The notes below the pieces were generated by a model. That model worked only from the letters and a program-made list of their open reading frames with translations, was not told the DNA's origin and searched no databases. From positions 1 through 64,000 of IMG/VR virus record IMGVR_UViG_2791355157_000004: a stretch of DNA of 64,000 bases; one strand, given 5' to 3'. The translations under genes were made by a program, and so were the position numbers. Numbering within the stretch: the stretch's first letter is position 1; each line of letters starts with the position of its first letter. The DNA is from a virus. Its lineage: Duplodnaviria; Caudoviricetes. Below are positions 1-64,000 of this stretch, piece after piece.

Positions 1-246
1 ACCAGTCGGTGCGGGTATCCGCATTCCGGTAAACCACCGTAGGGGGATATTCCGCTTTTGTGCTGGTGGTGTTGGTTAACATTAAAACGAGGTAAAGGTT
101 ACCGTTACGGTGTCTCCAGGACTGACCTGGAATAACTGCGGGGTGCGGCATGAGGAGTTACCAGTGTAAAAAAATTGTGACAAAGGTCAGCTGCGCGGCA
201 GTCGCGAGTAAAGTAATACAAACAACGCCGAGCAGATAACTCATGA

Positions 247-645
247 CTAGCCTCCGATCACCGGAGCCAGGGTAAATGTATAGGACTCCGGATCTAAATC
301 CGTAACGGGGCAGACGCCGGGCGATGATTTTCCATTACGGTCCCAGGTTGCCGGTATGCACTTTCCATAGGGATAGCGCAGCGATTTTATACCGCTCAGA
401 TCAACAGGCCGGGGTGCAGATGGTGATAGCTTTACGGGAACGAGTACGCCGCCTTTTACGCGCATACATTGCAGGTTTACCCAGTAAGTGGGGCTACCCG
501 TTTCTTCGTGCCAGCTCATGCAGGCCTGTCGTCTGACAGTGTTCAGGCAAGCATGGTATGCCAAAATTACGATTATTCCTATTGCGGAAAACCAAAAAGC
601 CGTTGTATAGAAGCGGCCAATCTGAACCAGCGTTACACGGCTCAC
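247..645 (-). CDS. Hypothetical membrane-anchored phage protein
   Basis: GTG start at 645 with AGGAGG RBS; N-terminal hydrophobic segment (FWFSAIGIIVILAY). Confidence 0.55.
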   Translation of the reverse strand: MSRVTLVQIGRFYTTAFWFSAIGIIVILAYHACLNTVRRQACMSWHEETGSPTYWVNLQCMRVKGGVLVPVKLSPSAPRPVDLSGIKSLRYPYGKCIPATWDRNGKSSPGVCPVTDLDPESYTFTLAPVIGG

Positions 646-773
646 GCTAACCTCCTGAAATAAAAAGGCCCGCTCGTGGCGGGCAAGCAACTACTACAGC
701 ATTTTGAGATCACGAATACCGCATAAAAAAATGCCCTGTGGGTGCAGGGCGAAGATTGCAGTACCGTTTTTTA

Positions 774-789
774 CTGGTGTTATACACAG
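774..789. promoter_or_regulatory. LexA (SOS) box
   Basis: TA-CTGGTGTTATACACAG-T fits CTG-N10-CAG with an AT-alternating core; overlaps a TATAAC -10 on the minus strand. Confidence 0.6.
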
Positions 790-807
790 TCTACCGCACT
801 TTAGGAA

Positions 808-999
808 TTATCCTAGCGGTGGCTGAGCGAGGCGGGCAATGTACGCATCGAGCTCTTTTTTCGCGATGATGGCTTCGCCTTCGATCGCATCCCAGTCGTC
901 GGGGTTCTGGGCACCCCGAAAGCTGTCGTCTATCATGGCGTCACGGTAGCGGGTAATACGCCGCCACAGGGCTGCCACCTGTGCTTTGGTGAGTGGCAT
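808..999 (-). CDS. Small hypothetical protein
   Basis: ATG at 999, 63 aa, in the minus-strand operon. Confidence 0.6.
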   Translation of the reverse strand: MPLTKAQVAALWRRITRYRDAMIDDSFRGAQNPDDWDAIEGEAIIAKKELDAYIARLAQPPLG

Positions 1000-1001
1000 G
1001 G

Positions 1002-1172
1002 TCACACCGCCTTCCACTTAGCTTCGATAACCTCCACCGCATCCCCGCGGCATGGGTTATCCAGTTTCATACCGTTTACCTGCCCATACTCCACATCGAC
1101 ATAGTCAGTGATGTCTTTGTCGGTGGCGTGGTCAGGCACTTCAATTTCCACGGTTACACGAATGGTTTTCAC
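1002..1172 (-). CDS. Small hypothetical protein (VKTIRVTVEIEVPD...)
   Basis: Hand-translated 56-aa ORF, start overlaps the stop of the upstream gene. Confidence 0.55.
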   Translation of the reverse strand: MKTIRVTVEIEVPDHATDKDITDYVDVEYGQVNGMKLDNPCRGDAVEVIEAKWKAV

Positions 1173-1375
1173 TTCGTCACCTTTTTCAGCTCAAGATTTC
1201 TGGTTCGCATCGTTGCCGGCCGGTCGCTTGCACCTGTCAGTACCAGGGCAAACTCAATTGCGTTCATCTCAACCGTGATCGTCTTGCCCATGTCAATGCG
1301 TATCACGATACGCACCACGGCGTGGTCATCCAGGCTATTGCCCGGGCGGCCGATACTGATTTCAACGGGTTCCAT
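1169..1375 (-). CDS. Small hypothetical protein
   Basis: ATG at 1375 with GGAGG RBS, downstream of a terminator. Confidence 0.6.
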   Translation of the reverse strand: MEPVEISIGRPGNSLDDHAVVRIVIRIDMGKTITVEMNAIEFALVLTGASDRPATMRTRNLELKKVTK

Positions 1376-1439
1376 TCTTCCTCCAGATAAAAAAATGCCC
1401 CAACGATCGGGGCGACGGAGACAAACTACTGCTTTGTTG

Positions 1440-2636
1440 TTATTCGTTGCGGGTGTCCATGTGAATGAGTCGCCCGAAATGCACGTTCGCCCGTGGGTTA
1501 TCTGCACAAATCCAGATGACCGGGAACGGCGGCTCTTCGGTGATTTCACGACACTCCAGATCCGAGAAGACTATCATCAGGTCGGGCATGGTTCTGCGCG
1601 CATGCTCGAAGACGCAGTCCAGCGACGTACCGCCGCGGCCGTGGAACTCCAGACCGGTAAACCGTTCGTCGTCGGTGAACGCATACTCATCCTGAATACG
1701 CGTGTCGAAGGAGATGATGTTCGTCACCTTCGGGGTAAAACGTTCATGCACATGCCGCACTTCTGAGTTGAAGCGGCGGATCTGGGCGTCACTGACGGAG
1801 CCAGAGATGTCCATGTACCAGTTAATCTGGCTCAGGCCGTCACCAAACTGCGATGGCAGATAGAAATCCGGCATATAGCGGCGGTTTGGCTTCTGCCAGG
1901 AGTAGTCGTCCTTGATCAGGTCGTTCATGTGATTTTCCAGAATCGTCTCCCACGGCAGCTTAGGATTAAGCATTGCGTCGAGGTACGCTTCCAGGTCACC
2001 CGGGATGACGCCGGCTTCCCTGCCGGACATTTTGGAGGCCATCGTTGCCTTCACCAGGGTTGCGATGATCTGATTCTCGATCTCCTGTGGTGTCGGCTGC
2101 GGCTTAGGCTGCTGACCCCCCTGCCCGTCATTCTGGTCAGGTTTGTTCTGATCGGGATTCGGGTTGCTCGGGTTATCAAGGTCCGAGCCCATGCCGCCCA
2201 TATTTGACCAGCCGGAACCGTCACCGGGGCCATCAGGCAGTACGTCGTAAATCTGCTCTGCAGACATGCCGCGATACTTCTCATCCACCAGGCCGAGGTT
2301 GGTATCAAAGTGATAGCCCAGGTCCTTCAGCATGATGTTGATGGCGTAGTCACAGGCCGCGTTCCACTTCTCTGGTTCGCGGTTGCCCATGCGCAGCGGG
2401 TGCAGCAGGCCAACGTGCCAGGCTTCATGCGCCAGCAGCGTTGGCCGCATTTCCTTTGAGATCTTCGCGAAGAACTGAGGGTTGATCTTCAGATAGTGGC
2501 CGTTGGTACACGCCGTCGGGATGGACTCATCCCAGGACATTTTCAGTGAGAAATACAGGGTGCTGATGAACATCGCCCCCTTCTTCACGAACAGGCCCAT
2601 CTTGGCGCGATCGTACATCTCTTTCAAATCTTGCAT
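1440..2636 (-). CDS. Metallopeptidase (HExxH) plus VWA-domain protein, N4 gp25-like
   Basis: LAHEAWHV zincin motif, WNAACDYAIN, MIDAS-like DISGS, GRGGT and FSDL motifs; adjacent to MoxR ATPase. Confidence 0.85.
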   Translation of the reverse strand: MQDLKEMYDRAKMGLFVKKGAMFISTLYFSLKMSWDESIPTACTNGHYLKINPQFFAKISKEMRPTLLAHEAWHVGLLHPLRMGNREPEKWNAACDYAINIMLKDLGYHFDTNLGLVDEKYRGMSAEQIYDVLPDGPGDGSGWSNMGGMGSDLDNPSNPNPDQNKPDQNDGQGGQQPKPQPTPQEIENQIIATLVKATMASKMSGREAGVIPGDLEAYLDAMLNPKLPWETILENHMNDLIKDDYSWQKPNRRYMPDFYLPSQFGDGLSQINWYMDISGSVSDAQIRRFNSEVRHVHERFTPKVTNIISFDTRIQDEYAFTDDERFTGLEFHGRGGTSLDCVFEHARRTMPDLMIVFSDLECREITEEPPFPVIWICADNPRANVHFGRLIHMDTRNE

Positions 2637-2665
2637 CTCAGTCTCCAAAAAGTTTCAAAGTGAAA

Positions 2666-3688
2666 TTAGTTCAGGTATTGCGCCAGCTTTTCCAGACGGC
2701 CGTAAACGTGCTGGTTACCGATCAGCGCTGCTTTACGGGTGGCAGCCATGCGGTAAGCCACGACCTGCATTTCCACATCCAGGCGATCCAGGAACTGGGT
2801 AACGGTCTCTGCGTTCGCTTCATTGAGATGGTCCGCAACGTAGGTTGCGATCGCATAACGCACGGAGACTTCATCCGCAATGTTCACTGTAAGCGGTGAC
2901 TTCACGATTTCTTCGATGCGCGGCAGGCTCTGGTAGAGCTCAGCAAACGCGATGAATTCCTGCGCTGCGCCCTGCCCCACAACGCCTGCGAACAGTGGCA
3001 GGTCTTTGATGCTGATGTCCTGACCGGTTGACAGGCGGGACGCAAATGACCAGGTGCGCGGGCACGGGAACGTCTTGTCCTGGTGATCAGGGCTGAAGTT
3101 GTGCAGCAGGCTGGTTTTATAGTTCAGGAAGCCGATGATACGGGCATCGATGCCATTGCCGGCAGCCCATTCAGACCAGTCTTTCAGGCTGACAGCCAGC
3201 TCCAGGTGGATCAGACGTGACTGCGTTGCTGTTGACAGTGAATTCACGATCGCCTTATCAGAGGCTTTGTTACCGGCGCAGACGATGTGGACGCTCGGGT
3301 GCAGCTCATGCTGGCCAACCATCTTGTCGAGCACCAGCTTATACGCTGCGGCCTGTACGGCGCGGCTTGCAGACGGGAACTCATCCAGGAACAGCAGCCA
3401 GCCATTACAGCCTGCCGGCAGATCGTCACCTTTGACCGGGAAGGTTTCCATCGGCACGTAGCGGGCTTTGTCGCCCTGCACGTTCGGGAAGCCCATCAGG
3501 TCAGTCGGATCACACTGGCTCAGGCGCAGGTCGATGACTTTCAGTTTCAGCTCTTCAGCGATAGAGCGCATGATGTCGGACTTGCCGACACCCGGGCTAC
3601 CTTCAACGTAAGGAACCAGACCGGCACCTAACACGCGGATGATGGTTGAACGCAGGGATGAAGGGTTTAAGGCTAAATTCATGCTCAT
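2666..3688 (-). CDS. MoxR-type AAA+ ATPase, N4 gp24-like
   Basis: Walker A GSPGVGKS, Walker B LFLDE, AGN and CPRTW motifs. Confidence 0.88.
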   Translation of the reverse strand: MSMNLALNPSSLRSTIIRVLGAGLVPYVEGSPGVGKSDIMRSIAEELKLKVIDLRLSQCDPTDLMGFPNVQGDKARYVPMETFPVKGDDLPAGCNGWLLFLDEFPSASRAVQAAAYKLVLDKMVGQHELHPSVHIVCAGNKASDKAIVNSLSTATQSRLIHLELAVSLKDWSEWAAGNGIDARIIGFLNYKTSLLHNFSPDHQDKTFPCPRTWSFASRLSTGQDISIKDLPLFAGVVGQGAAQEFIAFAELYQSLPRIEEIVKSPLTVNIADEVSVRYAIATYVADHLNEANAETVTQFLDRLDVEMQVVAYRMAATRKAALIGNQHVYGRLEKLAQYLN

Positions 3689-3802
3689 GATTTGTCTCCA
3701 AAAAACAATAAACGGCCGAAGGCCAGGGAAAAAGAAGCGCTGACATTACGCCAGCGCTGGATTAAGGGATGGCCCGGCTAAGCCGGGAACCAGAAAAAAG
3801 GA

Positions 3803-4174
3803 TTAGTGGCGGCTGGTGTTGGTGCCGCGCAGAAACAGCTCCAGATCGGACACATCCATGGAGCTCACTTTGCCAATCATGTCAGCCAGCTCGGCGGCCA
3901 TTTCATCCGGCATATCCGGGAACAGCGTTTTCACCGCAGCAGCGCGTGACGCAACTTCTTTCTGGCTCTGCTCAGTGATCAACTGAGCGTGCTCTACAGC
4001 CCCAATCGGTAAGGCCTGTTCATGACCGTGGCTGCCTTCCAGGACAAACCACTTATTGGTCACCGCAATCACGCGGCCGTTGAAGCAGTCATCCACGCCT
4101 GCGACGTGAATGTGATACATTTTATTGATTTCTGGCGCAAATTTTTCTGAAGCGGTAGCAGTAGTTGTTTTCAC
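3803..4174 (-). CDS. Hypothetical protein
   Basis: 123-aa ORF in the operon, followed by a terminator. Confidence 0.6.
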   Translation of the reverse strand: MKTTTATASEKFAPEINKMYHIHVAGVDDCFNGRVIAVTNKWFVLEGSHGHEQALPIGAVEHAQLITEQSQKEVASRAAAVKTLFPDMPDEMAAELADMIGKVSSMDVSDLELFLRGTNTSRH

Positions 4175-4196
4175 GGTGATCCCCGTTAATGGTTAA

Positions 4197-4664
4197 TTAG
4201 TTGTCATACCAGAGGATGATCCGCATCTCTCTGACATTCAGGTGGTAACTTTCAGCGATGTGCGTGAAGTTTTCGGTCAGCTCATCGATCGCTTCTTTGG
4301 CCGACGGCTCCATCTTGCCCATCAGCACGTTAATGTTGATGGCTTTCAGGGCATCCTGCAGTGCCTGCCAGCTGACCCAGCCTTCGGTGTGGGCATCGCT
4401 GTCCCACCAGGCATGTTCTGCCTTCACCTCCGCACTGGCGTCTTCCGGAATGCACATATCGGCATCCGGGATGATTTTCATGCCCCAGTCACCGCGGACA
4501 CCGGATAACAGGCCAAAAAGACGGTAATCCCTGCCACCCGTAAACGACCGGGTTTTCGGCAGATGCTGGTGCGTTTCGCCTTCATCGGCTTCTTCGAGTT
4601 GTTCAGCGGCAAGCCACTGACCATTGACGCGCTTTTCTACAAAGGTATGAATGTCGCAGCCCAT
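4197..4664 (-). CDS. Conserved phage protein (MGCDIH family)
   Basis: MGCDIH N-terminus, RDYRLFGLLSGVR, C-terminal RIILWYDN; AGGAGG RBS. Confidence 0.75.
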   Translation of the reverse strand: MGCDIHTFVEKRVNGQWLAAEQLEEADEGETHQHLPKTRSFTGGRDYRLFGLLSGVRGDWGMKIIPDADMCIPEDASAEVKAEHAWWDSDAHTEGWVSWQALQDALKAININVLMGKMEPSAKEAIDELTENFTHIAESYHLNVREMRIILWYDN

Positions 4665-4767
4665 AGCTGCCTCCTTAAAACAAAAAACGCCGGGCTATAG
4701 GAATAATCCTAAAAGCTCCGGCGCGGGTAAACTAAACACTCTTCAGGTAAAGAACAAGTCGGACCAG

Positions 4768-5217
4768 TTAATTAATTCCGCTGTGACCGAATCCGCCTTC
4801 TCCGCGCACTGACGGCGCGAATTCCCCGACCTCAGTAAACTCAGGGATGCCGACCGGCACGAACAGCAGCTGCGCCACGCGATCGCCACTGTTAAGCGTG
4901 ACGGTGTCGGTACCGCGGTTCCACAGGCAGACTTTCAGTTCGCCCTGATAATCCGCATCGATGAGGCCGACCAGGTTACCCAGGACGGTCCCTTTCACGC
5001 CCAGACCGCTGCGCGGCAGGATCATGGCGCACCAGCCCGGGTCACCGATGTTGATCGCAATGCCGGTACGCTGCAGTGACTGCCCGCCCGGCGCCAGGGT
5101 AAGTTCGCCTGGCTCATCGTAATAAATGCGCAGGTCCACGGCGGCGGACATTTCCGTGGCGCGCTGCGGGACGGAAGCTTCGGGATGGAGAATCTTGATC
5201 TCAACAGGCAGGTGCAT
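4768..5217 (-). CDS. dut: Trimeric dUTPase
   Basis: Motifs AAVDL, PRSGLG, GLIDADYQGEL, RVAQL and RGEGGFGHSG. Confidence 0.95.
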   Translation of the reverse strand: MHLPVEIKILHPEASVPQRATEMSAAVDLRIYYDEPGELTLAPGGQSLQRTGIAINIGDPGWCAMILPRSGLGVKGTVLGNLVGLIDADYQGELKVCLWNRGTDTVTLNSGDRVAQLLFVPVGIPEFTEVGEFAPSVRGEGGFGHSGIN

Positions 5218-5458
5218 AAAATTCCTCTAACAGGGGTAAGTGCTGATACCAGGTGCTGGTATCCGATTCATTAATGGTGTTGAGCATGACAGCCAGTTCG
5301 CCGTCAGGCTCACGCAGGTCGTACATATCGCGCAGCAGGTAATCAAGCCCTCTGCAGGGATATGGGTTACGCATAAGCGAAACGATCGGGGTCGTATAGA
5401 GAAAGTGGTTAGTCGTCCCAACCCACAAGATACGGACCAGTAAAGCGCCGAGTGTCAT
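5201..5458 (-). CDS. Mini-protein (MTLGALLVRIL...)
   Basis: ATG at 5458, 85 aa, overlaps neighbours. Confidence 0.55.
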   Translation of the reverse strand: MTLGALLVRILWVGTTNHFLYTTPIVSLMRNPYPCRGLDYLLRDMYDLREPDGELAVMLNTINESDTSTWYQHLPLLEEFYAPAC

Positions 5459-5627
5459 AAAGTTTCCCTGCGATTTCATAAGCGCCGGCATGCGCAACAT
5501 GGGTAAAGGTACTGTGCTGATTGAGCCACCAGGGCGGCGCCCAGATGTGCTTGTGCCGGTTATAGCGGCTCGTCATGTAACCGGTGTCATAGACGATTTT
5601 TAGGATTTCGCCTATAGAAATTGTCAT
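5409..5627 (-). CDS. Mini-protein (MTISIGEILKIVY...)
   Basis: ATG at 5627 with GAGG RBS embedded in a heptad array. Confidence 0.55.
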   Translation of the reverse strand: MTISIGEILKIVYDTGYMTSRYNRHKHIWAPPWWLNQHSTFTHVAHAGAYEIAGKLYDTRRFTGPYLVGWDD

Positions 5628-5685
5628 AAGTATTACCTCACACTTTCTTTCCTCACATTTCACACTTATGAAGTCATACACCACA
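5622..5685. repeat. Heptad array H1 (parS/operator-like) upstream of parA
   Basis: tgtcata agtatta cctcaca (ctttcttt) cctcaca tttcaca cttatga agtcata caccaca; 7-bp period. Confidence 0.75.
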
Positions 5686-5696
5686 AGGGATTTTTT

Positions 5697-6341
5697 ATGA
5701 TCACGATTGTTGGATGTAACAAAGGCGGCGCGGCAAAAACAACCACAGCGGTAAACCTGGCTGTAGGCCTTGCCATGCGCGGACTGGACGTGTGCCTCGT
5801 GGACGCGGACGCGCAGCGTTCGTCGGCCCGATGGTACGCGACCAGGGAAGCGGCGGAGCTCAAACCAACCATCACCCTCGTAGAGAAACGTGAGAACCTG
5901 TCACAGACCCTGAAGAGCCTGGACCAGCGTTTTGACCACGTCATCGTGGACGTCGCCGGCCGCAACTCGCGTGAACTGATCACCGGTTGCACCGTCGCGC
6001 ATCAGATCATCGCGCCCCATCAGTGTTCACAGCTGGACCTCGATACCCTGCTTGAGCTTGAGGAGCAGCTGGTGGCCATCCGTGACCTGAACCCCGATCT
6101 GAAGGCCTACTGCTATCAGAGCATGGCCACCACTAACCCGGTCATTCGCGGCACAGAGCGCAGCGAGTTCCTGGGGTTCGTGCAGGAGATCGAGGGCATC
6201 ATCCCTCTGGAGTCCACAGGCTGTTATCGCAAGGTTTACCGTGACGTGATCCCAGAAGGAAAGTCAGTCCTGGAAACCGAAAACGAAAACGCCCGTAAGG
6301 AAATCATGGGCCTCATTGAGGAGCTGTTCGATGTTAAATAA
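5697..6341 (+). CDS. parA: ParA/ParF-type partition ATPase (short, type Ib)
   Basis: Deviant Walker A KGGAAKTT, DADAQRS, IVDVAG; 214 aa with no N-terminal HTH. Confidence 0.92.
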   Translation: MITIVGCNKGGAAKTTTAVNLAVGLAMRGLDVCLVDADAQRSSARWYATREAAELKPTITLVEKRENLSQTLKSLDQRFDHVIVDVAGRNSRELITGCTVAHQIIAPHQCSQLDLDTLLELEEQLVAIRDLNPDLKAYCYQSMATTNPVIRGTERSEFLGFVQEIEGIIPLESTGCYRKVYRDVIPEGKSVLETENENARKEIMGLIEELFDVK

Positions 6342-6576
6342 GCCGAAACGTGAGATCACGGAAGCTGCTGCGGATGCCCTGGCCAGACGCCTGGCAGACC
6401 GCAACTACGGGGAAGAGCGACCGGATGATACCGTGGCGCGTACGACTATCTCGCTGCCAAGGTCTCTGCTGGTTCAGCTGGAAGACCTGGCCATGAAGAA
6501 CAAGCGCAACGGTATTGAACCGAAGAGCGTGAGCGCCATTGTGCGTGAAGCGACGGAAGCCTATCTGCGTAAGTAA
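6331..6576 (+). CDS. ParG/omega-like ribbon-helix-helix centromere-binding protein
   Basis: Coupled to parA; RHH pattern RTTISLPRSLLVQLEDLA...SVSAIVREA after a flexible N-terminus. Confidence 0.8.
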   Translation: MLNKPKREITEAAADALARRLADRNYGEERPDDTVARTTISLPRSLLVQLEDLAMKNKRNGIEPKSVSAIVREATEAYLRK

Positions 6577-6578
6577 TC

Positions 6579-6641
6579 TGTATGAGGTATGAAATAACAC
6601 TTAATAAGTAATATTTCACACTTCATACATCTCAAATAATA
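6579..6641. repeat. Heptad array H2 downstream of the par operon
   Basis: tgtatga ggtatga aataaca cttaata agtaata tttcaca cttcata catctca aataata. Confidence 0.75.
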
Positions 6642-8513
6642 CCCCGATCGCTGAGTAAATATCCTGACCCTCCAGACGGTATGCCTGCCAGACCAGCGTG
6701 CTAAACCACGTGGGCGGCCGGCACCAGGGATGCTCATGGTAGTCCTTCGGTGGGTGTGGGCTTACGCTGAACAGCTCATTCAGGACGAGGAGTATTGAGG
6801 ATTTCTGCGATCGCATCATTGATGGTGTGCCAGAAAAAGTAATTTCCGCCATAGCCCTGGGCATGGTAGGGCGCGTTGACCCATGCGGACATCTGATTTC
6901 CTATTGCCTGTACGCAGTCGGGTTTACCCTCCCACTGGCAAAGCCGTATGATGTTCCTGGGTTCCTGCAGGTAGACTGCCTGCGCCAGTATGTCGATCAG
7001 CCGCATAATTCCCTCAGATAGTCGCTGGCGTTCGCCGTGAAGCCCGGTACCGGGTCGGTCATAATGCAGGCCTGGTACCAGACGGTGAAATGCGCTTCCT
7101 GCTGCAGCGCGGTCAGGATGTCAGTCAGGCGCGCCATAGACTTTCCCTCCGATCACCTGCACCAGTTTCATGGTCTGAAAGACCGCGTCGTCGTCGAAGT
7201 TATTTTTTATCTGCAGACCGACCACGGCCCAGATATTCTGGTAGGTCGGTTTGTGCCGCAGGAACCAGAGCAGATCACACAGCTTCATAGTCGCATACCT
7301 CCTGCAGCTCCCGCACAAAGCGCATGTAGTGATGCGCCATCTTGCTGCCCAGGTACTCCGTGATCGGGCGGAACCAGACGACGTTGTAAGCTGGTTCATT
7401 GCCTTGCTCGTCGATTTCGGCCAGGACATCCAGGATTTTCATCATACCTCACACTTAATAAGTCATAAGTAATACTATTGGATATGGAGTTCATCCAGCA
7501 ACTCGAAGGCATCATAGAACGGCTCAGGGACCGAACCGGTGCTTTGCTGCCACATCCGGCACAGGCGATTAAATATAATCTCATAGCCGTACTGGTCGAT
7601 CTGCCACAGGAAGTACGTCAGTGACATTATTCACCCTCCCGGGATAACTGGCACATTTCGTTCAGCAACATCAGCAGGTTCACAGACTCGTCTCCGGATA
7701 ACGGCACTAAGATACAGACGAAGCCGGAGAGGTCATTCCCCAGCAGGGACATCAGACCGAGTAACCGCACATTGCCTCCACTGCTCGCATCAGCATCCGT
7801 GCTTTCCACTCGTTCAGCTTGTCAGAGTGGCCTGGCTCAACCTGGTCCATTGCGTTGACTAAAATCCACCAGCCGCCGGTGTAGTGCGCCCGGCCGTGCA
7901 TGTGCTCTAAAACGTTTACGATCCGCATATCGCCTCCGACATGGCCAGAATTTCGAATGCCGAACTGCAGGCACCACGTACCTCATCGCGACGGAAAAGC
8001 CACCAGAGGACTTCTTCTCGCACTCTGAGGTGTTCAATCGAGGTAAACAGGCTCAGGAGCTCTACGAGGCGCACAGAGCCTCCAGCCACCAGATAAAGCC
8101 CAGGTTTGGGACGGCATCGACAGACAGTCCGTGAACGAGGCTGAAGCCATCCTCGCACTCATACCCGCATATCTCCCGTACCAGGTTAACGAGTTCCATC
8201 TTTCCTCCAGTTGCCACCTTGCCGGCAGCACAGAGACGTCTGAGGCACGATCACCGGAAAGGTGAGTGCCCGTTCTTACGCATTAAATGCGGTAACCATT
8301 ATCTGGAATCATTTGTTAATACACAGCTTAAAAGTGCGCACTTCCGAAGCGCTGATCGTGCATCATGCCGAGGTAATCCATCTGCACACTGGCAATTAAA
8401 CTGCCTGCTGACAGGGCTTCGCGGACTGCCAATGCCCATACGTTTGTATACGCATCGACGTGATCAGGTTCATCGAGCATCAACAGGATCTGACACATTT
8501 TGTAAGGTTGCAT
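6616..8513 (-). other. Tandem array of 45-76 aa mini-protein genes (family B)
   Basis: ORFs from the track or hand-translated: 6616-6819, 6776-7006, 6997-7137, 7121-7288, 7275-7442, 7475-7627, 7627-7770, 7752-7928, 7916-8074, 8062-8199, 8328-8513; most start M[KR][LI]x[DE][ILV]L and overlap the neighbour. Confidence 0.7.
7440..7474. repeat. Heptad array H3
   Basis: catcata cctcaca cttaata agtcata agtaata. Confidence 0.7.
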
Positions 8514-8549
8514 AAAGGATCTTCCAGATGATCGCAAGATCTACAGACG

Positions 8550-8581
8550 TAAAAAAGCCCCGTGACATAATCACGAGGCTT
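8550..8581 (-). terminator. Rho-independent terminator closing the putative ncRNA 1
   Basis: Minus strand aagcctcgtga-ttatg-tcacggggc followed by TTTTTT. Confidence 0.8.
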
Positions 8582-8975
8582 AGTTACATTGTCTTTCGCA
8601 GGTGCTTGCTAGGAGTAGTTCGGTTCCCCAACCTTACTGCTCTGACCTGGATGACGACAGCTCAACTTCATCCTAGCAAGCGCAGGAAGGCTTGTCACCT
8701 CCGGTGTATTCCCCAAACTCAATCCAGACATTAACTGACACCTGCAACTAAGACTCTCAGGTCTTTGCCCCGGACTCCGACAGGATAAACAGGCTATCTG
8801 TGATACTGGTCCCAACTACCATATGTTGGCTCTGTCACCGTCTCGCTGTACGATAACAAGCACCTGATAAAGTGAGAGTTTTAGCTAAGTTGAGAATCTC
8901 TGCTGGCTTAAAAGACAGTGACTGTCGTGGTCACTTCGTTCCCCGTTTGTTGTGTATCACAACGGGGGCATTAGG
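8550..8975 (-). ncRNA. Putative large structured ncRNA 1 (~430 nt), class unrecognised
   Basis: No credible ORF; several 7-12 bp long-range complementary segments; ends in an intrinsic terminator. Confidence 0.6.
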
Positions 8976-9012
8976 CACCCTTTTGTCCAAATTAGGAATA
9001 GTCCTAAAATTA

Positions 9013-9054
9013 CTTCACACTTAATTTTTCATAAAAAATACGTATGAAGTATTA
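9013..9054. repeat. Heptad array H4
   Basis: cttcaca cttaatt tttcata aaaaata cgtatga agtatta; next to the palindrome at 8993-9006. Confidence 0.65.
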
Positions 9055-9499
9055 CGATTTTTGACCACTGAGTGCCTTCACGAATTCCATCATCAGGCTG
9101 GGCGAAATATACCGGTCTACCTCCCGGACCATAAGCTCCCATATTTGCCAATAAACGACGTAGTTCGGGTAGTTGACCTCGGGATCGTCTATCTCGGTAA
9201 GCAGATCTGATATGCGCATCAGCTTTCTTCCCAGCGCATGAGCCAGGAATAACAGCTGCTGACTCTGCCACCGCCCAGCGGGCCAGTAACGGCATCATTC
9301 ATCCAGACGGCAAGATAGCGCTCGTCGGTCTCACCGTGTTGCATGGCAATCAGGATGTCAATGACGTGCATATCTCCTCCACAAATCGCATGTAGTTCAT
9401 GTCCAGGGTAACATTGCTTTCCAGTAGGGCAGTACACCAGACTTCGTTATAGCCGTAGCCCTCCTGCTTAAACAGGCGCAGCAGTTCGAGTATCCGCAT
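9052..9499 (-). other. Three further family-B mini-protein genes
   Basis: 9052-9219 MRISDLLTEID, 9219-9371 MHVIDILIAM, 9350-9499 MRILELLRLF. Confidence 0.7.
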
Positions 9500-9632
9500 T
9501 CGGAAGCACTCCGGAAAAAAATAACGCCATCCCCTAAGGGATGGCAGTTGGATTATTCGATGAAACCAGCGTACACGCAGAACAGGCTGAGCAGAAACAC
9601 CCCGCCAATGGCCAGGGCAATATGATGTCTTT

Positions 9633-10841
9633 TCATGAAAGGGGATATTCCGCTTTGAGGATCTCTTCATGCAGGTCGTCCGACAGCTTGGCTACGGTGA
9701 TGTTGCTGCCGGTAATCTGGCTCGCAATATCGCTCATCATGCTGCTGCGCGCAATCTGGGAGAAGATTTCGAGGTAATGCCAGCGAACCCAGTTCATGTA
9801 GTTCGGGTGACACTTGAAGCAGTCGTGCACGCACACCAGATGAAACGGATTGTGCTGGCGCATTGAACTGAGCAGGCATTGCAGCTCCAGGTGCTCGTCC
9901 GCGCTGAGGTGGCCATAGTTCTGATCATCCAGATACTCCACCAGCACCAGGCTCATAAAGCCGGATTTGCGGGTGCGGTTCAGGATGCGCAGCAGCTTCT
10001 GGTCACACAGGCGATCGTCACGGGTACCGCCTTCCAGCCATGACTGCGTCTGCAGTCTGGCGACTGCATCCTTGTCATAGCTGCAGCGGCGGCCCATTTC
10101 ACGGACGACCAGGGCATCCACAGAGTGGGTGACGTTTGCCACCAGGCTGATGCCTTTCTCGGTGCCGGCATTGACGTAGTGCTCGATGTCGATCGGCATA
10201 CCGAGGAACTGCACCGCGGTGGAGACCTTGTCCATTACTTTAATTACAACATCCCCGCCGTCTGGCAGGGTCCAGGAATGGTCCTCTGCGAACGGCTGCC
10301 ACAGCGTCTGAATGTCGTCACGCAGGGCGCGAACCCCTGGAAGGATGGCATCCTGCATTTTGTAGAACATGTCCAGCGCTGGCGTGCCGTCGCCGAATGC
10401 GGATTTAGGCTGCGCCTGTGATCCGTACATCGAGGTCATCAGGGCGTTTTTGACCACCTTGCGAACCAGCTGGCCAACCACGTTGAGTTTCTCGTTCATC
10501 CAGGCGTAAGCGTTGGTGTAAACGTCCTGGCGTTTCTGGCCGGTCAGCCCGCAATTACGCGCTGAGATTTTGCAACCGGACAGGGCAGCCAGGATCTGAA
10601 TGCCAGAGGCGCACGCATCGTGGCCAACCATGTAGCCTGAAGGGACACCCGCCAGGGTGTCACGCCAGGCGAGCACACCTGCAAGAAACTGAGCCGGTTC
10701 CTCTGCGTCACGCACAAGGGATTCCAGATGATGCTCATTCTCGCTGAACCAGTTCAGGCGGGTCTCGTACTGCTCGCCATCCAGGCCAAAGCTGTTGGCA
10801 ATGTCGATCATGAGGTACTGCTTGCCAGTGAAGTGCTGCAT
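9633..10841 (-). CDS. N4-like RNA polymerase II subunit 2 (gp16-like)
   Basis: T7-type motifs A (DACASGIQ), B (RKVVKNALMTSMYGS) and C (VHDCF); 402 aa matches N4 gp16 size. Confidence 0.93.
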   Translation of the reverse strand: MQHFTGKQYLMIDIANSFGLDGEQYETRLNWFSENEHHLESLVRDAEEPAQFLAGVLAWRDTLAGVPSGYMVGHDACASGIQILAALSGCKISARNCGLTGQKRQDVYTNAYAWMNEKLNVVGQLVRKVVKNALMTSMYGSQAQPKSAFGDGTPALDMFYKMQDAILPGVRALRDDIQTLWQPFAEDHSWTLPDGGDVVIKVMDKVSTAVQFLGMPIDIEHYVNAGTEKGISLVANVTHSVDALVVREMGRRCSYDKDAVARLQTQSWLEGGTRDDRLCDQKLLRILNRTRKSGFMSLVLVEYLDDQNYGHLSADEHLELQCLLSSMRQHNPFHLVCVHDCFKCHPNYMNWVRWHYLEIFSQIARSSMMSDIASQITGSNITVAKLSDDLHEEILKAEYPLS

Positions 10842-10852
10842 GTGGAATCTCC

Positions 10853-10880
10853 AGTATGAAATGTGAAGTATGAAATAACA
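10853..10880. repeat. Heptad array H5 directly upstream of the RNAP2 start
   Basis: agtatga aatgtga agtatga aataaca. Confidence 0.7.
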
Positions 10881-10886
10881 GGCATG

Positions 10887-10910
10887 AAAAAGGGGACCCG
10901 AAGGTCCCCC
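10887..10910 (-). terminator. Intrinsic terminator (cUUCGg loop)
   Basis: Minus strand ggggacc-ttcg-ggtcccc then TTTTT. Confidence 0.8.
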
Positions 10911-10931
10911 ATTTACTGAATGTGGTCGTGC

Positions 10932-11183
10932 TTAGTCGGTGATGCGGCCGAGGATACGTGCGACGTTATAGTCGGTATTCAGTTCGGTCTCGATCTCCGC
11001 GTCGGTCTTGCCGAACAGCGGGCATTTACCCATGTCACGTGAGCCATCCGGCTTGGCGTTTTCGCCGGTACAGCAGGTTGCACACTTCGGGTTCTTGGAG
11101 CAGAAATGCTTCTCCATTTCAGCCGGGATGGTTTTAATCAACTGGGTGATTTTGATCAGCTGCTCAATGCGTGTTAAGGCCAT
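10932..11183 (-). CDS. Cys-rich mini-protein (family A, divergent)
   Basis: C..CxxCC..CPLF pattern. Confidence 0.65.
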   Translation of the reverse strand: MALTRIEQLIKITQLIKTIPAEMEKHFCSKNPKCATCCTGENAKPDGSRDMGKCPLFGKTDAEIETELNTDYNVARILGRITD

Positions 11184-11386
11184 GATTGTGTGTCTCCATA
11201 AATTGATAGTGGTGCAAATCGTGTAACGGGTGAGGCGCGAAAAGGACAGTTAGCACATTGAATCCCATGATGCTTACAGCTTTCCGGTAGGTCATTCAGC
11301 ACTGCGCAAGGTTCCCACATCCTGCGAAATGCTGTGTCAGCTTCCAGCTGGTGGTGCATTAAATCCAGGATGGTTCCTATTTTCAA
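11174..11386 (-). CDS. Cys4 mini-protein (family A)
   Basis: TTG start KIGTIL; C..C..CANCPF. Confidence 0.65.
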   Translation of the reverse strand: MKIGTILDLMHHQLEADTAFRRMWEPCAVLNDLPESCKHHGIQCANCPFRASPVTRFAPLSIYGDTQSWP

Positions 11387-11588
11387 CTACCACCTCTAGC
11401 GATCGTAGTAACGGATCTTCTGCCGGCGAGAAGATGCCGGACAGCGGACAGGCTTTGCAGTAAATAAATTCACAGGAGTCCTCCCTGTCCTGTATCAGCG
11501 TACAGATCGGATGCGCGTAAGCGCTCCCGCTCGGGCTGCCGTGATTGGCCACGTGTTTGATGGCCAGTAAAACATCAGAAGTTTTCAG
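11337..11588 (-). CDS. Cys4 mini-protein (family A), CTG start
   Basis: AAGGAGG RBS 5 nt before CTG AAA ACT TCT GAT GTT TTA; C..C..CKACPL. Confidence 0.6.
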   Translation of the reverse strand: MKTSDVLLAIKHVANHGSPSGSAYAHPICTLIQDREDSCEFIYCKACPLSGIFSPAEDPLLRSLEVVVENRNHPGFNAPPAGS

Positions 11589-11626
11589 TGCCGCCTCCTT
11601 TATTTTTCGTTCAGGTCCGATCTATA

Positions 11627-11642
11627 CTGTACATACATACAG
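11627..11642 (+). promoter_or_regulatory. LexA (SOS) box
   Basis: TA-CTGTACATACATACAG-TA, near-consensus, 17 bp before the UmuD'-like ATG. Confidence 0.9.
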
Positions 11643-11659
11643 TAAATGGACCGGAAATT

Positions 11660-12034
11660 ATGGGTTTCCCCTCACCAGCCACGGACTACGTTGAGCATCG
11701 AATTTCCCTCGATGGGCTATGCAATACCCGTGCGCCTTCCGTCTACCTGTTTAAGGCAGGTGAGACGGTAATGCGCGCCGGGATCAGCAAAGGTTCTCTG
11801 CTCGTCGTTGACAGCGCGATTACGCCATCAGACGGTAACGTGGTGGTGGCCATGATTGATGGAACATTTCGTGTGGCGCGTTACTGTACGCACCCGGCAC
11901 CGTATCTGGAAGATATGAATGTGCCGGGGCGTCGGCTCGCGACAGCAGGTGAGGATGTCATGCAGGGGGAGGAGACGATTTGTTTTGGCGTAGTCACCCA
12001 CGCTCTGGGAGTGCTGCGGTCAGCCTACCAGTAA
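11660..12034 (+). CDS. UmuD'/HumD-like S24-fold protein (pre-processed form, catalytic residues missing)
   Basis: Begins MGFPSPATDYVE like cleaved UmuD'; GETVM and FRVARY replace the GDSM serine and TVKR lysine motifs; SOS box upstream. Confidence 0.85.
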   Translation: MGFPSPATDYVEHRISLDGLCNTRAPSVYLFKAGETVMRAGISKGSLLVVDSAITPSDGNVVVAMIDGTFRVARYCTHPAPYLEDMNVPGRRLATAGEDVMQGEETICFGVVTHALGVLRSAYQ

Positions 12035-12343
12035 GCGGGCAATCGTGCGGACGGCTTCCAGCTCAGCCGGCGTGGCTTTGCCTTTAAGGGCTGCATTACG
12101 TGCTTTCCAATCCAGGCTTTTCACCTGGTCTGCCAGGGCGACGTTCGCCGGCGTGCCGGCGATCGCCACTTCCATCGGGTAACCCTTGATCTTGGTGGTG
12201 AGCGGGACGCACACCATCAGGTCGTGCTTATTATAGTAGGCCGGGCTGAGTACCAGCGCCGGTCTGCGGCCGGCCTGTTCGTGGCCAGCCTGCGGGTTGA
12301 AGTCCAGCCATACGATATCGCCGGCTTCAGGGACAAATGCCAT
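12020..12343 (-). CDS. mazF: MazF/PemK endoribonuclease toxin
   Basis: GDIVWLDFNPQAGHEQAGRRPALVLSP, VPLTT, ALADQVKSLDWKAR. Confidence 0.95.
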   Translation of the reverse strand: MAFVPEAGDIVWLDFNPQAGHEQAGRRPALVLSPAYYNKHDLMVCVPLTTKIKGYPMEVAIAGTPANVALADQVKSLDWKARNAALKGKATPAELEAVRTIARLLVG

Positions 12344-12594
12344 TACCAGATCTCCTTACCTACTTCGCCGAAGTCCTGCTCACCGTGACGGTTTTCAGGC
12401 GTGATGCGGCTCACCAGGGCTTCCAGGGTGGGCTTAGCGCGTGCTGGTTCAATCACAAGGCGCGACACGTTAAAGGCATCCTTCTGGACGGTCACTTCGA
12501 CTTCAGCGTCGATACCGAGGTCCATCAGGTTCATGAGGTTAGTGGGGATGCGGACTGCAGGGCTGTTGCCCCAGCGCTTAATAGTCTGACGCAT
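12343..12594 (-). CDS. mazE: MazE/AbrB-family antitoxin
   Basis: IKRWGNSPAVRIP, TLEALVSRITPENRHGEQDFG..GKEIW; coupled to mazF. Confidence 0.95.
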   Translation of the reverse strand: MRQTIKRWGNSPAVRIPTNLMNLMDLGIDAEVEVTVQKDAFNVSRLVIEPARAKPTLEALVSRITPENRHGEQDFGEVGKEIW

Positions 12595-12605
12595 GATGCT
12601 TCTCC

Positions 12606-12668
12606 GTTTATACGTTTGTATAGACAGATTACTCTTTTTTGAGCAATGTATCTACATTAGTATCTACT
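12606..12668 (-). promoter_or_regulatory. mazEF promoter/operator palindromes
   Basis: gtttatac-gttt-gtatagac, aatgta-tc-tacatt and repeated gtatctac, resembling the E. coli mazEF operator. Confidence 0.65.
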
Positions 12669-12684
12669 TTTCTGAATGGCAGCG

Positions 12685-13494
12685 TCACTCCACCAGCTCC
12701 GCGTCAGCGAGCTGCAGCACCGCCTTGGCATAGTCATTCCCCTGGTAGGAGACGTGATAGCCCTGGCAGTAGGTGCGCAGTCGCTTATCCACTTTGTGGG
12801 TGAGGTGGAAGCGGTTGCCCTCGTTCACCAGCAGGGCGAACGTGTGCATGCTGTCCTTCTCAAAGCGTTCAAACGCCTCAACACGCTTGCGGTAGTCGCG
12901 GAAGCTTTCCCCGTCACGCGGCTTGTCGAGGTTCTTCCGCTTATTGCGGATAGTCCTGATCACCCGCTCATTGAGCGCCAGCGGCACCCGGTTAAACCGG
13001 TTGATGCTGTCGTAACAGAGGTCACCCTCGTGGTGGTTGTTCTTCAGGATGAGCGAATCACCGCGATCGTTAAGGTAGCCGCTGCCGCGATTACCGGTCA
13101 CCTCAAGCGGTGGCACAATCATTGGCGGCAGGTACTGATACTGGTGCATCAGCTCCTTCACGTCGTTGCTGACATCCAGGTTAATGATGAAGTTCATCGT
13201 CTGCATGTCGAAGTTCACCAGCTCAGTGTTCGCGCAGATGTACTCCAGGTGTGCCGCGGTCTGCTGGTAGTCGCCGTCGAAAAAGCGCGCCAGGATGCCG
13301 ATCAGCACGTTGGCCGGCGCCCGACGGTGAAGCACCATCTGAACCAGCAGCTCGATGACGAACCCTTCCGGCATAGCCAGGCTTTCGACGATCGCCATAA
13401 CGGCGGTGTCGTTCTCAAACTCACGACGCAGCAGCGGCAGCGTCTGGTACCGCGCAAAGCGCTGTTCAATCAGTTTCTGGGTTTCGTATTTCAT
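12685..13494 (-). CDS. N4-like RNA polymerase II subunit 1 (gp15-like)
   Basis: 269 aa as N4 gp15; YLPPMIVPP, GSGYL, HKVDKRLRTYCQGY (DxxGR-like motif). Confidence 0.9.
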   Translation of the reverse strand: MKYETQKLIEQRFARYQTLPLLRREFENDTAVMAIVESLAMPEGFVIELLVQMVLHRRAPANVLIGILARFFDGDYQQTAAHLEYICANTELVNFDMQTMNFIINLDVSNDVKELMHQYQYLPPMIVPPLEVTGNRGSGYLNDRGDSLILKNNHHEGDLCYDSINRFNRVPLALNERVIRTIRNKRKNLDKPRDGESFRDYRKRVEAFERFEKDSMHTFALLVNEGNRFHLTHKVDKRLRTYCQGYHVSYQGNDYAKAVLQLADAELVE

Positions 13495-13660
13495 AGGTGA
13501 TGTCCCTCAGAAGGTGTTTATCTTTATCAGGCGTGCAGTCGAACGGACAGTTGCGGCAGGCGATTGCCCCGCACCTGATACCGTTGCTGGCATCGCACAG
13601 TGGGTTATTTAGCGGATCGGTTGTGTCGTTGATGAGACACAGCAGGGTCGAGAGTTTCAT
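13466..13660 (-). CDS. Cys4 mini-protein (family A)
   Basis: MKLSTLL...NPLC...CGAIACRNCPF. Confidence 0.7.
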   Translation of the reverse strand: MKLSTLLCLINDTTDPLNNPLCDASNGIRCGAIACRNCPFDCTPDKDKHLLRDITYEIRNPETD

Positions 13661-13829
13661 TCAGCTTGTCCATGATGTGCGGCACACGTGACGACACGGC
13701 ACCGCCGCTCAACGGGCAGTTGATGCACTCGATGCCGGTACAGTCCAGCGCTGGGACATTACAGACAGGGTTGCCCGAGATGAGCAGTTCGCTATACGTG
13801 AACTCCACTAACAGGGGTTTCAGTTTCAT
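13605..13829 (-). CDS. Cys4 mini-protein (family A)
   Basis: MKLKPLL...NPVC...CTGIECINCPL. Confidence 0.7.
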   Translation of the reverse strand: MKLKPLLVEFTYSELLISGNPVCNVPALDCTGIECINCPLSGGAVSSRVPHIMDKLNETLDPAVSHQRHNRSAK

Positions 13830-13983
13830 TGATCATCTGCCTTAGCAGGCTGTTACCTTCACGGGCGTAGTCGAGGGGACAGTCCTTACATTCAATGCCT
13901 TCACAGCCGGCGCTGATACACAGAGAGGAGGTGGTTACTGTCATTTCACTGCGGAGAGTGGTGAGCAGGATAGTCAACTTCAG
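13792..13983 (-). CDS. Cys4 mini-protein (family A), start uncertain
   Basis: (L)KLTILL...SLC...CEGIECKDCPL. Confidence 0.6.
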   Translation of the reverse strand: MKLTILLTTLRSEMTVTTSSLCISAGCEGIECKDCPLDYAREGNSLLRQMINETETPVSGVHV

Positions 13984-13988
13984 CTGGT

Positions 13989-14246
13989 TCAAATGACATT
14001 GTCCAATAGCAGAATTTGCAGGATAGCGTCCCGCAGGTATCTGAACGGCTTCATGTCTACGTAGTAGAAATGGCTGTTGGTCAGCCGCTTTATCAGATGC
14101 AGGCGCTTCGGTGTGGACACACTCCATATGCGCGTACGACGGTCATAATGCACCTTGTACTCGAAGCCCTCCGGCTTCTCCTTAACGACATTTCCGGTCA
14201 AATCATTGCGATCGCTGTTGAGCACGTGCAATACGGTTCTGTTCAT
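13989..14246 (-). CDS. Early hypothetical protein, first gene after a hairpin promoter
   Basis: ATG at 14246 with GGAG RBS, 85 aa. Confidence 0.65.
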   Translation of the reverse strand: MNRTVLHVLNSDRNDLTGNVVKEKPEGFEYKVHYDRRTRIWSVSTPKRLHLIKRLTNSHFYYVDMKPFRYLRDAILQILLLDNVI

Positions 14247-14281
14247 ATTTGTCTCCGAAGTTAAGAAGGAAAAGGCAAACG

Positions 14282-14300
14282 CCAAAAGGGGCGAAGCCCC
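14282..14300 (-). promoter_or_regulatory. vRNAP hairpin promoter driving the RNAP1 region
   Basis: Template strand CC-AAAA-GGGGC-GAA-GCCCC; N4 architecture of 5-bp stem, GNA loop closed by C:G, and +1 C 11 nt from the loop centre. Confidence 0.88.
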
Positions 14301-14345
14301 GGGCGAGTAATTATGCAAGACCTTCAGACAAAAACCAGATTATTC

Positions 14346-14591
14346 CTAATGGTCCGATGAGTTGATGTCTGTCATGGCACGGTGAAGATCGTGCGCCAGG
14401 TGGGCGGTGAGATTTAACGGGCAGATACTGCAAAAGTGCAGGTGAATGTTGGTACCGGGTTCGCGGTGCTGGCCGATATTCAGCGCACAGACATTACCTG
14501 GCATCGACGAGCACAGGTCACGCTGCTCACCGTCGCCGGTGTCGCCAGGCTGAAACACCTGGATGGTGGACAGCACGTCATGAAGCTTCAT
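14346..14591 (-). CDS. Cys4 mini-protein (family A)
   Basis: MKLHDVL...DLC...C...CSICPL. Confidence 0.7.
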   Translation of the reverse strand: MKLHDVLSTIQVFQPGDTGDGEQRDLCSSMPGNVCALNIGQHREPGTNIHLHFCSICPLNLTAHLAHDLHRAMTDINSSDH

Positions 14592-14766
14592 GATAAAGCT
14601 CCCTGAACAGGCTGCCCTCACACTGCAACGGGCAGTTCTGGCACTGGATGTCCCTGCAGCTGATTTTGTTCATATCCCGGTCATGCAGGTACTGGCACAG
14701 CGACTGGTTGTGCTTGCCTGTCTCTACAGGCTGGCTGGTGGCGATCAGGACGTTACTGAGTTTCAT
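14578..14766 (-). CDS. Cys4 mini-protein (family A)
   Basis: MKLSNVL...SLC...CRDIQCQNCPL. Confidence 0.7.
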   Translation of the reverse strand: MKLSNVLIATSQPVETGKHNQSLCQYLHDRDMNKISCRDIQCQNCPLQCEGSLFRELYHEAS

Positions 14767-14978
14767 GGTTCACGCCCTGTCATTTCATCCAGGATGTGCG
14801 TTTGCGGCAGGTTAGCTGATCGTGCCTGTTTGCCGGCGGACAGCGGACAGTTATGACAGTAGACATGCGTGTGCAGCTCCCGATCGGTATCGCAGACGCT
14901 GATGTTGTGCGCGCTGCACAGGCTCTTCTGCTCAACGGTTTCAGTGTGGGTGAGGAACAGCAGATCCAGCAATTTCAC
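14763..14978 (-). CDS. Cys4 mini-protein (family A)
   Basis: (V)KLLDLL...SLC...C...CHNCPL. Confidence 0.7.
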   Translation of the reverse strand: MKLLDLLFLTHTETVEQKSLCSAHNISVCDTDRELHTHVYCHNCPLSAGKQARSANLPQTHILDEMTGREP

Positions 14979-17887
14979 GGTATTCCTCCAACTCGGCTTT
15001 GCTTAGCAGGCAGATACTGGCGTCCGGGCAATAGAGTATTGCCTGTTTGTGTATTCCAATCAGTGATTTTGCCTCGGCCGCGTTCGGCATGTTGCGATCG
15101 TCGGACCGCATCTGTTCGCGAAGGGTGATGGCGTGTTGAATGAGGGTAGGGCGCATGGGTGATCTCCGGATTCTTCAGGCAAAAAGAAAGCCCGACGAGT
15201 TTACTCGTCAGGCATCATCTTGAGAATCGTGGCGATCAGTTCAGGTGGCAGTGACTGGCTGTAGTAAATCCGCCAGTTCAGCTTCAGGCAGAGCTGCGTA
15301 TCGGCATCACGGAACATGAGCCTGAGAATGCTTGCGGCATGTCTTTCCGGCACTGTGCCAATTCCTTCATCAGGGGAACAAGTGCGCCCAGATACACATC
15401 TTCCAGCTGCTCAGAAACGTGCATGTTGATAGCCCACATGGCCACAGCATACTCTGCTGAGTGCATCTGACTGATGATTTCTACCGTATCCATTGGTTTA
15501 CCGGGTCGAGAGGGGTTGCCTGATGTTATAGCGCCGCAAGCGATAGAGATCAAACAGGACAATTCTGATTTTGGGTAAATGCTTCATTAAGAAGTACCAC
15601 AAAATCAAAAATTTGAGCATTTTCTAAACTGAGGCTGTCTGGGTTTTCGGTGGATTCCCATAGCAATTGCCAGACAGGACCTCCGGGTTGTAAGAGCATC
15701 GCCTGCACCAGATGGCGCAAGGGCTCAGAAGGGGATTTCGTGAACGTCGTTGAGTTCATCGAGCAGCTGCCTTGACCGGACAAGCGTGGACGGTTGGAGA
15801 CCCTTCAGCTGAAGTGCCCGGATTAGGGGCACCAGCCACAGCAGATCGTAAAGCAGGATAAAGAGTTTATCGTTATGTGATGGCGATCTCATTTTGGCCT
15901 TCTCTGATGTGTCGCAGCTGGTGGGCCAGATTGTTACAGACGGTTGGTGAGACCTGGCTGGTTGCGCTGCCCTGAGACAAGATCTTTTCCCAGAACAGCT
16001 CCCAGCACCACGGGTACATGAGCATGAAGATCTCACGTGCCGTAATCGTCTGTGATGATAACGCCGGCTGACCGGCCGCGGAGTGTAGTTTTTCCACAGA
16101 TTTCCCTCGCAAGTTTCGGTGCGTCTTGAATATCAAGACCGCGAAACTGCCTGAGGCGTCTGCCAAAGGTCTGGCCCTTGGCTGCCCATTGCAGTTCGCT
16201 GTAAACAGCGAGCCACGAGGTCGGGTCGGAGTGGAGCGTGGAAATTATATCGGAGATGAGGTTTTTAGGCTGGTTCATTTGGCGGTATCAGGTCACTGGC
16301 TAACGGAATGCCAATATGCCAGGCGCAGCCGGCCTCTTCAATCATCCGGATCACCCGGTGCCAGATGAGGCTGTCCGCGTCGTTGTTGAAGAGTATCACC
16401 CATTCGGTCAGGCGCATGGGTGTGCCCCCATGTGTTTCACCAGGATCATGCTGCGCAGGTTAATGCTTCTGGTGGGCTGAGGTGAGCAGACTGAGCGCTG
16501 CATCATTTCCCAGACTTCGTTGCGGGCTATCGCCGTCAGCCACAGTTCGTGGAGTAGCAGGTTCAGCATCTTCTATGGCCTCGATCAGAGTCTGCATAAG
16601 CGGAAAACACAGGCTGAATTGCCTGTCTATATCGGGCAGCGACTGGGTGATCCCAACCCATGCGCGAGCGTGACAGCTCAACAGCCAGATGACGTTTACC
16701 GCGTGCATATGCACTCCTTAATGGTTTTCAGTTCTCACAGCGTGAAGCTGTTTCAGTATGGTGTAGGCATCAAAGTCTGCCTCGTGTTGCCCGAATATGC
16801 CAGTGGCAGCATCCGGGCTATGGCCGTCGTGAGTCAGCCAGTGCATGAAGGTCTGGCCCCGCGCTTCCGCGAAGAACCAGAGCACATCAGTGGTAGACAT
16901 AGACTATCCCGTTGCATAAATGCTTCCAGTCACTCATGGCCATCATCAGCTGATCAGCGCATGGCAGGTAATCCGCGAACGGGTACGCCGGCGCTTTCTC
17001 ATAGAAGCTGGTGACGATCGCCTGAGGGACGTTCAGGTCATTCGTGTTGTTGATGATTTCGTTCATGATGTCGGCAATGCGCACGGGTGCAGCTCCATAT
17101 CCTGAGGGGTGACCCGTAGCATATGCCGAATTGCGATGAACCAGGATTAGGCCGATTCCGAAAGTATTACCTCACACATATTACGTAATACTTATTCACG
17201 CCTGACGATGTAGGGCACGCCAGGCAGAAATTCTATCTGCACAGCAGCTTCGAGCTCCGTGGCATAAGGCTTGGCCTCATTCTCGGTACCGAAGCGTGGT
17301 GTGTTATCGGCATCAAAGCCGGTAAACCACAGACCATCCGCTCTGCGTTTGATGTAATAGTTTCCGGTGTCAAACACGATTGCTCCTTATGTACGAAAAC
17401 AGTTCCGGGTAAATGGCGATCGCCGTCCTGGCAGCCTCGACCTGATCACCTGTATCAGGGAACAGGGTCTCCAGAACAATGCCCAGGCGATTCCACATAT
17501 TCATATCATGCACGAAGTACAGCATGGGCAGGATGATACCCGCCTTCCATTCGAACCCGTGCTGATCAGGCATGCTCAACGCCCTCTATCTGCATGATCA
17601 GCTGCGTGACGGCGGCCATACGGCAGCCTTTTTTCACGGCGATACTCCAGATATCCAGGTAAAACCCGGGCTGACATTCCTCCCGGTACAGGCAGAACCA
17701 CTCAATCAGTTTCAAGGTTCAGTCCCTCAAGGGTTACGTTGAGTGAATCGGTATACAGGTTAAGCAGCACGATTCCGTCACCGTGTGCCGGCATCGTACC
17801 GTTGAGGTAACCGACAGAGAATGCACTGTATGCGCGAGCCAGTACCCGTATGTCACCGACTATCTCCAGCAGAATAATTTTTAACAT
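14941..17887 (-). other. Cluster of overlapping 50-85 aa hypothetical early genes
   Basis: e.g. 14941-15156, 15284-15493, 15550-15759, 15725-15892, 16033-16278, 16265-16417, 16460-16714, 16718-16900, 16887-17084, 17192-17377, 17370-17579, 17702-17887. Confidence 0.6.
17163..17197. repeat. Heptad array H6
   Basis: agtatta cctcaca catatta cgtaata cttattc. Confidence 0.65.
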
Positions 17888-17942
17888 GACTATCCCTCAG
17901 CGATAAAAAATAACCGGGAAGCCCGAAGGCTCCCCGATTGGA

Positions 17943-18335
17943 TTATTTCATCAGTGCTGCCAGTACCGCGTTGGCCAGCGGGTTGTCGTTCTTCGCTGGC
18001 TCATCGTTCTGTGCTGCGCGACGCAGCTGCACGGTGAGGTTCAGCTCGACTTCTTTACCCGGCTCCAGCTGGGCGGCCAGCAGCTGCAGCTGTTCCAGCA
18101 GCGTGTTCTTGGCCTGCGCCATCTGGTTCCATTCGCTGTTGTTGGTGTTGGCACGGGCAGGTTTCATGTCGTCCAGCGGTAAGCCCACTGGCAGTGAGAT
18201 GAACTCTTCGCCGGCCTGCACACCCACGTTCAGCCAGAACTCGGATGGTTTGCGCGGTTGCTGCGGATTCTGGGCAGACGCGTTGTTGCCTTTAACCAGA
18301 GATGATGAAGTCAGTGCAGAATTTAAAACAGCCAT
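17943..18335 (-). CDS. N4 gp2-like ssDNA-binding activator of RNAP II
   Basis: FWLNVG, FISLPVGLPLD, AKNTLLEQL, LEPG and VQLRR match the recalled N4 gp2 pattern; 130 aa; own hairpin promoter and terminator. Confidence 0.85.
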   Translation of the reverse strand: MAVLNSALTSSSLVKGNNASAQNPQQPRKPSEFWLNVGVQAGEEFISLPVGLPLDDMKPARANTNNSEWNQMAQAKNTLLEQLQLLAAQLEPGKEVELNLTVQLRRAAQNDEPAKNDNPLANAVLAALMK

Positions 18336-18380
18336 GGTATGTCTCCGAATTTAAAAGAAAAAGGTTTTGGGCATAGTTAC

Positions 18381-18399
18381 CCATTAGCGGCGAAGCCGC
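18381..18399 (-). promoter_or_regulatory. vRNAP hairpin promoter for gp2
   Basis: CC-ATTA-GCGGC-GAA-GCCGC. Confidence 0.9.
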
Positions 18400-18441
18400 C
18401 GCTAACAGACAGGGAAGGGCGTACAGAAAGCAGGATCGGGT

Positions 18442-18789
18442 TCAGAAATGCAGAACACCCTGCGCGACAGGGCTGGGCATGGCCATAAGGCTGCTCAGGT
18501 CTGCGCTCTCAAAATCAGGGGCATCTTTATCCAGCTCGTACTGGGTGCGGATGTCATTGAGGATGGCACGGTTGAGTTTGATGGCGCTCAGATCGCGCAG
18601 TGCCATGATAATGGCCGATACCGGCTGGATACGTCCTGGCTCTTTCACTCCCCGCAGCAGCACACGCGAATCTTCTAAGAAGCGCGCTCGCAGTGCCGGG
18701 TCGGATTTGTGGCTCCAGATCATCTGACGGGTCAGTTTACGGCGGGTCCACATACGGCGGGCAAGGGCAGCCCGTGCAGTCATACACAT
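18442..18789 (-). CDS. Basic early protein with its own hairpin promoter
   Basis: ATG at 18789 with AGGAG RBS, 115 aa, Arg-rich N-terminus. Confidence 0.7.
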   Translation of the reverse strand: MCMTARAALARRMWTRRKLTRQMIWSHKSDPALRARFLEDSRVLLRGVKEPGRIQPVSAIIMALRDLSAIKLNRAILNDIRTQYELDKDAPDFESADLSSLMAMPSPVAQGVLHF

Positions 18790-18818
18790 AATTGATCTCC
18801 TGATTTGATGGGTGGTGG

Positions 18819-18837
18819 CCATCAGCGGCGAAGCCGC
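18819..18837 (-). promoter_or_regulatory. vRNAP hairpin promoter
   Basis: CC-ATCA-GCGGC-GAA-GCCGC. Confidence 0.9.
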
Positions 18838-18839
18838 TA

Positions 18840-18874
18840 CTTCACATCTATGAAGTGTTACTTATTAAGTATGA
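18840..18874. repeat. Heptad array H7 abutting the hairpin promoter
   Basis: cttcaca tctatga agtgtta cttatta agtatga. Confidence 0.7.
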
Positions 18875-20256
18875 AGGATTCATGCAACGCTTCCAGCGTT
18901 CGCATGCTCTCCATGTAAAACTTTACATGATTGCTTATTGGGTCCTGCACGTGGTTTTTAACCACGGTCAGCATCAGTATGGCAATGTACCGGTTATCGC
19001 CTTTTGCTGCGTGCAGCTCGGCGAGCACCTCATAGGTGCGCATGATTCAGCTCCTGTGCAATGGCCACGGTCAGGGCGATATCGGTGATATCCCTGAATC
19101 GCGGCATTTTGTGTTTGGGATGTTTACCCAGGTACCAGGCGAGGATAATGGTCTCCTCGAACTGCCGATCGCGGTGGGCGAACATGTCATGGAGGATTCT
19201 GGCTGGTTTAACATAATCCGTATTTAGCGCACTATAGGCCATAGATAGCCTGCGCGACAGAACCCAGTGTCAGTGTGTCGCAGGATTCTTTGGTGCGCCA
19301 GGGTGCGTTCAGCCAGAGTCCGTAGACGGCCCTCATGACGTTCACGTTGGCACCAACCAGCTCATCGCTGCCGCGCATGAGCATATAGATTTCACCTGCC
19401 TTCATAGATAGTCCTCACTAATGCAGCCAGTTGGCCGGTGTCCATTAACTTGTGTTGCGTAACCATAGTGCCGTCTTCCAGCTTAGCGCGCCGGTAAACA
19501 CGCCAGACGTGATATACCCTGCGTGCCGCGGTATTGTCCTCGATGCGCGGTGAGTCACCGCGAATCTCTGCAAAAATCTCTGCTGCTTTTAACAATTTCT
19601 ATCCCCAGCTTAACCAGGCCACGGGTGTCGCCTATTTCATCTTTGTACGTCCGGAACAGTGCGTGTAATGCGCCGGTGTACTCCGCGTCAGGATTACCCC
19701 TTAACAGAATGAAGATCTCAACTGCCTTCATATATGTCCTTCGCCATAACGGCCAGTTTCCGTGCTGTTATTCTGTGGAGCACAAAATCCTCACCGTCTT
19801 CCCACGCATACCACACTTCATTTATCAGTCTTGATGAATTCAGATGCGTCGCGACGCTGGTGCCCCGCATCAGTAAAAATATCTCTGCTGCTTTCATGGA
19901 TCTCCTTTGCGGTTATCATCAGGCGCATCACGGGTGTGCGCTGACCACCGTCAAATCCCCTGGCAGTGCGCCACACCTGCTCAATAGGGCTATTGCGGAA
20001 GTATGACGACTCCAGCGTAAAGATTGTGTGCAGCACCTCAGACGTCGTCACCCAGCTTCCCCAGTTTATCGGCATACTCTTTATCAGGCTTACCGGCCAG
20101 ATGCCAGGCATAGCTGGCCATGTAGACCAGTGGCTTCTTCCTGCCCTCATGCCTGATCATGCTGTAGCGGTAGTGATTCCATGCACGACGTAATTCTGTC
20201 TGGTTAATCTGGTCTGCTGTGATAATTAAATCAGCGACAAGCTCACTTAATTGCAT
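18858..20256 (-). other. Tandem mini-protein array (family D, MKAxEI[FY]xx[MLI]RG)
   Basis: 19232-19405 MKAGEIYMLMRG, 19392-19595 LKAAEIFAEIRG, 19555-19731 MKAVEIFILLRG, 19718-19897 MKAAEIFLLMRG; flanked by 18858-19043, 19030-19242, 19818-20051 and 20038-20256. Confidence 0.75.
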
Positions 20257-20401
20257 AGATGCCTTTCAGATCAGAACGAATAAAGCGGAATGGCAAATGC
20301 CATCCCGCTTTTGATTGTTACCAATGCTGCCCGATAATGACTGTTATCTTTGCAGATCCCAGCATATATAAAAGCAGCTCACCGGTTTTCATTATACTGC
20401 C

Positions 20402-22288
20402 TTACGGTTGTTCCTTACCTTTCAGAATACTGTCCAGGTCGTCGAGCGCCGTGTTCAGCTTCTTCAGTGGCTCATGCTTTATGTCTTTGCGATAGCAATG
20501 ATCGGTTAGCATAGTCCTGACTTTATGACTGCTGAGCATCATGATAAGGATGTTTCGTATTTTCACTATTCAACACTTAATTGAAACCCCAGTTTCTTAC
20601 AGATGCCAGGGATATGTTTAAACGAGGGCAATATAGTACGGCGATAGCCTTTCGTTGAATAGTCAGCGTGAGAGATAATTGCTTGTTTAAGGGTTGGTTT
20701 GGTCCACAAATATTTCATTAGTGCTTACTCCATGGGTATGCACACACCGGCCAGGATGCGTGCGGAAGTATGTGACATTGTCACACGGGATTAACGTCAG
20801 TGCATTTCGCGCTGATGTATATTTCCTTGGCGAGTTGCTGGGCGAGCCACCAGTCACTGAAACTGCCCCCGGCCATGCGGAGCGTATGCAGAATTGCACC
20901 GCTGGTGGCGCTGGTGGTAAGAATAAGATGAAGCACTTCATTCAATGACATGGCGCTTCCTCTTATTATCACGATGGTTCATGATGAGCGCCATAATAAT
21001 CCAGAAGGCGATTAAGCCTCCTGTTAACAGAGTGTCTTTGCACATGGTTCACCTGCGGATAATAAAGGTTACAGCATGATGTTAATTAACCACTTCGCTC
21101 TTCCGAGATAGTTTCCGGTGAACCGGATACCATCAATGGTTATTTGCGCGTGGTACATGTAAAAGTCCTGAGGTATTTCACTGCGCTGCGTTGTGTTCTC
21201 GATAATAAACTCATCGATGCCAGCTAGTGCGTGAAGCTTTATTTGTTTGATAATTTCAGGTGTCAGATAAAGTAATTTATCGTCATTCTGATTACGCAGC
21301 ATGTTATATTTCAAGGATGTTCACCAGGTTTAATGCCATAGACAGGTTATAAGAGGGAAATACCATGCCGGCATGATTAGCATGGATAAGGAAGCAGTTT
21401 TCTAGGGTTGAGCCGGCTTTTATCTCAAGATAAATGCGGACCAACACCTCGCTGAGTCGTACAGATTTCACGTAGCGTGACCTCTGTGACTCCAGACCTC
21501 GTGAGTCTGGAGTCACAATCAATGACGGCGTTTGCGCATGTGGTATGGAAAATGGCGCTGCGCCGTGCGGTACAGCTTCCAGCGCTTGCGGATGATCAGC
21601 CAGTGATGGATAGACTGCACGCTGGCGAACACGGCCATGATGATGGCCACGCCAATGAGCCCGATGCCTAACCAGGCGCTCAGGTGATGGGTGTCTTCGA
21701 CGTGTGATGCGGCGTTAATCAGTAATTCGTGCATGGTATAGCTCCTGAATGATGTGCTGAATTTTTATGGGTACCAGATCGGGATCTGATGGTATGGCGT
21801 CAAAAACCAGAGGGTTGAGGCGCCACTGCGTATAGGTATTGGCCTCGATGAGGATGTAATGCAGGTATTCCACGAACGTCACCACCACCTCCTGCGGATG
21901 AGAGTGTTACGCATCGCAGATCTCCTTCATGACAAAGAACACTTCATCCGGATAGATGGCGGTAACCGTGTAACTGTCGGTGGCTTCGATGGCACTGTTG
22001 AACAGTCCGGCATGCAGCAGGTTTGTTCTGCTGGCATTCTCGATCAGCGCACTGAACAGGATGGTGATGAGGCTATTCGGTATTGCGTGCGTAGAGCGCT
22101 TACGCTGTGAATTGTCCGGTGAACTCGTTGACATAAATCTGCTTCTCTTCACGTGACAACGTAATGGTTGTCTGGCCCTGGATTCTCAGGACAAAGGGCA
22201 ATGCCATATTCAGGTCGGTGCCCAGAAGATACTGTGCAAACTTAACGGCTTGAGCGTGGTCAATGCGAACTTTCTTAAAGTTGAACAT
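20402..22288 (-). other. Cluster of small hypothetical early genes, partly AT-rich
   Basis: e.g. 20402-20566, 20781-20972, 21069-21314, 21304-21522, 21519-21734 (membrane segment), 21907-22152, 22100-22288. Confidence 0.55.
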
Positions 22289-22468
22289 GGTAGCTGTCTC
22301 CTCGACTAATTCCCATACAATGATGGTTAAAGCGCACCAGACAGGCTTTAGGCTGTCTTTAGTGCAAAGGCATACCTTTGGGTGCAGATAGTCTTTAGGA
22401 GCGCACTGTGTGCTTCCTGCTGGTCTATCACCCTGCCTGAACAACGGGGCCGCCAGGCCCCGCAGTGT

Positions 22469-22786
22469 TTAGTCGAACAGTGCTGCGCATTCGACAAACA
22501 GTTCCTGCAACTCAGTTGAGTGTGCAAGTTCTTGTTTAATCGCATGCTTCTGCGTAGCGAGACGCAGTGCTGCTGAGTCTTTGGAGGTGACACGATGCAC
22601 GATGAGATCGTGTTTGGTATCCACCTCTGCTTTGGCATACATGGCTGATGCCTTGAGGTTTAGGGTGCCTAAGGCTTTGGAGATAGTCTCCACAGTACCT
22701 GTTACACCCTGAGCTAAGCTGCTCACTGTGTTCATTACGTCAACGACTGCGCCTGTTGATGATGCGGTTACGCCTTTGTTTAACAT
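22469..22786 (-). CDS. N4 gp1-like early protein
   Basis: 105 aa, first gene after the outermost hairpin promoter, AGGAG RBS; size, position and Ser/Thr/Ala-rich N-half resemble N4 gp1. Confidence 0.65.
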   Translation of the reverse strand: MLNKGVTASSTGAVVDVMNTVSSLAQGVTGTVETISKALGTLNLKASAMYAKAEVDTKHDLIVHRVTSKDSAALRLATQKHAIKQELAHSTELQELFVECAALFD

Positions 22787-22823
22787 GGTGATGCTCCTGA
22801 TCCTGATAGTGATGGCATGATTG

Positions 22824-22842
22824 CCACTACCGGCGAAGCTGG
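22824..22842 (-). promoter_or_regulatory. vRNAP hairpin promoter (Pe1 equivalent), one G-T mismatch
   Basis: CC-ACTA-CCGGC-GAA-GCTGG. Confidence 0.8.
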
Positions 22843-22953
22843 CCCACACACGAAGGAGGAGGCAAACCGGGGGGGAGTGTCCGGTGTTGTGTAATGTGTG
22901 GGGCCACACCCCTACTCTCAGACGTCACCATAAAAAAATGGCCAACCTTTCGG

Positions 22954-23130
22954 TCAGCCTTTTGGTATTGGCCGCCTGGCCAGTTCCTTTTGCAGCTCTG
23001 CTATCTGCCGCTCCAGGGAGACTATCCGTCCCTGATAGTGCGCGGTCAGGATCTCCATGTTCTCTTTGTTCTGCTGGGTCAGGCGTTGCCGTGTGCGATC
23101 GCAGTTATCGCAGTTCTTTGGTCTTCCCAT
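22954..23130 (-). CDS. Small coiled-coil protein (MGRPKNCDNCD...)
   Basis: Hand-translated 58 aa, followed by a terminator. Confidence 0.55.
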   Translation of the reverse strand: MGRPKNCDNCDRTRQRLTQQNKENMEILTAHYQGRIVSLERQIAELQKELARRPIPKG

Positions 23131-23131
23131 A

Positions 23132-23159
23132 TTTCATACTTAATATTTCACACGTATGA
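23132..23159. repeat. Heptad array H8
   Basis: tttcata cttaata tttcaca cgtatga. Confidence 0.65.
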
Positions 23160-23433
23160 GGTACCGGGGGTACACGGTCTCACCGTCGATGTCCTTAGTG
23201 GCCAGCATCTCAACCTCAAAGCGCTGGCTGCCCGGGTAGGCTTCAGTGATGAGGATGTGAAGACGCTGGATGAGTTTGTCCCTGAGCTTCGCAGCCTGAC
23301 GCCGTTTCTTCGTCGGGAACAGGACTTTCAGTCCGGTAAAGAACTGCGCGGAGATGAGGTGCTGATGAACCAGCAACTGATAGGCGAGCGCTTCCTGGCC
23401 CGTTGACCTGTGCGTCACTACGATGATGCTCAT
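23140..23433 (-). CDS. Hypothetical protein
   Basis: 97-aa ORF with AAGGA RBS, co-oriented with neighbours. Confidence 0.55.
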   Translation of the reverse strand: MSIIVVTHRSTGQEALAYQLLVHQHLISAQFFTGLKVLFPTKKRRQAAKLRDKLIQRLHILITEAYPGSQRFEVEMLATKDIDGETVYPRYLIRVKY

Positions 23434-23480
23434 GGATGGTGTCCTTGCAATGCCGGTACCAGGCGGTACCGGGGGGGTCG

Positions 23481-23969
23481 TCAGATGATTGCGTTAAGTT
23501 TGGCGGTAAGCTTCAGAATAATATCGTTGAGCTCTTTGGCCGTATTGCCGTTGGTAACGTTACGCAGGGAACCGCACAGCTGGCTGATCAGGTCAGCGAG
23601 GTGCTGGCGCTCCTGCGCGCGCGCATAGTCTTCGCTTAACGAAGAATTAACAACTACTTTTTCTGGGGAATTGACTTCTGCCTCCGACTGCGCGCACGTG
23701 CTGACGTGTGTCACCTGCCAGTCATCGGCGTGCATATCACCCTGGCTCGGCACCCAGGGGACGACGCTGCCCTGCGCGTTCTTCAGCGCGTAGTAGCTGC
23801 CGTACGGAACGAGGTTATCGGGGAAGTGGTCTTTGATCACCTCCATGCGTGCCGGGTAGTTGCCGGCGGGGACGAACCAGACAAACTGGCCCTTGCCGTT
23901 CCAGCCCTGGCGCTGGATAGCCTTGCCGTCTGCGGTACATGCACGCAGCGCTTCAGCGAAATTCATCAT
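23481..23969 (-). CDS. DUF2829 / Tad2-like protein with C-terminal extension
   Basis: MNFAEAL..GKAIQRQGWNGKGQFV...VPWVPSQGDMHADDW is the DUF2829 signature. Confidence 0.85.
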   Translation of the reverse strand: MMNFAEALRACTADGKAIQRQGWNGKGQFVWFVPAGNYPARMEVIKDHFPDNLVPYGSYYALKNAQGSVVPWVPSQGDMHADDWQVTHVSTCAQSEAEVNSPEKVVVNSSLSEDYARAQERQHLADLISQLCGSLRNVTNGNTAKELNDIILKLTAKLNAII

Positions 23970-24214
23970 GGAACCGATTCCTTTTTTGGTTTTTGGGGGG
24001 GCGTGCTGGCCTTGTATTTGCGTTTGCCCATCATCTGCAGGCGCAGATCCTGGATAACGGCGATGGCGCACATCACTGGGTAGTGGCGGTAAAGCGCCAG
24101 CAAAGAATGCTCCAGCTCGGCCATGTTGCGGTGCATCCGCTTACGCACGCACTCTTCACCCGCGCAGTGGCCGATGAAGTACGCGAGGCACATCAATAGA
24201 ATGGTGATGATCAT
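23966..24214 (-). CDS. Small membrane-anchored protein
   Basis: Hydrophobic N-terminus; coupled to the downstream gene. Confidence 0.55.
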   Translation of the reverse strand: MIITILLMCLAYFIGHCAGEECVRKRMHRNMAELEHSLLALYRHYPVMCAIAVIQDLRLQMMGKRKYKASTPPQKPKKESVP

Positions 24215-24266
24215 GTGGGTCCTTGGTTCATTTGAGGGCGCCGCAGCGCCCCAGCCGGGAAGGAGA

Positions 24267-24572
24267 TTAGCGGGATAACTGCATATTCATGAGCGATGGG
24301 TGGACTAACTGGCGGGTCATGTCGTAGCCCTTGCGGAAGAGGCAAGTGGTCAGCAGATCGAGACTCAGTTCAGACAGCTGGCCAGTCAACATGGCGCGGG
24401 CTTCATCGATGGTGATCTGGTGATCCTGGGCGAAGTGGGCGACCCCATTCTCTTCACCGCCGTAATCCATTGTTAACAGAATGAGAAAATCTGCTTTTAG
24501 TTTTAAAACCTTACGCTCGATATGGTTATCAGTCAGAACGTCAAAGGGGGAAGCGACTTTTAGCGACAGCAT
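24267..24572 (-). CDS. XRE/HTH_37-like transcriptional regulator (repressor candidate)
   Basis: SPFDVL...LKLKADFL...AHFAQDHQITIDEARAMLTGQLSELSLDLL...GYD resembles the HigA-like HTH_37 pattern; palindrome 24591-24604 just upstream. Confidence 0.6.
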   Translation of the reverse strand: MLSLKVASPFDVLTDNHIERKVLKLKADFLILLTMDYGGEENGVAHFAQDHQITIDEARAMLTGQLSELSLDLLTTCLFRKGYDMTRQLVHPSLMNMQLSR

Positions 24573-24590
24573 CTGGTGGACCTGCTCAGT

Positions 24591-24604
24591 TAGGAATTGT
24601 CCTA
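24591..24604. promoter_or_regulatory. Palindromic operator-like motif TAGGA-N4-TCCTA (one of about 11 copies)
   Basis: TAGGAATTGTCCTA; related copies at 568, 802, 4698, 8993, 14335, 25809, 28161, 36582, 37317 and 59210. Confidence 0.75.
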
Positions 24605-25013
24605 TTTAAGCACCGCTTTAGCAGCGCGGCAATGACCTGTTCCAATTCTTTTTTGACTAACTTTCTTTCACAGTCGAGCTCTGTGAGGTGGTCATTAAGA
24701 TGGTGAAACTTTGCCATCAGTTCTTGCTGAGATCGTGTCGTCATGCGGGGCCTTCTTTTATAAATATTCTATATATATCAAATACCTAATCCGTGGCGCC
24801 AGGCGGCTCCTTCCGTTCGCCAAATTGTGTGTATGATGTAACTATTCAGGTACACTAAGGTAAGGCGCCCTCAGGCGCCCTTCATTAAAAATTCTAATGC
24901 TAATGACCGTTTTTCACGGTTCGATATTCGGGTGGTCCGGCTGACAAAAAGAGTGCGATCGCCACTGTCAATCCGGAAGAAAAAGCGACCGTTTAACTGA
25001 CCCTGGCGGACCT

Positions 25014-25391
25014 TCAAATCTTGCAACCGTCGCAGTCATCGTCGTTCAGGTCAGCCAGCAGATCGCGGGTTTCGCGTTCCTGGTACAGCGTTTCTTTTAA
25101 CAAATAACCCTCAAGTGGCCAGATTTTTTCGAACGCGTTATCGAAGGCGCACTTCTGGCCAATCTCTTCGTTGTAGTTCGACGGATCGACACAGGCGCTG
25201 GTGCCTTCCACCTTGAAGCCGTTCTCCAGCTCGATGATGCAGACGGTCACCAGGCTCAGCTCACCCATGGTGCGCAGGTCAAGTGACGCGTCGGGCGCGA
25301 GTGCTGCAAGCACGGCGCGGCCGGCGTTGATGTAGTGGACGCTGCGGATTTTGCTCTGGATTAATTCAGGTGTGATTTTACGTTCGGTCAT
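25014..25391 (-). CDS. Phage gp49/gp66-family protein (possible nucleotide-signal sponge)
   Basis: TVCIIELENGFKVEGTSACVDPSNYNEEIG...AFEKIWPLEGYLL signature. Confidence 0.85.
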   Translation of the reverse strand: MTERKITPELIQSKIRSVHYINAGRAVLAALAPDASLDLRTMGELSLVTVCIIELENGFKVEGTSACVDPSNYNEEIGQKCAFDNAFEKIWPLEGYLLKETLYQERETRDLLADLNDDDCDGCKI

Positions 25392-25412
25392 AGTGATTCT
25401 CTCTGGTTCAGA

Positions 25413-25763
25413 AAGAGAAAAGCCCAGCCGAAGCTGGGCTATCCCATATTGTTACGCGGCGCTCCGACCCCTCGGGACCCGTGTATTTGATAGTGGTAGC
25501 TATCTGGGAAGGCACTGCATGTGGCGGTAAATCCGGGAAGAAACCCGCCGGCAATGCCCTCTCAGATAAATACGCCCCAATCCGGTAACAGAGAAGGGGC
25601 AGAACTCTGGTTTCCGCGCTTATCAGGCGCTTCCGCGTAACAGGCCACTGACCTGTGGTGACGAAAAATATCCGTAAGGAAATGGATTGCACAGCATCAT
25701 CAGCAAGGCGGCACCAGCGCTAATGCTAAAGGCGTCTCGGGGAAACGGCTTTCACCTTAGGGC
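25413..25763 (-). ncRNA. Putative structured ncRNA 2 (~350 nt), class unrecognised
   Basis: Bounded by a sigma70-like promoter and a terminator (agcccagc-ttcg-gctgggct-TTT); nested long stems; no convincing ORF. Confidence 0.6.
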
Positions 25764-25769
25764 CTGCTC

Positions 25770-25798
25770 AGAATGCCAATGCGCAAAAGATGCGTCAA
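25770..25798 (-). promoter_or_regulatory. Sigma70-type promoter for ncRNA 2
   Basis: TTGACG-17 bp-CATTCT with a TG extension. Confidence 0.65.
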
Positions 25799-25880
25799 TA
25801 ATTATTTTTCGGATTAATCTTATAGGATAGCATTTAGGTTTGTGCTTGTCGGACCGCAAGCACTCAAAAAGGAACCTGAG

Positions 25881-26561
25881 ATGCTCACACTTGATTTACT
25901 GCAGAATTCCCTGCCCCAGCAGCTCAAGACACGCGTGACTCAGGATATGGTGGACAGCTTCAACGCTTCCATCACTGATCCGCTCGTTGCCGAGAACATG
26001 CGGGACAACCTGCTCTCTTACACCCGCGTCCTGGCCGACGGGCGGTTTAAGATGGCGGACTACATGGATGCGGTGCGCTACGTCAGCTTTAAGCTGATGG
26101 GCTACCCCAACCAGGACGCGTACGCCCGTACCTTCCCTAACCGCTGGCAGGCGCTGCATGCCCAGGGTGCTTCACCCAAGGACATCTCTGCCTACGTCAG
26201 CGCCTACAACAAGAACAAGCTGGTGAACCTGATTCTGGAGCAGACGCTGATCCCGACTCACGTGCTGAACCAGGATATCTACCAGAAGGCCATTAACGTC
26301 CAGGCCGACATGATGATGAACGCCAAGAGCGAGAAGGTTCGCGTTGAGGCGGCGAACTCCCTGCTCAATCACCTGAAGCGCCCTGATACGCACAAGGTTG
26401 AACTGGAGATCGGCATCAAGGACAGCTCCGGCCTGCGTGAGCTCAAGGATTCCATGGCTCAGCTGGCACAGCAGCAGCGGGACATGATCCAGGGTGGTCA
26501 CATCTCTGCCCGCAGCGTTGCCCATTCACCCCTGGTGATCGAGGCAGGTGACGATGAGTAA
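25881..26561 (+). CDS. Terminase small subunit (N4 gp69-like)
   Basis: Immediately upstream of terL; YARTFP, YNKNKLV and SEKVR..AA motifs of the N4 family. Confidence 0.75.
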   Translation: MLTLDLLQNSLPQQLKTRVTQDMVDSFNASITDPLVAENMRDNLLSYTRVLADGRFKMADYMDAVRYVSFKLMGYPNQDAYARTFPNRWQALHAQGASPKDISAYVSAYNKNKLVNLILEQTLIPTHVLNQDIYQKAINVQADMMMNAKSEKVRVEAANSLLNHLKRPDTHKVELEIGIKDSSGLRELKDSMAQLAQQQRDMIQGGHISARSVAHSPLVIEAGDDE

Positions 26562-28149
26562 TGCCCTGATTAAGCAGAACGTCGATGACTGGTTAAATCA
26601 GGTGGATTACAAAAAGCTGAACTCGCATGACTACGTGCCGAGCCAGTTTTCCATCAACTATGTCAACTTCATCAAGCTGGTGAACGGCGAGAAAGGCGAA
26701 TCCAATAAGTCTCCCGTGGTTCACCTGCGCATGCTCGATGAGCTCGCCGGCAAGAAGACCCGCCTGGCTAACCTCTGCTCACGCGGGATCGCCAAGACCA
26801 CCCTGTTTGGCGAGTACCTGGTGCTCTACATCGCGGTGTTCGGGGAAATTGAAGGGTTCGGTGAAATCAGCGGCATGATCTACGTCTCCGACTCCATGGA
26901 GAACGGCGTGAAGTCGCTGCGCAAGAACATCGAGTTCCGCTACAACGACTCGCCCTGGCTGCAGCACTGGCTGCCGGTGGCCAAGTTCACGGACGCCTAC
27001 ATGGAGTTTGAGAACCGTGATGGCCATAAGCTCGGCGTGAAGATGTTCGGTGCGAAGACCGGCCTGCGCGGGACCAAGATTTTCGGTAAACGTCCGGTGC
27101 TGGCGGTGCTCGATGACCTCGTCAGCGATGACGACTCCAAATCCAAGACCTCGATGGAAAACATCAAGGACACTGTCTACAAGGGTGTTGATTATGCGCT
27201 CGATCCTACTCGCCGCAAGATTGTTTTTAACGGTACTCCCTTCAACAAAAACGACATTCTGTATGAGGCAGTCGAGTCAGGGGGCTGGCACGTCAACGTG
27301 TATCCGATCTGCGAGCGTTTCCCCTGCACGCGGGAAGAGTTCCAGGGCGCCTGGCCCGATCGCTTCAGCTATGACTTCGTCAAACAGCAGTACGACCTCT
27401 CCGTTGCCACCGGCAAGTTAGCCGCGTTCCAGCAGGAGCTGATGCTCCGGATCTCCAGTGATGAGGAGCGACTGGTACAGGACGATGACATCCGGTGGTA
27501 CTCACGCCAGACGCTGCTGATGAACAAGTCGCGGTTCAATTTCTATATCACCACCGACTTCGCCACCAGCGAGAAGACCAGCGCCGACTTCTCTGTCATT
27601 TCGGTCTGGGCCCTCAACTCACATGGCGACTGGTTCTGGGTGGATGGCATCTGTAAGAAGCAGCTCATGGACGCCAACATCAACGACCTGTTCCGCCTGG
27701 TCTCCGAATACCGGCCGCAGCAGGTGGGGATCGAGGTGACCGGCCAGCAGTCCGGCTTCATCCCGTGGATTCAGCAGGAAATGATGAGCCGCAACATCTG
27801 GTTCTCCTTTTCCAGCGATGGCAACGGTTCACGCCCGGGTATCCGCCCGAACGTCAACAAGATGGTGCGCTTCAACATGGTGCTGCCGATGTTCAAGACC
27901 GGGAAGATCTACTTCCCGACCGAGATGAAAGAGACGGATATCGTGCGCGAGTTCATCGGCGAACTGTCGATGGCCACGCTCAAGGGCTTCAAGTCGCGCA
28001 ATGACGACTGCATCGACACCATCTCCATGCTGATGTCACTTCAGGCCTGGCGGCCAAGCGAAGACATACCCATTGCCAAGGTGCAGGGCGACCTGTGGGA
28101 TTGGGAAGAGCCTGATTCTCCCAGTAATTTGAGTTCCTACCTGGTATAA
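26554..28149 (+). CDS. terL: Terminase large subunit (N4 gp68-like)
   Basis: RGIAKTT Walker A, VLDD Walker B, NGTP, nuclease DFA...DFS and DDCID. Confidence 0.93.
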   Translation: MSNALIKQNVDDWLNQVDYKKLNSHDYVPSQFSINYVNFIKLVNGEKGESNKSPVVHLRMLDELAGKKTRLANLCSRGIAKTTLFGEYLVLYIAVFGEIEGFGEISGMIYVSDSMENGVKSLRKNIEFRYNDSPWLQHWLPVAKFTDAYMEFENRDGHKLGVKMFGAKTGLRGTKIFGKRPVLAVLDDLVSDDDSKSKTSMENIKDTVYKGVDYALDPTRRKIVFNGTPFNKNDILYEAVESGGWHVNVYPICERFPCTREEFQGAWPDRFSYDFVKQQYDLSVATGKLAAFQQELMLRISSDEERLVQDDDIRWYSRQTLLMNKSRFNFYITTDFATSEKTSADFSVISVWALNSHGDWFWVDGICKKQLMDANINDLFRLVSEYRPQQVGIEVTGQQSGFIPWIQQEMMSRNIWFSFSSDGNGSRPGIRPNVNKMVRFNMVLPMFKTGKIYFPTEMKETDIVREFIGELSMATLKGFKSRNDDCIDTISMLMSLQAWRPSEDIPIAKVQGDLWDWEEPDSPSNLSSYLV

Positions 28150-28192
28150 GACAGATATAATAGGATTTATCCTATTGACCAGGGGACACTTA

Positions 28193-28897
28193 ATGCAACT
28201 GAGCCAGCTCTTCCAGACTCTCAGCTTCGACACGCTGAGTAATCTGGTGATTGGCGGGGAAGGTTCAGGGGTTATCGAACCCCGGCACTGGCCCCGCCTC
28301 ATCATGCAAATCAACGCAGGGCTGACCGCCCTGCATTCCCGTTTTCCCCTGCTGGAAAAAGAGCTGACGCTGCAGCTGTTTGACGAAGTGGCGCACTATT
28401 TTTTCCGCCCGGAGCATTCGGTGTCGGTTGGCACCGACTATTACCGGTACATCCTGGACACCCCGTTCGATCCGTTCGTGAACGACATCCTGCGGGTTGA
28501 ACAGGTATTTGACGAGCTGGGCTGCGAGCTGCTGCTCAACAACGAGTCTGAGTGCTGCTCGCTGTTCACGCCGTCATATGACTCGCTGCTGGTAACGCAC
28601 CCCATGAAGGAGACCATCCTGCGGGTGAGCTACCGGGCGAACCACAAACAGATCGCGCTTGATGTTTCTGAGCCTTCCACTGTTGAGGTGAACATTCCGG
28701 TTTCCCACCAGAAAGCCCTGTGCTTTTACGTGGCCGGTCAGATCTACTCCAGCATGAACGGTCAAGAGCACACCCTTAAAGGACAGGAGTTTCTCGCCAA
28801 GTTCGAACAGGAGTGCGTCTTCATTGAGGACAAGAACCTGGATAACAACGGGTTCGTTCAGACCAATATCAAACCCATGCTCGGAGGTTGGCGCTAA
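28193..28897 (+). CDS. Head-tail adaptor (N4 gp67-like)
   Basis: Position after terL, 234 aa, INAGLTALHSRF. Confidence 0.75.
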   Translation: MQLSQLFQTLSFDTLSNLVIGGEGSGVIEPRHWPRLIMQINAGLTALHSRFPLLEKELTLQLFDEVAHYFFRPEHSVSVGTDYYRYILDTPFDPFVNDILRVEQVFDELGCELLLNNESECCSLFTPSYDSLLVTHPMKETILRVSYRANHKQIALDVSEPSTVEVNIPVSHQKALCFYVAGQIYSSMNGQEHTLKGQEFLAKFEQECVFIEDKNLDNNGFVQTNIKPMLGGWR

Positions 28898-31800
28898 ATG
28901 AGTAATCGCACACTCGGTTCACCCTGCAATCAGGCCGGACAGGTACAGAAATACCTGGGCACTGCCTATGATGTCGTTAAGACGGTGCATGACAACCTGC
29001 CGGAAATCAGCCTCGTCAGTGAGATGCTGTCGAAGTATGGCGTGCTGCTGTGCTTTAACAGCGCAGCTGACCTGGCCACCATTGACCCGACGCTCGCGAC
29101 CTTTGCCCGCGTCTACGACACCAGCGATCCGCTGAACCTCTACTACAAAGACTATGTCTACCAGGCTGAGAATACCGATGGCCTGGCCGCCAAGAACGGT
29201 ATCGGCAGCTGGGTGGAGATGGACTCCATCAACTCCGTGTTCGGCTCGATGGCCTGGGTCTATAATGGCGGCTCTGCGATCGGCGGCGAAACCCAGCTGA
29301 CGCTGGACATTGAAACGCTGTCGATCACTGACCTGTTCATCAACGGTTCCTACCAGACCTACGGCCTGAACTTCTCGTTCGATCCGGCAACGCAGGTGGT
29401 GACGCTGAGCCAGGAACTGCTTGAGGGTGACATGGTGGTGGCCAAGCTGTCAGGCGTACCGGCACTCGCCCCTGGCTCCAGCGTGGACAACTTCCATTTC
29501 CTGAACTTCATCTACAACGAAGGTGCAGCGCTGGGCGGCGAAACGGTGATCAGCACCGGTATCCCGTTCATGAACATCACCTCGGTGTTCCGCAATGGCG
29601 CACGCCTGCTGTACGGGAAAGACTTCACCTACTCCGCCACCAGCTACACCATCACCTTCACCAAACCCCTGATTGAAGGTGAGGTGGTGCAGGCCACTCT
29701 CGGCGGCAACCTCGATACCCTGAGTGAAGCCACCGGCGTCATGGCGTCGAAGACCGTGGCGTATTACCAGCGCGCCAAAGACCTGATCGACGAGTTCGGG
29801 CTGAACATCAGCCTGGCGCAGGGCTATGCCAACTCCTCTGAATCCTCCGCCAGAAAGAGCGCGCTGTCGGCCGGCGAGTCCGGCACGAGCGCAGCGAGTG
29901 CAAAGGACGCGCAGGCGGCAGCTGAGGCTGCACAGAAGGCCGCTGAAACTGCCCGTCTCGGTGCTGAAAGCGCACTGACCGACACAGAAAACTCTGCGCA
30001 GCAGGGCGCCAACGCTGCGACCGATGCCAAAAAATCAGCGTCCGCCGCGGCAGCATCGGCAGACGCAGCTGCTGACCAGGCGTCTGCCGCCACCGGGCGC
30101 GCAACAGCTGCCGCAGCGTCGGCAACGGCCGCAGCACTGAGCGAAAATAACGCTGATGTCGCAGCGACCACGGCCACTGATGCGGCAAACACGGCGCAGA
30201 ACAAGGCCGACGTCGCGGCGCAGAATGCGCAGCAGGCGATTAACGCCCAGTCCCTGGCAAGCCAGTCAGCAGATACCGCGAACAAGCAGGCTATCGCTGC
30301 CACCAATGCAGGGTCAGCAGCAGCGGCCTCTGAAGCCAATGCCAAAACCTCTGAGACCAGTGCGAAGTCGTCCGAGACCAACGCGGCAACCTCAGAGAAA
30401 AATGCCAAGACCTCAGAGACCAGTGCCAAGGCCAGCGCTGATGCAGCAGCAACGGCGGCCGCCAGCTATTCCAACCTGCAGTCCGGTGACGCCGGCAAGG
30501 GTGACGAACTGCTGGCGGTGAAGGCGCCTTACGCCAACGCCGTGCAGATCACCCAGCACACCAAAAACCTGGAAAGCGTGTATGCGCCGGAGATGGGCCT
30601 GGTGCCGGGTACGCTGGTACAGACCCTGTTCAACAATGCGCTGAAGGCGGCGGCTGCTGCCGGCAAAGAGCTGGTGGTGCCTGCAGGTACCTACACCATC
30701 TCTGGCAGCATCGTTCTGCCGAGCAACACGCGACTGCGTCTGGAGCCGGGCTGCGTCATTCAGCGTGACCCGTCCGGTACCACCATGCGCATCATGCTGA
30801 TCAACGCGCCGGCAGACGCCACCGTCGGCGGTTACCTGGCGAACCAGAACATCATGGTTTACGGCGGCGGTACGATCGACGGTAACAGCGCCATGCTGGC
30901 CACCGGCACCGGACTGATGGCGTTCAGCCACTGCACCAACGTGCGTGTGGAGAACCTGGACCTCATCAACGGCGGCGGCAGCGGTCACGCGCTGGAGTTC
31001 AACGCCTGTCAGAATGCCTGGGGTGTGAACGTCCGGGCAAACAACGCCGGCACCAATACCGTGGTCACCAACGAAGCGTTCCAGATCGACGCGGCCATCA
31101 GCAACGTGACGTTCCCGTGGTTTGGTCCGTATGACATGACCGCGTGCGATCACGTGGGCTTCCTCAACTGCCAGGCCATCGGCTACGGCACGGGCATCGG
31201 GACCAACTCTGACGGAACCAACAACCACAAGAACATCGTGCTGCGCGACAACCGCCTGATCACCAACGTGGTGGGCATCAACATGATGGGCTGGGACAAC
31301 GTCAACGTTGAGAACAATGAGATCAGCTGGGGCGGACTCGGTACGATGATTGCCGGCATTCAGGCGACCTACAACACCAACGCCAGCTCAACGCGGACCA
31401 GCACCAACCTCAATATCAAGGACAACTACATCCACGATATTGTGCCGGCAGACCTCACGGTTGACCCGGGCACCAATTGGTACGGCATCCGCATGATCGG
31501 CCTGAGCAGCGACATCACCAAAGTGCGCGACCTCATCCTGCACCACAACCACATCGAGAACACCGGTAACGCGGCGATCGCCTGTCAGTACCTGACCAAT
31601 ATGTTGCTGGCCGGGAACCGCCTGGGTAATCCGAAGTGTACCGGTGCGGCCGGCCTGGAATCACTGGACGTCAAAGACTGCAACCGCGTTCAGTGCCTGG
31701 GCAACCGTCTCGAAGGTTCGGTCACCGTGGGCAAAGGTACCGCCACCGGCCAGACGCACATTTTCAAGGACAACTGGGTCGGCGGGACTCTGGCAACCGG

Positions 31801-31909
31801 TGGCACGCTTTTCGCCAAAGGCGCTGTAAGCGGCAACCATGCGGTCACCGCCGTGCCTGCAACTCTGTCCGAAACCGCGCGAATCGTGGCAAATAACACG
31901 GTAGGATGA
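28898..31909 (+). CDS. Tail fibre/tailspike with Ala-rich stalk and beta-helix depolymerase-like head
   Basis: N4-type N-terminus (KYLGTAYDVVKTV), Ala/Ser coiled stalk, VPAGTY..LPSN pectate-lyase-like start, repeated NxI rungs. Confidence 0.85.
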   Translation: MSNRTLGSPCNQAGQVQKYLGTAYDVVKTVHDNLPEISLVSEMLSKYGVLLCFNSAADLATIDPTLATFARVYDTSDPLNLYYKDYVYQAENTDGLAAKNGIGSWVEMDSINSVFGSMAWVYNGGSAIGGETQLTLDIETLSITDLFINGSYQTYGLNFSFDPATQVVTLSQELLEGDMVVAKLSGVPALAPGSSVDNFHFLNFIYNEGAALGGETVISTGIPFMNITSVFRNGARLLYGKDFTYSATSYTITFTKPLIEGEVVQATLGGNLDTLSEATGVMASKTVAYYQRAKDLIDEFGLNISLAQGYANSSESSARKSALSAGESGTSAASAKDAQAAAEAAQKAAETARLGAESALTDTENSAQQGANAATDAKKSASAAAASADAAADQASAATGRATAAAASATAAALSENNADVAATTATDAANTAQNKADVAAQNAQQAINAQSLASQSADTANKQAIAATNAGSAAAASEANAKTSETSAKSSETNAATSEKNAKTSETSAKASADAAATAAASYSNLQSGDAGKGDELLAVKAPYANAVQITQHTKNLESVYAPEMGLVPGTLVQTLFNNALKAAAAAGKELVVPAGTYTISGSIVLPSNTRLRLEPGCVIQRDPSGTTMRIMLINAPADATVGGYLANQNIMVYGGGTIDGNSAMLATGTGLMAFSHCTNVRVENLDLINGGGSGHALEFNACQNAWGVNVRANNAGTNTVVTNEAFQIDAAISNVTFPWFGPYDMTACDHVGFLNCQAIGYGTGIGTNSDGTNNHKNIVLRDNRLITNVVGINMMGWDNVNVENNEISWGGLGTMIAGIQATYNTNASSTRTSTNLNIKDNYIHDIVPADLTVDPGTNWYGIRMIGLSSDITKVRDLILHHNHIENTGNAAIACQYLTNMLLAGNRLGNPKCTGAAGLESLDVKDCNRVQCLGNRLEGSVTVGKGTATGQTHIFKDNWVGGTLATGGTLFAKGAVSGNHAVTAVPATLSETARIVANNTVG

Positions 31910-31994
31910 CGGCGATTATCTTTTGTCTATGAGATAATTCTGATTTTACGGGGGAATTTATTTCCCCCTGTTTTTGGGCACACGGGAGTCTGAC

Positions 31995-34664
31995 ATGACC
32001 ACTCAAGTTCTAAAGCCTTTCTCGCAGCCCCGCCATAACACGGCGGTGGAGGTGAACAAGGAATCCATTGCCCGAAACTACGGAGTGAACACTGACGCGG
32101 TCGGTTACGCCAAAGTCGGTATGTCACTTGACGGGGTTCAGGTGCTCTATGACACAGACCTCCAGCGCTCCTATCCGCTGCCCGCAGGGGTCGTGGGTGG
32201 CGCGGTGGTGACATCGTATTCCGCAGGCCAACTGGCCTTTGCCTCCGGCAATACGGTGAAGGTTATCGATCTCAACGAGCTGTGCGTTCAGCGTGGTCTC
32301 TGGTTCATCCTCTACGGGTATGACTTCAGCTCGGGCGCCACGCTGCAGTATGCCAACGACGTGCTGGAATACTTCGACGAGTCCATCAAGGCATTCTCCT
32401 ACTACCGCTGGGGCGGTGCGCTGCCGAAGGTCGTGAGCATGGACTCTGACCCGCTGAGCGACGACAACTGGATTGTGGTCGGTACCCAGGCGATCTCCTC
32501 TGCCCTCTCCGGCCCGACCGGTGCGTCACAGGTAGGCTTCGGTACCACGAACGTCTCTGCTGCGCTCCAGGATCTGCAGAAGCGCATGACGGTCATGGAA
32601 GAGTACCCGGAACAAATCGAGGTACTGGAAGCGAACTCCGGCGATCACACCAACCGCCTGGTCACCCTGGAGAATTACAAGACCGGTCTGTCTGGTGCCG
32701 ATGGCTTCAAGAACATTGGCTGGGTCGCGAGCGTAGCAGCGCTGCGTAAGATTGAACCGATCGCTGATGGCCAGCTGATCCGCGTGCGTGCCTGGGAAGC
32801 CGGCTCGGTATTCGGTGGTGGCTGGTTCGTGCATGATGCCTCTGCGACAACAAACGCTGACGACGGTGGGTATTACATCGTGACGGCCGGTGGCAAACGC
32901 TGGCGGCGCGAAGTGAAGGTGAGCGAGCTGACCATCCTCGATTTTGGTGGCCAGGCACTCCCTACCTTCGACAACATGCCCGCTATCCTGCGCATGCACA
33001 ACTTCATGCAGGCACAGCTGGCCACCTACAACATGGGTGTGCGCATTCCTGCCGGCAGCTACGGTCTCGGCTCCACGATTAACCTGGGCACGGCCGAGAT
33101 CGGCGCATTCCACCTCAGCGGCGAGCGGGCGAACTACGGGGTAATCCCGGCGACCAACCTGGTCCCCATCCTGAACAACGCCTCGGCCGCGTTCTTCACG
33201 ATGAATGCCCGTCGTATGGAGATCAGCAACATCCGCCTGCTGAGCACCTCGGACAACGTCACCCCGTTCTACAAAAATATCTGTACCGGCGGGCAGTACG
33301 TGAACGTGCGCTGCTTCGTGGCCAACAACCATGCCGGCCGCATTTTCGATCTGCTGGACACCATCGACTGCCTGTTTGAGCAGGTGTATGCGTACCGCAT
33401 CAAAGCGGCTTTCGCCTACTCCATCTGGTCAAACCGCGTAGACGGTTACTGGGACCACTCGACCGCGATCGAGATCCGCAATGCCAACTTCTCGGCCTGC
33501 ACCGGTAAGTACACCCTCTATCTGCCACGCTGCGGTCAGTCGATGATGCGTAACGTCTGGTTCCAGAACTGTGAGTACCCCTTCGATATTTCCCAGGGTG
33601 GCTGGACGCTGGATAACGTGTCGATGGAAAGCTGCACCCATAAGGGCAACACGCGCTACGCCAAGCTGCTCATTCTCAACATGAACGTGCAGGGTAACGG
33701 CCTGGATGACAGCATCACCGATACCGATCCGGCGTGGGATAAGACCGGTTTCAACAACGGTAACTATCCGTCCTGGGTCACCTCGGCGTACCAGCGTGGT
33801 TTTGCGCAGATCCAGCCATCAGCGCAGCAGCGTATCGGTGGTGCCGCTGAGCACTTCAAGTATTCGAACCTGCTCATCAACAACGCCACCAACCAGACCA
33901 CCTGGTTTTGCATTGGCTCCTTCTCCAGCCAGGGTCATGCCCACGGCTTTAAGCTGCGCATCATCGGAACCTCGGGCTGGAACAGTGCGGTGAACACCAT
34001 TTACCGTCCGGACCAGAGTAACTACGGCGGCGGCGAAGCGATTATCCGTGCGCAGATCAAAGCGAACTCCGCGGCGACGACCTCGATCGGCGAAGTCAGC
34101 TGGCACGGTGAAGGCGCCTGCCCAATCAAGGCGGTGAAGTACGTTCACTACTACAACACCATCACCGTCTACGTGCAGATGCAGCAGTACGCCTACTACG
34201 GCGCCGTGTTCGTGGAGACTGACGGTACCAGCCGACTGGAAGCAGGTATCCCCTTCTACGTCACGCCGAACCTGGCCTCCATTTCCGACACGGATATCGC
34301 TGCGGTGGCCAACATCCGGGATGCCACCCGCCAGTGGTCTGTCAACGGCGGTGTGCAGAGTGGTTCGGGCTTTGGCATGAACCTGGATACCGGCGATCTG
34401 CTGCTGTACGCACCGAACACGCCGAACAGCGAAGTGTTCAGCATCATGCTCAACGGCAACCAGCGCTATATCCGGACCTCCACCCGCGACTATGCGCAGA
34501 CGTTTGCCCGCTTCACGCGAGCCAACCTGCCCAACGTCAACGATGGCGTGTACACCGTGGCGTTTGTGACCGATGCACCGTACACACCGTCGCTCCAGCT
34601 GGTCGCATCGAACGGCTATGGCTGGTACTACGTCACCGACAACACCCTTGTTTCCCGCACCTGA
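31995..34664 (+). CDS. Second tailspike, exopolysaccharide (colanic acid/amylovoran-type) depolymerase-like
   Basis: YRWGGALPKVV head-binding domain, GGGWF...GGKRWRR, DFGG, LLDTID and WDHSTAIE motifs. Confidence 0.82.
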   Translation: MTTQVLKPFSQPRHNTAVEVNKESIARNYGVNTDAVGYAKVGMSLDGVQVLYDTDLQRSYPLPAGVVGGAVVTSYSAGQLAFASGNTVKVIDLNELCVQRGLWFILYGYDFSSGATLQYANDVLEYFDESIKAFSYYRWGGALPKVVSMDSDPLSDDNWIVVGTQAISSALSGPTGASQVGFGTTNVSAALQDLQKRMTVMEEYPEQIEVLEANSGDHTNRLVTLENYKTGLSGADGFKNIGWVASVAALRKIEPIADGQLIRVRAWEAGSVFGGGWFVHDASATTNADDGGYYIVTAGGKRWRREVKVSELTILDFGGQALPTFDNMPAILRMHNFMQAQLATYNMGVRIPAGSYGLGSTINLGTAEIGAFHLSGERANYGVIPATNLVPILNNASAAFFTMNARRMEISNIRLLSTSDNVTPFYKNICTGGQYVNVRCFVANNHAGRIFDLLDTIDCLFEQVYAYRIKAAFAYSIWSNRVDGYWDHSTAIEIRNANFSACTGKYTLYLPRCGQSMMRNVWFQNCEYPFDISQGGWTLDNVSMESCTHKGNTRYAKLLILNMNVQGNGLDDSITDTDPAWDKTGFNNGNYPSWVTSAYQRGFAQIQPSAQQRIGGAAEHFKYSNLLINNATNQTTWFCIGSFSSQGHAHGFKLRIIGTSGWNSAVNTIYRPDQSNYGGGEAIIRAQIKANSAATTSIGEVSWHGEGACPIKAVKYVHYYNTITVYVQMQQYAYYGAVFVETDGTSRLEAGIPFYVTPNLASISDTDIAAVANIRDATRQWSVNGGVQSGSGFGMNLDTGDLLLYAPNTPNSEVFSIMLNGNQRYIRTSTRDYAQTFARFTRANLPNVNDGVYTVAFVTDAPYTPSLQLVASNGYGWYYVTDNTLVSRT

Positions 34665-34673
34665 GGAATTTTT

Positions 34674-35042
34674 ATGACTGTAATCATCAAAAAACAGCTG
34701 ACCCCTGAGATTTATTTCGCGGAACCGATGATCACCGTGCCCGGTGAGCCTCAGGAGGTTGAGCTGACCTACGCTGTGCTGCGTATCGTGTCGTTTGATA
34801 ACAACATGGTGACGGCGGAATACTCGGTTGCCATGAATGGCGTGGCCTCTACCGAGACCATCCTGCGCATGTTCGCCTATTCCGGCTCCGGTAACCCGAT
34901 TGACCAGGCAGAAGATCAGCTGCGCGCCTGGCTCAGCGAATTACCCGGCGTGGTGCTGGAAGATGGCAGCGTAATTACGCCGCCGGCGGTAGATGAAGCT
35001 GAAACAACCACTGTAGCGAGTGACCCTGCCCCAGCGGCATAA
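34674..35042 (+). CDS. Hypothetical protein, possible tail assembly chaperone
   Basis: Follows the tailspike with GAGG RBS; terminator downstream. Confidence 0.55.
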   Translation: MTVIIKKQLTPEIYFAEPMITVPGEPQEVELTYAVLRIVSFDNNMVTAEYSVAMNGVASTETILRMFAYSGSGNPIDQAEDQLRAWLSELPGVVLEDGSVITPPAVDEAETTTVASDPAPAA

Positions 35043-35140
35043 CAAAAAAGCCCCCGACCTGGGGGCTTATTGCTGTGTGACGTCCAAAAAAGAGGGACCT
35101 TCCGGTCCCTAATATTCAGTCGGTGCAGATTTCAGTATTT

Positions 35141-35518
35141 CTAGCCTGCCACTGCCGGGGCAACCGGCGTTGCAGTGCCACTAACTGTAGCAACCTGATC
35201 AGCAGATGCAACCGCAGCGGTCGCACTTTCTGAATGTGACAGTGCTTTCAGCGTGTTCCAGCTCTGCACCACCATATCCACCCAGCTCGACAGCTCATCC
35301 TTCAGTAACGCCCAGTTCTGACCGACCGACACGCAGAATGCCTGCAATGCCTGGAGCACGGCCGCCTTTTTGGTGGCACCGCTGCCGACAGAGGCAGAAT
35401 ACGCGTTCTCAGCGACGACGATCAGCTCAGCGCCCGCCTTATAGATAATCTCAGTGGCCTGAACAGCACCGGCAACAACAGATAAAGCAGTGGCAATAGC
35501 AGAAAGTGAAAAGCTCAT
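35141..35518 (-). CDS. Hypothetical lysis-cassette protein
   Basis: ATG at 35518 with GAGG RBS; AE..SGATKKAAV pattern seen in holin-associated proteins. Confidence 0.55.
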   Translation of the reverse strand: MSFSLSAIATALSVVAGAVQATEIIYKAGAELIVVAENAYSASVGSGATKKAAVLQALQAFCVSVGQNWALLKDELSSWVDMVVQSWNTLKALSHSESATAAVASADQVATVSGTATPVAPAVAG

Positions 35519-35534
35519 AGGGGTTACCTCAGGT

Positions 35535-35861
35535 TCAGTTAATAAGACCGCGGGTGCGGAGGGTGTTGAGACAATTTCGGGTACCGGCGCGCATGACACG
35601 CTCGGCGCGGAACTTGCCGCTGGTGTCGATGGCCCAGAGGTTGAGGGCTCGGATGTGAGCCAGCAGTAAATCCGGGTCGCGAGTGTCTTCAATGCCGGGA
35701 TAAGGGAGGAGAACTTCATCAGGTTCCGCTTCCTTACACTGGATCGTTGGCGCTATCGACTGCGTCTGCAGCGATACGGTTTTGGGTGTGCAGGCTGTCA
35801 CTATGCCGAGCAGCGTCAGTGCGACGCAGAGTGTCAGAATGTACGGCAGCGATTTGCACAT
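35535..35861 (-). CDS. o-spanin (outer-membrane lipoprotein)
   Basis: Signal peptide with lipobox VTAC; overlaps the i-spanin gene in another frame. Confidence 0.75.
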   Translation of the reverse strand: MCKSLPYILTLCVALTLLGIVTACTPKTVSLQTQSIAPTIQCKEAEPDEVLLPYPGIEDTRDPDLLLAHIRALNLWAIDTSGKFRAERVMRAGTRNCLNTLRTRGLIN

Positions 35862-35997
35862 GGGCTTCCTCATCGGTTGTGCGGGCAACGTCGGCGGATG
35901 CCCGATTCGCCTCATTGATAATTTGCTGATCGGTCTTCTTTTTGGTGAGAAAGAAGTTAAGCAGGACGGTGACTACACTTGCGATCGCAGACCACAT
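35734..35997 (-). CDS. i-spanin
   Basis: N-terminal transmembrane segment then helical domain, directly after the endolysin. Confidence 0.7.
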   Translation of the reverse strand: MWSAIASVVTVLLNFFLTKKKTDQQIINEANRASADVARTTDEEAHVQIAAVHSDTLRRTDAARHSDSLHTQNRIAADAVDSANDPV

Positions 35998-35999
35998 AG

Positions 36000-36527
36000 T
36001 TACTCCTCGATAAACCAGGATTGCTCGATGCGGCGCCGTGTCTTCAGCCCGTCCATTACCACCCCGCCGGCTTTCACCCACAGCATGAACTGACCGGCTG
36101 CCGCACCGTACGCGCCAGCGTTAAGGTAGCGGAGCAGCCGGGAAGTCTTGAGGTTCTGCAAACCCAGATTCCAGCTGAAGCTCACCAGCGCATCAAACTG
36201 CCCCTGCGTCAGGGGAACCTTGACGAGAGCGGTAACACCCTCCTCATACTTTTTCAGCTCGGTGGCCAGCAGCGCATCGGCTCTGGCGCGGGTGATGACC
36301 ATGCCCGGCACGATGGCTGCGCCATCGACCGGTCCGGTCCACCCGGCGCCGATCGTCCACGGACTGCCGTTCAGGTTTTTCCAGTTGGCCAGCTTTCGGT
36401 ACTGGCACATCTTCAGCCTGGCCGCGGTACAGGCACGGCCAAGTGGGCTGGCAGGATCAGGGTAAGCTTCCAGCTCGACGCCCTCGAATTCCTCCAGACC
36501 GGTGATCCCACGCGCACTCATTTTCAT
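36000..36527 (-). CDS. Endolysin, GH24 lysozyme
   Basis: FEG..LEAYPD, WTIGAG, LTQGQFDALVSFSWNLG, WVKAGG..GLKTRR. Confidence 0.93.
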   Translation of the reverse strand: MKMSARGITGLEEFEGVELEAYPDPASPLGRACTAARLKMCQYRKLANWKNLNGSPWTIGAGWTGPVDGAAIVPGMVITRARADALLATELKKYEEGVTALVKVPLTQGQFDALVSFSWNLGLQNLKTSRLLRYLNAGAYGAAAGQFMLWVKAGGVVMDGLKTRRRIEQSWFIEE

Positions 36528-36604
36528 GTCGCATCCCCATAGCAATAAAAAGGCCCGATCAAAAGATCAGGCCAAAGGATATAGGAATAATCCGAAAGTT
36601 TGAA

Positions 36605-36883
36605 TTAATGTCTGCGCCACTGCGACCGGAATTGCTTGTGCAGATGTGTCGAAACCACCAGCACAGCGCCCAGCAGGATCACGTTGAAAAACAATTCAGT
36701 ACCACTGGTAGGCCGGTTCAATGAGGCGAGGTGCTGAATGGTCCGGCTGCCGGCGTAGATGGTGACCATCAGCGCACAGACGTTGTAGACCAGCGGCGCG
36801 TGGATGCGCGGCGCGTTCATGAAGAACATCAGCTTGGTGCAGATCACCAGGCAGATAGCGAGGCTCAGATAGCTGGAAATCAT
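36605..36883 (-). CDS. Holin-like membrane protein
   Basis: Three hydrophobic segments and a basic C-terminus, upstream of the endolysin. Confidence 0.7.
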   Translation of the reverse strand: MISSYLSLAICLVICTKLMFFMNAPRIHAPLVYNVCALMVTIYAGSRTIQHLASLNRPTSGTELFFNVILLGAVLVVSTHLHKQFRSQWRRH

Positions 36884-37275
36884 TGCGTATCCCCCGGGGT
36901 GCCAGACACCCGCTCTACGGCGCGGTTTTTCACAACGAGGATGATGTTGATGGCAGACGCGGCACCGAACAGCGCACCTACCGAATTGCTCACATCAACC
37001 TGCAGCATCACCAGCGATAGCGTGGCGGTCAGGATCTTGGCCACCGCCTCCGCGCTCAGGATGCCTGCCACAATCGAGATGAGGAAATAACCGAACAGCT
37101 TAATCCGGCTCATGGGCGCCGAGCTCAGTAAAAACATTACTGCCCCGGCAAAGGCGCCAATCAGAACATCCGGGGGGATGTTGTGAAAGAACGCCATCAG
37201 GGTCACGGGCGTCGCCGTGGCAGCGGCTGCTGCCAGCGCCACGTTGGTATCCGCGACCTGGGTTGGACTGTACAT
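36880..37275 (-). CDS. Putative holin
   Basis: LIGAFAGAVMF motif, multiple transmembrane segments. Confidence 0.7.
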   Translation of the reverse strand: MYSPTQVADTNVALAAAAATATPVTLMAFFHNIPPDVLIGAFAGAVMFLLSSAPMSRIKLFGYFLISIVAGILSAEAVAKILTATLSLVMLQVDVSNSVGALFGAASAINIILVVKNRAVERVSGTPGDTQ

Positions 37276-37409
37276 GACTCACCTTCCTGTCTGTGTAATG
37301 GGCACAGGTGAGATGTTCGGATAAATCCTAAAAGTAATCAATTTAAGAGTTGTCTTATTGACATACAGAAATCAGACTATGTTGCCTCTACTCACCACGG
37401 GATCGCACC

Positions 37410-39617
37410 ATGTCTGAAATCCAGAAGCAAACCGAGGTCTCCGCCCGCTATACACCATTGAGTGATTGGGCGAATGAACCGTCGGTCAGTGACATGAAGG
37501 ACACGCTCACTGCGGCCTCGACGTCACAGAAGCAGCAGATTGCCAAGATCAACACGTGGCTCGACAACCTCAACGTTGAAGGCAATGCCAAACCCAAGCC
37601 GCGTAAGGGCCGCAGCCAGGTTCAGCCCAAGCTGATCCGCAAACAGGCCGAGTGGCGCTACTCCGCACTGACCGAACCCTTCCTGTCAGCACAGCAGCTG
37701 TTCACCGTGCGCCCGGTTTCCTGGGACGATAAGGCGGCAGCGGAGCAGAATCAGATCGTGCTCAACTGGCAGTTCCGCACCAAGCTCGACAAGGTGAAGT
37801 TCATTGATGAGTACGTGCGTACCGCCGTCGATGAAGGCACCGTGATCGTGCGCGTGGGCTGGCGCCGGGAAACGAAGACCGTCAAGGTTGAGGCACCTGT
37901 CTACAGCTACTACCAGATCTCAGATCCGGCCTGGCTTGAACAGCTTCAGCAGGCGATGCAGCTGAAGTCGGAAAACCCGGCGGCGTTTCTGCAGCTGCCT
38001 GAGGAGATGCAGGAATCGGTGACCTACTCCCTGGAGCAGAACATGCCCCTGATGGCGAAGATCACCGGGTCGCAAGAAGTGGAACAGGAAGAGGTGCTGA
38101 AGAACGAGCCGGTGGTGGAAATCGTCAACACCGCGAACGTCTATATCGACCCCTCCTGCCAGGGTGTGTTTGAGAATGCCCGCTTCCTCATCTACTCGTT
38201 CGAGACCTCGTACGCGGAGCTGAAAGCGGATGGTCGCTATAAGAACCTCGATACCGTCAACTTTGAGAGCAAAAGCATCCTCGCCGAACCGGATCACAAA
38301 ACCGATACGCCGGATGACTTCAACTTCAAAGACAAGGGCCGTAAACGCGTCGTGGCCTACGAATACTGGGGCTGGTACGACATTCACGGAAACGGTGAGC
38401 TGGCGCCGATTGTCTCCACCTGGGTAGGCGACATCATGATCCGCCTGGAAGCGAACCCTTTCCCTGACGGCAAGATCCCCTTTGTGGTGGTCCCTTACCT
38501 GCCGGTGAAGCGTTCCGTCTATGGTGAGCCGGATGGTTCACTGCTTGAAGATAACCAGCGCGTTTCGGGTGCGGTAATGCGCGGCATGATCGACATCATG
38601 GCCCGATCGGCCAACGGCCAGAAAGGCATGCGCAAAGACATGCTCGACGTGGTGAACCGCCGCAAATATGACAATGGCGAGGACTACGAATTCAACATGA
38701 CCGTAGACCCGCGTCAGGGCATCGTTGACCACGTTTATCCGGAAATCCCGAACAGTGCGCTGACCATGATCCAGCTGATGAACTCAGAGGCGGAATCCCT
38801 GACCGGGGTGAAAGCGTTCTCGGGTGGCCTCAGTGGAGACGCATTCGGTCCGACCGCTGCCGGTACCCGTGGCGTGCTCGACGCCTCGTCCAAACGTGAG
38901 ACCGCGATTCTGCGTCGCCTGGCTAAAGGCGTTGCGGCGATCGGGCAGAAAATCGTGCTGATGAATGCGGAGTTCATGAGTGAAGAGGAGCAGGTGCGCC
39001 TCACAAACGAGGAGTTCGTGGCGATCCGCCGTGATGATCTGCAGGGGAACTTCGACCTGGAGGTGGCCATTACAACGGCCGAGGAAGATAACGCGAAGAG
39101 TGAGCAGCTTGCCTTCATGCTACAAACGATGGCAAGCAGTATGCCATCAGAATTATCTCAAATGGTTCTTGCGGATATCGCCAGGCTGCGTAATATGCCG
39201 ACATTGGCACACAACATCCAACACTATGTTCCACAACCAGATCCTTTCCAGGAACAGATGAAACAACTGGAACTGCAGAAGGCTCAGCTGGAACTGGCGC
39301 AGGTGCAACAGAAAATCGCCACGGATAAAGCCCAGGAGCAGTATTACTACTCCCGTGCCCGTGACACCTCCAATGCCGCTGACCAGAAGAACCTGGATTA
39401 CGTGGAGCAGGAGACCGGTACCAAACACGCCCGGGAGATGGAGAAGCAATCTGCGCAGGCAGAAGCCAACCAGAACCTGGAAGTGACCAAAGGTATCCTG
39501 GCGCAACAATCGGCTGGCCCCGATTCTGCACCCGGTACCGCCCCTAAAGGTCCCAGCGACTCTCATATCGCGACGGCCGTGGGGTTCAATCAGCTAAGCA
39601 AAGCACTGACACCCTGA
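37410..39617 (+). CDS. Portal protein (N4 gp59-like)
   Basis: GRSQVQPKLIRKQAEWRYSALTEPFL, ESLTGVKAFSGG; 735 aa. Confidence 0.92.
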   Translation: MSEIQKQTEVSARYTPLSDWANEPSVSDMKDTLTAASTSQKQQIAKINTWLDNLNVEGNAKPKPRKGRSQVQPKLIRKQAEWRYSALTEPFLSAQQLFTVRPVSWDDKAAAEQNQIVLNWQFRTKLDKVKFIDEYVRTAVDEGTVIVRVGWRRETKTVKVEAPVYSYYQISDPAWLEQLQQAMQLKSENPAAFLQLPEEMQESVTYSLEQNMPLMAKITGSQEVEQEEVLKNEPVVEIVNTANVYIDPSCQGVFENARFLIYSFETSYAELKADGRYKNLDTVNFESKSILAEPDHKTDTPDDFNFKDKGRKRVVAYEYWGWYDIHGNGELAPIVSTWVGDIMIRLEANPFPDGKIPFVVVPYLPVKRSVYGEPDGSLLEDNQRVSGAVMRGMIDIMARSANGQKGMRKDMLDVVNRRKYDNGEDYEFNMTVDPRQGIVDHVYPEIPNSALTMIQLMNSEAESLTGVKAFSGGLSGDAFGPTAAGTRGVLDASSKRETAILRRLAKGVAAIGQKIVLMNAEFMSEEEQVRLTNEEFVAIRRDDLQGNFDLEVAITTAEEDNAKSEQLAFMLQTMASSMPSELSQMVLADIARLRNMPTLAHNIQHYVPQPDPFQEQMKQLELQKAQLELAQVQQKIATDKAQEQYYYSRARDTSNAADQKNLDYVEQETGTKHAREMEKQSAQAEANQNLEVTKGILAQQSAGPDSAPGTAPKGPSDSHIATAVGFNQLSKALTP

Positions 39618-39636
39618 CACTCACTGAGGACACACA

Positions 39637-39981
39637 ATGAGTAACATTCAGAAAGTCGAACTTGCCATCGAGCATGCCAAATCTGGCATCGCCTTCGGGG
39701 AAGCACTCGACCGCCTGCTCAACAACCGCGATTTCCAGCAGGTCATTGAACAGGGATACCTTCGGGAAGAAGCCATTCGCCTGGTTCACCTGAAAGCCGA
39801 CCCGGGTATGTATACCGAGTCCGATCAGGCAGACATCGACCGGCAGATCTCCGCAATTGGCCAGTTTAAAAACTGGTTCCATCTGCAGCGCACTATCACC
39901 GAACACCTTCGCAAAGAGCTGAAAGACAACAGCGATGAGCTCGAAGAACTGCGTCGTGAAGAAGCGGAGGGTGCTAACTGA
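39637..39981 (+). CDS. N4 gp58-like protein
   Basis: ALDRLLNNRDFQQVI..GY; synteny between portal and gp57. Confidence 0.7.
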   Translation: MSNIQKVELAIEHAKSGIAFGEALDRLLNNRDFQQVIEQGYLREEAIRLVHLKADPGMYTESDQADIDRQISAIGQFKNWFHLQRTITEHLRKELKDNSDELEELRREEAEGAN

Positions 39982-41111
39982 TGAGCGGAGAAAACGAAGT
40001 TAACCATCTGGCCCTGTCAGACGAAGACTTCCTCAATGCTCCCCATGAGCCGGCAGAACCGGCTCCTGTGGCAGAGCCTGAGGCAGCCAGCGAAGCCGAT
40101 CCGGTTGTTGAAGGTCAGGGTGACCCTGAGCCTGAACTGCCCGCGGGCGAAGAACTGCCTGCAGCTGACGTCCCTGAGGAGGTAGCTGATGCCGTCCCGC
40201 CAGAGAAGACTGAACCTGCAGAGAAGGCGGAGAAACCTGCTGATGCTCCGGCTGAGGCTGGAGACAAACCTGCCGACGTTAATGCTGAAGCTGAACTCGC
40301 CCGTATCATGGCGCCGTTCAAAGCTAACGGCCGCGACATCCAGGTAAAGAACGTGGATGAAGCCATTCGCCTCATGCAGATGGGCGCGAATTACAATAAG
40401 AAGATGGAAGGCTTGAAGCCGTCCATGAAAATTCTTAAAATGCTCGATAATAACCAGTTGTTAGATGAACAGAAACTTTCATTCCTTATTGATATAAGCA
40501 AGAAAGACCCTGCCGCCATCCAACAGCTGCTGAGAGACAGCGGAATTGACCCGCTTTCACTCGACCCAGATAACGCCCCCAAGTATGCACCTGGCGATCA
40601 TACCGTCAGTGACAAAGAAGTGGAGCTTGATTCGGTGCTCGATGAGGTTCATGCCTCCGCCACCGGTCAGCGAACCATTCAGACCGTCACTGCCTGGGAT
40701 GAACACAGTAAGCGGATACTCGCGGAAAATCCCCAACTTATCTCGACAATCAACACCATGATGGCGAACGGTATTTACGACCAGATCGCCGATGAAGTTG
40801 AGCGTCGCAAGGTACTTGGTGACCTGAAGAACCTGTCAGCGCTTGATGCAATTAAGCTGGTGGGTGACGAGTTACAGGCCAAAGGATTACTGCAAGCAAC
40901 CGCTACTGCGCCCACTGCTGCTGCCCCCTCTACGCCTGAACCTGTTGCCACCCGTGTAAAAGCTCCAGCTGCTGAAACGGATACCGAGCGTGCGGCTAAA
41001 GCCCGTGCTGCCGGTACCACGAAGAGCACGACCAACGTTGCCAAGCAGGAATTCAACCCGCTGGCCATGTCGGACGAAGAGTTCGAAAAAATGAGCAGTG
41101 CACACTTTTAA
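39981..41111 (+). CDS. N4 gp57-like protein (scaffold-like; often annotated tape measure)
   Basis: Acidic N-terminus, PFKANG, LMQMGANY, NPLAMSDEEF; precedes the capsid gene. Confidence 0.8.
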   Translation: MSGENEVNHLALSDEDFLNAPHEPAEPAPVAEPEAASEADPVVEGQGDPEPELPAGEELPAADVPEEVADAVPPEKTEPAEKAEKPADAPAEAGDKPADVNAEAELARIMAPFKANGRDIQVKNVDEAIRLMQMGANYNKKMEGLKPSMKILKMLDNNQLLDEQKLSFLIDISKKDPAAIQQLLRDSGIDPLSLDPDNAPKYAPGDHTVSDKEVELDSVLDEVHASATGQRTIQTVTAWDEHSKRILAENPQLISTINTMMANGIYDQIADEVERRKVLGDLKNLSALDAIKLVGDELQAKGLLQATATAPTAAAPSTPEPVATRVKAPAAETDTERAAKARAAGTTKSTTNVAKQEFNPLAMSDEEFEKMSSAHF

Positions 41112-41131
41112 CACGCTAACAGGTGACGACT

Positions 41132-42316
41132 ATGAGCAATCAGTACAAGAACCCAGTCGGCGGAACGCCGTCAACAGTTGGCCCGCAGATCCGCACCGAC
41201 TACTGGTATAAAAAATCCATCATCGATGCGGTGAAAGATCAGTATTTCACCCCGCTGGCTGACGTGACTGACATGCCGAAGAACATGGGTAAAACCATCA
41301 AGGTATTCCAGTACGTGCCACTGCTCGACGATCGCAACGTCAACGACCAGGGTATCGACGCCTCAGGCGCCACCATTGCCAACGGCAACCTGTGGGGCTC
41401 CAGCAAAGACATCGGTGCGATGACCGGTAAGCTGCCTACGCTGACCGAGAACGGTGGCCGTGTGAACCGCGTTGGCTTCACCCGTATCACCCGTGAAGGC
41501 ACCATCCATAAAATGGGCTTCTTCACCGAGTGGACCCAGGAGTCTGTGGACTTCGATACCGACGATGAGCTGTTCGGTCACTTCTCTCGTGAGATGGTGA
41601 ACGGCGCCGGTCAGATGACTGAAGCCATCCTGCAGTACGATCTGCTGAACGCAGCCGGCGTGGTTGTTTACGGCGGTGAAGCGACGTCTACTGCCACCAT
41701 CACCGGTGAAGGCGATACGCCATCTGTGATCAGCTACGACGACCTGATGCGTCTGGCGCTGACCCTGGATGACAACCGTGCGCCTAAGCACACCAAGATC
41801 ATCGCGGGTTCCCGCATGGTAGACACCAAAACCATCAACAGCGCCCGTATCCTGTACTGCGGCTCTGAAATGGTCCCTACCCTGCGTAAGATGAAGGATT
41901 CCTTCGGTGATCCGGCGTTCATCCCGGTGAACAAGTACGCTGACGCGGGTACCCTGCTGAACGGTGAGATCGGTGCAATTGACCGCTTCCGTATCGTACT
42001 GGTTCCGGAAATGTACCACTGGGCAGGTGCGGGTGCAGCAGCGACTGCCGCTAACCCTGGCTACCGCGAAACCGGTGACAAGTACGACGTGTTCCCAATG
42101 CTGGTGGTATCAGGTGAGTCCTTCACCACTATCGGCTTCCAGACTGACGGCAAGTCAGTGAAATTCGTCATCAATACCAAAATGCCTGGTAAAGAGATGG
42201 TGACGAAGGAAGACCCGTACGGTGAGACCGGCCTGATGAGCATCAAGTGGTACTACGGCACCCTGATTAAGCGTCCTGAGTGGATCGCCCTGATCAAAAC
42301 CGTAGCAGCACTGTAA
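41132..42316 (+). CDS. Major capsid protein (N4 gp56 family)
   Basis: [40 protein letters not shown]. Confidence 0.95.
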
Positions 42317-42399
42317 TAGCTCGCTGACAGGTGGGGGAGAAATCCCCCGCCTTTTTTAGACGTAAACGCTGGCGCCACCCAGCTTAAAAGGATGAATAC

Positions 42400-42960
42400 A
42401 TGAGCCAAGAATTAGAAGCCCTGAAACGTAAAGCCGACACCCTGGGTGTTACCTATTCCCCAAACATTGGTGTGGAGACGCTGCGCGCCCGCATCAATGA
42501 GAAGCTGGAAGGCAGTGATGAAACTGCTGAAGCCGTCGCGGCTGAACCGGTTGCTGCCCCTTCACTGAACAAGGCTCAGCGCCACCGTCAGCTGCGTAAA
42601 GACGCCACTAAAATGGTGCGCTGCCGCATCACCTGCATGAACCCGTCCAAGCAGGATGTGCCTGGCGAAATCATCGCGGTATCGAACTCGGTGATCGGCG
42701 TCATTAAGCACTTCGTCCCGTTCGGTGAAGTCACCGACAACGGCTGGCATATCCCGCAGATTATTTACGACGAAATCAAAGAGCGTAAATGCACCATCAT
42801 GCGTAAGAAGCGTGACAGCAAAGGTTCACTGGATACCCATGAGCCGGTGCAGATCCGCGAGTTTGCCATCGAAGTGCTGCCGGCACTGACAGAGACCGAG
42901 CTGAAAGAACTGGCTCAGCGTCAGGCAATGGCGTCAGGCACCGCAGCTGCAGTGGTGTAA
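42400..42960 (+). CDS. N4 gp55-like protein
   Basis: LGVTYSPNIGVETLRARI; synteny. Confidence 0.75.
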   Translation: MSQELEALKRKADTLGVTYSPNIGVETLRARINEKLEGSDETAEAVAAEPVAAPSLNKAQRHRQLRKDATKMVRCRITCMNPSKQDVPGEIIAVSNSVIGVIKHFVPFGEVTDNGWHIPQIIYDEIKERKCTIMRKKRDSKGSLDTHEPVQIREFAIEVLPALTETELKELAQRQAMASGTAAAVV

Positions 42961-42963
42961 CCC

Positions 42964-43917
42964 ATGGCCACACCCATCCCGGTAGACGAGCTGCTGGCCA
43001 ATCTGAAAGCGCTCACCAACGATGACCTGACAGCGGCAACGCTGGAGGGCAACGGGCTGTTTGACCAGATGATGCGTGCGACAACCACGCATCTCGCCAC
43101 GCAGCTGGAGAAGGGCCGCATCACCGGCAGCGACTATGCGACCGTATACCTCGGCGCAATGCAGGCGACGATGCAGAACGCGGTGCAGTATCTGCTGTCA
43201 CGCGATCAGTCGTATGCCCAGGCGCTGCAGCTTGCTGCGCAGATCGAAGCCACGCAGGCTCAGGTGAAGCTGGCCGAGCAGGACCTGGTGCTGAAGCAGA
43301 CCGAGCAGCAGATCCAGCTGGTTAACCTGGATATCCAGCGCCAGCAGCTGGAGATTGCCAAAGCCGATCTGCTACTGAAGCAGGCCCAGCTACCGCTGGC
43401 GCAGGCGCAGACAGCACAGGCCACGGCACAGGTTGAGCTGATCAAAGCGCAGACCGCTGACGTTGCAGCGAAAACGCCACTGGAAGCTGCCCTGCTGAAC
43501 AGCCAGAAAGCGCAGACGGATGCCGCAACCGGCAAAGTCTCGCACGACGTGTCGCTGGTGGATGCGCAGGTGTCGCAGTCCAACGCGCAGACACAGGTGC
43601 TGAACGGTCAGGTAGCGCTTAACGCCCAGCAGACCGCGCTGATGAAAGAGAAAGTCGAAACGGAACGTGGGCAGACGCTCAACACCCGTACCGACGGCTC
43701 ACAAATCGCCGGTATTGTTGCCTCGCAGAAAGCCCTTCAGACGCAGCAGATTGCCGCGTTCAAGAGTGATGCGAAGCAGAAGGGTGCCAAGATCCTCATG
43801 GATACCTGGGTCACGCGTAAAACGGTGGATGACGGTGTCGCGGTACCGAGTAACATCGATACCGACTCCATCAACGTGGTCATGCAGAACCTGTTTGCGG
43901 ATGCAGGGCTGCAGTAA
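42964..43917 (+). CDS. N4 gp54-like structural protein
   Basis: GNGLFDQMM, GRITGSDYA, Gln-rich coil, WVTRKTVD. Confidence 0.75.
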   Translation: MATPIPVDELLANLKALTNDDLTAATLEGNGLFDQMMRATTTHLATQLEKGRITGSDYATVYLGAMQATMQNAVQYLLSRDQSYAQALQLAAQIEATQAQVKLAEQDLVLKQTEQQIQLVNLDIQRQQLEIAKADLLLKQAQLPLAQAQTAQATAQVELIKAQTADVAAKTPLEAALLNSQKAQTDAATGKVSHDVSLVDAQVSQSNAQTQVLNGQVALNAQQTALMKEKVETERGQTLNTRTDGSQIAGIVASQKALQTQQIAAFKSDAKQKGAKILMDTWVTRKTVDDGVAVPSNIDTDSINVVMQNLFADAGLQ

Positions 43918-43961
43918 CGGCAACACGACTGGAGGAGGCGGCTACGGCCGCCTTTTTTATT

Positions 43962-46334
43962 ATGGGACTGTTCAGTAAGAAGAAGAAAACATACGTTTCC
44001 TCCGTCAGCTACAACCTGGCCGGCGACGACGTGGAGAACTTCGCGACCTCCATTATCTCCAACTCTATCCTGTCTGGCTCCGCCAACGGCCTGGCCACGG
44101 ACATCGTGCAGAGTTACCTCAAAGGCCAGGGCATGAAGCTCCGGCAGGCCTACGACTACGGCCGCGATCACTACTCCCTGGGGCTGCCAACGTCGAGCCG
44201 CACCACCGGATCGGTGGATGTCTCTACCGTTGAGCCCATCATTGAAAGCATCACCGGCAACAGCGTACTTATCTCAGAAACATATATCGGATCACCTGAC
44301 TATGCCTTCTGGGTATATCAGTATCTGGGTGAGCATTACGGTTACGATGAGTCCACGGGGGAGTTCCTGACGCCGCCGCCTGGTGTGTCTGCCACAGATG
44401 CCGTGGTGACCAGCGACATCACTACCGCCGGCACGGTCAAAATCACCCTGACTAACCCGGACAGCAGCGCGGTGACGCTGACGTTTACGGCCACGATCGA
44501 CAACACTGCGAACTACATTTACGTGCCCTACCGCACGGTGACCAACCCGCAGGTTAACTCCGTCACCACCCAGGCACCGTATCAGGACGGGGATGAAGCG
44601 GATACCACGGTCAGGTCCACCAGCGTGCGCAACGGTGGCCAGACGATCACCACCGAGGTGAAGGTGGTCACCACCATCGACGAGGCCAAAACCATCACCA
44701 CCACGGTGACCACGACGACCGTCGGTATCACGAGCCAGCTTCTCTATTTCATCTACCGGCTGGGTGCCGGCGTGTACCCTGCGCTGGATGCACTGGCGTC
44801 CACCAGTAACCTGGCCTCCCCGTATTACCCCTGGGTCATCATGCGCGATAACAACAAGGATATGACGGCGGCGCAGTATCAGGACACCGACCAGTACAGA
44901 ACGGCGAAGAAGCTGCTGAACAAAGCGGGCCTGAAAATGACGGACCTGGCAAAGGCGATCAACACCAACGACAACATTGGTGACATCGACTTTGCCTTCA
45001 TCCACTTCGGGATCTCAATTAATACCGTGGTTCAGGAGTCCAAGGCCTACCTCTATAACTTCATGCTGTACCTGCAGGCGCAGCAGAAATACTCGGCGCT
45101 GGACTGGGACACCTGGTATGAGGGCTACAACAATTACCTGAAGCATAAGAAGAACTACCAGGGCGACAGCTCGACAAACTACTACCGCATTGCGCAGCCG
45201 GGCAACAACTCGATCAGCATCCGCTACGACAATAAGAACTGGTACAACGTCACCATCTCCTGGCAGTACGTGAAGACCGTGATTGAGCCAATGGTGATCG
45301 GCAGTATCGGTCACGTGGAAATCACGTCCAATGAGGCGCAGGAGATCACCATCTGGTCGGATGAAAAGGACACCATCGAGCAGTATTCGGTGGACGCCTC
45401 CACGGTGCTGTTCCGCAAGCAGATCAACGCCACACAGGTGCAGACCCTGATTGTTCGCGGCCTGCAGCATGACAATAAGGTCTACGACGGCAAGTCGGTC
45501 ACCACCTCTGCCTATAAGGCGCTGGCCAAAGAGGAGGATGAGCTGGGCAACTTTATCGTGCCGCTGAACCGCCAGGTGTTCGACGCGATGGGGATCGTGG
45601 ACGTCACGCAGACCTGCTATGACTGCATGCACGTCACCTTCAACTGCTACAAGGTCGTTAAGCAGAAGTGGTACCAGACCTCCATCTTCAAGATTGTGGT
45701 CATCGTTATTGCGGTCGTCATTACGGTGCTGTCATGGGGAACACTGTCAGCGCCTGCCGCTGCTGTCGCTACGGCTGCTGCCGCAGCCGGCGCCACCGCG
45801 ACCGTCGCACTGGTAGCAGGGATTCTGACTCAGGTTGCGATTGGTGTAGCGGTATCGGTGGCCATGAAGATTGTGGCGCAGTACATCTCCCCTGATCTGT
45901 TCGCCGTGTTCTCGATCGCCATGCTGGCTTACGGTGCCTATGCCGTGGGCTCCAACTATGCCGCCACCAGCCAGTTCTCCGCGTCAACGTCCCTGGCCTC
46001 CAGCCAGACCTATATGTCGGCGGTCAACACCACGCTTTACGGGTACCAGCAGAGCATCAACTATCAGGTGAAAGACCTGGCTCAGCAGATGAGTACCGCC
46101 TCGCAGAGCTACACCGACGCGATGACCAGCCTGACCGAAGCGTGGGACAGTCTGGGTGAGGCAAACAAAGAGATCGACCTCTACGGCATGCAGGACAGCT
46201 ACTTCAATTTGTTCGAATCGCCGTCCGCTTACATCGCGCGAACTACCACCACGAATACTGTGAGCATGATGCTGGAAGGGATACAATCGTTCACGGGAAA
46301 CGCCTTGAATATCAGTGGCGGACTACTTAAATAA
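43962..46334 (+). CDS. N4 gp53-like virion/tail protein
   Basis: MGLFSKKKKTYVSSV start, KWYQT followed by hydrophobic helices. Confidence 0.78.
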   Translation: MGLFSKKKKTYVSSVSYNLAGDDVENFATSIISNSILSGSANGLATDIVQSYLKGQGMKLRQAYDYGRDHYSLGLPTSSRTTGSVDVSTVEPIIESITGNSVLISETYIGSPDYAFWVYQYLGEHYGYDESTGEFLTPPPGVSATDAVVTSDITTAGTVKITLTNPDSSAVTLTFTATIDNTANYIYVPYRTVTNPQVNSVTTQAPYQDGDEADTTVRSTSVRNGGQTITTEVKVVTTIDEAKTITTTVTTTTVGITSQLLYFIYRLGAGVYPALDALASTSNLASPYYPWVIMRDNNKDMTAAQYQDTDQYRTAKKLLNKAGLKMTDLAKAINTNDNIGDIDFAFIHFGISINTVVQESKAYLYNFMLYLQAQQKYSALDWDTWYEGYNNYLKHKKNYQGDSSTNYYRIAQPGNNSISIRYDNKNWYNVTISWQYVKTVIEPMVIGSIGHVEITSNEAQEITIWSDEKDTIEQYSVDASTVLFRKQINATQVQTLIVRGLQHDNKVYDGKSVTTSAYKALAKEEDELGNFIVPLNRQVFDAMGIVDVTQTCYDCMHVTFNCYKVVKQKWYQTSIFKIVVIVIAVVITVLSWGTLSAPAAAVATAAAAAGATATVALVAGILTQVAIGVAVSVAMKIVAQYISPDLFAVFSIAMLAYGAYAVGSNYAATSQFSASTSLASSQTYMSAVNTTLYGYQQSINYQVKDLAQQMSTASQSYTDAMTSLTEAWDSLGEANKEIDLYGMQDSYFNLFESPSAYIARTTTTNTVSMMLEGIQSFTGNALNISGGLLK

Positions 46335-46344
46335 GGGGACCGAA

Positions 46345-46806
46345 ATGAGTGACATGGGTATCTTCAATAACGGCTATGGTTCGATGGCGAACTATGGTGC
46401 GACACAAAACGGTGGACTGGACCTCTCCGTTTTCAATACCGGGCAGCCTGCCGGCGCCGCAGGCCTTGGCCTGGGGCAAGCCGGCGGGGCTGCTGACTCT
46501 GGCCTCTTTTCCATGAGCTCGATGTTCGGTGGTAAAGATGCGGGCGGTGCGCAGTCAACGGGCTGGGTAACCGGTGGCCTGGGTGCGCTGCAGGGGATCG
46601 GCAACCTGTACCTGGGTATGCAGAGCTACGGCCTGGCCAAACAGCAGTTTGCCGCGCAGCAGCAGGCCTACAAAACCAACCTGGCGAACTCGGTGAACTC
46701 CTACAACACCGCGCTGGAAGACAAGATCCGCGGACGCACCTCGGATTACGCCGGCAAAGAGCAGGACGTACAGAACTATCTGGCGTCTCACAAAGCCACC
46801 ACCTGA
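46345..46806 (+). CDS. N4 gp52-like ejection protein
   Basis: Gly-rich, YGLAKQQF, SYNTALED; synteny. Confidence 0.75.
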   Translation: MSDMGIFNNGYGSMANYGATQNGGLDLSVFNTGQPAGAAGLGLGQAGGAADSGLFSMSSMFGGKDAGGAQSTGWVTGGLGALQGIGNLYLGMQSYGLAKQQFAAQQQAYKTNLANSVNSYNTALEDKIRGRTSDYAGKEQDVQNYLASHKATT

Positions 46807-46818
46807 GGGGAATAACAC

Positions 46819-48348
46819 ATGGCTTCACCGTTGACGTGGCAGAACGTTGACGGTCCCCGTGCAGGTTACGGCGGGCCGTCTTTCAGTGATGCACTCCAGG
46901 CCATTAATACCGGGCTTAACTCGCTGCAGGGTGTGGGTAAATCCCTGCGCGACGACTCTGTGGCCAACTTCGATAACGCGAAGAATCAGAACACCGGCGC
47001 GCTGGTCAATGCCCTGTCGAATATCACCGATGCCGGCGAACTCCAGAAGCAGATCGCTTCCGGTGCCTTTAACGCGGACAACCTGCAGAAGCAGTTCGGC
47101 GGCGCCATTGACTATGGCGTCTTCAACAAAGCGCTGCAGGCCCGGGCCGGGCAGATTCAGGCAGACCAGGAAGGTCAGCTGAAGCTGAACGAGGACACCG
47201 ATTACCAGGCGCATCAGGCAGACCTGGCGCAACTGGCGGGGCTGGCCAACACTGATCCGTCGGCTTACAACGCTGCGCTGAAGAACCTGGATCTGGGTAC
47301 CGCTGCCGGCCGCATCCTGAGCCAGACCAACCCGTACATGAGCGCTACCCGTGAGAATGCCACCACGATGCGCGGTCAGGACCTGTCGCACGCTGACAAC
47401 CAGGCGCAGATTGGCCTGGCGCGTGATCAGTTCAACTACCGTAAAGCGATGGACACCAAGCTCCAGGCGAAGCAGGACACGGACGATGCGTTTGCCAGTG
47501 GCCAGAACTTCGCGGTATCGGCGCTCAAGGACAAGTCGGAGAACGACGCAACCAAGGCGTTTACCAGCTCCAAAGAGTTCCTGGCAATGGACCCGGACCA
47601 CCAGAAGGCAGCCCTGACCGGCCTCACCACTGCTTATCAGCGTGGTTCAGCCATGACGGATGCCGAGCAGCAGGACTTCCAGAAGACCATGCAGCCGGTG
47701 CAGCAGATCACCTCCGCCATCGACAACAAAATCAGCACGCTGACCGCGAACTTTGCCCGCACGAATCCGCAGTTCCAGATTCTGCAGGGCGCTGACGAAC
47801 TGTCAGGCAAGTCGCAGCAGGACGTGGTGAAGGAGATGATGGAGGGCACGAAGTACAACGACGCGGGTGAGGTCACCGATAAGGTGAATGCGATCGCGCA
47901 GAAGTACAACGTGCCGCCAGCACTGGTTGCCTCGGTCGCCAAAAACTCACAGAAGTCCTCGGCCATTCGCCTGGGCGGGTTCGGACGTGAAGGTGTCACC
48001 TATGACTGGGACCGCCTTGATGACGGTGTTGCCGCTGCCATCAAGTACCAGAGTTCCGGTCAGGCCTACCAGGATCAGCAGACGCTGGGTGCCGTCACCA
48101 TGCCTGCCGCACAGCTGAAGCAGCAGATCAGCCAGGTGCAGCAGACACTGAAGCGAGTTCAGGCCGCCGGCGGCGATACCACCGCCATCAAGCGCAACCT
48201 GGAGACGCTGCAGAAACAGGGTGTGGGTGTCTACGGTGCGCTGTCTAAAACAGCGGACGATGTGCAGGCCTCTGCCAACAACACTGTACCCGCCAGTGCC
48301 AGCCGTTCCTTCACCCAGGGCATGCTGGATAATTACCGGCGTCAGTAG
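46819..48348 (+). CDS. N4 gp51-like ejection protein
   Basis: LTWQNV start, helical Ala/Gln-rich, directly upstream of vRNAP. Confidence 0.72.
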   Translation: MASPLTWQNVDGPRAGYGGPSFSDALQAINTGLNSLQGVGKSLRDDSVANFDNAKNQNTGALVNALSNITDAGELQKQIASGAFNADNLQKQFGGAIDYGVFNKALQARAGQIQADQEGQLKLNEDTDYQAHQADLAQLAGLANTDPSAYNAALKNLDLGTAAGRILSQTNPYMSATRENATTMRGQDLSHADNQAQIGLARDQFNYRKAMDTKLQAKQDTDDAFASGQNFAVSALKDKSENDATKAFTSSKEFLAMDPDHQKAALTGLTTAYQRGSAMTDAEQQDFQKTMQPVQQITSAIDNKISTLTANFARTNPQFQILQGADELSGKSQQDVVKEMMEGTKYNDAGEVTDKVNAIAQKYNVPPALVASVAKNSQKSSAIRLGGFGREGVTYDWDRLDDGVAAAIKYQSSGQAYQDQQTLGAVTMPAAQLKQQISQVQQTLKRVQAAGGDTTAIKRNLETLQKQGVGVYGALSKTADDVQASANNTVPASASRSFTQGMLDNYRRQ

Positions 48349-48423
48349 TAGTTCGCTGATCTGACATAACTTATTATGGGGGAGCGTACACACTCCCCCT
48401 TCTTTATGTCTGAGGATCGGCAC

Positions 48424-51400
48424 ATGGCCTATGAGCTAAATTACGGACAGCCCCTGGCCGGGCAGTCCGTTGGCGACGTGAAAAAGCAGCAGGTGGCAGA
48501 AGCCTCCGCAGCTAAGCAGCAGGAGCTCGACCCTGCCGCCGCCTACAACAAGGACCTGGCGAGCCTTGACCCCGTCCTGCTCCAGCAGAAGTACGGCGAT
48601 AAAGCGGTCGTTGACCAGCTGGACTACAAGCTGGGCGCGGCACAGAGCCAGCGCATGGACAACTGGGATCGCAGCGCAGGTGAAGTCACCAGCGATACCG
48701 GTTTATCGGTTGCCAAAGGCGCAGTTGGCCTGGGCGGTTTCCTGTCGAGCTTCGCCCGTATGGCGGGCCAGGGCATGGCCGTCACTGGTCAGAACTGGAA
48801 CGACCCTGAACAGGCACTGAAGAACCTGCACGCCGTTGAAGTGGGCAATGCCCGCTCCGCTGCGGCGCAGAACCAGAGCATCAATAATGCCAATGACGCG
48901 CTGACGCAGGCCCTGAGCCGTCGCAGCCAGCTGGCAGAGACCCGCACCAACGCGGATATTCAGGATCGCCAGCAGCAGAACACCGCGCAGTATGACGCCG
49001 ACCTTAAAGCCGGTGCGTCCCCGCTGGTGGCCGGACTGGAGCAGCTGGGCCGTGGCTTTGTTGACGGTGCCAGCGCAGTCGCCAAAGACCCGACCTACCT
49101 CAGCAACTTCGTCGCCCAGCAGGTCCCTTCCCTCGCCCTCGGTCCGGCCAGCGCCGTAGCCGCCCGTGCTGAAGTCGCAGCAGGCCTCACTGGCTCAGCA
49201 GCCCGTGACCTTCTGAAGTCTGAACTCGGTAAAGCCGCGGTCCAGAAAGCCGGTACCCGTAACCTGATGGCAAGCATCGGGATCACCGAAGGCGCTGGCG
49301 CCGGTCAGCAGACGTTTGACCAGGTGAACCAGACCAGCTTTGATGATCTGCAGAAGCACTCGCAGGACTACCGTGACCTCATCGCCCAGGGCAATTCCCC
49401 TGAGGATGCCCGCGCTGTCGTGGCCCAGCGTTCCGCCAATGCGGCAACGCTTATCCAGACGCCTGCCGCTGCCCTTGCCGGCAAGATTGCCGCGAAGTTT
49501 GAGCTGGCACCGCTGTCAGGTGGTGGCGCTACCGGTGCTGCCCGCGTCGGTCATGCCCTGATGAGTACGCTCAAAGAGACCGGTGAAGAGACCCTTCAGT
49601 CCGGTGGCGGTCAGCTGGCGCAGAACGTCGGCGTGAAGAGCTACGCGGACGACACGCAGTCCCTGTCGGACGGTGTCGGTGAGCAGGCCGGTATGGGTGC
49701 GCTCGGTGCCGTCGGTTTAACCACCGCAGTCCAGGCGCCAAGCGCCGCTGCCGGCGTGGCAAAAGTCACTGCGCGCCAGACCGCTGACATGGCGAAACAG
49801 GCGGCCGGTTTCTCAATGACCAAACTGCGCGATATCGCCGAGAAGCGTACCGCGCTGAACCCTGAAGACCAGGCCGCTGCCGATGCACAGACACAGTCTG
49901 AGTCCATCAACACGGCCGCTCAGGAGTACGCCCAGGCGCAGCCGCAGGCGGCTACGGATGAGCAGGCCACTGAAGAAGCCCCTGCCGCACCCGAAGATAC
50001 CCGCATTGGAAAGCTGGCTCAGCTGAACCAGTTCCTGTCACACCCGCAGGCACCGGAAGCGCAGAAGCGTGACCTGGTGGCCAAAGCCGTGGTGCAGATG
50101 GGCAACATGGTCAATGAGTACAAAGCCATGGGTGCAGAGGTAGAAGCCGATCCTGACGCTGACCACACGGTAACCCTGGGCAAGATGCAGGCGATGGAAA
50201 AAGCCTTCGCCTCTCCGGAATTCCAGAACATCATTGCCCACCAGCAGCACTACGCGCAGAACCCGATCGACGTCGCTGCTGCGGATGAAGCGATCCCCGA
50301 ACAGGTCGGTACCGCAACGCCTGAGATGCAGCAGCACGCCAAAGACGTGGCGGATCAGGCGGCTATTGAGCCGGAAAAAATCCCTGAGCCGCTGTATCAG
50401 AAGGTGATCAGCAACGGTAAAGCGCTGGGCCTGAACCCGCAGCAGATTGCGCAGGTACAGGGTGGCCTGAAGGTCGCGCAGCTGTCGCAGACCAAAGGCA
50501 TCGACATGGTCAATAAGGACGTGACAGAAGGCGGCAACGCCCAGTTCATGAGCCTCAAGGACCACGTGAAGGGCGTCTATGCCGGCCTCGCTGCCAATGA
50601 CATGCAGAGCGCGCAGAATGCCATGACCGGCCTTCAGGCGTTTGCGCAGCACATGGCCAGCAAAGCGGCTGACTTTGACGCTGCCTACGATCGCTGGCAG
50701 GCCAACCCGGCAGCCGGTCCGGTCAGCGTGACCCGTGCCGACGGTTCCACCTACAACTCGCTGGTAACCGCGGGCCAGCAGGCGAAACCGATGTTTGCCT
50801 CCGGCAAGTCATCCGTGCTGATGGCGAAGATCCGCAATGAAGCGAAGCTCCTGGCGGACACCTACAACCAGATGCTGTCGGACCATCCGGAGCTGTCTGG
50901 CTCACCGATTTCACTGGCCCCTGCCCCGCAACAGCAGCAGGCACAGCCAGTGGCGGCACCTAAACCCGCTGCACCGGTGCGTGAATCCACAACCGGTACC
51001 GGCGTCTTTAACGGTGAGCGTGAGCTGACCCGCGCTGAGATGCAGGACCTCGCCTCCGGTGAAGTGACGATCGCCGACCTCAAACAGAAGTGGGCTGACG
51101 AAGCCGCACCGGCGCCGGCGGTACAGGAGCCTGTGGCGGAAGCAGCCCCTGAACCTGCCCGGGCAGCTGAGCCGGTACCGCAGGAATCAGTACCAGCACA
51201 ACCAGAGCCAACTCCGGTGGAATCTCCAGCAGAAACCAGGGACAATGTTACTGAGCCGTTAAGTAAAGCAGACCCAGTAACTGCTAACCCAGAACCTGTG
51301 ACTCCACAAACTGATGAAGCCGGGGAGCCGCAGAATGAACCGTCTGAACCATCTGAGCCTGTGGCTGATCGTGAGCCTGCAGGTGAACCTGTGGTGGCTG

Positions 51401-54400
51401 AAGAGGACACTCAGACGGGCGCTGAGCGACTTCTTGCTAATCTGACACCACGCCTTAGCCGCGAGCGTACAGAAAAGGAGAGCGAGGCCGATCACGAAGC
51501 CCGCGTCTCCAACGCCGTGGTGAAATGGTTTGCGCCGGCTAAAGCCCGTACCCCCTTCTCCCGCACCCTGGATTTCATGTCGAAACTCGGCGAGGCGCTG
51601 CGCACATCGGCGGATGCCACCGGTGAACTGCTGGGCCTGAAAGACGGTGAGCAGCTGACCCAGGAAAACATGGATGCACTGGAGACGCTGACCTACCTCA
51701 ATGACCGGTTCCGCGATGAATACGCGCAGGCCATTGCTGCCAAGCTGGCCAAGGTCAAAGACCTCAATGCCCTGCCGTGGCGCAACAGCCCTATCCTGTA
51801 TTTCACCCGCGTCAGCCAGAAAGGTGAGCTGCGTTCGCACCAGACGTCACGTCACGCCACCGATGCGATCGGCATGGCGGCGCTGAAGTTTGCCCTGGAT
51901 AACCTGAACGCCACCGGGCCAACGTCACGCGAAGACCTGGCGGAAGACCTGAACATCAGCGCTGACCAGATCACCGACGCCATGATGGAGCGGTTCATGA
52001 CCGGCTCGCAGGCATTCAGCGTGGTGGCCGGCCGTCTCGCCGCCTCGATTACCCGCACCATGGGCCTGAAAGCCAGTGATGACGCCCCCGGCAACATCGC
52101 CAACGGGATTCCGCTGTCGCTGGCCATGGATGCGCTGAACGTGCTGCAGAAGCTGGGCCTGGCGAAGATCGACTCCCTGAAAATGGATGTGGGTACCGCT
52201 GATGCACCGGAGATTAAAACCTTCAAATCGGTGAGTTTCGTCAACGATGAAGGCAGTGCGCTGCGCGACATCGATGCTGCGCTGGGCAGCCAGCTGGACC
52301 TGCTGTCCCGCATGATTGACCCGGAGAGCAAAGCCTCTGCGTACATCGATGCGCTGCCGCCTGTCGGTGGCGATCGGCTGGGCCGCTCACAGGTACAGAA
52401 GCTGTCTTCCCGCCTGAAGGATACTGTACGCAACCTGCAGAAAAAGGCGTTCTACCTGAACACCGACCTGCATGATCTGGTTGAGGGCATGGGCTTTGAC
52501 GCCGTGGGTAAAATGCTGGGTATCCGGGAAACGGATAACCTCAACCGGATGCACGCGGAAAGCGTCGAGGGCAAGAACGTCTCCATTCGTTCAGCCCTGG
52601 CAAGCTGGCAGCGCGGCATGTCTGACCTGCAGGCGAAAGCCGGCGATCGCAACCTGGGTGACATCCCGGTGCGCTTCGCCTGGTCCATCGGCAGCAACAT
52701 GCGCGCCATGCTGAACTCCACCACCTTCAACCCGCAGCGGCATAAATTCCACCGCGAGCTGATGACCGGTGAACCCCGTGCGATCACCCTGGGTGATAAA
52801 AAGCAGGTTCACCAGTTCCAGATGGCGGTAGCCCAGGCAATGGGCGTGAAGGTTGACCGCATGAGTAACGCAGCGGCCAAGGCTAAAGCAGCCGAGAAGC
52901 TGGCTGATCCGACCGTTGCCGCTGCCGTGGATACGCTGAAAGCGCACCTCGGTGACTACTCCGGCCTGACGGCCAGCGACGTAGGGGTGATCACTGCGGC
53001 GGTCGGCATTGCCGGCGAGGGCATGAAATCCTTCCATGGTCTGCTGGCTCAGGCGAAGTTCCTGCATGCGCAGGAGAATGGCGCCACCAGCTTCATGAAC
53101 CATCTCACCTTTGAGCTCGACGGTAAAACGGATGGTCCGGCAAATGCCCTGGTGCATTTCGGATCGGCGCGGGGTGACAGCACCTTCTTCAGCATGCTGA
53201 AGAAAGTCGGCCTGTTCGTGAACGATGCCTCCACCGCGCTGAACGTGTTCTCCGCCGGTGACTCCGACATCTACCAGGAAGTGTCAGCGCGCATCAACAA
53301 CGTGCTGAAAGCGGCGAATCCGGACAACATGGAACCGGGTGCGGTGCGTGCCATGAAGGGGCAGCTTCGTCTGCTGCAGCTGGCGGGTAACATTGAGATT
53401 GCCGATCCGGATGATATCAAGACGGCAACCGCCACCCGTAACATGGCCAAGAACCCGGTGACGCAGACCGTCTATTCTGCCGGTGACGACGCCAAGGTCC
53501 GCAGCCTCAGTAAGCAGATGCAGACGGCCGTGTATGAGGAACTCAGTAAGGCGCTGGCTCAGGGTACCCAACTTGACCAGAGCATCGTGGATGCCGTGGA
53601 GTCCCTGACCGGGAATACTGCGCTGCGCGATCCGGCGAACTATCAGGGTTTCCGGTTCTCGCCCAACGACAACACGCTGATGGAAAACCACCTGACCACC
53701 GGCATGGGTGCGGTGCTGAATACGGCGATCGGCGACGTGCTGGGTAACGTGGTGACCTCCGGCCAGACGCTGGCCAAGGCCGCTGCCGTTCAGCACCAGT
53801 TCTTCGCCGCCGCGTTCACCAAAGCCCGCCAGGCGAAACTCGACGCGCTGCGTGCTGCAGGCGAACTGTCGGGATTTGAAGATCTGTCCGCGGCTCAGGT
53901 GCAGGAAGTCTATGATTCCGTGGTTCACCTCGCACCGATTTACCACAACGCCCTGACCAGCGGCACGAACCCGCGTGACGGGATGCTGATGAGTAAAGAG
54001 GTCCGCGGCAAATTCACTGAGCAGCGCGCCGAGTCAGTCTTCGGTGACAAAACCGATATCCCGGCGCTGGACTTTGAGGCGCCAGGCGCACGCCCTGCTC
54101 CGATGATGACCATCTCCTCAGGCGATGCCACCATGATGGCGCTCTACTTCCTGAAGCACGACAACGCCCTGAACGTCTTTGACGGACTGGAGGTTATGCC
54201 AGGGGAGTTCGATGCCGCCGCGAAGGCGATCAACGAAGCGGTGTTCCAGGGCTGGCAGTTTGGCCTGATGAGCAGCATTGCCGAGTCGTATGAAGCCGGT
54301 ATCCGCGCTGTCACGCCTGACCTGTTCAGCGGCCTGTCTGTGGCAGAGCTGGGCAACATGGCGCGTAACCTGCGCATTCCCGCGAAGCAGCTGAAGGGTC

Positions 54401-57400
54401 TCGATGCCGGTCAGCTGATGACGCGCATCATGCAGGAGGCGGAGGGAACCAACATCGATCTGAGTGACCTTGCCACCAACATCGATGCGACGAAGAGCGT
54501 CATCTTCAACGAACTGCCGACCTCGACCGACCACATGGCCGGCCACGAGCAGCCGGTGATTAACCGTGCTGATATCGCCCCGGTCACTGACCCGGTGACG
54601 CAGGTGGCCAGCCGCGCTAACGCCTACCGCATGCGGAAACGTAAAGCGGAAGATCTGCAGCTGTCGCAGAATGACACGGCACTCGACCGGCACCTCAAAG
54701 CGGTGAACCCGGGCAAGGGTGACCCTGTCACGGTGTTCACCAAAGACCAGGTCCTGCAGGCGCTGAAAGGCTACCTCGATGAGGTTGCCGGTAAGAAGGC
54801 GCGTATCCCGCAGTTCGTGCTGAGCCAGATTGAGAAGCAGCTGCCTGATGACCTGAGCGTCCATATCGGCACGCCGCAGAACATCCGCAGTCACATCCTG
54901 GCGCAGTTCCCGGATCTGGGCAGCGGTACGCTGGACCTGGTGCAGGGTATGACGTACGGCAACACGGTGTTCATCGGCAACCGCTCCGCAGAAACCATCC
55001 TGCATGAGCTGGTTCACGCCGCGACACAGAACGTGATTGACCAGTATTTCAGTGACGCCACCCGGCTGTCGCCAGAGCAGCGCAGCAGTATCGGAGCACT
55101 CAACCGCATCCTGACCGACTTTCTCTCAGAGGAAGCCGCCGGCCTGCCGGTTGAACAGCGCCGCTTTGGCAAGTCGGGCAACGTGCAGCAGTACCTGCAG
55201 ATGCTGGTCACTACCGGCGATCGCACCACTGCGCTGAAAGAGTTTGTGGCCTGGTCGATGACTAACCCCTGGTTAGCCGCTGACCTGCAGGCCGTGGAGA
55301 ACACGGATAAATCCACCCACATCCTGGGCCGCATCCTGAAGGTGATCGCCCGCATGCTGGGTATCGGTACCGCAGCGCAGAGCTATTTCACCTCGATCGC
55401 CGGCCACGTGCAGCAGGCCATGGGCCCTGCCTACACGCGGGACGTCACCGGCACAGCGACGGCGCTGAATCAGCTCGACCTTGATGGCCTGTTCGCCCGC
55501 CTGCGCTCCGAGCGTACGACGGTCAGTCATCAGGCGCATCTGGATCAGGTGTTCGCTAACCTCAAACAGAACCTGATTGACCGCATCACGACCACGGCGC
55601 AGCCGGTAGCCGGTATCAAAACCGCTGCTGACCAGCTGGACCTGGACGCCATCGACCCGGCTATCAGCCAGTCCGCTGCGCAGTTTATGGCGAGCGGCTA
55701 CCCGATGAACGCCCAGGAAGAAATGGTGTTCAAGATGCTGCAGGCGTCACTATCCACGGCGTTTGAGGCGCACCCTGCCCGTGCCATCGAAGCGCGTAAG
55801 CTCTTCAATGAAGCGGCGCAGCGCCTGACACCGGCAGACTTTGGCCTGGGACCGATGGGCCAGATGCGCTACGACGCGCTGTTTGGTCAGGGTCAGCATG
55901 CAGATACCCAGCTGGCCAACTTCCTGGCCGTGGCCCAGGTCAACCAGCAGCTGCGTGACGCACTGCGTCAGATGTTCGTGAAGCGCAGCAGCCAGCGATC
56001 GCAGAACTGGGAAGAGCGCATCACCAAATCGGTGGATGACGCCATCCGCTGGGTGGCCAACCTCGGTACCGGTATTCGCCGCTCTACCGAAGTGCAGAAG
56101 CGCCTCGATATTCTGACGAAGAACCTGACGCACTTTGAGGCGCAGGCGAAGCAGAACGTCATTGAGAAAGCGACCAGCGGTATCGGTGATTCACTGGATC
56201 AGCTGAACAACGTGGTGAACCAGAAGAAGGCCAATGGTGCTGCCTGGCTGGAAGCCAACGCCGAGCAGCTGGCACAGAAGGTGCCGAACGCAGTCGCACA
56301 GAACTATGCCGAGTTTCTGATGCGCGGTGTGGCCGCGATGGGCAGCAAAGGGGCGAGCAGCCGGTTTGCCGAAGCGCTGACTTCCACCATTAACCAGGGC
56401 GATGCGGATACCCCGCTCGGGCCGCTGCGCTCACTGGTGGTGGAGATGATGGGCGTGACTGACTCCAACCGGGCAACGCTTGAGCTGGTCTCCCGCGCCA
56501 AGACCTCGGTGGACAAGGTGCGTCAGATCATCCGCGAGCAGGTACCGAAAATCCTCAGCGAGCGGTTCAGCGCCCCGCTGTCACAGCAGGAGTCCGCTGC
56601 CCTGCACGCCGGCCTGGGTAAGACCGATGCTGCGTCACTGCTGAAAGCAGGCTACAGCCATACCGATGTGCAGCGCCTGTTCGCTGACCAGGCGTATCTG
56701 GTGAATGAAATCAGCAATGCGTCCGCTGCGATCGTCGGCCCTCACGCTGCTTCGCAGCGCCTGGCCTCCGACGCGCTGGCGCACTTTATGGTGACGGGTG
56801 AGGTGACCAACAGCCACCTGCTGACCAATGCCTACCAGATTGCTAACCTGACCGGTACCGGTATTGCGGTGCAGTCTGCTGATGCGAAAGCCAATCAGTC
56901 GGCGCTTGATAAACTGGTGTCGCTGCTGGCGATCAGCAAACTGCCGGCACAGCAGAAGAGTGACGTCGCCGCAGTCATGGCGCGTGAGGAGAAAGCGAAC
57001 CCGGGCGACAATGGCGCCACGTTCTCGCTGAACTACCTCAACAACCTGCGTGAGCGCGAGGATGCTCGCCTCAATGCGATGAACGGCATCAAGGGTGCGA
57101 TGCACACCACGTTTGACGCCCATAAGTCGGTGGTCATTGCCACGGCGGCCCAGGGTGCTGAGCTGCTCAAGCGCGGTTATATCAAGGGTGCCATGGTTCA
57201 GGGTGATCCGCAGGCTAACCACGGCGTCATGCATTACTACGAGTCCTCTGAGGGCGGTCGCCCGCAGTGGAATCAGGGTGCGATGCAGACGGTGCAGGTC
57301 ACGGCCGGCGGCGTTGACCCGTATACCGGTCGCATGATCACCCCGGTTTCCACCCCGCGACTGCAGGGGGGTACCCAGGTGAGTGCGCTGGCAGCGAAGC

Positions 57401-58845
57401 GTCGCCAGCAGGCACGAACCGGCCGGGCTTTCATGCCGAACGGTAACAACATGAATCTGCGCCCTGTCTTCGACATCAACGGCGCCACGGTGGCGTATGA
57501 ATACTCGGTGCCGCATGACGTCCGGGACGCGAAGCTTGAGGCGAACACGGACTTTGGTCACAACCTGGGTGTGTGGGAAGGCCGTATTCAGGAGGAGCTG
57601 CTGAGCCAGGGCTTCAACCAGAAGCTGGTGGAAGTGCTGCACGATCGCTACACCGAGGATATGAAGACCACGGGCCGCGATAACGAGTACATCGCCATCA
57701 ACGCGAAGTCCAAAGACCCGCAGGTGCGTGAGATGTATGGCCTGATGCCGGTTGAGATGAAGGCGATGGTGGAGAATGTGTTCGGGGGTGATCTGATGGT
57801 GCGTAAGGATATGCTGGATAACGCCCTGGGCTTTCGCCGTGCGTCGGTCAAGGAGATCTGGGACGGCAACAGCCGTCTGAATGCGGGGGCACAGAGTGCT
57901 GTGAAAGCGGTCTCTGAGGTGGTGATGGGTAAATCCGCTGCGCGATACCTGCGCAAAGGGGAGCGCTTCCTGCAGGAGGCCGTATCCAGTGCAAAAGACT
58001 GGATCGTCGTACGTTCCCTGGTGGTGGCACGTGACAACATCGTCTCAAACGTGACCCAGATGCTGAGCCACGGTATGAACCCTCTGCAGGTAGCGCGTAA
58101 AAGTGCCGAAGCAATGGTGCTGGTGGATGCGTATCAGAAGAACGAGCGCCGCATGAACGAGCTGTCGCTGCTGATCCAGAACGGCGTGACGCCGGCGAAG
58201 CATCCGGCATTCAACCGCGAGCTGGAATCGCTGCGTGCGGAGAACGCCCGTAACCCGGTGCATCCCCTGGTGATGGCCGGCCATCTGCCGACGATCGCCG
58301 AAGGGCTGTCTGAGAACGACGACTACAGCATGCGCAATGACTTTAACGGCTGGGTTGAACGCCAGACCGCGAAGTTACCGAAGGGTGTGACCACGGCTGC
58401 GCGCTATGCGCTGATTGCCCGCGGTACCCCGCTGTATGCCGGTCTCAACCGGATGATTCAGTATGGTGATTTCACTGCGAAGTACGCCCTGTATGACCAT
58501 CTCATGACCCGGAAATCGGACAAGATGGACCAGCAGGGGGCACTGCAAATGCTGGAGGATGAGTTCGTGAACTACGCGCTGCTGCCTTCCCGCTCCCGTG
58601 ATTACCTGGAGAGCATGGGTGCAACGTGGTTCCTGAACTACAAACTGCGCATTCAGAAAATCCTGCTGCGCTCGATGCGTGACAATCCGCTGCGCTTCCT
58701 GGCGATCGCCGGTGGCTTTAATGCGGCTGACGTGCCGAACGTGCTGGATGCAAACCTGGTGACGAATTCGGTGAGTCCGAACCTGGGGATGGGGGCGCTG
58801 TTCAGAGCGCATGAAACGCACCCGCTCTGGTGGCTTATCGACTGA
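48424..58845 (+). CDS. Virion-encapsidated RNA polymerase (N4 gp50-like)
   Basis: About 3470 aa, no Cys seen; motifs A (ELDGKTDG), B (RNMAKNPVTQTVY) and C (NVFDG); C-terminal QYGDF..KY. Confidence 0.95.
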   Translation: MAYELNYGQPLAGQSVGDVKKQQVAEASAAKQQELDPAAAYNKDLASLDPVLLQQKYGDKAVVDQLDYKLGAAQSQRMDNWDRSAGEVTSDTGLSVAKGAVGLGGFLSSFARMAGQGMAVTGQNWNDPEQALKNLHAVEVGNARSAAAQNQSINNANDALTQALSRRSQLAETRTNADIQDRQQQNTAQYDADLKAGASPLVAGLEQLGRGFVDGASAVAKDPTYLSNFVAQQVPSLALGPASAVAARAEVAAGLTGSAARDLLKSELGKAAVQKAGTRNLMASIGITEGAGAGQQTFDQVNQTSFDDLQKHSQDYRDLIAQGNSPEDARAVVAQRSANAATLIQTPAAALAGKIAAKFELAPLSGGGATGAARVGHALMSTLKETGEETLQSGGGQLAQNVGVKSYADDTQSLSDGVGEQAGMGALGAVGLTTAVQAPSAAAGVAKVTARQTADMAKQAAGFSMTKLRDIAEKRTALNPEDQAAADAQTQSESINTAAQEYAQAQPQAATDEQATEEAPAAPEDTRIGKLAQLNQFLSHPQAPEAQKRDLVAKAVVQMGNMVNEYKAMGAEVEADPDADHTVTLGKMQAMEKAFASPEFQNIIAHQQHYAQNPIDVAAADEAIPEQVGTATPEMQQHAKDVADQAAIEPEKIPEPLYQKVISNGKALGLNPQQIAQVQGGLKVAQLSQTKGIDMVNKDVTEGGNAQFMSLKDHVKGVYAGLAANDMQSAQNAMTGLQAFAQHMASKAADFDAAYDRWQANPAAGPVSVTRADGSTYNSLVTAGQQAKPMFASGKSSVLMAKIRNEAKLLADTYNQMLSDHPELSGSPISLAPAPQQQQAQPVAAPKPAAPVRESTTGTGVFNGERELTRAEMQDLASGEVTIADLKQKWADEAAPAPAVQEPVAEAAPEPARAAEPVPQESVPAQPEPTPVESPAETRDNVTEPLSKADPVTANPEPVTPQTDEAGEPQNEPSEPSEPVADREPAGEPVVAEEDTQTGAERLLANLTPRLSRERTEKESEADHEARVSNAVVKWFAPAKARTPFSRTLDFMSKLGEALRTSADATGELLGLKDGEQLTQENMDALETLTYLNDRFRDEYAQAIAAKLAKVKDLNALPWRNSPILYFTRVSQKGELRSHQTSRHATDAIGMAALKFALDNLNATGPTSREDLAEDLNISADQITDAMMERFMTGSQAFSVVAGRLAASITRTMGLKASDDAPGNIANGIPLSLAMDALNVLQKLGLAKIDSLKMDVGTADAPEIKTFKSVSFVNDEGSALRDIDAALGSQLDLLSRMIDPESKASAYIDALPPVGGDRLGRSQVQKLSSRLKDTVRNLQKKAFYLNTDLHDLVEGMGFDAVGKMLGIRETDNLNRMHAESVEGKNVSIRSALASWQRGMSDLQAKAGDRNLGDIPVRFAWSIGSNMRAMLNSTTFNPQRHKFHRELMTGEPRAITLGDKKQVHQFQMAVAQAMGVKVDRMSNAAAKAKAAEKLADPTVAAAVDTLKAHLGDYSGLTASDVGVITAAVGIAGEGMKSFHGLLAQAKFLHAQENGATSFMNHLTFELDGKTDGPANALVHFGSARGDSTFFSMLKKVGLFVNDASTALNVFSAGDSDIYQEVSARINNVLKAANPDNMEPGAVRAMKGQLRLLQLAGNIEIADPDDIKTATATRNMAKNPVTQTVYSAGDDAKVRSLSKQMQTAVYEELSKALAQGTQLDQSIVDAVESLTGNTALRDPANYQGFRFSPNDNTLMENHLTTGMGAVLNTAIGDVLGNVVTSGQTLAKAAAVQHQFFAAAFTKARQAKLDALRAAGELSGFEDLSAAQVQEVYDSVVHLAPIYHNALTSGTNPRDGMLMSKEVRGKFTEQRAESVFGDKTDIPALDFEAPGARPAPMMTISSGDATMMALYFLKHDNALNVFDGLEVMPGEFDAAAKAINEAVFQGWQFGLMSSIAESYEAGIRAVTPDLFSGLSVAELGNMARNLRIPAKQLKGLDAGQLMTRIMQEAEGTNIDLSDLATNIDATKSVIFNELPTSTDHMAGHEQPVINRADIAPVTDPVTQVASRANAYRMRKRKAEDLQLSQNDTALDRHLKAVNPGKGDPVTVFTKDQVLQALKGYLDEVAGKKARIPQFVLSQIEKQLPDDLSVHIGTPQNIRSHILAQFPDLGSGTLDLVQGMTYGNTVFIGNRSAETILHELVHAATQNVIDQYFSDATRLSPEQRSSIGALNRILTDFLSEEAAGLPVEQRRFGKSGNVQQYLQMLVTTGDRTTALKEFVAWSMTNPWLAADLQAVENTDKSTHILGRILKVIARMLGIGTAAQSYFTSIAGHVQQAMGPAYTRDVTGTATALNQLDLDGLFARLRSERTTVSHQAHLDQVFANLKQNLIDRITTTAQPVAGIKTAADQLDLDAIDPAISQSAAQFMASGYPMNAQEEMVFKMLQASLSTAFEAHPARAIEARKLFNEAAQRLTPADFGLGPMGQMRYDALFGQGQHADTQLANFLAVAQVNQQLRDALRQMFVKRSSQRSQNWEERITKSVDDAIRWVANLGTGIRRSTEVQKRLDILTKNLTHFEAQAKQNVIEKATSGIGDSLDQLNNVVNQKKANGAAWLEANAEQLAQKVPNAVAQNYAEFLMRGVAAMGSKGASSRFAEALTSTINQGDADTPLGPLRSLVVEMMGVTDSNRATLELVSRAKTSVDKVRQIIREQVPKILSERFSAPLSQQESAALHAGLGKTDAASLLKAGYSHTDVQRLFADQAYLVNEISNASAAIVGPHAASQRLASDALAHFMVTGEVTNSHLLTNAYQIANLTGTGIAVQSADAKANQSALDKLVSLLAISKLPAQQKSDVAAVMAREEKANPGDNGATFSLNYLNNLREREDARLNAMNGIKGAMHTTFDAHKSVVIATAAQGAELLKRGYIKGAMVQGDPQANHGVMHYYESSEGGRPQWNQGAMQTVQVTAGGVDPYTGRMITPVSTPRLQGGTQVSALAAKRRQQARTGRAFMPNGNNMNLRPVFDINGATVAYEYSVPHDVRDAKLEANTDFGHNLGVWEGRIQEELLSQGFNQKLVEVLHDRYTEDMKTTGRDNEYIAINAKSKDPQVREMYGLMPVEMKAMVENVFGGDLMVRKDMLDNALGFRRASVKEIWDGNSRLNAGAQSAVKAVSEVVMGKSAARYLRKGERFLQEAVSSAKDWIVVRSLVVARDNIVSNVTQMLSHGMNPLQVARKSAEAMVLVDAYQKNERRMNELSLLIQNGVTPAKHPAFNRELESLRAENARNPVHPLVMAGHLPTIAEGLSENDDYSMRNDFNGWVERQTAKLPKGVTTAARYALIARGTPLYAGLNRMIQYGDFTAKYALYDHLMTRKSDKMDQQGALQMLEDEFVNYALLPSRSRDYLESMGATWFLNYKLRIQKILLRSMRDNPLRFLAIAGGFNAADVPNVLDANLVTNSVSPNLGMGALFRAHETHPLWWLID

Positions 58846-58854
58846 TACAAAGAA

Positions 58855-58886
58855 TAAAGCCCTCCTATTGCTAGGGGGGCTTCTTT
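58855..58886. terminator. Terminator between the convergent late and middle operons
   Basis: aaagccctcct-attgct-aggggggcttcttt. Confidence 0.7.
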
Positions 58887-59031
58887 CCGCTGACTCCTTC
58901 CTTGAGTACAGCTACCACTATCAGAAATACAACTACGTATGGGATCGCGTAGAACAATAGTGGCAGCATCGAAAAAAGTCCAATGATCGCAGCCGTGATG
59001 AGTAGCGCCCTAAGCCAGAGCATGCGCTTTT

Positions 59032-59454
59032 TTACGCCGTCTGGCGGTTAAAAAGTGACACACCTTTGCTGGCCGGTCCCTCTGCAGCGATATCATTGAA
59101 CGGTCCATTTTCCGGATTTTCCTTAGTCAAATCAGGTTCCTGCGAGGAGCCCTGGGTATCGACTGAAGACTTTCCCGGCAAGGCAGCACCGGTGTCCTGT
59201 GGTAACGTTTCGGAATTATCCGAAAGTGCAACAACCGGGGTCTGCTCCACAGTTTTGACCGCCTTTTCAACCGCTTCAGCGCGGCGCGGCGACTTGGTGA
59301 ACTCCAGGGTTGCCCCGTATTCAGAGGGGGTTTTACCCCCGCCGCCACCGGTCAGGGCGACACTGGCGTTGGTCCCTTCAGCCAGGATGCCCAGGCCGAT
59401 AATATAAAGCTGCACGGCTTCATGCAGCTCGCTTTCATTCAGGGTGATTTGCAT
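59032..59454 (-). CDS. Conserved N4-like hypothetical protein
   Basis: MQITLNESEL..AV N-terminus, low-complexity tail ending SLF. Confidence 0.65.
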   Translation of the reverse strand: MQITLNESELHEAVQLYIIGLGILAEGTNASVALTGGGGGKTPSEYGATLEFTKSPRRAEAVEKAVKTVEQTPVVALSDNSETLPQDTGAALPGKSSVDTQGSSQEPDLTKENPENGPFNDIAAEGPASKGVSLFNRQTA

Positions 59455-59834
59455 TTCACTTCCTCGATCAGCACCTCGACGCGGGGATTACCTTTATCCA
59501 CCGCACCAAAGCGGAAATTTATCTGAGCCAGATGGTGGTAGTTGTCATCCGGCAGCTTGCCGAGCTCAACCAGCGCGTCACAGAAGAACTTGTCCACCAC
59601 GCTGCACACGTTGCTGACGTCGAACGCCTGCAGTGTCTTCGGGTAGACCGTGTACGTGAGGCTGACTCTGTCCATCTCAGGCAGCAGTACGATCGCATCC
59701 TGCACCAGCTCCTTGAACGTCACCTTGGCCCGGTTGAGGCTGAGGTAATGTTTGTTGCGATACTGGTTCAGATTGAGGATGAATTTTGACTTGCTGCTGA
59801 GCGGCACGGACAGGGGTAACGATATGACGTGCAT
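59439..59834 (-). CDS. RusA-like Holliday junction resolvase
   Basis: LNLNQYRN, DVSNVCSVVDKFFCDALV..LPDDN, NPRVEV. Confidence 0.8.
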   Translation of the reverse strand: MHVISLPLSVPLSSKSKFILNLNQYRNKHYLSLNRAKVTFKELVQDAIVLLPEMDRVSLTYTVYPKTLQAFDVSNVCSVVDKFFCDALVELGKLPDDNYHHLAQINFRFGAVDKGNPRVEVLIEEVKCKSP

Positions 59835-59882
59835 AGAAAAATCCCTCCAATAGTGGAGGGATCATTCTACCAGGCCTGGGGC

Positions 59883-60647
59883 TTACGCCTTAGCGCCAAA
59901 CAGGGAGTTTGCAGGCTTCTGAGCCTGGCCCAGAATACCGCCGCCCACACCCGGTGCGCCGGCTGAGGTGCCCGCTTTTTTGTCGGTGCGATCGGAGATC
60001 TTACCTTTATTGCGCGCTACCCACTGCTGCAGGAATTCTGCCTGCTCAACGTTGTTGCGGATTTCAGTGGTGGTGCGGCCATCTTCTGCGTAGAAGACCT
60101 TCACGATTTCGTTCTGCTCGCGGGTTTTGCCTGATGGCACGTACACGCCAGAGTTCGGTGCCGTTTCCTGGTTCACGTCCACCAGCTGCTTCTCGATAGC
60201 CAGCTTAACGCGGCCACCGTGCAGTTCGGTCAGCGCCTGAACCTTGGTCGGCACTTCCGCTTTCGCGTCGAAGTCGTACAGTTTGACGATCTTCTCTTCG
60301 GCAACCATGGCCGGCAGCTCTTTGTCGGCGATCAGCAGGCACAGCGCGTTGGCTGCGTTCCAGCCTGGCAGGAATTCTTTCTTGTCAGTCTTCTTGTTCA
60401 CATAGAAGTTCTGACCCTGCTTGTTGGTCACGTAGAAGGTGTGGCGCACTTCTTTACCGTTGATGTCCGCGTGGATGGTCAGGGACTTGGAGCCGCGCTT
60501 GGACTCGCCTGCGTACGCCAGCTTGATGGTGGCATCATAGACGTCGGTGTCCAGAATAAAGCTTCCACCCAGGACGTCTTTTTCCTGCTCGACATCAGCA
60601 GCGGTTTCAACGGTTGCGAAGATTGACATTAAAGAGATGAGTGACAT
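59883..60647 (-). CDS. ssb: N4-type single-stranded DNA-binding protein (gp45-like)
   Basis: EKDVLGG, LPG..ANALCL, KIVKLYDFDAKAEVPT, C-terminal SLFG. Confidence 0.85.
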   Translation of the reverse strand: MSLISLMSIFATVETAADVEQEKDVLGGSFILDTDVYDATIKLAYAGESKRGSKSLTIHADINGKEVRHTFYVTNKQGQNFYVNKKTDKKEFLPGWNAANALCLLIADKELPAMVAEEKIVKLYDFDAKAEVPTKVQALTELHGGRVKLAIEKQLVDVNQETAPNSGVYVPSGKTREQNEIVKVFYAEDGRTTTEIRNNVEQAEFLQQWVARNKGKISDRTDKKAGTSAGAPGVGGGILGQAQKPANSLFGAKA

Positions 60648-60708
60648 GTTTGATCCTTAGTTTCTGATAGTGTTTTTACGTAGTTTAAATTTTGTGAAAC
60701 GTGCCACT

Positions 60709-61446
60709 TCACGCCGCGTGGTAGTAGGCGTTTACGTGATCCAACAGCTGCTGAGCGCAGTTGTTCATAAAGGTCTGCTTAGTGGTAAACAGGCCCATTG
60801 GTGACCGAATCCGCTCGTTCACCGTGGTCTTGGTAAGTTTCGTCTGGAAGACGTACTTAAAGCCCAGCGCCTCTTCCTCTGCGTCGATCTGCAGAAGTTC
60901 GGAGCCATAGTCCTTCAAATCCTTGATAGCGACTTTCTTCGCTGCGACCACACAGCTGAAGTAGGCTTCGATGCCCTGATTTTTCAGCGCACCTTTTACC
61001 GGCACTTTGGTCTCGATGACCATGTCGGCCTCGTTATACGTGGCCAGCGTGTGTGCCAGCACGATAACGTTCTTGGTTGAGCGGGCCACTTTATCCTGCA
61101 TCAACGTTTTAAAGAACTGGTTATACGCGCCCCATGCCTGCATGGTGTTGGCGCTGGTCAGCACGTGAACAGATTCAAACATATCCATCATGAACGTCGC
61201 CGTGTCGATGATGATAGTGTGAATATTGGAATCCGTTTCCGCGTGATCGAACGCCTCCAGTACCTGGTAGGGGTCAGTGATGGTATAGCTTTGGAAATTA
61301 TTTGCAAAGGGCAATTTTTTCCCGGCTTCGCAGTTCAGGTACATCACGCCTTCCTGATTGCGCAGTCCGCGCAGCGATGCACTTTTACCGGCGGCTGATG
61401 CGCCGACGATCAGCACTAAATTGTCATTTACCTGGGTCTGGCTCAT
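60709..61446 (-). CDS. Sak4-like AAA ATPase (gp44-like)
   Basis: GASAAGKSASL, YLNCEAGKKLPF, IRSPMGLF. Confidence 0.85.
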   Translation of the reverse strand: MSQTQVNDNLVLIVGASAAGKSASLRGLRNQEGVMYLNCEAGKKLPFANNFQSYTITDPYQVLEAFDHAETDSNIHTIIIDTATFMMDMFESVHVLTSANTMQAWGAYNQFFKTLMQDKVARSTKNVIVLAHTLATYNEADMVIETKVPVKGALKNQGIEAYFSCVVAAKKVAIKDLKDYGSELLQIDAEEEALGFKYVFQTKLTKTTVNERIRSPMGLFTTKQTFMNNCAQQLLDHVNAYYHAA

Positions 61447-61490
61447 ACGTAGTGGTCTCCTGATACCGGGCATCCTGCCCGGGTAAAACG

Positions 61491-63677
61491 TTAGGGTTGG
61501 CCTGCCTGACGGGCAGCCATTTCTTTTCCGACGGTGACCAGCACGGTTGCGTGCAGTTCATCCTCCGGCAGTTTGTTACTGAGCTTTTTGTTGAAGCTGA
61601 CGACCTTCTCCTGCACCTCGTTAAACGACATGCCCGCGTCCACCAGGATGCGTGCAAAGCGGTGCATCAGGTTGTTGCGTGACCCTGTCACCATACGCTG
61701 TGCAAACCAGCGCTCCAGGTTGTCCAGAGAGTCCATGCGCATAACGTTCTGGCGGAACTCTTCGTTTTTACTGGTGCGCGGGATGAACGGTAAAACGTCC
61801 ATCAGCTGCCCATGGTTCACCTCGTAGTGGCCATTAGCGTGGGTCAGCCATTTACGCGATCGCTGACCGGTAGAGTCGTCAACCGGAAAAGGCAGCCACG
61901 AATACACGTTGTCCATGAACTCCTTGTATTCCGGGCCGTTCAGCTTGATGACGTAGTTGGTGGGGATGATGACGCGGAAGCGATCGCCCTCACCGTTCAG
62001 CTGGTGACGTTTGGTGGTGTAGAGCGCGTAGGTGTAATCCTTGAGCAGCTCCCGGGCCATATCCAGCGTCACGCCTTTACCGTCCACGTCGAGCACCAGC
62101 AGGTTAAAGCCAGGCAGACAGTTCTCTTCGGTGCGGTGACCTTCAGAGGCATTGCCCCGCGGCAGCGCATGGGTGATCCAGTGGTGGTCTTTCAGCTTCA
62201 TCAGCGTATCGAGCTGATCGAACGGTACCGCTGTTTCGGTGGTGTACCGGTAAGCCTCATGGTTCGACCAGCTGAGCAGCAGCTCGTTGAGGTTGGTTTC
62301 CTTCAGGGCTTCCCCTGAATAGAACTCGATCCCGTCGGTGAAGCTCTTCTTTAGCACGATGTGGTTTTTGTACCCCCACGCCGTGGCCAGGGTGAGCATT
62401 TCACTTTTGGCACCCGCAGAGCCTTTGAAGAACGGCAGGCTGTCCATCATGTCTGCGTGGGTCAGTTCTGTCCCGGCAGAGGCAATGAACTTGGCCAGCT
62501 TCACGTAGTTCTTCTCGCGGTTGAGGATGCCCATCAGGGATGCGCCGCTCTCTTCCACCAGCTTGATGGCCGCCCACAGGTGGTCCATGGTTACGGTCGG
62601 TGACTCATCGACAAACGCATAGGCGCCTGCCAGCTTCATCGCCTTAAAGTAGCGGTGGCTCAGCTCGGCCTTATGGATTTCCTGGTGATCGGGCATCTCA
62701 TCGGCACGGGCTTCGCAGTCGCTTTTATAACGGATGAGCTCAACGCTCACCGCCTCAGGCATCGGGATGCGCTGACCGAACTTCGACGGATCAGCCAGTA
62801 ACTCAAAGTGGTTCGCCAGGCGCTCCAGCAGTTTGTTATTGGACTTATCCTTGAGGTTCGCGAAGATCTGCTCAGGGGTCAGCTTGTGCGCGGCACGCTC
62901 ACGCGTTGACATCCCGAACAGGCAGCGGCGGGCATACCCGGTTTCGAGCAGCGAATAGAATTCGTCCTCTTCCTTCCCGCCATTCAGCAGCTTGGCCGGT
63001 GTCCCGAACAGCAGCATGTTGGCAGGCGTCTTGCCCTCCAGCTCCTCACCACGGACGTTCTCCGCGGTGTTCTTCACCAGCTTCTGCTTCACCAGCCCCT
63101 GGTCATACAGCTCCAGGAACACGTTCAGCGCTTCCAGGTTGTTGATGAGGTTTGAACCAATCTCATCCACCTGGAAGTTGAGTGCGCCGGCACCGGCCAG
63201 CAGCAGCTTACCGCGCATCTGCTTGATGGCCGGACCGGTGGCGGAGTCGAACGCAAACAGCGCGCCGCCGGAGGTTTTAAACTCCTTCACCAGCCCCTCG
63301 AACTCATTGTTCTCGTCGGTCTGGTTGCGCATGGCACGCTGACGGGCGATCTCCCACAGGTTGTGCTCGGCCATGATCGGGAAGGTATCCGACATGAACC
63401 GCTCACGGAACTTGTGCAGCATGCTGCCTTCGATGATGTTGGTGGAATGCCCCTTACCAAACCCTGACGGCGCCACGTTGAGCGCGTAGATGTTGATAGG
63501 CACATTGCCACGGTCCAGCGTATCGAGGCTGGCACGCATACTCGCCGCCATGGTTCCGAGGAAATAGGCGGTCTGTACGCGGAAAAACAGCGGACTTTCG
63601 TTCTGCGTCTTTTTGCAAAGCAGCTGAACGATCTCCTCCATCAGAGGATGATGTTGAACTTCATCCAGGTCTCTCAT
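61491..63677 (-). CDS. N4 gp43-like primase
   Basis: SGFGKG, LVLDVD, YTTKRH, RFRVI, GSRNN motifs. Confidence 0.85.
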   Translation of the reverse strand: MRDLDEVQHHPLMEEIVQLLCKKTQNESPLFFRVQTAYFLGTMAASMRASLDTLDRGNVPINIYALNVAPSGFGKGHSTNIIEGSMLHKFRERFMSDTFPIMAEHNLWEIARQRAMRNQTDENNEFEGLVKEFKTSGGALFAFDSATGPAIKQMRGKLLLAGAGALNFQVDEIGSNLINNLEALNVFLELYDQGLVKQKLVKNTAENVRGEELEGKTPANMLLFGTPAKLLNGGKEEDEFYSLLETGYARRCLFGMSTRERAAHKLTPEQIFANLKDKSNNKLLERLANHFELLADPSKFGQRIPMPEAVSVELIRYKSDCEARADEMPDHQEIHKAELSHRYFKAMKLAGAYAFVDESPTVTMDHLWAAIKLVEESGASLMGILNREKNYVKLAKFIASAGTELTHADMMDSLPFFKGSAGAKSEMLTLATAWGYKNHIVLKKSFTDGIEFYSGEALKETNLNELLLSWSNHEAYRYTTETAVPFDQLDTLMKLKDHHWITHALPRGNASEGHRTEENCLPGFNLLVLDVDGKGVTLDMARELLKDYTYALYTTKRHQLNGEGDRFRVIIPTNYVIKLNGPEYKEFMDNVYSWLPFPVDDSTGQRSRKWLTHANGHYEVNHGQLMDVLPFIPRTSKNEEFRQNVMRMDSLDNLERWFAQRMVTGSRNNLMHRFARILVDAGMSFNEVQEKVVSFNKKLSNKLPEDELHATVLVTVGKEMAARQAGQP

Positions 63678-64000
63678 TTACAGCTCCACTATCTTCAGAT
63701 CGCCAGACGCGATGAGGTCATCCTTCTGGCTACACAGCGCGAAGGCGGGGCAGTAGCGACAGGCTTTCACTTCACCGGGCACCGAACGCACGATCCCCAC
63801 ACCGCCCTGGTTGGCCAGGTGGAGGTTCGCTTCGTGCAGTGAGTCAAAGTTTTTGGTGCTGCGCCCTGTCTTCGTCGGGTCCTTGTAATACTTAAACACC
63901 GGATCAGAGCGCCACAGCTCATCAGCGCTGCAGAGCGGCAGCTCCTTCTCCGGGGTGTCCTGCAGCCGGCTGAGGTCGCGAAGTTTGGAGCGGATGAACT
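63678..64000 (-). CDS. N4 gp42-like PD-(D/E)XK exonuclease, 3' part only
   Basis: C..ELWR, KYYKDP, ACRYCPAFALCSQ; runs off the window edge. Confidence 0.75.
   Translation of the reverse strand, partial: FIRSKLRDLSRLQDTPEKELPLCSADELWRSDPVFKYYKDPTKTGRSTKNFDSLHEANLHLANQGGVGIVRSVPGEVKACRYCPAFALCSQKDDLIASGDLKIVEL

Follow-up and report, generated by a model that had tools for sequence, protein, structure and literature searches.

Escherichia phage N4 and the other Schitoviridae are classed as lytic, with pseudolysogeny reported (PMC10654107), and their lytic program starts from an injected RNA polymerase. Genomic evidence suggests that some members of the family are not strictly lytic, as integrase-bearing N4-like proviruses have been proposed (Zheng et al. 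2023, PMC10654107). Those elements are proposed to integrate, and the words plasmid and partition do not occur in the main text of that paper. The phage-plasmids P1, P7, D6, N15, and phiKO2 carry a partition system, an addiction module, and a LexA-controlled, preprocessed UmuD′ (HumD, gp26). In type Ib partition, represented by delta/omega/parS of pSM19035 and ParF/ParG/parH of TP228, a small ParA without an N-terminal DNA-binding domain works with a ribbon-helix-helix (RHH) partner and with 7-bp repeats in direct and inverted orientation that overlap promoters. In pSM19035, omega represses copS, delta, and omega through WATCACW heptads; at least four heptads are needed for ATPase activation, and three are too few for centromere function (PMC9499535).

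The sequence analyzed here, IMG/VR record IMGVR_UViG_2791355157_000004, belongs to an N4-like phage of Pantoea. The window is a 64-kb stretch of a 73.3-kb genome that assembles as a circle, with an end overlap of 149 bp. The genome has the hallmark genes and the two-block architecture of N4, including the virion RNA polymerase (vRNAP), both RNAPII subunits, SSB, primase, Sak4, RusA, capsid, portal, and terminase; DNAP, a Dda helicase, an exonuclease, and ThyX are encoded in the 9 kb outside the window. Embedded in its early/middle region are plasmid-type modules (Table 1). The earlier note described a complete N4-type transcription and virion gene set together with parA, an RHH partner, centromere-like arrays, mazEF, a LexA-boxed UmuD′-like gene, and an XRE regulator, and this observation is confirmed, although the XRE assignment has weaker support and the virion genes lie outside the 5622-25822 region to which the note assigned the finding, at 25.8 to 58.8 kb.

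Table 1. Features of the N4-like genome (positions in the 64-kb window) and the sequence evidence for each
Position	Strand	Feature	Evidence
5624..5678	.	Heptad (TCAYA core) array upstream of parA, six sites phased by 7 nt, the last four contiguous; candidate centromere and operator	Only cluster of ≥4 sites in the 73-kb genome, 0.005 expected (200 shuffles); 0 of 59 permuted motifs give 7-phased clusters
5697..6341	+	parA, small Walker ATPase, ParF-like (type Ib), 214 aa	phrog_164, 3e-32; PDB ParF, 1e-8 over its full length; 100% identical in phage G19, 42.7% to phage-plasmid D6
6331..6576	+	RHH partner (ParG/omega-like centromere-binding protein, predicted); alternative TTG start at 6316	Arc-like phrog_2639, 7e-5; only weak PDB RHH hits, E of 0.08 to 0.5
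6580..6636	.	Downstream heptad array, two inverted plus two or three direct repeats, between the RHH stop codon and a convergent phage ORF	Read directly from the sequence; repeat families D1/D2/D14; arrays at the same place in loci L003 and L004
7442..7467	.	Heptad triplet at the start of a small minus-strand ORF	Conserved in G19
8545..8985	-	Structured noncoding module with a 5′ hairpin and an intrinsic terminator at 8581-8555; candidate RNA-based replicon	Homologous to the ~465-nt core shared by tiny Rep-less plasmids; 99.1% identical in G19
9015..9047	.	Heptad triplet/palindrome about 30 to 70 nt upstream of the noncoding module	
9633..10841	-	N4 RNAPII large subunit	phrog_2051, 4.6e-139; Pfam RNA_pol
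10855..10873	.	Three perfect direct heptads between a terminator (10910-10891) and the RNAPII large-subunit start codon; candidate operator	
11625..11644	+	LexA box, perfect 20-nt palindrome of the CTGT-N8-ACAG type, overlapping a -10-like TATACT; second, weaker box at 11490-11505	
11660..12034	+	UmuD′-like (HumD-like) protein, 124 aa; residue 2 aligns with Gly25 of UmuD, Thr at the catalytic Ser60 position, Ala at the Lys97 position	Alignment to PDB 1umu/8gmt; phrog_811, 4.7e-38
12020..12343	-	mazF/pemK toxin	PF02452, 5.6e-25
12343..12594	-	mazE (AbrB/SpoVT-type) antitoxin, its end overlapping the mazF start	PF04014, 1.5e-6; phrog_4324
12685..13494	-	N4 RNAPII small subunit; mazEF and umuD′ sit between the two RNAPII genes	phrog_2166, 9.3e-93
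23134..23159	.	Heptad triplet at the start of a 58-aa minus-strand ORF	
24267..24572	-	XRE/HTH_37-like protein, 101 aa, a lead only	No Pfam hit at E≤0.01, no PHROG hit at E≤0.001; language-model/structure likeness to HTH_37 (score 0.95, TM 0.64 to 0.70); annotated as a helix-turn-helix protein in G19
25842..48348	+	Late block: gp69-like protein, TerL, tailspikes (one an EPS depolymerase), portal, MCP, and other virion proteins	
48376..58845	+	Virion RNA polymerase, 3489 aa	phrog_2206, E=0
59883..60647	-	N4-type SSB	phrog_743, 1.3e-75

The closest relative is Pantoea phage G19 (PV483189.1), deposited as a phage from sewage, part of a phage collection, with a P. agglomerans host. It is 95.8% identical over 95% of a 20-kb query and contains an identical UmuD′, the same mazEF, and all five heptad clusters. 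The two genomes differ by a few indels in the early region (7781-7888, 13498-13838, 14814-15157, and 20395-20560). The G19 record has only 31 annotated features and no statement on lifestyle, and a literature search found no paper on this phage. The nearest isolates other than G19 share ≤50% identity in a conserved virion protein. Among the 40 of 66 ParA hits examined, which did not include three Acinetobacter records, G19 is the only N4-like phage that we recognized.

An unrelated N4-like element of Acinetobacter is recorded both as a circular plasmid of an isolate, pRBH2-3 (NZ_CP110465.1), and as a phage, vB_IME_Ab2712 (OK149216.1), the two being 99.5% identical over a module that holds ParA, a Rep-like winged-helix protein, and a serine recombinase (resolvase). 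Its vRNAP matches phrog_2206 (E=0), and its MCP and RNAPII are 57% and 37% identical, respectively, to those of the Pantoea phage. However, its ParA, which also has a small partner, is only 33% identical over 113 residues, the Rep-like protein and the recombinase are absent from the Pantoea phage, and no mazEF, umuD′, or RNA module is seen in its annotation. It looks like an independent acquisition.

The parA-RHH pair is a mobile two-gene cassette. It is the only thing shared with 4 of 4 non-N4 IMG/VR contigs, where the RHH gene accompanies parA in every case, and it is also found in 33 bacterial loci, with the RHH gene in 30 of them. The nearest phage relative of ParA is in the P1-like phage-plasmid D6. 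As in pSM19035 and TP228, the repeats occur in direct and inverted orientation, and four contiguous repeats lie at the par promoter, but the similarity of the RHH protein to solved RHH proteins is marginal, the host is Gram negative, and the extra sites sit in the transcription cascade of a phage. The heptad arrays are nonrandom and specific to this cassette family: they lie within 2 kb of the cassette in 16 of 33 bacterial loci and flank it in two other loci (L003 and L004). The additional triplets, one of them in front of the RNAPII large-subunit gene and three at other sites, lie next to ribosome-binding sites of phage genes and could be phage promoters or translation-start motifs rather than RHH operators.

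The ~440-nt noncoding module is homologous to the only sequence common to six small plasmids, members of a family of tiny, Rep-less enterobacterial plasmids, and it replaces the RNAI/RNAII/ori segment in a ColE1 chimera. Of its 110 predicted base pairs, 20 show compensatory changes, compared to 11.3±2.2 in shuffles (0 of 500) and 2 to 4 in slid controls. Searches found no Rfam RNAI in the module and no detectable similarity to the ColE1 ori; its role as an origin is inferred. Apart from G19, no phage was found to have it.

The UmuD′ homologs among the 40 of 74 phage records examined are, as far as we recognize them, temperate phages and phage-plasmids, such as N15, P1, P7, D6, and phiKO2; identity to the proteins of N15, P1, and D6 is 40 to 47%. 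In contrast to P1/P7/D6 and N15/phiKO2, this phage has an entirely different virion and transcription program and, among the ORFs scanned, no Rep protein, protelomerase, Cre/lox-type recombinase, or C1/CB-type repressor. No integrase was found among these ORFs either, and no repressor of the lysogeny type could be identified with confidence. LexA boxes were found only near umuD′ and at 17450, with none near vRNAP or the early genes, and no route into the lytic cascade from the plasmid state was found.

The earlier note had proposed, as a check, that the contig be a circular replicon in an isolate assembly at about 1x chromosomal coverage and that the rest of the molecule be inspected for Rep, integrase, or protelomerase; the outcome favors its reading. 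Eight sequencing runs of one organism, from two studies, contain 100% of the sampled words, although they may represent one strain or one campaign. In the one of the eight runs examined in detail, which is isolate-like (5.08 Mb in 2,352 contigs), the phage is a separate 73,132-bp contig at word depth 1054, about twice the depths of the only two other contigs compared (526 and 481); such depth is not a copy number. The exact ParA sequence is found on 13 contigs, none longer than 73,312 bp, and the par, umuD′, and mazEF regions are also covered in three other runs from separate studies.

These data are best explained, with moderate confidence, by an N4-like phage that can also live as a low-copy-number extrachromosomal prophage, i.e., a phage-plasmid, a lifestyle not described for this phage family. 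The analysis itself establishes the full N4 transcription, replication, and virion gene set and the presence of horizontally acquired plasmid modules, namely, the type Ib partition cassette with its flanking repeats, the mazEF addiction pair, the LexA-boxed, preprocessed UmuD′, and the structured RNA module shared with tiny Rep-less plasmids. The remainder is inferred from sequence and assemblies alone, including stable carriage, a circular episome, copy control, silencing, and binding of the heptads by the RHH protein. In this view, some genomes would circularize through the terminal repeats after infection, replicate from the captured RNA module using host enzymes, and be segregated by ParA/RHH acting on the heptad centromere, whereas cells that lose the element would be killed or arrested by MazF. 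Because early genes need the injected virion polymerase, a genome inherited without it would be largely silent by default, and the RHH protein may reinforce this by binding heptad operators in front of the RNAPII large-subunit gene and the RNA module, which would resemble omega of pSM19035. UmuD′ would be expressed on SOS induction, as in P1, N15, and D6. The interpretation in the earlier note, a low-copy episome that must silence a program normally started by injected vRNAP, is partly supported: its argument from gene content holds and is strengthened, but silencing and a host-RNAP route into the lytic cascade remain inferences, and its statement that N4 and its characterized relatives are virulent is dated in view of the proposed proviruses.

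A less likely but possible alternative is a virulent N4-like phage with morons, whose presence in isolate assemblies reflects an unregulated carrier state, pseudolysogeny, or lysate carryover, with the par and toxin-antitoxin genes at most prolonging that state. Thousands of lytic phages occur in bacterial assemblies, often in carrier-like states (PMC12768965), and the absence of an identified repressor, integrase, or Rep protein and the isolation of G19 from sewage fit this view. On the other hand, four independent plasmid-type modules co-occur and are conserved across about 4% nucleotide divergence, a LexA box only makes sense for DNA resident in uninduced cells, the depth is about 2x rather than far below or far above that of the other contigs, and the independent Acinetobacter lineage, recorded as a plasmid, has its own par/rep-like/resolvase kit.

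It appears unlikely that the acquired genes serve the lytic cycle, with MazF acting in host shutoff or counterdefense, ParA positioning replicating phage DNA, UmuD′ modulating the host SOS response or Pol V, and the RNA module acting as a decoy or regulatory RNA. The mazEF genes do lie on the phage's own transcription strand, the same early region carries a Tad2-like antidefense gene, and PHROG lists MazF-like proteins as host takeover morons. However, parA-RHH and umuD′ are on the strand opposite to phage transcription and have their own control sites (the heptad array and the LexA box), their nearest relatives are in plasmids and phage-plasmids, and the relatives of the RNA module are autonomous plasmids. 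An assembly chimera or contamination, which might be suspected in a record from an automated virus catalogue, is very improbable and already contradicted by the data, as the same arrangement is found in the independently deposited G19 genome and in contigs of four runs from four studies, including the single 73,132-bp contig with 0 differences.

The record is 73,312 bp long, of which the window covers bases 1-64000, and is classed by IMG/VR as having direct terminal repeats and as 100% complete. Its two ends share an exact 149-bp overlap, so it is a circularly closed assembly. The N4 gene set is complete. The giant ORF encodes a virion-packaged RNA polymerase (vRNAP) of 3489 aa that matches phrog_2206 over the full profile (E=0), and profile searches identify both RNAPII subunits, TerL, the portal, a gp56-type major capsid protein (MCP), the tailspikes, primase, N4-type SSB, Sak4, RusA, dUTPase and an ATPase, whereas DNAP, a Dda-like helicase, an exonuclease and ThyX lie in the 9 kb beyond the window. 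These features place the element among the Schitoviridae (N4-like phages). One of the tailspikes contains an EPS-depolymerase domain (phrog_4250, 1.3e-183), which fits a capsulated plant-associated host. No integrase, Rep protein or protelomerase, which the earlier note had suggested looking for in the rest of the molecule, is found among the ORFs scanned, and the small ORFs of the early region mostly have no family. Rfam at the gathering threshold gives no matches in the whole window, and ARAGORN finds no tRNAs.

Coordinates of the features in the window (heptad, repeat with a TCAYA core)
Feature	Coordinates	Strand
Heptad array upstream of parA, six sites, the last four contiguous	5624-5678	
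ParA	5697-6341	
Heptad array downstream of the cassette, two inverted plus two or three direct repeats	6580-6636	
Heptad triplet at the start of a small early-region ORF	7442-7467	
Structured non-coding module	8545-8985	minus
Heptad triplet just upstream of the non-coding module	9015-9047	
Two RNAPII subunits	12685-13494 and 9633-10841	minus
Three perfect direct heptads between a terminator and the start codon of the RNAPII large subunit	10855-10873	
LexA palindrome, 20 nt, perfect, 15 nt before the ATG of the UmuD'-like gene	11625-11644	
Further LexA box matches	11490 and 17450	
Overlap of the mazE and mazF genes	12343	
Hairpin-like stretches of 33 and 37 nt	21485-21517 and 25401-25437	
Heptad triplet at the start of a small early-region ORF	23134-23159	
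Tad2-like domain protein	23481-24071	minus
XRE-like protein	24267-24572	
Tailspike with EPS-depolymerase domain	31974-34664	plus
vRNAP	48376-58845	
Tandem families of tiny paralogous ORFs	11174-14978, 19232-20256, 6776-9437 and 16887-19043	minus

ParA is a small Walker-type ATPase of 214 aa without an N-terminal HTH domain. It matches phrog_164 (3e-32), and its residues 9-210 align with residues 10-201 of the type Ib ATPase ParF (PDB 4dzz, 1e-8). The protein of 81-86 aa encoded downstream is Arc/RHH-like, but the support is weak, with phrog_2639 at 7e-5 and RHH proteins in PDB only at E values of 0.08-0.5. It has a conserved beta-strand motif and is co-inherited with ParA.

The partition cassette is flanked by repeats with a TCAYA core that are spaced by multiples of 7 nt. 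The upstream array is the only cluster of 4 or more sites in the 73-kb genome, compared with 0.005 such clusters in shuffled sequences, and clusters of 3 or more sites number five, against 0.35 expected. Among 60 permutations of the motif, TCAYA gives the most clusters and is the only one whose clusters are phased by 7 (4 of its 5, as opposed to 0 for the other 59). The same arrays flank ParA-RHH cassettes in two non-N4 viral contigs, and they lie within 2 kb of the cassette in 16 of 33 bacterial loci that carry a 57-78% identical ParA. They therefore belong to the cassette, as a putative centromere/operator. The closest worked-out analogue is pSM19035, where the RHH protein omega binds 7-bp WATCACW repeats that overlap the copS, delta and omega promoters, and at least four contiguous repeats are needed to activate ParA (PMC9499535). 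The other four clusters are triplets, and all five clusters are identical in Pantoea phage G19. These triplets might be bound by the RHH protein, but they could also represent phage promoter or translation-start motifs.

MazF and MazE are clearly recognized (Pfam, 5.6e-25 and 1.5e-6), with the PemK/MazF-fold toxin gene preceded by an overlapping gene for an AbrB-type antitoxin. The S24 protein starts, after its Met, exactly at the residue equivalent to Gly25 of UmuD, the site of RecA-mediated cleavage (its residue 2 aligns with Gly25), and has Thr and Ala in the positions of the catalytic Ser60 and Lys97. Judging from its sequence, it is therefore a pre-processed, non-cleaving UmuD', similar to P1 HumD. 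The LexA palindrome in front of it is one of three matches in the window, against 1.03 expected, and 6 of 100 shuffles reach that number. The XRE-like protein has no Pfam hit at E≤0.01, and the evidence for it is limited to a feature likeness (0.95, 192 shared features) and a structural likeness (TM 0.64-0.70) to HTH_37 clusters.

The non-coding module contains no convincing ORF. On the minus strand, it starts with a conserved hairpin and ends with an intrinsic terminator. It is collinear, at about 77% identity, with a ~465-nt core found in 156 PLSDB records, and nearly all of the 40 records listed are small plasmids of Enterobacterales and Pasteurella. The core is also found in 34 of 5426 Escherichia coli genomes, with 33 of the places on plasmids, whereas among 50,697 phage records only G19 has it. 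It is the only sequence common to six plasmids of 1.7-11 kb. A Pfam search of three small-plasmid ORFs finds no Rep domain, and these plasmids have no MOB-suite replicon type; their replicon appears to be uncharacterized. In pMUB-MIN14-5, the ColE1 mob-rop backbone (96% identical) is retained, but the RNAI/RNAII/ori segment of ColE1 is replaced by a 1060-nt segment containing this core, which is read here as a natural replicon swap. An alignment of 7 sequences predicts 110 base pairs, and 96% of cells are paired. Of these pairs, 20 show compensatory changes, against 11.3±2.2 in shuffles (0 of 500) and 2-4 in slid controls, although the structure was derived from the same alignment and there are few independent lineages. 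This module is inferred to be an RNA-based, Rep-independent replicon.

The possibility that this module is a ColE1 RNAII/ori was considered but is not supported. The Rfam RNAI model recognizes the RNAI of ColE1 itself (73.8 bits) but finds nothing in the window or in five of the small plasmids, and a lenient Rfam search of positions 8300-9200 gives only chance-level hits. An nhmmer profile gives no hit at the ColE1 ori, and local alignment scores are not above those of shuffles, although two short collinear motifs with equal spacing are seen. The rop gene next to the module in one of the small plasmids (L011) belongs to the ColE1-derived part of that plasmid and is therefore no evidence for a ColE1-type module. 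The capture primers for Pasteurellaceae ColE1 plasmids (PMC5864857) are absent from the Pasteurella plasmid segment. Accordingly, the module is not assigned to the ColE1 type.

ParA and the RHH protein are the only products shared with four other IMG/VR contigs of 56-84 kb that lack the N4 capsid gene. The nearest phage ParA is that of the P1-like phage-plasmid D6, and the bacterial species-representative genomes hold no copy closer than 78% ParA identity. The UmuD' relatives among the 40 of 74 records listed are temperate phages and phage-plasmids. In 9 of the 33 bacterial loci with ParA relatives, a UmuD-like gene (about 40% identical to that of the phage) lies within 6 kb of the ParA cassette, suggesting that the two modules may travel together on enterobacterial plasmids. 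In the phage, parA-RHH and umuD' lie on the strand opposite to phage transcription, and mazEF and umuD' are wedged between the two RNAPII genes. A search of IMG/VR with the RNAPII large subunit returned a single distant locus (45%) and no close par-less relative that would define the insertion borders.

Pantoea phage G19 is deposited as a phage isolated from sewage with Pantoea agglomerans as the host; it is 95.8% identical over 95% of the 20-kb query and keeps every module. The stretch is found in 20 of 24 listed public sequencing runs, none of them listed as RNA. Eight runs of one organism, from two studies, contain 100% of the sampled words, and the rest are surface, plant, tobacco, indoor and unspecified metagenomes and runs of two further organisms. 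Four runs were examined at the contig level. In one of these (5.08 Mb in 2352 contigs, so isolate-like), the phage is a single 73,132-bp contig with no differences, at a word depth of 1054, whereas the only two other contigs reported, which matched through 33-37-nt hairpins, have depths of 526 and 481. This ratio of about 2 fits a low-copy episome, but it comes from one run and three contigs, and word depth is not a copy number. The hairpin-like stretches match other contigs in all four runs; the second of them is a terminator-like hairpin, and this is probably a trivial resemblance to host terminators. The runs from the three other studies cover par, umuD' and mazEF with a few percent of differences, and their indels lie elsewhere in the early region. 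The exact ParA sequence is found on 13 contigs, the longest of which is the 73,312-bp record, and no integrated copy was seen.

A second lineage is represented by the only PLSDB record with an N4-type capsid gene, the circular 75,126-bp plasmid pRBH2-3 of Acinetobacter baumannii (NZ_CP110465.1). A search with a vRNAP fragment returned nothing from this plasmid, but its giant ORF is identified as a vRNAP by its PHROG profile, and RNAPII is present as well. It also encodes a ParA with a small partner, a 248-aa Rep-like winged-helix protein resembling replication initiators (phrog_270, 6.9e-9) and a serine recombinase. The same module is 99.5% identical in the phage record vB_IME_Ab2712 (OK149216.1). 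Thus, another N4-like element is on record both as a phage and as a plasmid, with a non-homologous plasmid kit.

The earlier note described an N4-type gene set accompanied by parA with an RHH partner and centromere-like arrays, mazEF, a LexA-boxed UmuD'-like gene and an XRE regulator, and this observation is confirmed and extended, with weak support for the RHH and XRE assignments. Its interpretation, a temperate phage-plasmid that must silence its lytic programme and re-enter it by a different route, is supported in part: a phage-plasmid is the best explanation and is held with moderate confidence. The gene and site content, its conservation, its origin in plasmids and phage-plasmids and its occurrence as a free contig in isolate-like data are established by the analysis, whereas circularization, stable inheritance, virion production by this element, replication from the RNA module, partition, MazF toxicity with its neutralization and post-segregational killing, binding of the RHH protein to the heptads and the silencing that it might mediate, and the route of induction are all inferred. 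Lytic phages are common in isolate assemblies (PMC12768965), which keeps the alternative of a mere carrier state alive. Literature searches, supplements excluded, found no N4-like or Schitoviridae phage-plasmid, no paper with the term pRBH2-3 and none on G19 or Ab2712, and a search for N4-like phages of P. agglomerans found nothing on this phage. Pfeifer et al. 2021 (PMC7969092) describe an Acinetobacter "AB" phage-plasmid group of about 110 kb and state that few phage-plasmids are podoviruses, but the term N4-like does not occur in that paper. Zheng et al. 2023 (PMC10654107) propose lysogeny for integrase-bearing N4-like proviruses and do not mention plasmids or partition.

A more far-reaching possibility, which is compatible with the evidence but remains doubtful, is that N4-like phages have evolved plasmid prophages at least twice and that, in this lineage, the RHH partner of the partition protein doubles as the lysogeny switch. 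In this view, it would act through omega-like heptad operators located at the par centromere, directly in front of the RNAPII large-subunit gene, where it would block the middle programme, and in front of a captured small-plasmid primer-like RNA, where it would set the copy number, while the dependence of early genes on an injected polymerase would make the inherited genome silent by default. Schitoviridae are treated as strictly lytic and are favoured for phage therapy and biocontrol, including against Erwinia, Pantoea and Acinetobacter. A lineage that can persist as a plasmid, carrying an addiction module and an SOS mutagenesis factor, would change that safety assumption. It would also add a podovirus with an injected-polymerase cascade to the short list of phage-plasmid architectures and would make it testable how a programme started by a virion enzyme gets silenced and restarted. 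The RNA module links phages to the large, poorly understood population of tiny Rep-less plasmids.

The protein with a Tad2-like (Thoeris anti-defence 2) domain matches PF11195 at 2.4e-21. The early region also contains tandem families of tiny paralogous ORFs, none of which has a family assignment. One of these is a Cys-rich family with a C..C.NCP motif (about nine copies), the second is an MKxxEIFxLxRG family (about five copies), and the third is an MR(I/L)xDxLxEI family.

Follow-up and report, generated by a model that had tools for sequence, protein, structure and literature searches.

The closest described systems are the ColE1/pMB1 plasmids, with their RNA II pre-primer, RNA I antisense and Rop, in which the primer end is produced by RNase H. 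Transcript-primed origins are also known from phages, namely the R-loops of T4 ori(uvsY) and ori(34) and the primary origin of T7, which lies just downstream of the T7 RNA polymerase gene. N4-like phages are known as lytic, and we know of no defined origin of replication among them. For the plasmids, a passage of PMC8683028 treats Rop as optional in ColE1 plasmids, and S1 Text of that paper contains the RNA I and RNA II mapping for Pasteurellales plasmids, pB1000 among them. In the pertinent section of PMC5864857, a primer for Pasteurellaceae ColE1 plasmids is described as designed 'close to the oriV'.

The window analysed here, the whole stretch of 64,000 nucleotides, comes from an N4-like (Schitoviridae) Pantoea phage. 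It carries on its minus strand an element that we identify as homologous, end to end, to a plasmid-borne non-coding module and that is not an orphan phage ncRNA. The reading that we favour, with somewhat better than even confidence, sees in the element an RNA II-like pre-primer/origin module that this phage clade captured once.

A conserved non-coding element downstream of the RNA polymerase gene

The element occupies positions 8549..8978 of the minus strand, ~650 nt downstream of the gene for the T7-like RNAPII large subunit. Its 5′ conserved block (GCCUAAUGCCCCC) starts at 8976 and its 3′ U-run ends near 8549. No conserved ORF is present: the longest ORF within 8550-8975 is at most 68 aa, stops interrupt all six frames, and indels break the reading frame in the homolog alignments. 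The first-pass annotation, made from the letters of the window, had described a gap without a credible ORF that contained an unannotated ncRNA and ended in a minus-strand terminator. Gap and terminator are both there, the latter as a 12-pair stem (8581-8555) with a U-run. Its impression that the RNA is not a tmRNA, RNase P or intron also holds, with no Rfam match at gathering score in the window, no tRNA or tmRNA detected by ARAGORN and only 6 chance-level Rfam matches across 8300-9200 (E 1.4-7.8), all far below gathering scores. The element is real, strand-specific (minus), highly paired, non-coding and ~430 nt long, and its status as a discrete RNA is predicted from sequence and structure. 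The description of a structured ncRNA outside any Rfam family therefore stands; that of an orphan of unknown class does not, as the element belongs to a plasmid-borne family.

Among 50,697 phage records, the stretch is shared with Pantoea phage G19 only, and BLAST and nhmmer showed no further phage copy of the element. Within the window, the family profile (nhmmer) finds a single copy at 8988-8539 (E 9.4e-89, profile positions 10-474 of 488). Three metagenomic relatives retain the element at 76%, 75% and 70% identity over ~510 nt, with flanking mini-genes that are barely alignable, and the element is the best-conserved DNA within 3 kb downstream of RNAPII. The five phage copies (window, G19, L004, L006 and L008) occupy one common position, in genomes or contigs with RNAPII proteins of only 77-81% identity, and in the tree they form one group with an SH-aLRT of 100 and deep internal branches. 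Three pattern scans of IMG/VR with conserved blocks of the element returned 0, 1 and 0 matches, the single match (L013) being a chance 19-mer within a coding region and no copy of the element. An RNAPII protein query recovered only a distant EcP1 locus from IMG/VR and nothing from the genome contigs.

Relatives of the element in small plasmids

BLAST with the element matched at least 163 small plasmids in PLSDB, and 33 of the 34 records matched in E. coli are plasmids. Of 41 loci on genome contigs, 26 are family members, with E down to 1e-131. A profile of the five phage copies matched pEA1.7, pTB511, L016, L017 and pEP03 over nearly its full length (E 1.9e-42 to 1.5e-34). The plasmid counterpart is a non-coding module of 430-470 nt, and its carriers include Rep-less plasmids of 1.7 kb such as pEA1.7 and pTB511. 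Between pTB511 (1718 bp) and L017 (2044 bp) the element is the only sequence in common; their ORFs matched no Pfam family, and no MOB-suite replicon type was found on the plasmid records inspected. From this comparison we infer that the module is the replicon of small Rep-less plasmids. Because the family is plasmid-borne, a replication pre-primer or origin is much likelier for the element than a ribozyme or riboswitch.

The plasmid members resemble ColE1 and pMB1 in being small and in lacking a Rep protein, and the module shares with that system its 5′ hairpins and a possible alternative fold. In L014, L015, L016 and L020 the element is followed by a segment matching ColE1 ~1307-1556, downstream of the ColE1 origin; L017 has no such ColE1-like segment (single-strand initiation region) after the element. 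Two of the five enterobacterial plasmids fetched, pEA1.7 (Pfam Rop E 1.8e-24) and pEP03, carry rop ~400 nt past the end of the element and in the opposite orientation, a layout that matches ColE1's own. Comparison of the element family with ColE1 RNA II itself gave no nhmmer match at E ≤ 100, at E ≤ 1 with filters off or at E ≤ 10 with default filters, and Smith-Waterman alignment gave z scores of −0.65 to 0.56, with 78-251 of 300 shuffles scoring as high. Resemblances to RNA II picked out by eye were no better than those of shuffles and were rejected. The Rfam RNAI model, which matched ColE1, found nothing in the phage element or in any of the five small plasmids scanned. The module differs further from its ColE1 counterpart in length, at ~430 nt against the ~555 nt stated in a passage of PMC8683028, and in a 3′ end formed by a strong hairpin and U-run resembling an intrinsic terminator.

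The family profile also matches pIG1 and pB1005, distantly related Pasteurellaceae ColE1-type plasmids of the pB1000 group (E 2.5e-22 and 8.8e-22, over ~310 nt), and the oriV-proximal primer site given in the section of PMC5864857 cited above falls within the profile match of the Pasteurellaceae plasmids. Like the carriers of the module, these plasmids have no annotated Rep gene. Unlike the phage locus, they belong to another bacterial order and are plasmids rather than phages, and the 5′ third and terminal hairpin of the element cannot be aligned with them. The family is large, uncatalogued until now and clearly plasmid-borne, and its module is probably the non-coding replicon that small Rep-less plasmids with ColE1-type affinities share. 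If this is correct, Rfam lacks a widespread structured RNA/origin family, seen here on at least 163 plasmids, on 26 genome contigs and in integrated islands, and the assignment would bear on the many tiny Enterobacterales plasmids that have no recognised replicon.

Phage and plasmid copies are ~76-82% identical, in patches, with differing 5′ hairpin loops, and similarity between phage and plasmids is limited to the module itself. The phage copy has no ColE1-like downstream segment, and the −10 part of the plasmids' candidate antisense-promoter segment is missing from 4/4 phage rows. A search for Rop gave no match in the phage, nor did it in the control genomes. The candidate antisense promoter, TTGCNA-17/18-CACAAT, was read from the plasmid rows and agrees with the consensus at 8 of 12 positions, below the promoter-scan threshold. 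The module also lies inside Alcaligenaceae integrase/Mob islands and therefore moves between replicons; in plasmids and integrated islands, the sequence 3′ of it is unrelated.

The presence of a pre-primer copy in a phage raises the alternative that the RNA acts in trans on resident small plasmids or host factors. It might titrate antisense RNA or Rop, sequester RNase H, RNase E or Pol I, or provoke plasmid over-replication, loss, recombination or transduction. Erwinia is among the plasmid hosts, and Erwinia, Rosenbergiella and other Erwiniaceae have plasmid-like copies on genome contigs; the element, lying between an upstream palindrome and a downstream hairpin and U-run, has the look of a discrete transcription unit; and the antisense-target 5′ hairpins are still present in the phage copies. 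The patchy identity and the differing 5′ loops, however, make an exact antisense match with the sampled plasmids unlikely, and the module is conserved as a whole, including a 3′ origin-proximal hairpin that a decoy would not need. We regard an action in trans as unlikely.

A covarying fold with a pseudoknot

The stability of the fold is moderately above chance on both strands: the minus strand folds at −143.3 kcal/mol (z −2.90, 1/100 shuffles equally good) and the plus strand reaches z −2.12 (2/100 shuffles equally good). In an alignment of 26 copies, the proportion of paired cells is 98.0%, whereas shuffles give 92.2% and sliding reduces it to 34-42%; 25 of 79 consensus pairs show compensatory change, against 13.3 ± 2.0 in shuffles (0/500 as high). 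Phage and plasmid copies have a secondary structure in common that is maintained by compensatory change: 13 pairs have different bases at both positions in the phage and the plasmid consensus and yet still pair. Within the phage rows alone, 7 of the 79 pairs are compensatory. Pairing beyond shuffled controls and covariation among homologs, on which the first-pass annotation had staked its RNA, are thus both seen. G-U pairs make up 198 of 2045 cells and fix the strand of the element as minus. G-T pairs in single-stranded DNA could also account for the G-U pattern.

The six complementary segment pairs listed in that annotation exist (9/10, 10/10, 11/11, 7/7, 8/8 and 11/12 positions), as do its 5′ hairpin (8941-8967) and upstream palindrome (8993-9006). 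Comparative data back two of the pairs, 8604-8614/8671-8681 (helix 14) and 8748-8759/8873-8884 (helices 3/4). They also back a third, the crossing helix 8661-8668/8887-8894, which is paired in 89.5% of cells against 22-48% when slid and is changed on both sides at 5 of 6 pairs (0/500 shuffles as high). On the minus strand, the 5′ strand of this pseudoknot is 8887..8894, and its 3′ strand, 8661..8668, lies in the loop of the hairpin capping helix X. The proposed kissing pair 8654-8660/8922-8928 is not supported: in the alignments, read by eye, the window alone has it paired along its full length. Helix Y (8599-8608/8857-8866) has a mixed record: it is pairable in 92.3% of cells, but with zero compensatory change. 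Covariation thus supports one pseudoknot at least, and an alternative pairing is conserved in the element. The earlier suggestion of multiple pseudoknots or a two-state switch survives to this extent. Two alternative states would fit an RNA II-like folding switch, an analogy that is unproven. The tandem heptad array (H4) placed upstream of the element could not be reproduced; only a TTCACACTT word was found, at 9014.

All parts of the RNA are given here on the minus strand, beginning with its 5′ hairpin P1 (8941..8967), which is present in all copies. The register of the P1 stem varies among phage lineages, and in plasmid rows L030, L042 and L061 a G-C pair has become A-U (alignment columns 26/48). 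The interval 8917..8939 holds a mini-hairpin, RCGAAGY, and then the hairpin GUGAC-N7-GUCAC (8935-8917); alignment pair 55-61 in this region, G-C in 22 copies, has become A-U in the other 4. The central domain (8748..8884), whose closing helix is CUAAAACUCUCA/UGAGAGUCUUAG, shows compensatory change in 14 of the 24 pairs of helices 3, 4, 6, 9 and 10. It is the best-conserved part out to the Pasteurellaceae plasmids, and the nhmmer matches to pIG1 and pB1005 lie there. Further 3′, the interval 8670..8702 comprises the hairpin GGAGG-UGACAAG-CCUUCC, with a stem that covaries at 3/6 pairs (helix 13), and the start of helix X. The tip of an inserted hairpin, N-GUU-GGGG-AAC-N′ (8622..8633), is phage-specific (4/4 phage rows, 0/22 plasmid rows), and its closing pair (alignment pair 392-403) varies among G-C, C-G, A-U and U-G in the five phage copies. 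The interval 8598..8614 (CCUAGCAAGCACCUGC) supplies the 3′ strand of helix X and that of helix Z, and doubles as the 3′ strand of alternative helix Y; helices 12 and 14, whose 3′ strands fall in this interval, are compensatory in 5 of 16 pairs.

Read as DNA, 8670-8702 contains a sigma-70-like site, GTGACA-17-TGnTAGGAT, whose hexamers are invariant or nearly so in 26/26 copies although the surrounding stems covary. A promoter scan flags this internal site in the phage and two plasmids, and its −10 part (TGCTAAGAT / TGCTATGAT) is retained in the Pasteurellaceae plasmids. These features would suit a DNA-level site, in which the internal promoter makes a short primer or regulatory RNA (~80 nt in plasmids, ~150-190 nt in the phage) and the upstream part serves as a single-strand initiation signal structure or as protein-binding sites. 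Yet covariation, with many G-U pairs, extends along all 430 nt of one strand, and the long-range helices and pseudoknot join the 5′ and 3′ parts, as fits one long folded strand; we consider a DNA-level site very unlikely. Given the conserved internal site, the functional transcript may be shorter than the pre-primer reading supposes.

The element closes with a terminal hairpin and U-run (8555..8581), helix 15 of the 26-copy alignment and the putative origin-proximal end. It resembles an intrinsic terminator, with 12 pairs (6 G-C), a 3-nt loop and then TTTTTTA; in locus L053, another hairpin stands in its place ahead of the same UUUUGUACAU tail. The terminator lies ~35 nt ahead of the start region of the next gene, with no palindrome after it, and might control read-through into the mini-genes from 8537 to 6776, the element being a cis-regulatory leader or attenuator, or else a riboswitch or ribozyme. 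The mutually exclusive pairing of helix Y would accord with attenuation, but helix Y is devoid of compensatory change and Rfam offers no riboswitch or ribozyme match. Moreover, since unrelated sequence follows the module in plasmids and islands, it cannot require the phage mini-genes in order to function, and a leader of this kind is highly improbable.

A last alternative is that the module is a passenger, brought into an ancestral phage by recombination with all or part of a small plasmid and persisting there without function. The mobility of the module and its standing as the sole phage-plasmid similarity would be in keeping with such an accident. Against this, the locus is constant across the five phage genomes and contigs despite their diverged RNAPII proteins, the element is more conserved than its neighbours, and compensatory changes have arisen inside the phage clade. 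The phage copies have also been remodelled in ways of their own: they gained a hairpin, lost a segment and have a phage palindrome upstream. A functionless passenger is quite unlikely.

Possible use of the module by the phage

The palindrome TAGGA-N4-TCCTA (8993..9006) lies 16 nt upstream of the conserved 5′ block of the RNA and may be a phage promoter hairpin or an operator. In the window, G19 and L004 its half-sites are retained and its centre varies; in L006 and L008 one base is changed (TCGGA). With 1 mismatch allowed, the window holds 10 such sites against 0.6 expected (0/100 shuffles); the palindrome also precedes the gene for the DNA polymerase (L064:4809-4822) and is absent from all plasmid loci examined. 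In the pertinent part of PMC9163698, hairpin-type middle promoters of the N4-like phage LUZ7 are described as having a stem of at least 6 bp and a loop of 3-4 nt, ~15 bp upstream of a start whose first base is preferably G. The palindrome here is comparable, with 5-6 bp and a 4-nt centre 16 nt upstream of GCCUAAUG. It differs in that the LUZ7 hairpins are G+C-rich and that the start here is predicted from sequence. The TAGGA-N4-TCCTA motif could equally be the operator of a dimeric repressor.

If the element is an RNA II-like pre-primer/origin module, its mode of action can be proposed by analogy with ColE1 and from its architecture. The plasmid module would be transcribed into a long pre-primer that folds into nested helices, one pseudoknot and the conserved alternative helix. 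Whether the 3′ end, with its hairpin and U-run, stays on the template would depend on this fold, and a template-bound 3′ end would prime leading-strand synthesis by a family A polymerase. A DNA polymerase of family A is encoded by the phage. In a single capture, an ancestor of this N4-like Pantoea phage clade would have acquired the module, which now would stand behind the palindrome as promoter or operator, with the plasmids' candidate RNA I-like promoter segment gone and a G-loop hairpin gained. We infer that the phage uses the element for replication; it would act in cis as an origin, either for phage replication started by a transcript or for plasmid replication in a carrier state. This suggests plasmid-like initiation or maintenance of DNA replication in an N4-like phage. 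It would provide a concrete candidate origin for one N4-like phage clade.

The T4 and T7 origins offer a parallel, in that a transcript from a phage promoter would prime the leading strand and that the position of the T7 origin near the RNA polymerase gene is comparable. Those origins differ in consisting of short promoter and unwinding elements, without a long conserved RNA fold or plasmid homologs.

Partition-like, toxin-antitoxin and UmuD-like genes lie near the element. A ParA-like ATPase (5697-6341, plus strand; Pfam AAA_31/MipZ/CbiA, PHROG ParA-like E 3.4e-32) is followed by an Arc/ParG-like ribbon-helix-helix protein (6316-6576, plus strand; PHROG Arc-like repressor E 7e-5), and both genes are retained in the relatives L004, L006 and L008. 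Among the 25 phage rows listed for ParA homologs, G19 comes first, and those that follow include D6, phiSG1, VP882 and SSU5, which we take to be phage-plasmids. Between two RNAPII subunit genes lie a UmuD-like S24 peptidase (11660-12034, plus strand), a MazF/PemK toxin (12020-12343, minus strand) and a MazE antitoxin (12343-12594, minus strand), each assigned by Pfam and PHROG; all three are retained in the relative L005. No integrase was found among the phage ORFs scanned, and the joined record has no exact terminal repeats of 50-800 nt.

These genes allow a bolder, tentative proposal, to which we give well under even weight: that this Schitoviridae clade is a phage-plasmid whose genome persists as a plasmid, combining a captured ColE1-like RNA-primed origin, ParA/Arc-like segregation, MazEF stabilisation and palindromes as operators of a global repressor, in Pantoea/Erwinia-type hosts. 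As in the phage-plasmids P1/D6, SSU5, N15/VP882 and phiSG1, partition, toxin-antitoxin and UmuD-like genes here accompany a plasmid-type replicon. Unlike this clade, the known phage-plasmids have Rep-protein replicons and are not Schitoviridae, and the likeness here is one of gene content only. We found no paper with a Schitoviridae phage-plasmid as the topic of its title or abstract. Were the proposal true, no phage would previously have been known to have a Rep-independent, RNA-primed replicon, and a family regarded as strictly lytic would gain its first case of a plasmid-prophage lifestyle. A possible carrier state, suggested by the element together with the ParA/Arc-like, MazEF and UmuD-like genes, would bear on phage therapy and biocontrol against Pantoea and Erwinia, and on gene flow between plasmids and phages.

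Two minor observations concern the window at large. A local minimum of the cumulative GC skew falls at 9-11 kb; it is weak and insufficient as evidence by itself. Of the 24 sequencing runs listed, 20 contain the stretch or part of it; in four RNA or 'RNA?' runs the sequences are all contigs, which span the element and also the RNAPII gene.

The element in its phage setting

The window shows the pattern of an N4-like phage, a giant 3,489-aa open reading frame (ORF; 48376-58845) together with a T7-like RNA polymerase split into two genes (269 aa and 402 aa), and it corresponds to positions 1-64000 of a virus record of 73,312 bp. The phage encodes its own family A DNA polymerase, helicase and primase. 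The RNAPII large subunit (9633-10841, minus strand) has matches in 520 phage records; identity drops from 94.3% in Pantoea phage G19, the top match, to 48.9% in the next, Erwinia phages of the S6 group, and the window therefore represents a thinly sampled branch of the Schitoviridae. About 650 nt downstream of this gene lies the element (8549-8978, minus strand), surrounded by mutually similar minus-strand mini-genes of ~50-75 aa that matched no PHROG family. The array as a whole (6776-9670, minus strand) comprises about ten paralogues of 46-76 aa with the N-terminal pattern M-(R/K)-(I/L)-x-D-(I/L)-L in common and no PHROG match, and its similarity to relatives is weak. Cumulative GC skew has a shallow local minimum at 9-11 kb and peaks near 25-26 kb, where transcription direction switches.

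The first-pass annotation had described the element as an unannotated, highly paired RNA, and that observation is confirmed. All of the complementary pairs that it named are present, as are its 5′ hairpin and palindrome; open frames do not exceed 68 aa, and the stretch ends in a minus-strand terminator consisting of a 12-bp hairpin followed by TTTTTTA. Folding is moderately better than in shuffled controls (−143.3 kcal/mol on the minus strand, z −2.90; the plus strand folds with z −2.12). Rfam returned zero matches at gathering score across the whole window and six chance-level matches around the element (E 1.4-7.8), and ARAGORN found nothing in the sequence. The element is more informative than was then proposed, and does not represent a new phage class of ribozyme or riboswitch.

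Among 50,697 phage records, G19 alone contains the stretch (98.8%), where it is unannotated. Scanning metagenomes with the RNAPII protein identified nine loci, including four close relatives (77-81% amino-acid identity), three of which reach downstream of the RNAPII gene. In 3/3 of these the element is the sole long conserved DNA stretch (76%, 75% and 70% over ~510 nt), with HSPs of 36-207 nt elsewhere in the same 3 kb. Aligning the five phage sequences revealed invariant blocks separated by variable hairpins, and RNAalifold assigned 114 pairs, 17 with compensatory change; one clear case is a hairpin in which CCAAC/GUUGG becomes CCGGC/GCCGG and CCUGC/GCAGG. Contigs from four sequencing runs over the element also cover neighbouring genes. 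In a seed metatranscriptome assembly, run X20, a relative has 53 nt of the variable hairpin region (8616-8670) swapped for 79 other letters, in agreement with the variable-length insert of metagenomic relatives L004, L006 and L008.

A shared module and its conserved fold

Database matches show that the element is not phage-specific. BLAST against E. coli genomes matched 34 records, 33 of them plasmids, and BLAST against PLSDB matched 163 plasmids, many of just 1.7-5 kb (Klebsiella 55, Escherichia 43, Salmonella 18, Enterobacter 17, Pasteurella 12, Citrobacter 7, Erwinia 2, and others). A profile from the phage copies alone matches pEA1.7, pTB511, pEP03 and two unnamed plasmids near full length (E 1.9e-42 to 1.5e-34), and the alignment extends from CCUAAUGCCCCC, the 5′ block, through the terminal hairpin and U-run. 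Outside the module, phage and plasmids have no other common sequence. In a tree of copies from which loci L053 and L059 were excluded, the five phage copies group together (SH-aLRT 100), and their long branch and deep internal splits argue for one old capture of the module by the phage clade.

Alignment of 26 copies (4 phage, 22 plasmid or island) gave a consensus fold of 79 pairs in 15 helices. Pairing occurs in 98.0% of cells, compared with 92.2% after shuffling and 34-42% when columns are slid by 1-3, and the covariation score is 0.199, compared with 0.096 and 0.015-0.044. Compensatory change is seen in 25 of the 79 pairs, against 13.3 ± 2.0 in shuffles (0/500 as high) and 1-5 in slid alignments. 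Within the phage rows alone, 7/79 pairs covary and 288/309 cells pair; between the phage and plasmid consensus, 13 pairs are altered on both sides with pairing intact. G-U cells are numerous (198/2045) and would be C-A on the opposite strand, and the folded strand is therefore the window minus strand.

The crossing helices had been read as multiple pseudoknots or a two-state switch. Covariation supports one pseudoknot, the crossing helix 8661-8668/8887-8894 (GCAAUC/GAUUGC in most copies, CAACU/AGUUG in the window), in which 89.5% of cells pair and 5/6 pairs are compensatory, with 0/500 shuffles as high. The switch would involve helix 8599-8608/8857-8866, which competes with helices 5/6 and with X and Z, two helices whose 3′ strands are supplied by 8598-8614. 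It is pairable in 92.3% of cells, but its changes are only one-sided, G-C to G-U; an alternative fold through it is possible, if unproven.

A sigma-70-like site, GTGACA-17-TGnTAGGAT, also lies within the element (8670-8698, minus strand; 495-523 and 1448-1476 in small plasmids L014 and L016). It is invariant or near-invariant in 26/26 aligned copies, with the −10 part retained in Pasteurellaceae plasmids, and could act as promoter for a shorter sense RNA with the same terminal hairpin.

Among species-representative genomes, a pattern scan found 41 loci, 26 of them true members (E down to 1e-131); the remaining 15 were rejected as chance 19-mers. In Alcaligenaceae (Achromobacter, Verticiella, Corticimicrobacter) the module sits on large contigs (L025:3741-4171, L063, L031:1354-1790, L048:5667-6100). 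In the two contexts scanned, L025 and L048, it is flanked by tyrosine integrase and metallophosphatase genes, with a NikA/MobC-like gene further along L025; these copies look like integrated mobilisable elements bearing the module origin. A 4.8-Mb contig of Erwinia tracheiphila carries a 5′-truncated copy (L059:1892-2303), and a copy in an Arsenophonus MAG (L053:1205-1748) has large insertions and another terminal hairpin, then the same UUUUGUACAU tail. Full or partial copies on small high-coverage contigs labelled Collinsella, Pseudonocardia, Clostridium and Sphingomonas (L026, L045, L062, L028) are probably enterobacterial small-plasmid contamination.

Probable replicon status and relation to ColE1

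The sole sequence common to pTB511 (1718 bp) and a second small plasmid, L017 (2044 bp), is the element, and their small ORFs matched no Pfam family. By elimination, we infer that the module carries the replicon of these small plasmids, in which it would act as pre-primer and origin.

Several features recall ColE1. In plasmids L014, L015, L016 and L020, but not in L017, a segment homologous to ColE1 1311-1556 lies ~65 nt past the module; in ColE1 itself this segment is downstream of the origin. pEA1.7 and pEP03 carry a bona fide rop gene ~400 nt beyond the module in opposite orientation, the same layout as ColE1. pEP3 would have a different origin module. ColE1 RNA II is given as starting at nucleotide 641 (PMC5864857), and the Rfam RNAI match in ColE1 covers 645-749 of the other strand. 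A 30-sequence profile matches the Pasteurellaceae plasmids pIG1 (E 2.5e-22) and pB1005 (E 8.8e-22) over ~310 nt; both are among named reference ColE1 replicons of Pasteurellales (PMC8683028), and the site of a published Pasteurellaceae ColE1 primer, described as designed 'close to the oriV', falls within the profile match (PMC5864857). Other results argue against plain ColE1 membership: neither nhmmer nor Smith-Waterman against shuffles found similarity to ColE1 RNA II, the Rfam RNAI model had zero matches in five small plasmids and in the phage, and MOB-suite assigned no replicon type to the family plasmid records inspected. The module is therefore classed as a separate family, allied to ColE1-type replicons and working in a similar way, with membership unproven.

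Probable capture and remodelling in the phage clade

The analysis shows homology, a conserved fold, its strand, the gene context and selection on the element among the phages of this clade. The best-supported reading is that a plasmid origin primed by RNA was captured by this N4-like clade and has been remodelled there. The phage would use the module in cis, either for the start of lytic replication or for replication in plasmid form; rival readings are a trans-acting decoy, a passenger, an attenuator or mainly a DNA-level site. Our literature search found no account of such an element in N4-like phages, no described Schitoviridae phage-plasmid (the two terms occur together only in passing) and no papers on G19. 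We read the element as a new form of a known kind of replicon RNA, ColE1-like and Rep-independent, in the Schitoviridae, a phage family without prior description of one.

Plasmid-style maintenance genes all lie at most 3.7 kb from the element: a ParA-like ATPase with an Arc/ParG-like protein (5697-6576), a UmuD-like S24 peptidase (11660-12034) and MazF/MazE (12020-12594). ParA and the Arc-like gene are kept in L004, L006 and L008, and MazEF with the UmuD-like peptidase in relative L005; none of these genes occurs in the 7.8 kb around the RNAPII genes of EcP1. Among the matches listed, the nearest phage homologues of ParA after G19 include D6, phiSG1, VP882 and SSU5, which we take to be phage-plasmids. 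The two RNAPII subunit genes are separated by an insertion that holds the MazF/MazE pair and the peptidase (11660-12594).

A segment confined to the plasmids holds a candidate antisense promoter, which scores below the promoter scan threshold; the −10 part of this segment is missing from the phage copies. These have an additional hairpin with a GGGG loop cap whose closing pair covaries. A TAGGA-N4-TCCTA palindrome precedes them, with intact half-sites in the window, G19 and L004 and one base different in L006 and L008. The window has 10 such sites, where 0.6 would be expected (568, 802, 4698, 5601, 8993, 11366, 24591, 28161, 36582 and 37317), and further sites lie at L064:4809-4822, L004:2021 and L005:1500; positions are intergenic, on both strands, and precede operons, the DNA polymerase gene among them. 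No plasmid locus contains the palindrome. Its form resembles that of the hairpin middle promoters described in N4-like phage LUZ7 (PMC9163698), and it could be a phage promoter hairpin or, equally, an operator bound by a global regulator.

The parA upstream region (palindrome, TTCACACTT and ATGAAGT start; 5601-5700) is partly duplicated beside the element (8993-9060, plus strand), where the duplicated ATG opens only 6 codons. TTCACAYTT occurs further at 6615 and 10859, giving 4 sites against 0.82 expected.

Follow-up and report, generated by a model that had tools for sequence, protein, structure and literature searches.

What is encoded by the roughly 350 nucleotides that separate the small terminase gene of an N4-like phage from the accessory genes on the other strand? 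N4-like phages form a large and well-studied group about whose non-coding RNAs almost nothing is known; in a full-text literature search, we found only one study of small RNAs in an N4-like phage, that of LUZ7, which assigns them no function. We analyzed the first 64,000 nucleotides of the IMG/VR record IMGVR_UViG_2791355157_000004 (here called the window). The genome is complete (73.3 kb) and is that of an N4-like (Schitoviridae), virulent phage of Pantoea; a 3489-aa ORF matched the virion RNA polymerase family phrog_2206 (7e-164), and terS matched 471 phage records by tblastn, including entries named 'terminase small subunit' and 'N4 gp69-like protein'. The initial annotation had proposed that the region gives rise to a non-coding, structured minus-strand unit of ~350 nt, divergent from terS and equipped with a sigma70-type promoter and a terminator. 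Comparison with relatives supports this description, and the region is very probably a functional RNA element of the minus strand (Table 1).

Table 1. Features of the RNA locus and of its neighbors, in window coordinates
Feature	Position	Strand	Remarks
terS (small terminase subunit, N4 gp69-like)	25881..26561	+	divergent from the RNA gene
palindrome GGATTAATCT	25811..25820	.	GGAWWWWTCC type with one mismatch; flanked by terS and the RNA promoter
A/T-rich tract	25799..25810	-	immediately 5′ of the -35; A/T-rich also in L003, L007, L008 and L009
-35 hexamer TTGACG	25793..25798	-	invariant, 6/6 aligned sequences
-10 hexamer CATTCT	25770..25775	-	CAATCT in L003 and L007; 17 nt downstream of the -35
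predicted RNA, ~350 nt	25411..25763	-	ends predicted from the -10 (5′) and the U tract (3′)
two 5′ hairpins (helices 1 and 2)	25698..25752	-	least conserved part of the RNA; nucleotide identity 55–64%
H1: 7-bp stem, loop AGU	25640..25656	-	97.9% of cells pair; 2 compensatory pairs; n = 7 including S6 and Fifi011
H2: GCGC stem, 7-nt loop CUGAUAA	25616..25630	-	100% of cells pair; 1 compensatory pair
invariant CCAGAGUU, then H3 (GCCCC...GGGGC, inner 4-bp helix)	25574..25610	-	H3: 97.3% of cells pair; 3 compensatory pairs
long hairpin, ~30 pairs	25496..25573	-	helices 10–12: 4 pairs changed on both sides
94-aa ORF	25408..25692	-	open in the window and G19
intrinsic terminator	25411..25440	-	8-bp stem, UUCG loop, U-rich tail
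PF13876 gene (N4 Gp49 / Sf6 gene 66 family), 125 aa	25014..25391	-	1.7e-28; first gene downstream of the RNA
Tad2-like (PF11195) gene	23481..24071	-	2.4e-21; in the co-oriented right-end accessory block

Relatives of the element were few. A blastn search of 50,697 phage records matched only Pantoea phage G19, which is 98.6% identical over the RNA region; since G19 is an isolated phage, a direct experimental test is possible. The G19 record carries no annotation at this place. There was no blastn match among plasmids and no hit when bacterial and archaeal genomes were scanned for an exact pattern, pattern scans of IMG/VR returned only one contig (L003) and Erwinia phage S6, and a terS-based metagenome scan gave three loci. 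The full-length sequences fall into three diverged lineages (window/G19, L003/L007 and L009/L008). A covariance model of the core, R1, extended the family to the Erwinia phages vB_EamP-S6 (S6; 41 bits, ~1e-8) and Fifi011 (41.5 bits), in both of which the match adjoins terS on the opposite strand. Together with Pastis, these Waedenswilvirus phages share with the Pantoea phage a homologous core (H1, H2, CCAGAGUU and H3); the 5′ ends are similar too, and the element again lies beside terS. The element of S6 and Fifi011 differs in being short (~190 nt, by our reading of the S6 sequence) and in ending at H3 and a U tract, and the Waedenswilvirus phages differ further in having a second conserved non-coding stretch, downstream of a 202-aa gene; in Pastis, R1 matched this stretch weakly (22 bits) with its long-hairpin part. 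A model of the 3′ module, R2, found nothing significant beyond the clade among seven other loci. In the database records of S6 and Fifi011, the RNA regions are covered by annotated protein ORFs.

The minus-strand promoter described in the initial annotation, TTGACG-17-CATTCT, is present at 25798-25770. We took a promoter as sigma70-type when its hexamers lay 16–18 nt apart and the second and sixth bases of its -10 were A and T. Relative to the sigma70 consensus, the sequence has 5/6 positions in the -35, a spacer of 17 and 3/6 positions (A2, T6) in the -10; it falls below the cut-off of our consensus scan, which left it uncalled; such scans call roughly one promoter for every 1.4 kb of shuffled sequence. 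Taken by itself, the predicted promoter is no more than chance would supply, and its weight comes from the relatives. The spacer is exactly 17 nt in all three lineages while its sequence is unrelated between them, and the -10 keeps A2 and T6 throughout. What lifts the predicted promoter above chance is that both hexamers and their distance persist although the sequence between them has diverged. The A/T-rich tract upstream may be UP-element-like. A sigma54 promoter was considered and rejected, as the GG/GC spacing did not fit.

The palindrome variant noticed earlier upstream of the -35 is likewise present, with one mismatch, and becomes exact in relatives (GGAATAATCC in L003, GGATAAATCC in L009). 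GGAWWWWTCC occurs in seven exact copies in the window, against 0.41 expected. Palindromes of this type were found before genes on both strands. They could mark promoters of another polymerase; the RNA would then start elsewhere than Table 1 indicates.

At the other end of the unit, the UUCG-loop terminator was found where it had been described: the hairpin AGCCCAGC-TTCG-GCTGGGCT at 25440-25421 is followed by TTTCTCTTTC, and a terminator scan called it as an intrinsic (Rho-independent) terminator with eight pairs, six of them G-C, and a loop of four. Its stem carries three compensatory pairs across relatives (AGCCCAGC / AGCCCCAC / AACCC-GC).

We then asked whether the sequence between promoter and terminator is maintained as a fold. 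As a single sequence, the minus strand reached -138.8 kcal/mol (z = -3.33, 1/100 shuffles equal), which is moderately unusual, and the z-score of the plus strand was -2.22. In the consensus structure, 95.8% of cells pair, and 14/96 pairs changed on both sides, compared with 0–3 in six slid controls and 0/500 shuffles; these counts draw on the three diverged full-length lineages and the Waedenswilvirus phages, and the shuffle controls overstate significance for sequences that are related. The consensus energy was -106.5 kcal/mol for the minus strand versus -86.2 for the plus strand, and the consensus helices held 56 G-U versus 3 A-C cells, a count that is biased because the structure was predicted on the minus strand. 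Within these models, G-U pairing and consensus energy favor the minus strand.

Compensatory changes were seen in most hairpins and in the terminator. Among the 5′ hairpins, helix 1 has two pairs changed on both sides and helix 2 one-sided changes only. The compensatory pair of H2 appears as GAGC/GCUC in S6 and Fifi011, and the H2 loop itself varies between lineages (CUUAUAA, CUUAUAC, UUCACAG). One pair of the long hairpin occurs in three types (G-C, U-A and A-U). When S6 and Fifi011 were added, in an alignment fitted to the model, H1, H2, H3 and the long hairpin each retained compensatory pairs. Two inverted repeats, 25450-25459/25633-25642 (10/10) and 25496-25518/25551-25573 (23 nt at 78%), correspond to the nested stems of the initial annotation, which stood in part: the 17-bp hairpin is real and lies within the longer, covarying hairpin, whereas the 10/10 stem said to enclose it is unsupported, as 82.5% of its cells pair with no compensatory change and 177/500 shuffles matched it. 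Identity between lineages is 82–88% over H1–H3, compared with 79–83% for terS DNA and 68–73% for the PF13876 gene, and the H1–H3 core appears from this comparison to be under selection. CAGAG could form a pseudoknot with CUCUG in the H3 loop; both arms are invariant. We rejected an alternative fold joining the H3 loop to the long hairpin's 5′ arm, since it fails in L003 and L009.

Could the region instead encode a small protein, whether from the 94-aa ORF or from a shorter frame? The ORF is open in the window and G19, and S6 yields similar peptides from part of its frame, a similarity that follows from the conservation of the DNA. In the more diverged lineages, however, the homologous frame is broken at differing places: in L003, it lacks the GTG start and reaches a stop after ...GQWPVL and then a frameshift, and in L009, it stops after ...YRIGA. 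Indels over the ORF are not multiples of three, and the substitutions are compensatory in stems and lack three-base periodicity. No frame is open throughout the lineages, and there is no conserved leader peptide. Thus, the absence of a convincing ORF noted in the initial annotation is borne out, and a coding function is scarcely credible. A leader-peptide attenuator was also rejected, there being no conserved open frame and a score of 17.1 bits with the Rfam Thr_leader model against a threshold of 55.

The predicted RNA appears, from sequence and structure models, to belong to no described RNA family. None of 4227 Rfam models matched anywhere in the window at the gathering threshold, and with E values up to 10, the matches in 25350-25900 were driven by the terminator alone (the best reached 21.4 bits in a family whose gathering score is 114). 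A CsrB/RsmB-type sponge for CsrA was rejected, as each RNA has 7–8 GGA and mononucleotide shuffles have 4.8–5.7, with about 20% of the shuffles getting as high as the RNA; the S6 element has one GGA. Type III toxin-antitoxin loci consist of a promoter, antitoxin RNA repeats, a terminator and a protein gene. Our locus has the same order of promoter, non-coding RNA, terminator and a protein gene without its own promoter; it differs in that we found no tandem repeats in the RNA and in that the downstream protein is of the PF13876 family and not ToxN-type. HK022 Put, which is named in PMC4496689, is a promoter-proximal, cis-acting antitermination RNA. RNAs of the Put type have two defined stem-loops through which they act on the polymerase during transcription. 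As with Put, the structured RNA here comes immediately after a predicted host-polymerase promoter, and the operon that it precedes starts beyond a terminator. We found no evidence of processive antitermination at the RNA locus, and Put elements are much smaller than the ~350-nt RNA.

The closest precedent in kind is in the Pseudomonas N4-like phage LUZ7. Its putative sRNA1-3 are reported as intergenic RNAs of the late, host-polymerase stage, shorter than 250 nt, which lie between orf69 and orf70 and share a common start with alternative terminators (PMC9163698). They are, like our RNA, non-coding intergenic RNAs of an N4-like phage, but they are smaller and lie at another place in the genome, downstream of genes for an SSB and a gp46-like protein and directly before the virion polymerase. 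Models R1 and R2 showed no homology to them: R1 had no hit in the whole LUZ7 record, and in the orf69-orf70 gap with filters off, R1 scored 10.8 bits and R2 matched a terminator hairpin alone. LUZ7 orf70-72 differ from the genes downstream of our RNA in having no PF13876 or Tad2-like match. The present RNA, unrelated to those of LUZ7, adds a second to this group, with comparative support for its structure.

A clue to the nature of the locus comes from its position. N4 gp48 (PF13876) and gp49 (Tad2-like) represent both downstream families in identical order, and in N4, four tRNA genes and a terminator directly precede gp48. In Salmonella phage FSL SP-058, ten tRNA genes, encoded on the strand opposite to terS, begin 215 nt away from it. 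These tRNA clusters occupy the same slot, in the same orientation, as our RNA gene. The LUZ7 locus corresponds by synteny to the N4 tRNA genes followed by gp48/gp49, and the Pantoea phage RNA precedes homologs of gp48/gp49. Synteny thus ties the N4 tRNA cluster, the LUZ7 sRNA locus and the present RNA together as a recurring site of stable RNAs, each being a non-coding stretch ahead of the PF13876/Tad2-like pair or of genes that replace the pair. The RNA itself is no tRNA: ARAGORN found none in the window, and the Rfam tRNA model was unmatched even at E up to 10. The anticodon loop of FSL SP-058 tRNA-Ile is letter-identical to the H2 loop CUGAUAA, but the H2 stem has four pairs and its loop varies between lineages.

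Because the RNA occupies the position of the tRNAs of N4 and a Salmonella N4-like phage, we read it as a stable-RNA gene and not as a mere leader. We propose that the locus is a discrete gene for a stable non-coding RNA, made by the host, with read-through to the downstream genes and a protein-bound core, and we give this proposal as a whole a probability of about 0.5. Host sigma70 RNA polymerase would start about 7 nt past CATTCT, near 25763, and the majority of transcripts would end at the UUCG terminator near 25413, producing a discrete, compact RNA. This would fold into the two 5′ hairpins, a multi-branch domain (H1, H2, H3, the ~30-bp hairpin and a small hairpin) and the terminator. Among the 24 sequencing runs listed for this stretch, all as assembled contigs, none was recorded as RNA; of the four that we compared, two presumed to be RNA gave scattered pieces of low depth, none of them over 25451-25781, a result that carries no weight on expression either way. 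A minority of transcripts would pass the terminator and feed the co-oriented accessory block with its PF13876 and Tad2-like genes; such read-through would be needed because we found no promoter between the terminator stem and the next start codon, 29 nt on. In the least secure step, the near-invariant core from H1 to H3, including CCAGAGUU, would be recognized as a folded object by a phage or host protein, with the RNA acting as a scaffold or decoy and not as an antisense regulator. Protein binding is suggested mainly because a good antisense target is absent. The search for targets, carried out as a scan for 10-mer complementarity in the phage genome, gave 85 matches where ~49 were expected, none of them convincing as a start-codon target, which is a weak negative, and a whole-RNA duplex search returned unrealistic structures.

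An action in trans would make the RNA a candidate for host manipulation or counter-defense. Phage tRNAs can counter tRNA-targeting defenses. It is conceivable, though we consider it unlikely, that the RNA is a counter-defense or host-takeover decoy, placed in the tRNA slot of an anti-defense island beside a Tad2-like gene, where one RNA would replace tRNA arrays; the anticodon-loop-like H2 loop in the invariant core could then titrate or mislead a host RNA-directed protein, such as a nuclease or a sensor with tRNA-like substrates.

The genes that follow the RNA would also be consistent with a purely cis-acting leader, a ~350-nt 5′ UTR of the accessory operon whose terminator serves as an attenuator that sets or gates expression of the PF13876, Tad2-like and neighboring genes, the terminated RNA being a by-product. 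A PF13876 family gene follows the RNA in 3/3 full-length lineages (L003 and L009 included), every full-length RNA directly precedes co-oriented genes with no space for a second promoter, which fits a leader equally well, and the short distance from the terminator stem to the start codon points the same way. Weak 9-of-12 promoter-like sites on the minus strand occur in 18300-25900 only at 24476 and 21314, neither of them between the terminator and the first gene. The element of S6, Fifi011 and Pastis likewise precedes a co-oriented 202-aa ORF, and the N4 terminator lies directly ahead of gp48. An attenuator of this kind, however, has neither a conserved leader peptide to work with nor, in an unsystematic look, a conserved pairing that competes with the terminator, and the one candidate alternative fold failed on covariation. 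The compact multi-branch fold and the invariant core exceed what a fixed-ratio terminator needs, and the equivalent slot of N4 and FSL SP-058 holds tRNA genes, which are stable RNAs. A leader is therefore a serious alternative, but one to which we give clearly less credence than to the stable-RNA gene.

The direct neighborhood of terS and the many inverted repeats would suit an element acting as DNA, for instance as an origin of replication, as a signal for packaging or through cruciforms beside the terminase genes, and the H1 stem with its 3-nt loop recalls N4-type hairpin promoters, which have a 5–7-bp stem, a 3-nt loop, a central purine on the template strand and a conserved stem base (PMC4496689, PMC3715699). 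H1 was rejected as a promoter of this type: for minus-strand transcription, its template loop is ACT, with a central pyrimidine, C, whereas the phage's own candidate virion-polymerase hairpins have GAA loops (at 18824-18838, 18387-18399 and 14288-14300; they read GC-GAA-GC on the template strand and share a longer motif). A cruciform should be symmetric, but the minus strand folds better by ~20 kcal/mol and G-U outnumber A-C cells, and the region is bracketed by a promoter of conserved spacing and a covarying terminator. The genome ends should, by analogy with N4, lie near 18.9 kb, ~6.5 kb from the RNA gene. We find a role as DNA very unlikely. We also rejected the idea that the region is a collapsed genome end with virion-polymerase promoters: in N4, LUZ7 and S6, co-oriented right-end genes come after terS, and the candidate early hairpins of the present phage sit at 18.8, 18.4 and 14.3 kb.

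From the host-type promoter, the initial annotation had argued for expression in a carrier state, with a role in immunity or replication control. That promoter, and the separation of the RNA gene from the structural operon, would suit an RNA of a carrier or lysogen-like state. Host sigma70 RNA polymerase, however, belongs to the lytic program of N4-like phages (PMC4496689, PMC3715699, PMC9163698), and a host-type promoter is thus uninformative about a carrier state. The genome is a complete one of N4-like architecture with a virion RNA polymerase, integrase and resolvase families had no match in it, the 10-mer scan revealed no replication or early gene to which the RNA would be antisense, and we found no evidence for either immunity or replication control. 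The carrier-state argument does not hold, and an RNA of such a state is most improbable. A decoy role, which the initial annotation also named, is conceivable.

Two further observations were made in N4. R2 scored 21.2 bits (E ~2e-4 in 8.4 kb, a rough value) between the tRNA-Thr and tRNA-Pro genes, where a long hairpin is followed by ACUAUCA, and R1 gave 13 bits at that place; we treat these matches as a lead and not as a finding. The end of the N4 gp70-gp71 gap resembles the stretch from the terminator to the start codon in the Pantoea phage; gp71 itself shows no relationship to the 125-aa protein and matched nothing in Pfam.

The minus-strand element divergent from the small terminase gene (terS) is a conserved, folded, non-coding unit that lies between promoter-like and terminator elements and heads an accessory block. 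The structured element seen in the initial annotation is real and more than a chance pattern, and the promoter, terminator, repeats and ORF named there were all found in place. We used terS as a handle to collect an IMG/VR contig (L003; terS 85% identical) and three metagenome loci (L007, L008 and L009; 85%, 84% and 83%); L003 and L009 cover the full region, L007 and L008 only part of it. Three diverged lineages were then aligned: the window with Pantoea phage G19, L003 with L007, and L009 with L008. Identity between lineages was 82–88% in the core of hairpins H1–H3, 79–83% in terS DNA, 68–73% in the downstream PF13876 gene and 55–64% in the 5′ part of the RNA.

The description of about 350 nt without a convincing ORF held, as the 94-aa frame that might have spoken against it is broken in L003 and L009. 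This frame is open in the window and G19 only; in L003 it meets a stop after ...GQWPVL and then a frame shift, with the GTG start missing, and in L009 it stops after ...YRIGA. Indels among the relatives are not multiples of three, and no other frame is open throughout all lineages compared. An Rfam search of the whole window, a check proposed earlier, matched no family at threshold, and a permissive search returned terminator-driven matches only. No tRNA, tmRNA, tandem repeats or GGA enrichment was found.

Folded as a single sequence, the RNA stands out only moderately from shuffles (z = −3.33). For the four full-length sequences, RNAalifold predicted 96 pairs, 14 of them with changes on both sides, and the covariation analysis proposed in the initial annotation gave 14 compensatory pairs versus 0–3 in six slid controls, with 95.8% of cells pairing. 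None of 500 shuffles matched the observed pairing values, a figure that reflects only three lineages and shuffle controls that overstate significance for related sequences. Support was obtained for two 5′ hairpins, for H1, for H3 when the wider set was used, for the ~30-bp long hairpin, in which one pair is found as three pair types, for the terminator, and for a closing helix of long range, with 87.5% pairing and 3 compensatory pairs. The long-range stem pairing at 10 of 10 positions, proposed earlier, found no support across relatives, and one helix predicted in the wider, model-fitted alignment pairs in 60.7% of cells only and is unsupported. The consensus helices contain 56 G-U and 3 A-C cells, a count biased toward the minus strand, since the structure prediction used that strand. 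Independent consensus folds gave −86.2 kcal/mol and 86 pairs for the plus strand, and −106.5 kcal/mol and 96 pairs for the minus strand.

In isolation, the promoter does not stand above chance and is absent from the consensus-scan list. Among the relatives, the −35 TTGACG is invariant (6/6 sequences), and each of the three lineages has a spacer of exactly 17 nt, unrelated in sequence from one lineage to the next. The −10 reads either CATTCT or CAATCT, with A as its second base and T as its sixth retained, and all sequences have an A/T-rich tract immediately 5′ of the −35. Such retention of hexamers and spacing around a free spacer is as predicted for a working sigma70-type promoter. The window has the terminator stem AGCCCAGC/GCUGGGCU, L003 has AGCCCCAC/GUGGGGCU and L009 has AACCC-GC/GC-GGGUU, with the UUCG loop and U tract invariant across lineages. 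H3 of the window is followed by GUAUUUAUCU, where a minor early stop could occur.

A covariance model of the RNA core (R1) was searched against seven phages outside the clade. It matched Erwinia phage S6 (41 bits, about 1e-8) and phage Fifi011 (41.5 bits), in both cases directly adjoining terS on the opposite strand. A weak match in phage Pastis (22 bits, 1e-4) covered the portion containing the long hairpin; there was no match in the whole records of N4 or LUZ7, or in the Rhizobium RHph_X3_15 and Salmonella FSL SP-058 loci. S6 and Fifi011 preserve H1, H2 and H3 via compensatory changes (H2 GAGC/GCUC, H3 GCCAGC/GCUGGC), and CCAGAGUU and the H2 loop CUGAUAA as sequence. By eye, S6 has a comparable promoter pair, TTGTTA-16-CATACT, after which the 5′ end resembles that of the RNA (AGCCUAAGUG versus GCCCUAAGGUG). 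Since a U tract follows H3 and the long hairpin is absent, the RNA of S6 and Fifi011 seems to be shorter, at about 190 nt. We conclude that the element represents a new structured RNA family, as yet unclassified, in N4-like phages of Erwinia and Pantoea.

The 7-nt H2 loop has the anticodon-loop form Y-U-NNN-A-R in most lineages. CUGAUAA, present in the window, G19, S6 and Fifi011, is also the tRNA-Ile loop of FSL SP-058; the loop is CUUAUAA in L003 and UUCACAG in L009. The S6 annotation puts gp100 on the minus strand; the opposite, plus strand there contains a 202-aa ORF that has a ribosome-binding site, and it is the plus strand that carries the annotated homologue in Pastis. Conserved non-coding, structured DNA underlies S6 gp101 and gp102 and Fifi011 gp111, and these genes, with gp100, look like annotation errors. 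Past the 202-aa gene lies a second conserved non-coding stretch (~500 nt, ~77% identity between phages), with a UUCG terminator at its start, many hairpins and no Rfam match; part of it in Pastis gives a weak R1 match to the long-hairpin region.

The gene after the RNA encodes a PF13876 protein in all three full-length lineages, and four ORFs beyond it the window has a Tad2-like gene (PF11195), encoding a protein with a Thoeris anti-defence 2-like domain. N4 gp48 is a PF13876 protein (8.8e-35) and gp49 is Tad2-like (8e-24). Before gp48, N4 has a 1.5-kb stretch without annotated genes, in which ARAGORN found four tRNA genes (Asn, Ser, Thr, Pro) and which closes with a terminator ~25 nt before gp48. 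In FSL SP-058 the terS-divergent slot is occupied by 10 tRNA genes, and the location of the putative sRNAs of LUZ7 corresponds to the N4 tRNA stretch (PMC9163698). The arrangement they have in common is one of stable-RNA genes with a terminator at their end, placed immediately before accessory genes. A leader acting only in cis is a serious rival; the recurrence of this arrangement at N4, FSL SP-058 and LUZ7 favours a stable RNA gene with a leaky terminator over a mere leader. With such a gene, host polymerase would transcribe the RNA, most transcripts would end at the terminator, and read-through would supply the PF13876 and Tad2-like genes; most speculatively, the invariant folded core may bind protein. 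A crude search of the phage genome for antisense targets gave none that was convincing, and a full-text literature search for sRNAs in N4-like phages found the LUZ7 study (PMC9163698) alone. Besides the terminator before gp48, the remaining ~1 kb of the N4 gap contains long hairpins and fragments resembling tRNAs, and N4 gives a weak match (21.2 bits) to a model of the 3′ module (R2).

The virus record is 73,312 bp, has terminal repeats and is estimated complete, the window being its bases 1–64000. The central 1100 residues of a 3489-aa ORF match PHROG 'virion RNA polymerase' (7e-164), tblastn with the ORF next to the RNA reached 471 phage records, some named 'terminase small subunit' or 'N4 gp69-like protein', the plus-strand order (terS, terL, structural genes, virion polymerase) is that of N4, and no integrase or resolvase family matched in the genome; the phage is therefore N4-like (Schitoviridae). 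In such a genome, expression in a carrier state, as initially suggested, is unsupported. The closest named record is G19 (98.6% identity across 651 nt), which has 31 annotated features in 72.8 kb, its small terminase gene and RNA region being unannotated.

In N4, divergent genes gp70–72 come after gp69 (terS) and reach the right genome end; LUZ7 has 29 small genes in this place (its record; PMC9163698; PMC3715699), and S6 a comparable block. The minus-strand genes of the window, from 25391 to ~18.9 kb, are this right-end block, probably an accessory or counter-defence region. The GC-GAA-GC hairpins at 18.8 and 18.4 kb have a common longer motif, TAGCGGC(G)GCTTCGCCGCT(R)ATGG in minus-strand reading, with a G ~11 nt past the loop centre, and agree with the published virion-polymerase promoter description (PMC9163698, PMC4496689, PMC3715699); GGCGAAGCC occurs 4 times versus 0.74 expected. 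The GC-GAA-GC hairpins are likely virion-RNA-polymerase early promoters, placing the left genome end near 18.9 kb. A collapsed genome end at 25.4–25.8 kb was rejected, because these candidates place the start of the early region near 18.8 kb, not at the RNA.

Table. Positions of the features discussed, in the window unless a record is named
Feature	Position	Strand	Remark
H1	25640-25656	minus	core hairpin
H2	25616-25630	minus	core hairpin
H3	within 25574-25610	minus	core hairpin
ORF next to the RNA	25881-26561	plus
Tad2-like gene	23481-24071	minus
3489-aa ORF	48376-58845	plus
GC-GAA-GC hairpin	18824-18838	plus	template for minus-strand genes; candidate virion-polymerase promoter
GC-GAA-GC hairpin	18387-18399	plus	template for minus-strand genes; candidate virion-polymerase promoter
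GC-GAA-GC hairpin	14288-14300	plus	template for minus-strand genes; candidate virion-polymerase promoter
GGAWWWWTCC	804, 4700, 28163, 36584, 37319, 55305, 59212		10 nt each; variant at 25811
Near-copy	58910-58931	plus	22 nt
S6 gp100	L004 2868-3503	minus	as annotated
S6 202-aa ORF	L004 2874-3482	plus
S6 gp101	L004 3497-3679
S6 gp102	L004 3876-4034
Fifi011 gp111	L015 3871-4101
Second non-coding stretch	L014 (Pastis) 1053-1590
Second non-coding stretch	S6 record 71008-71384
Second non-coding stretch	Fifi011 record 72970-73314
N4 gp47-gp48 gap	N4 record 32113-33631
R2 match in N4	N4 record 32704-32843

The palindrome GGAWWWWTCC has 7 exact copies in the window versus 0.41 expected, a number reached in 0/100 shuffles. 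Several copies lengthen to about TATAGGAWWWWTCCTAAAAG and occupy short gaps ahead of genes of either orientation; these sites precede the portal gene, follow terL and precede the gene starting at 4664. The palindrome may be a dimeric-regulator site or a promoter element for another polymerase. Just past the virion polymerase gene terminator, in a convergent gap, the conserved single-stranded stretch located after the long hairpin (AGCTACCACTATCA.AAATACA) recurs as a near-copy (21/22). The near-copy may be due to chance, a scar left by recombination or a site shared by the two places.
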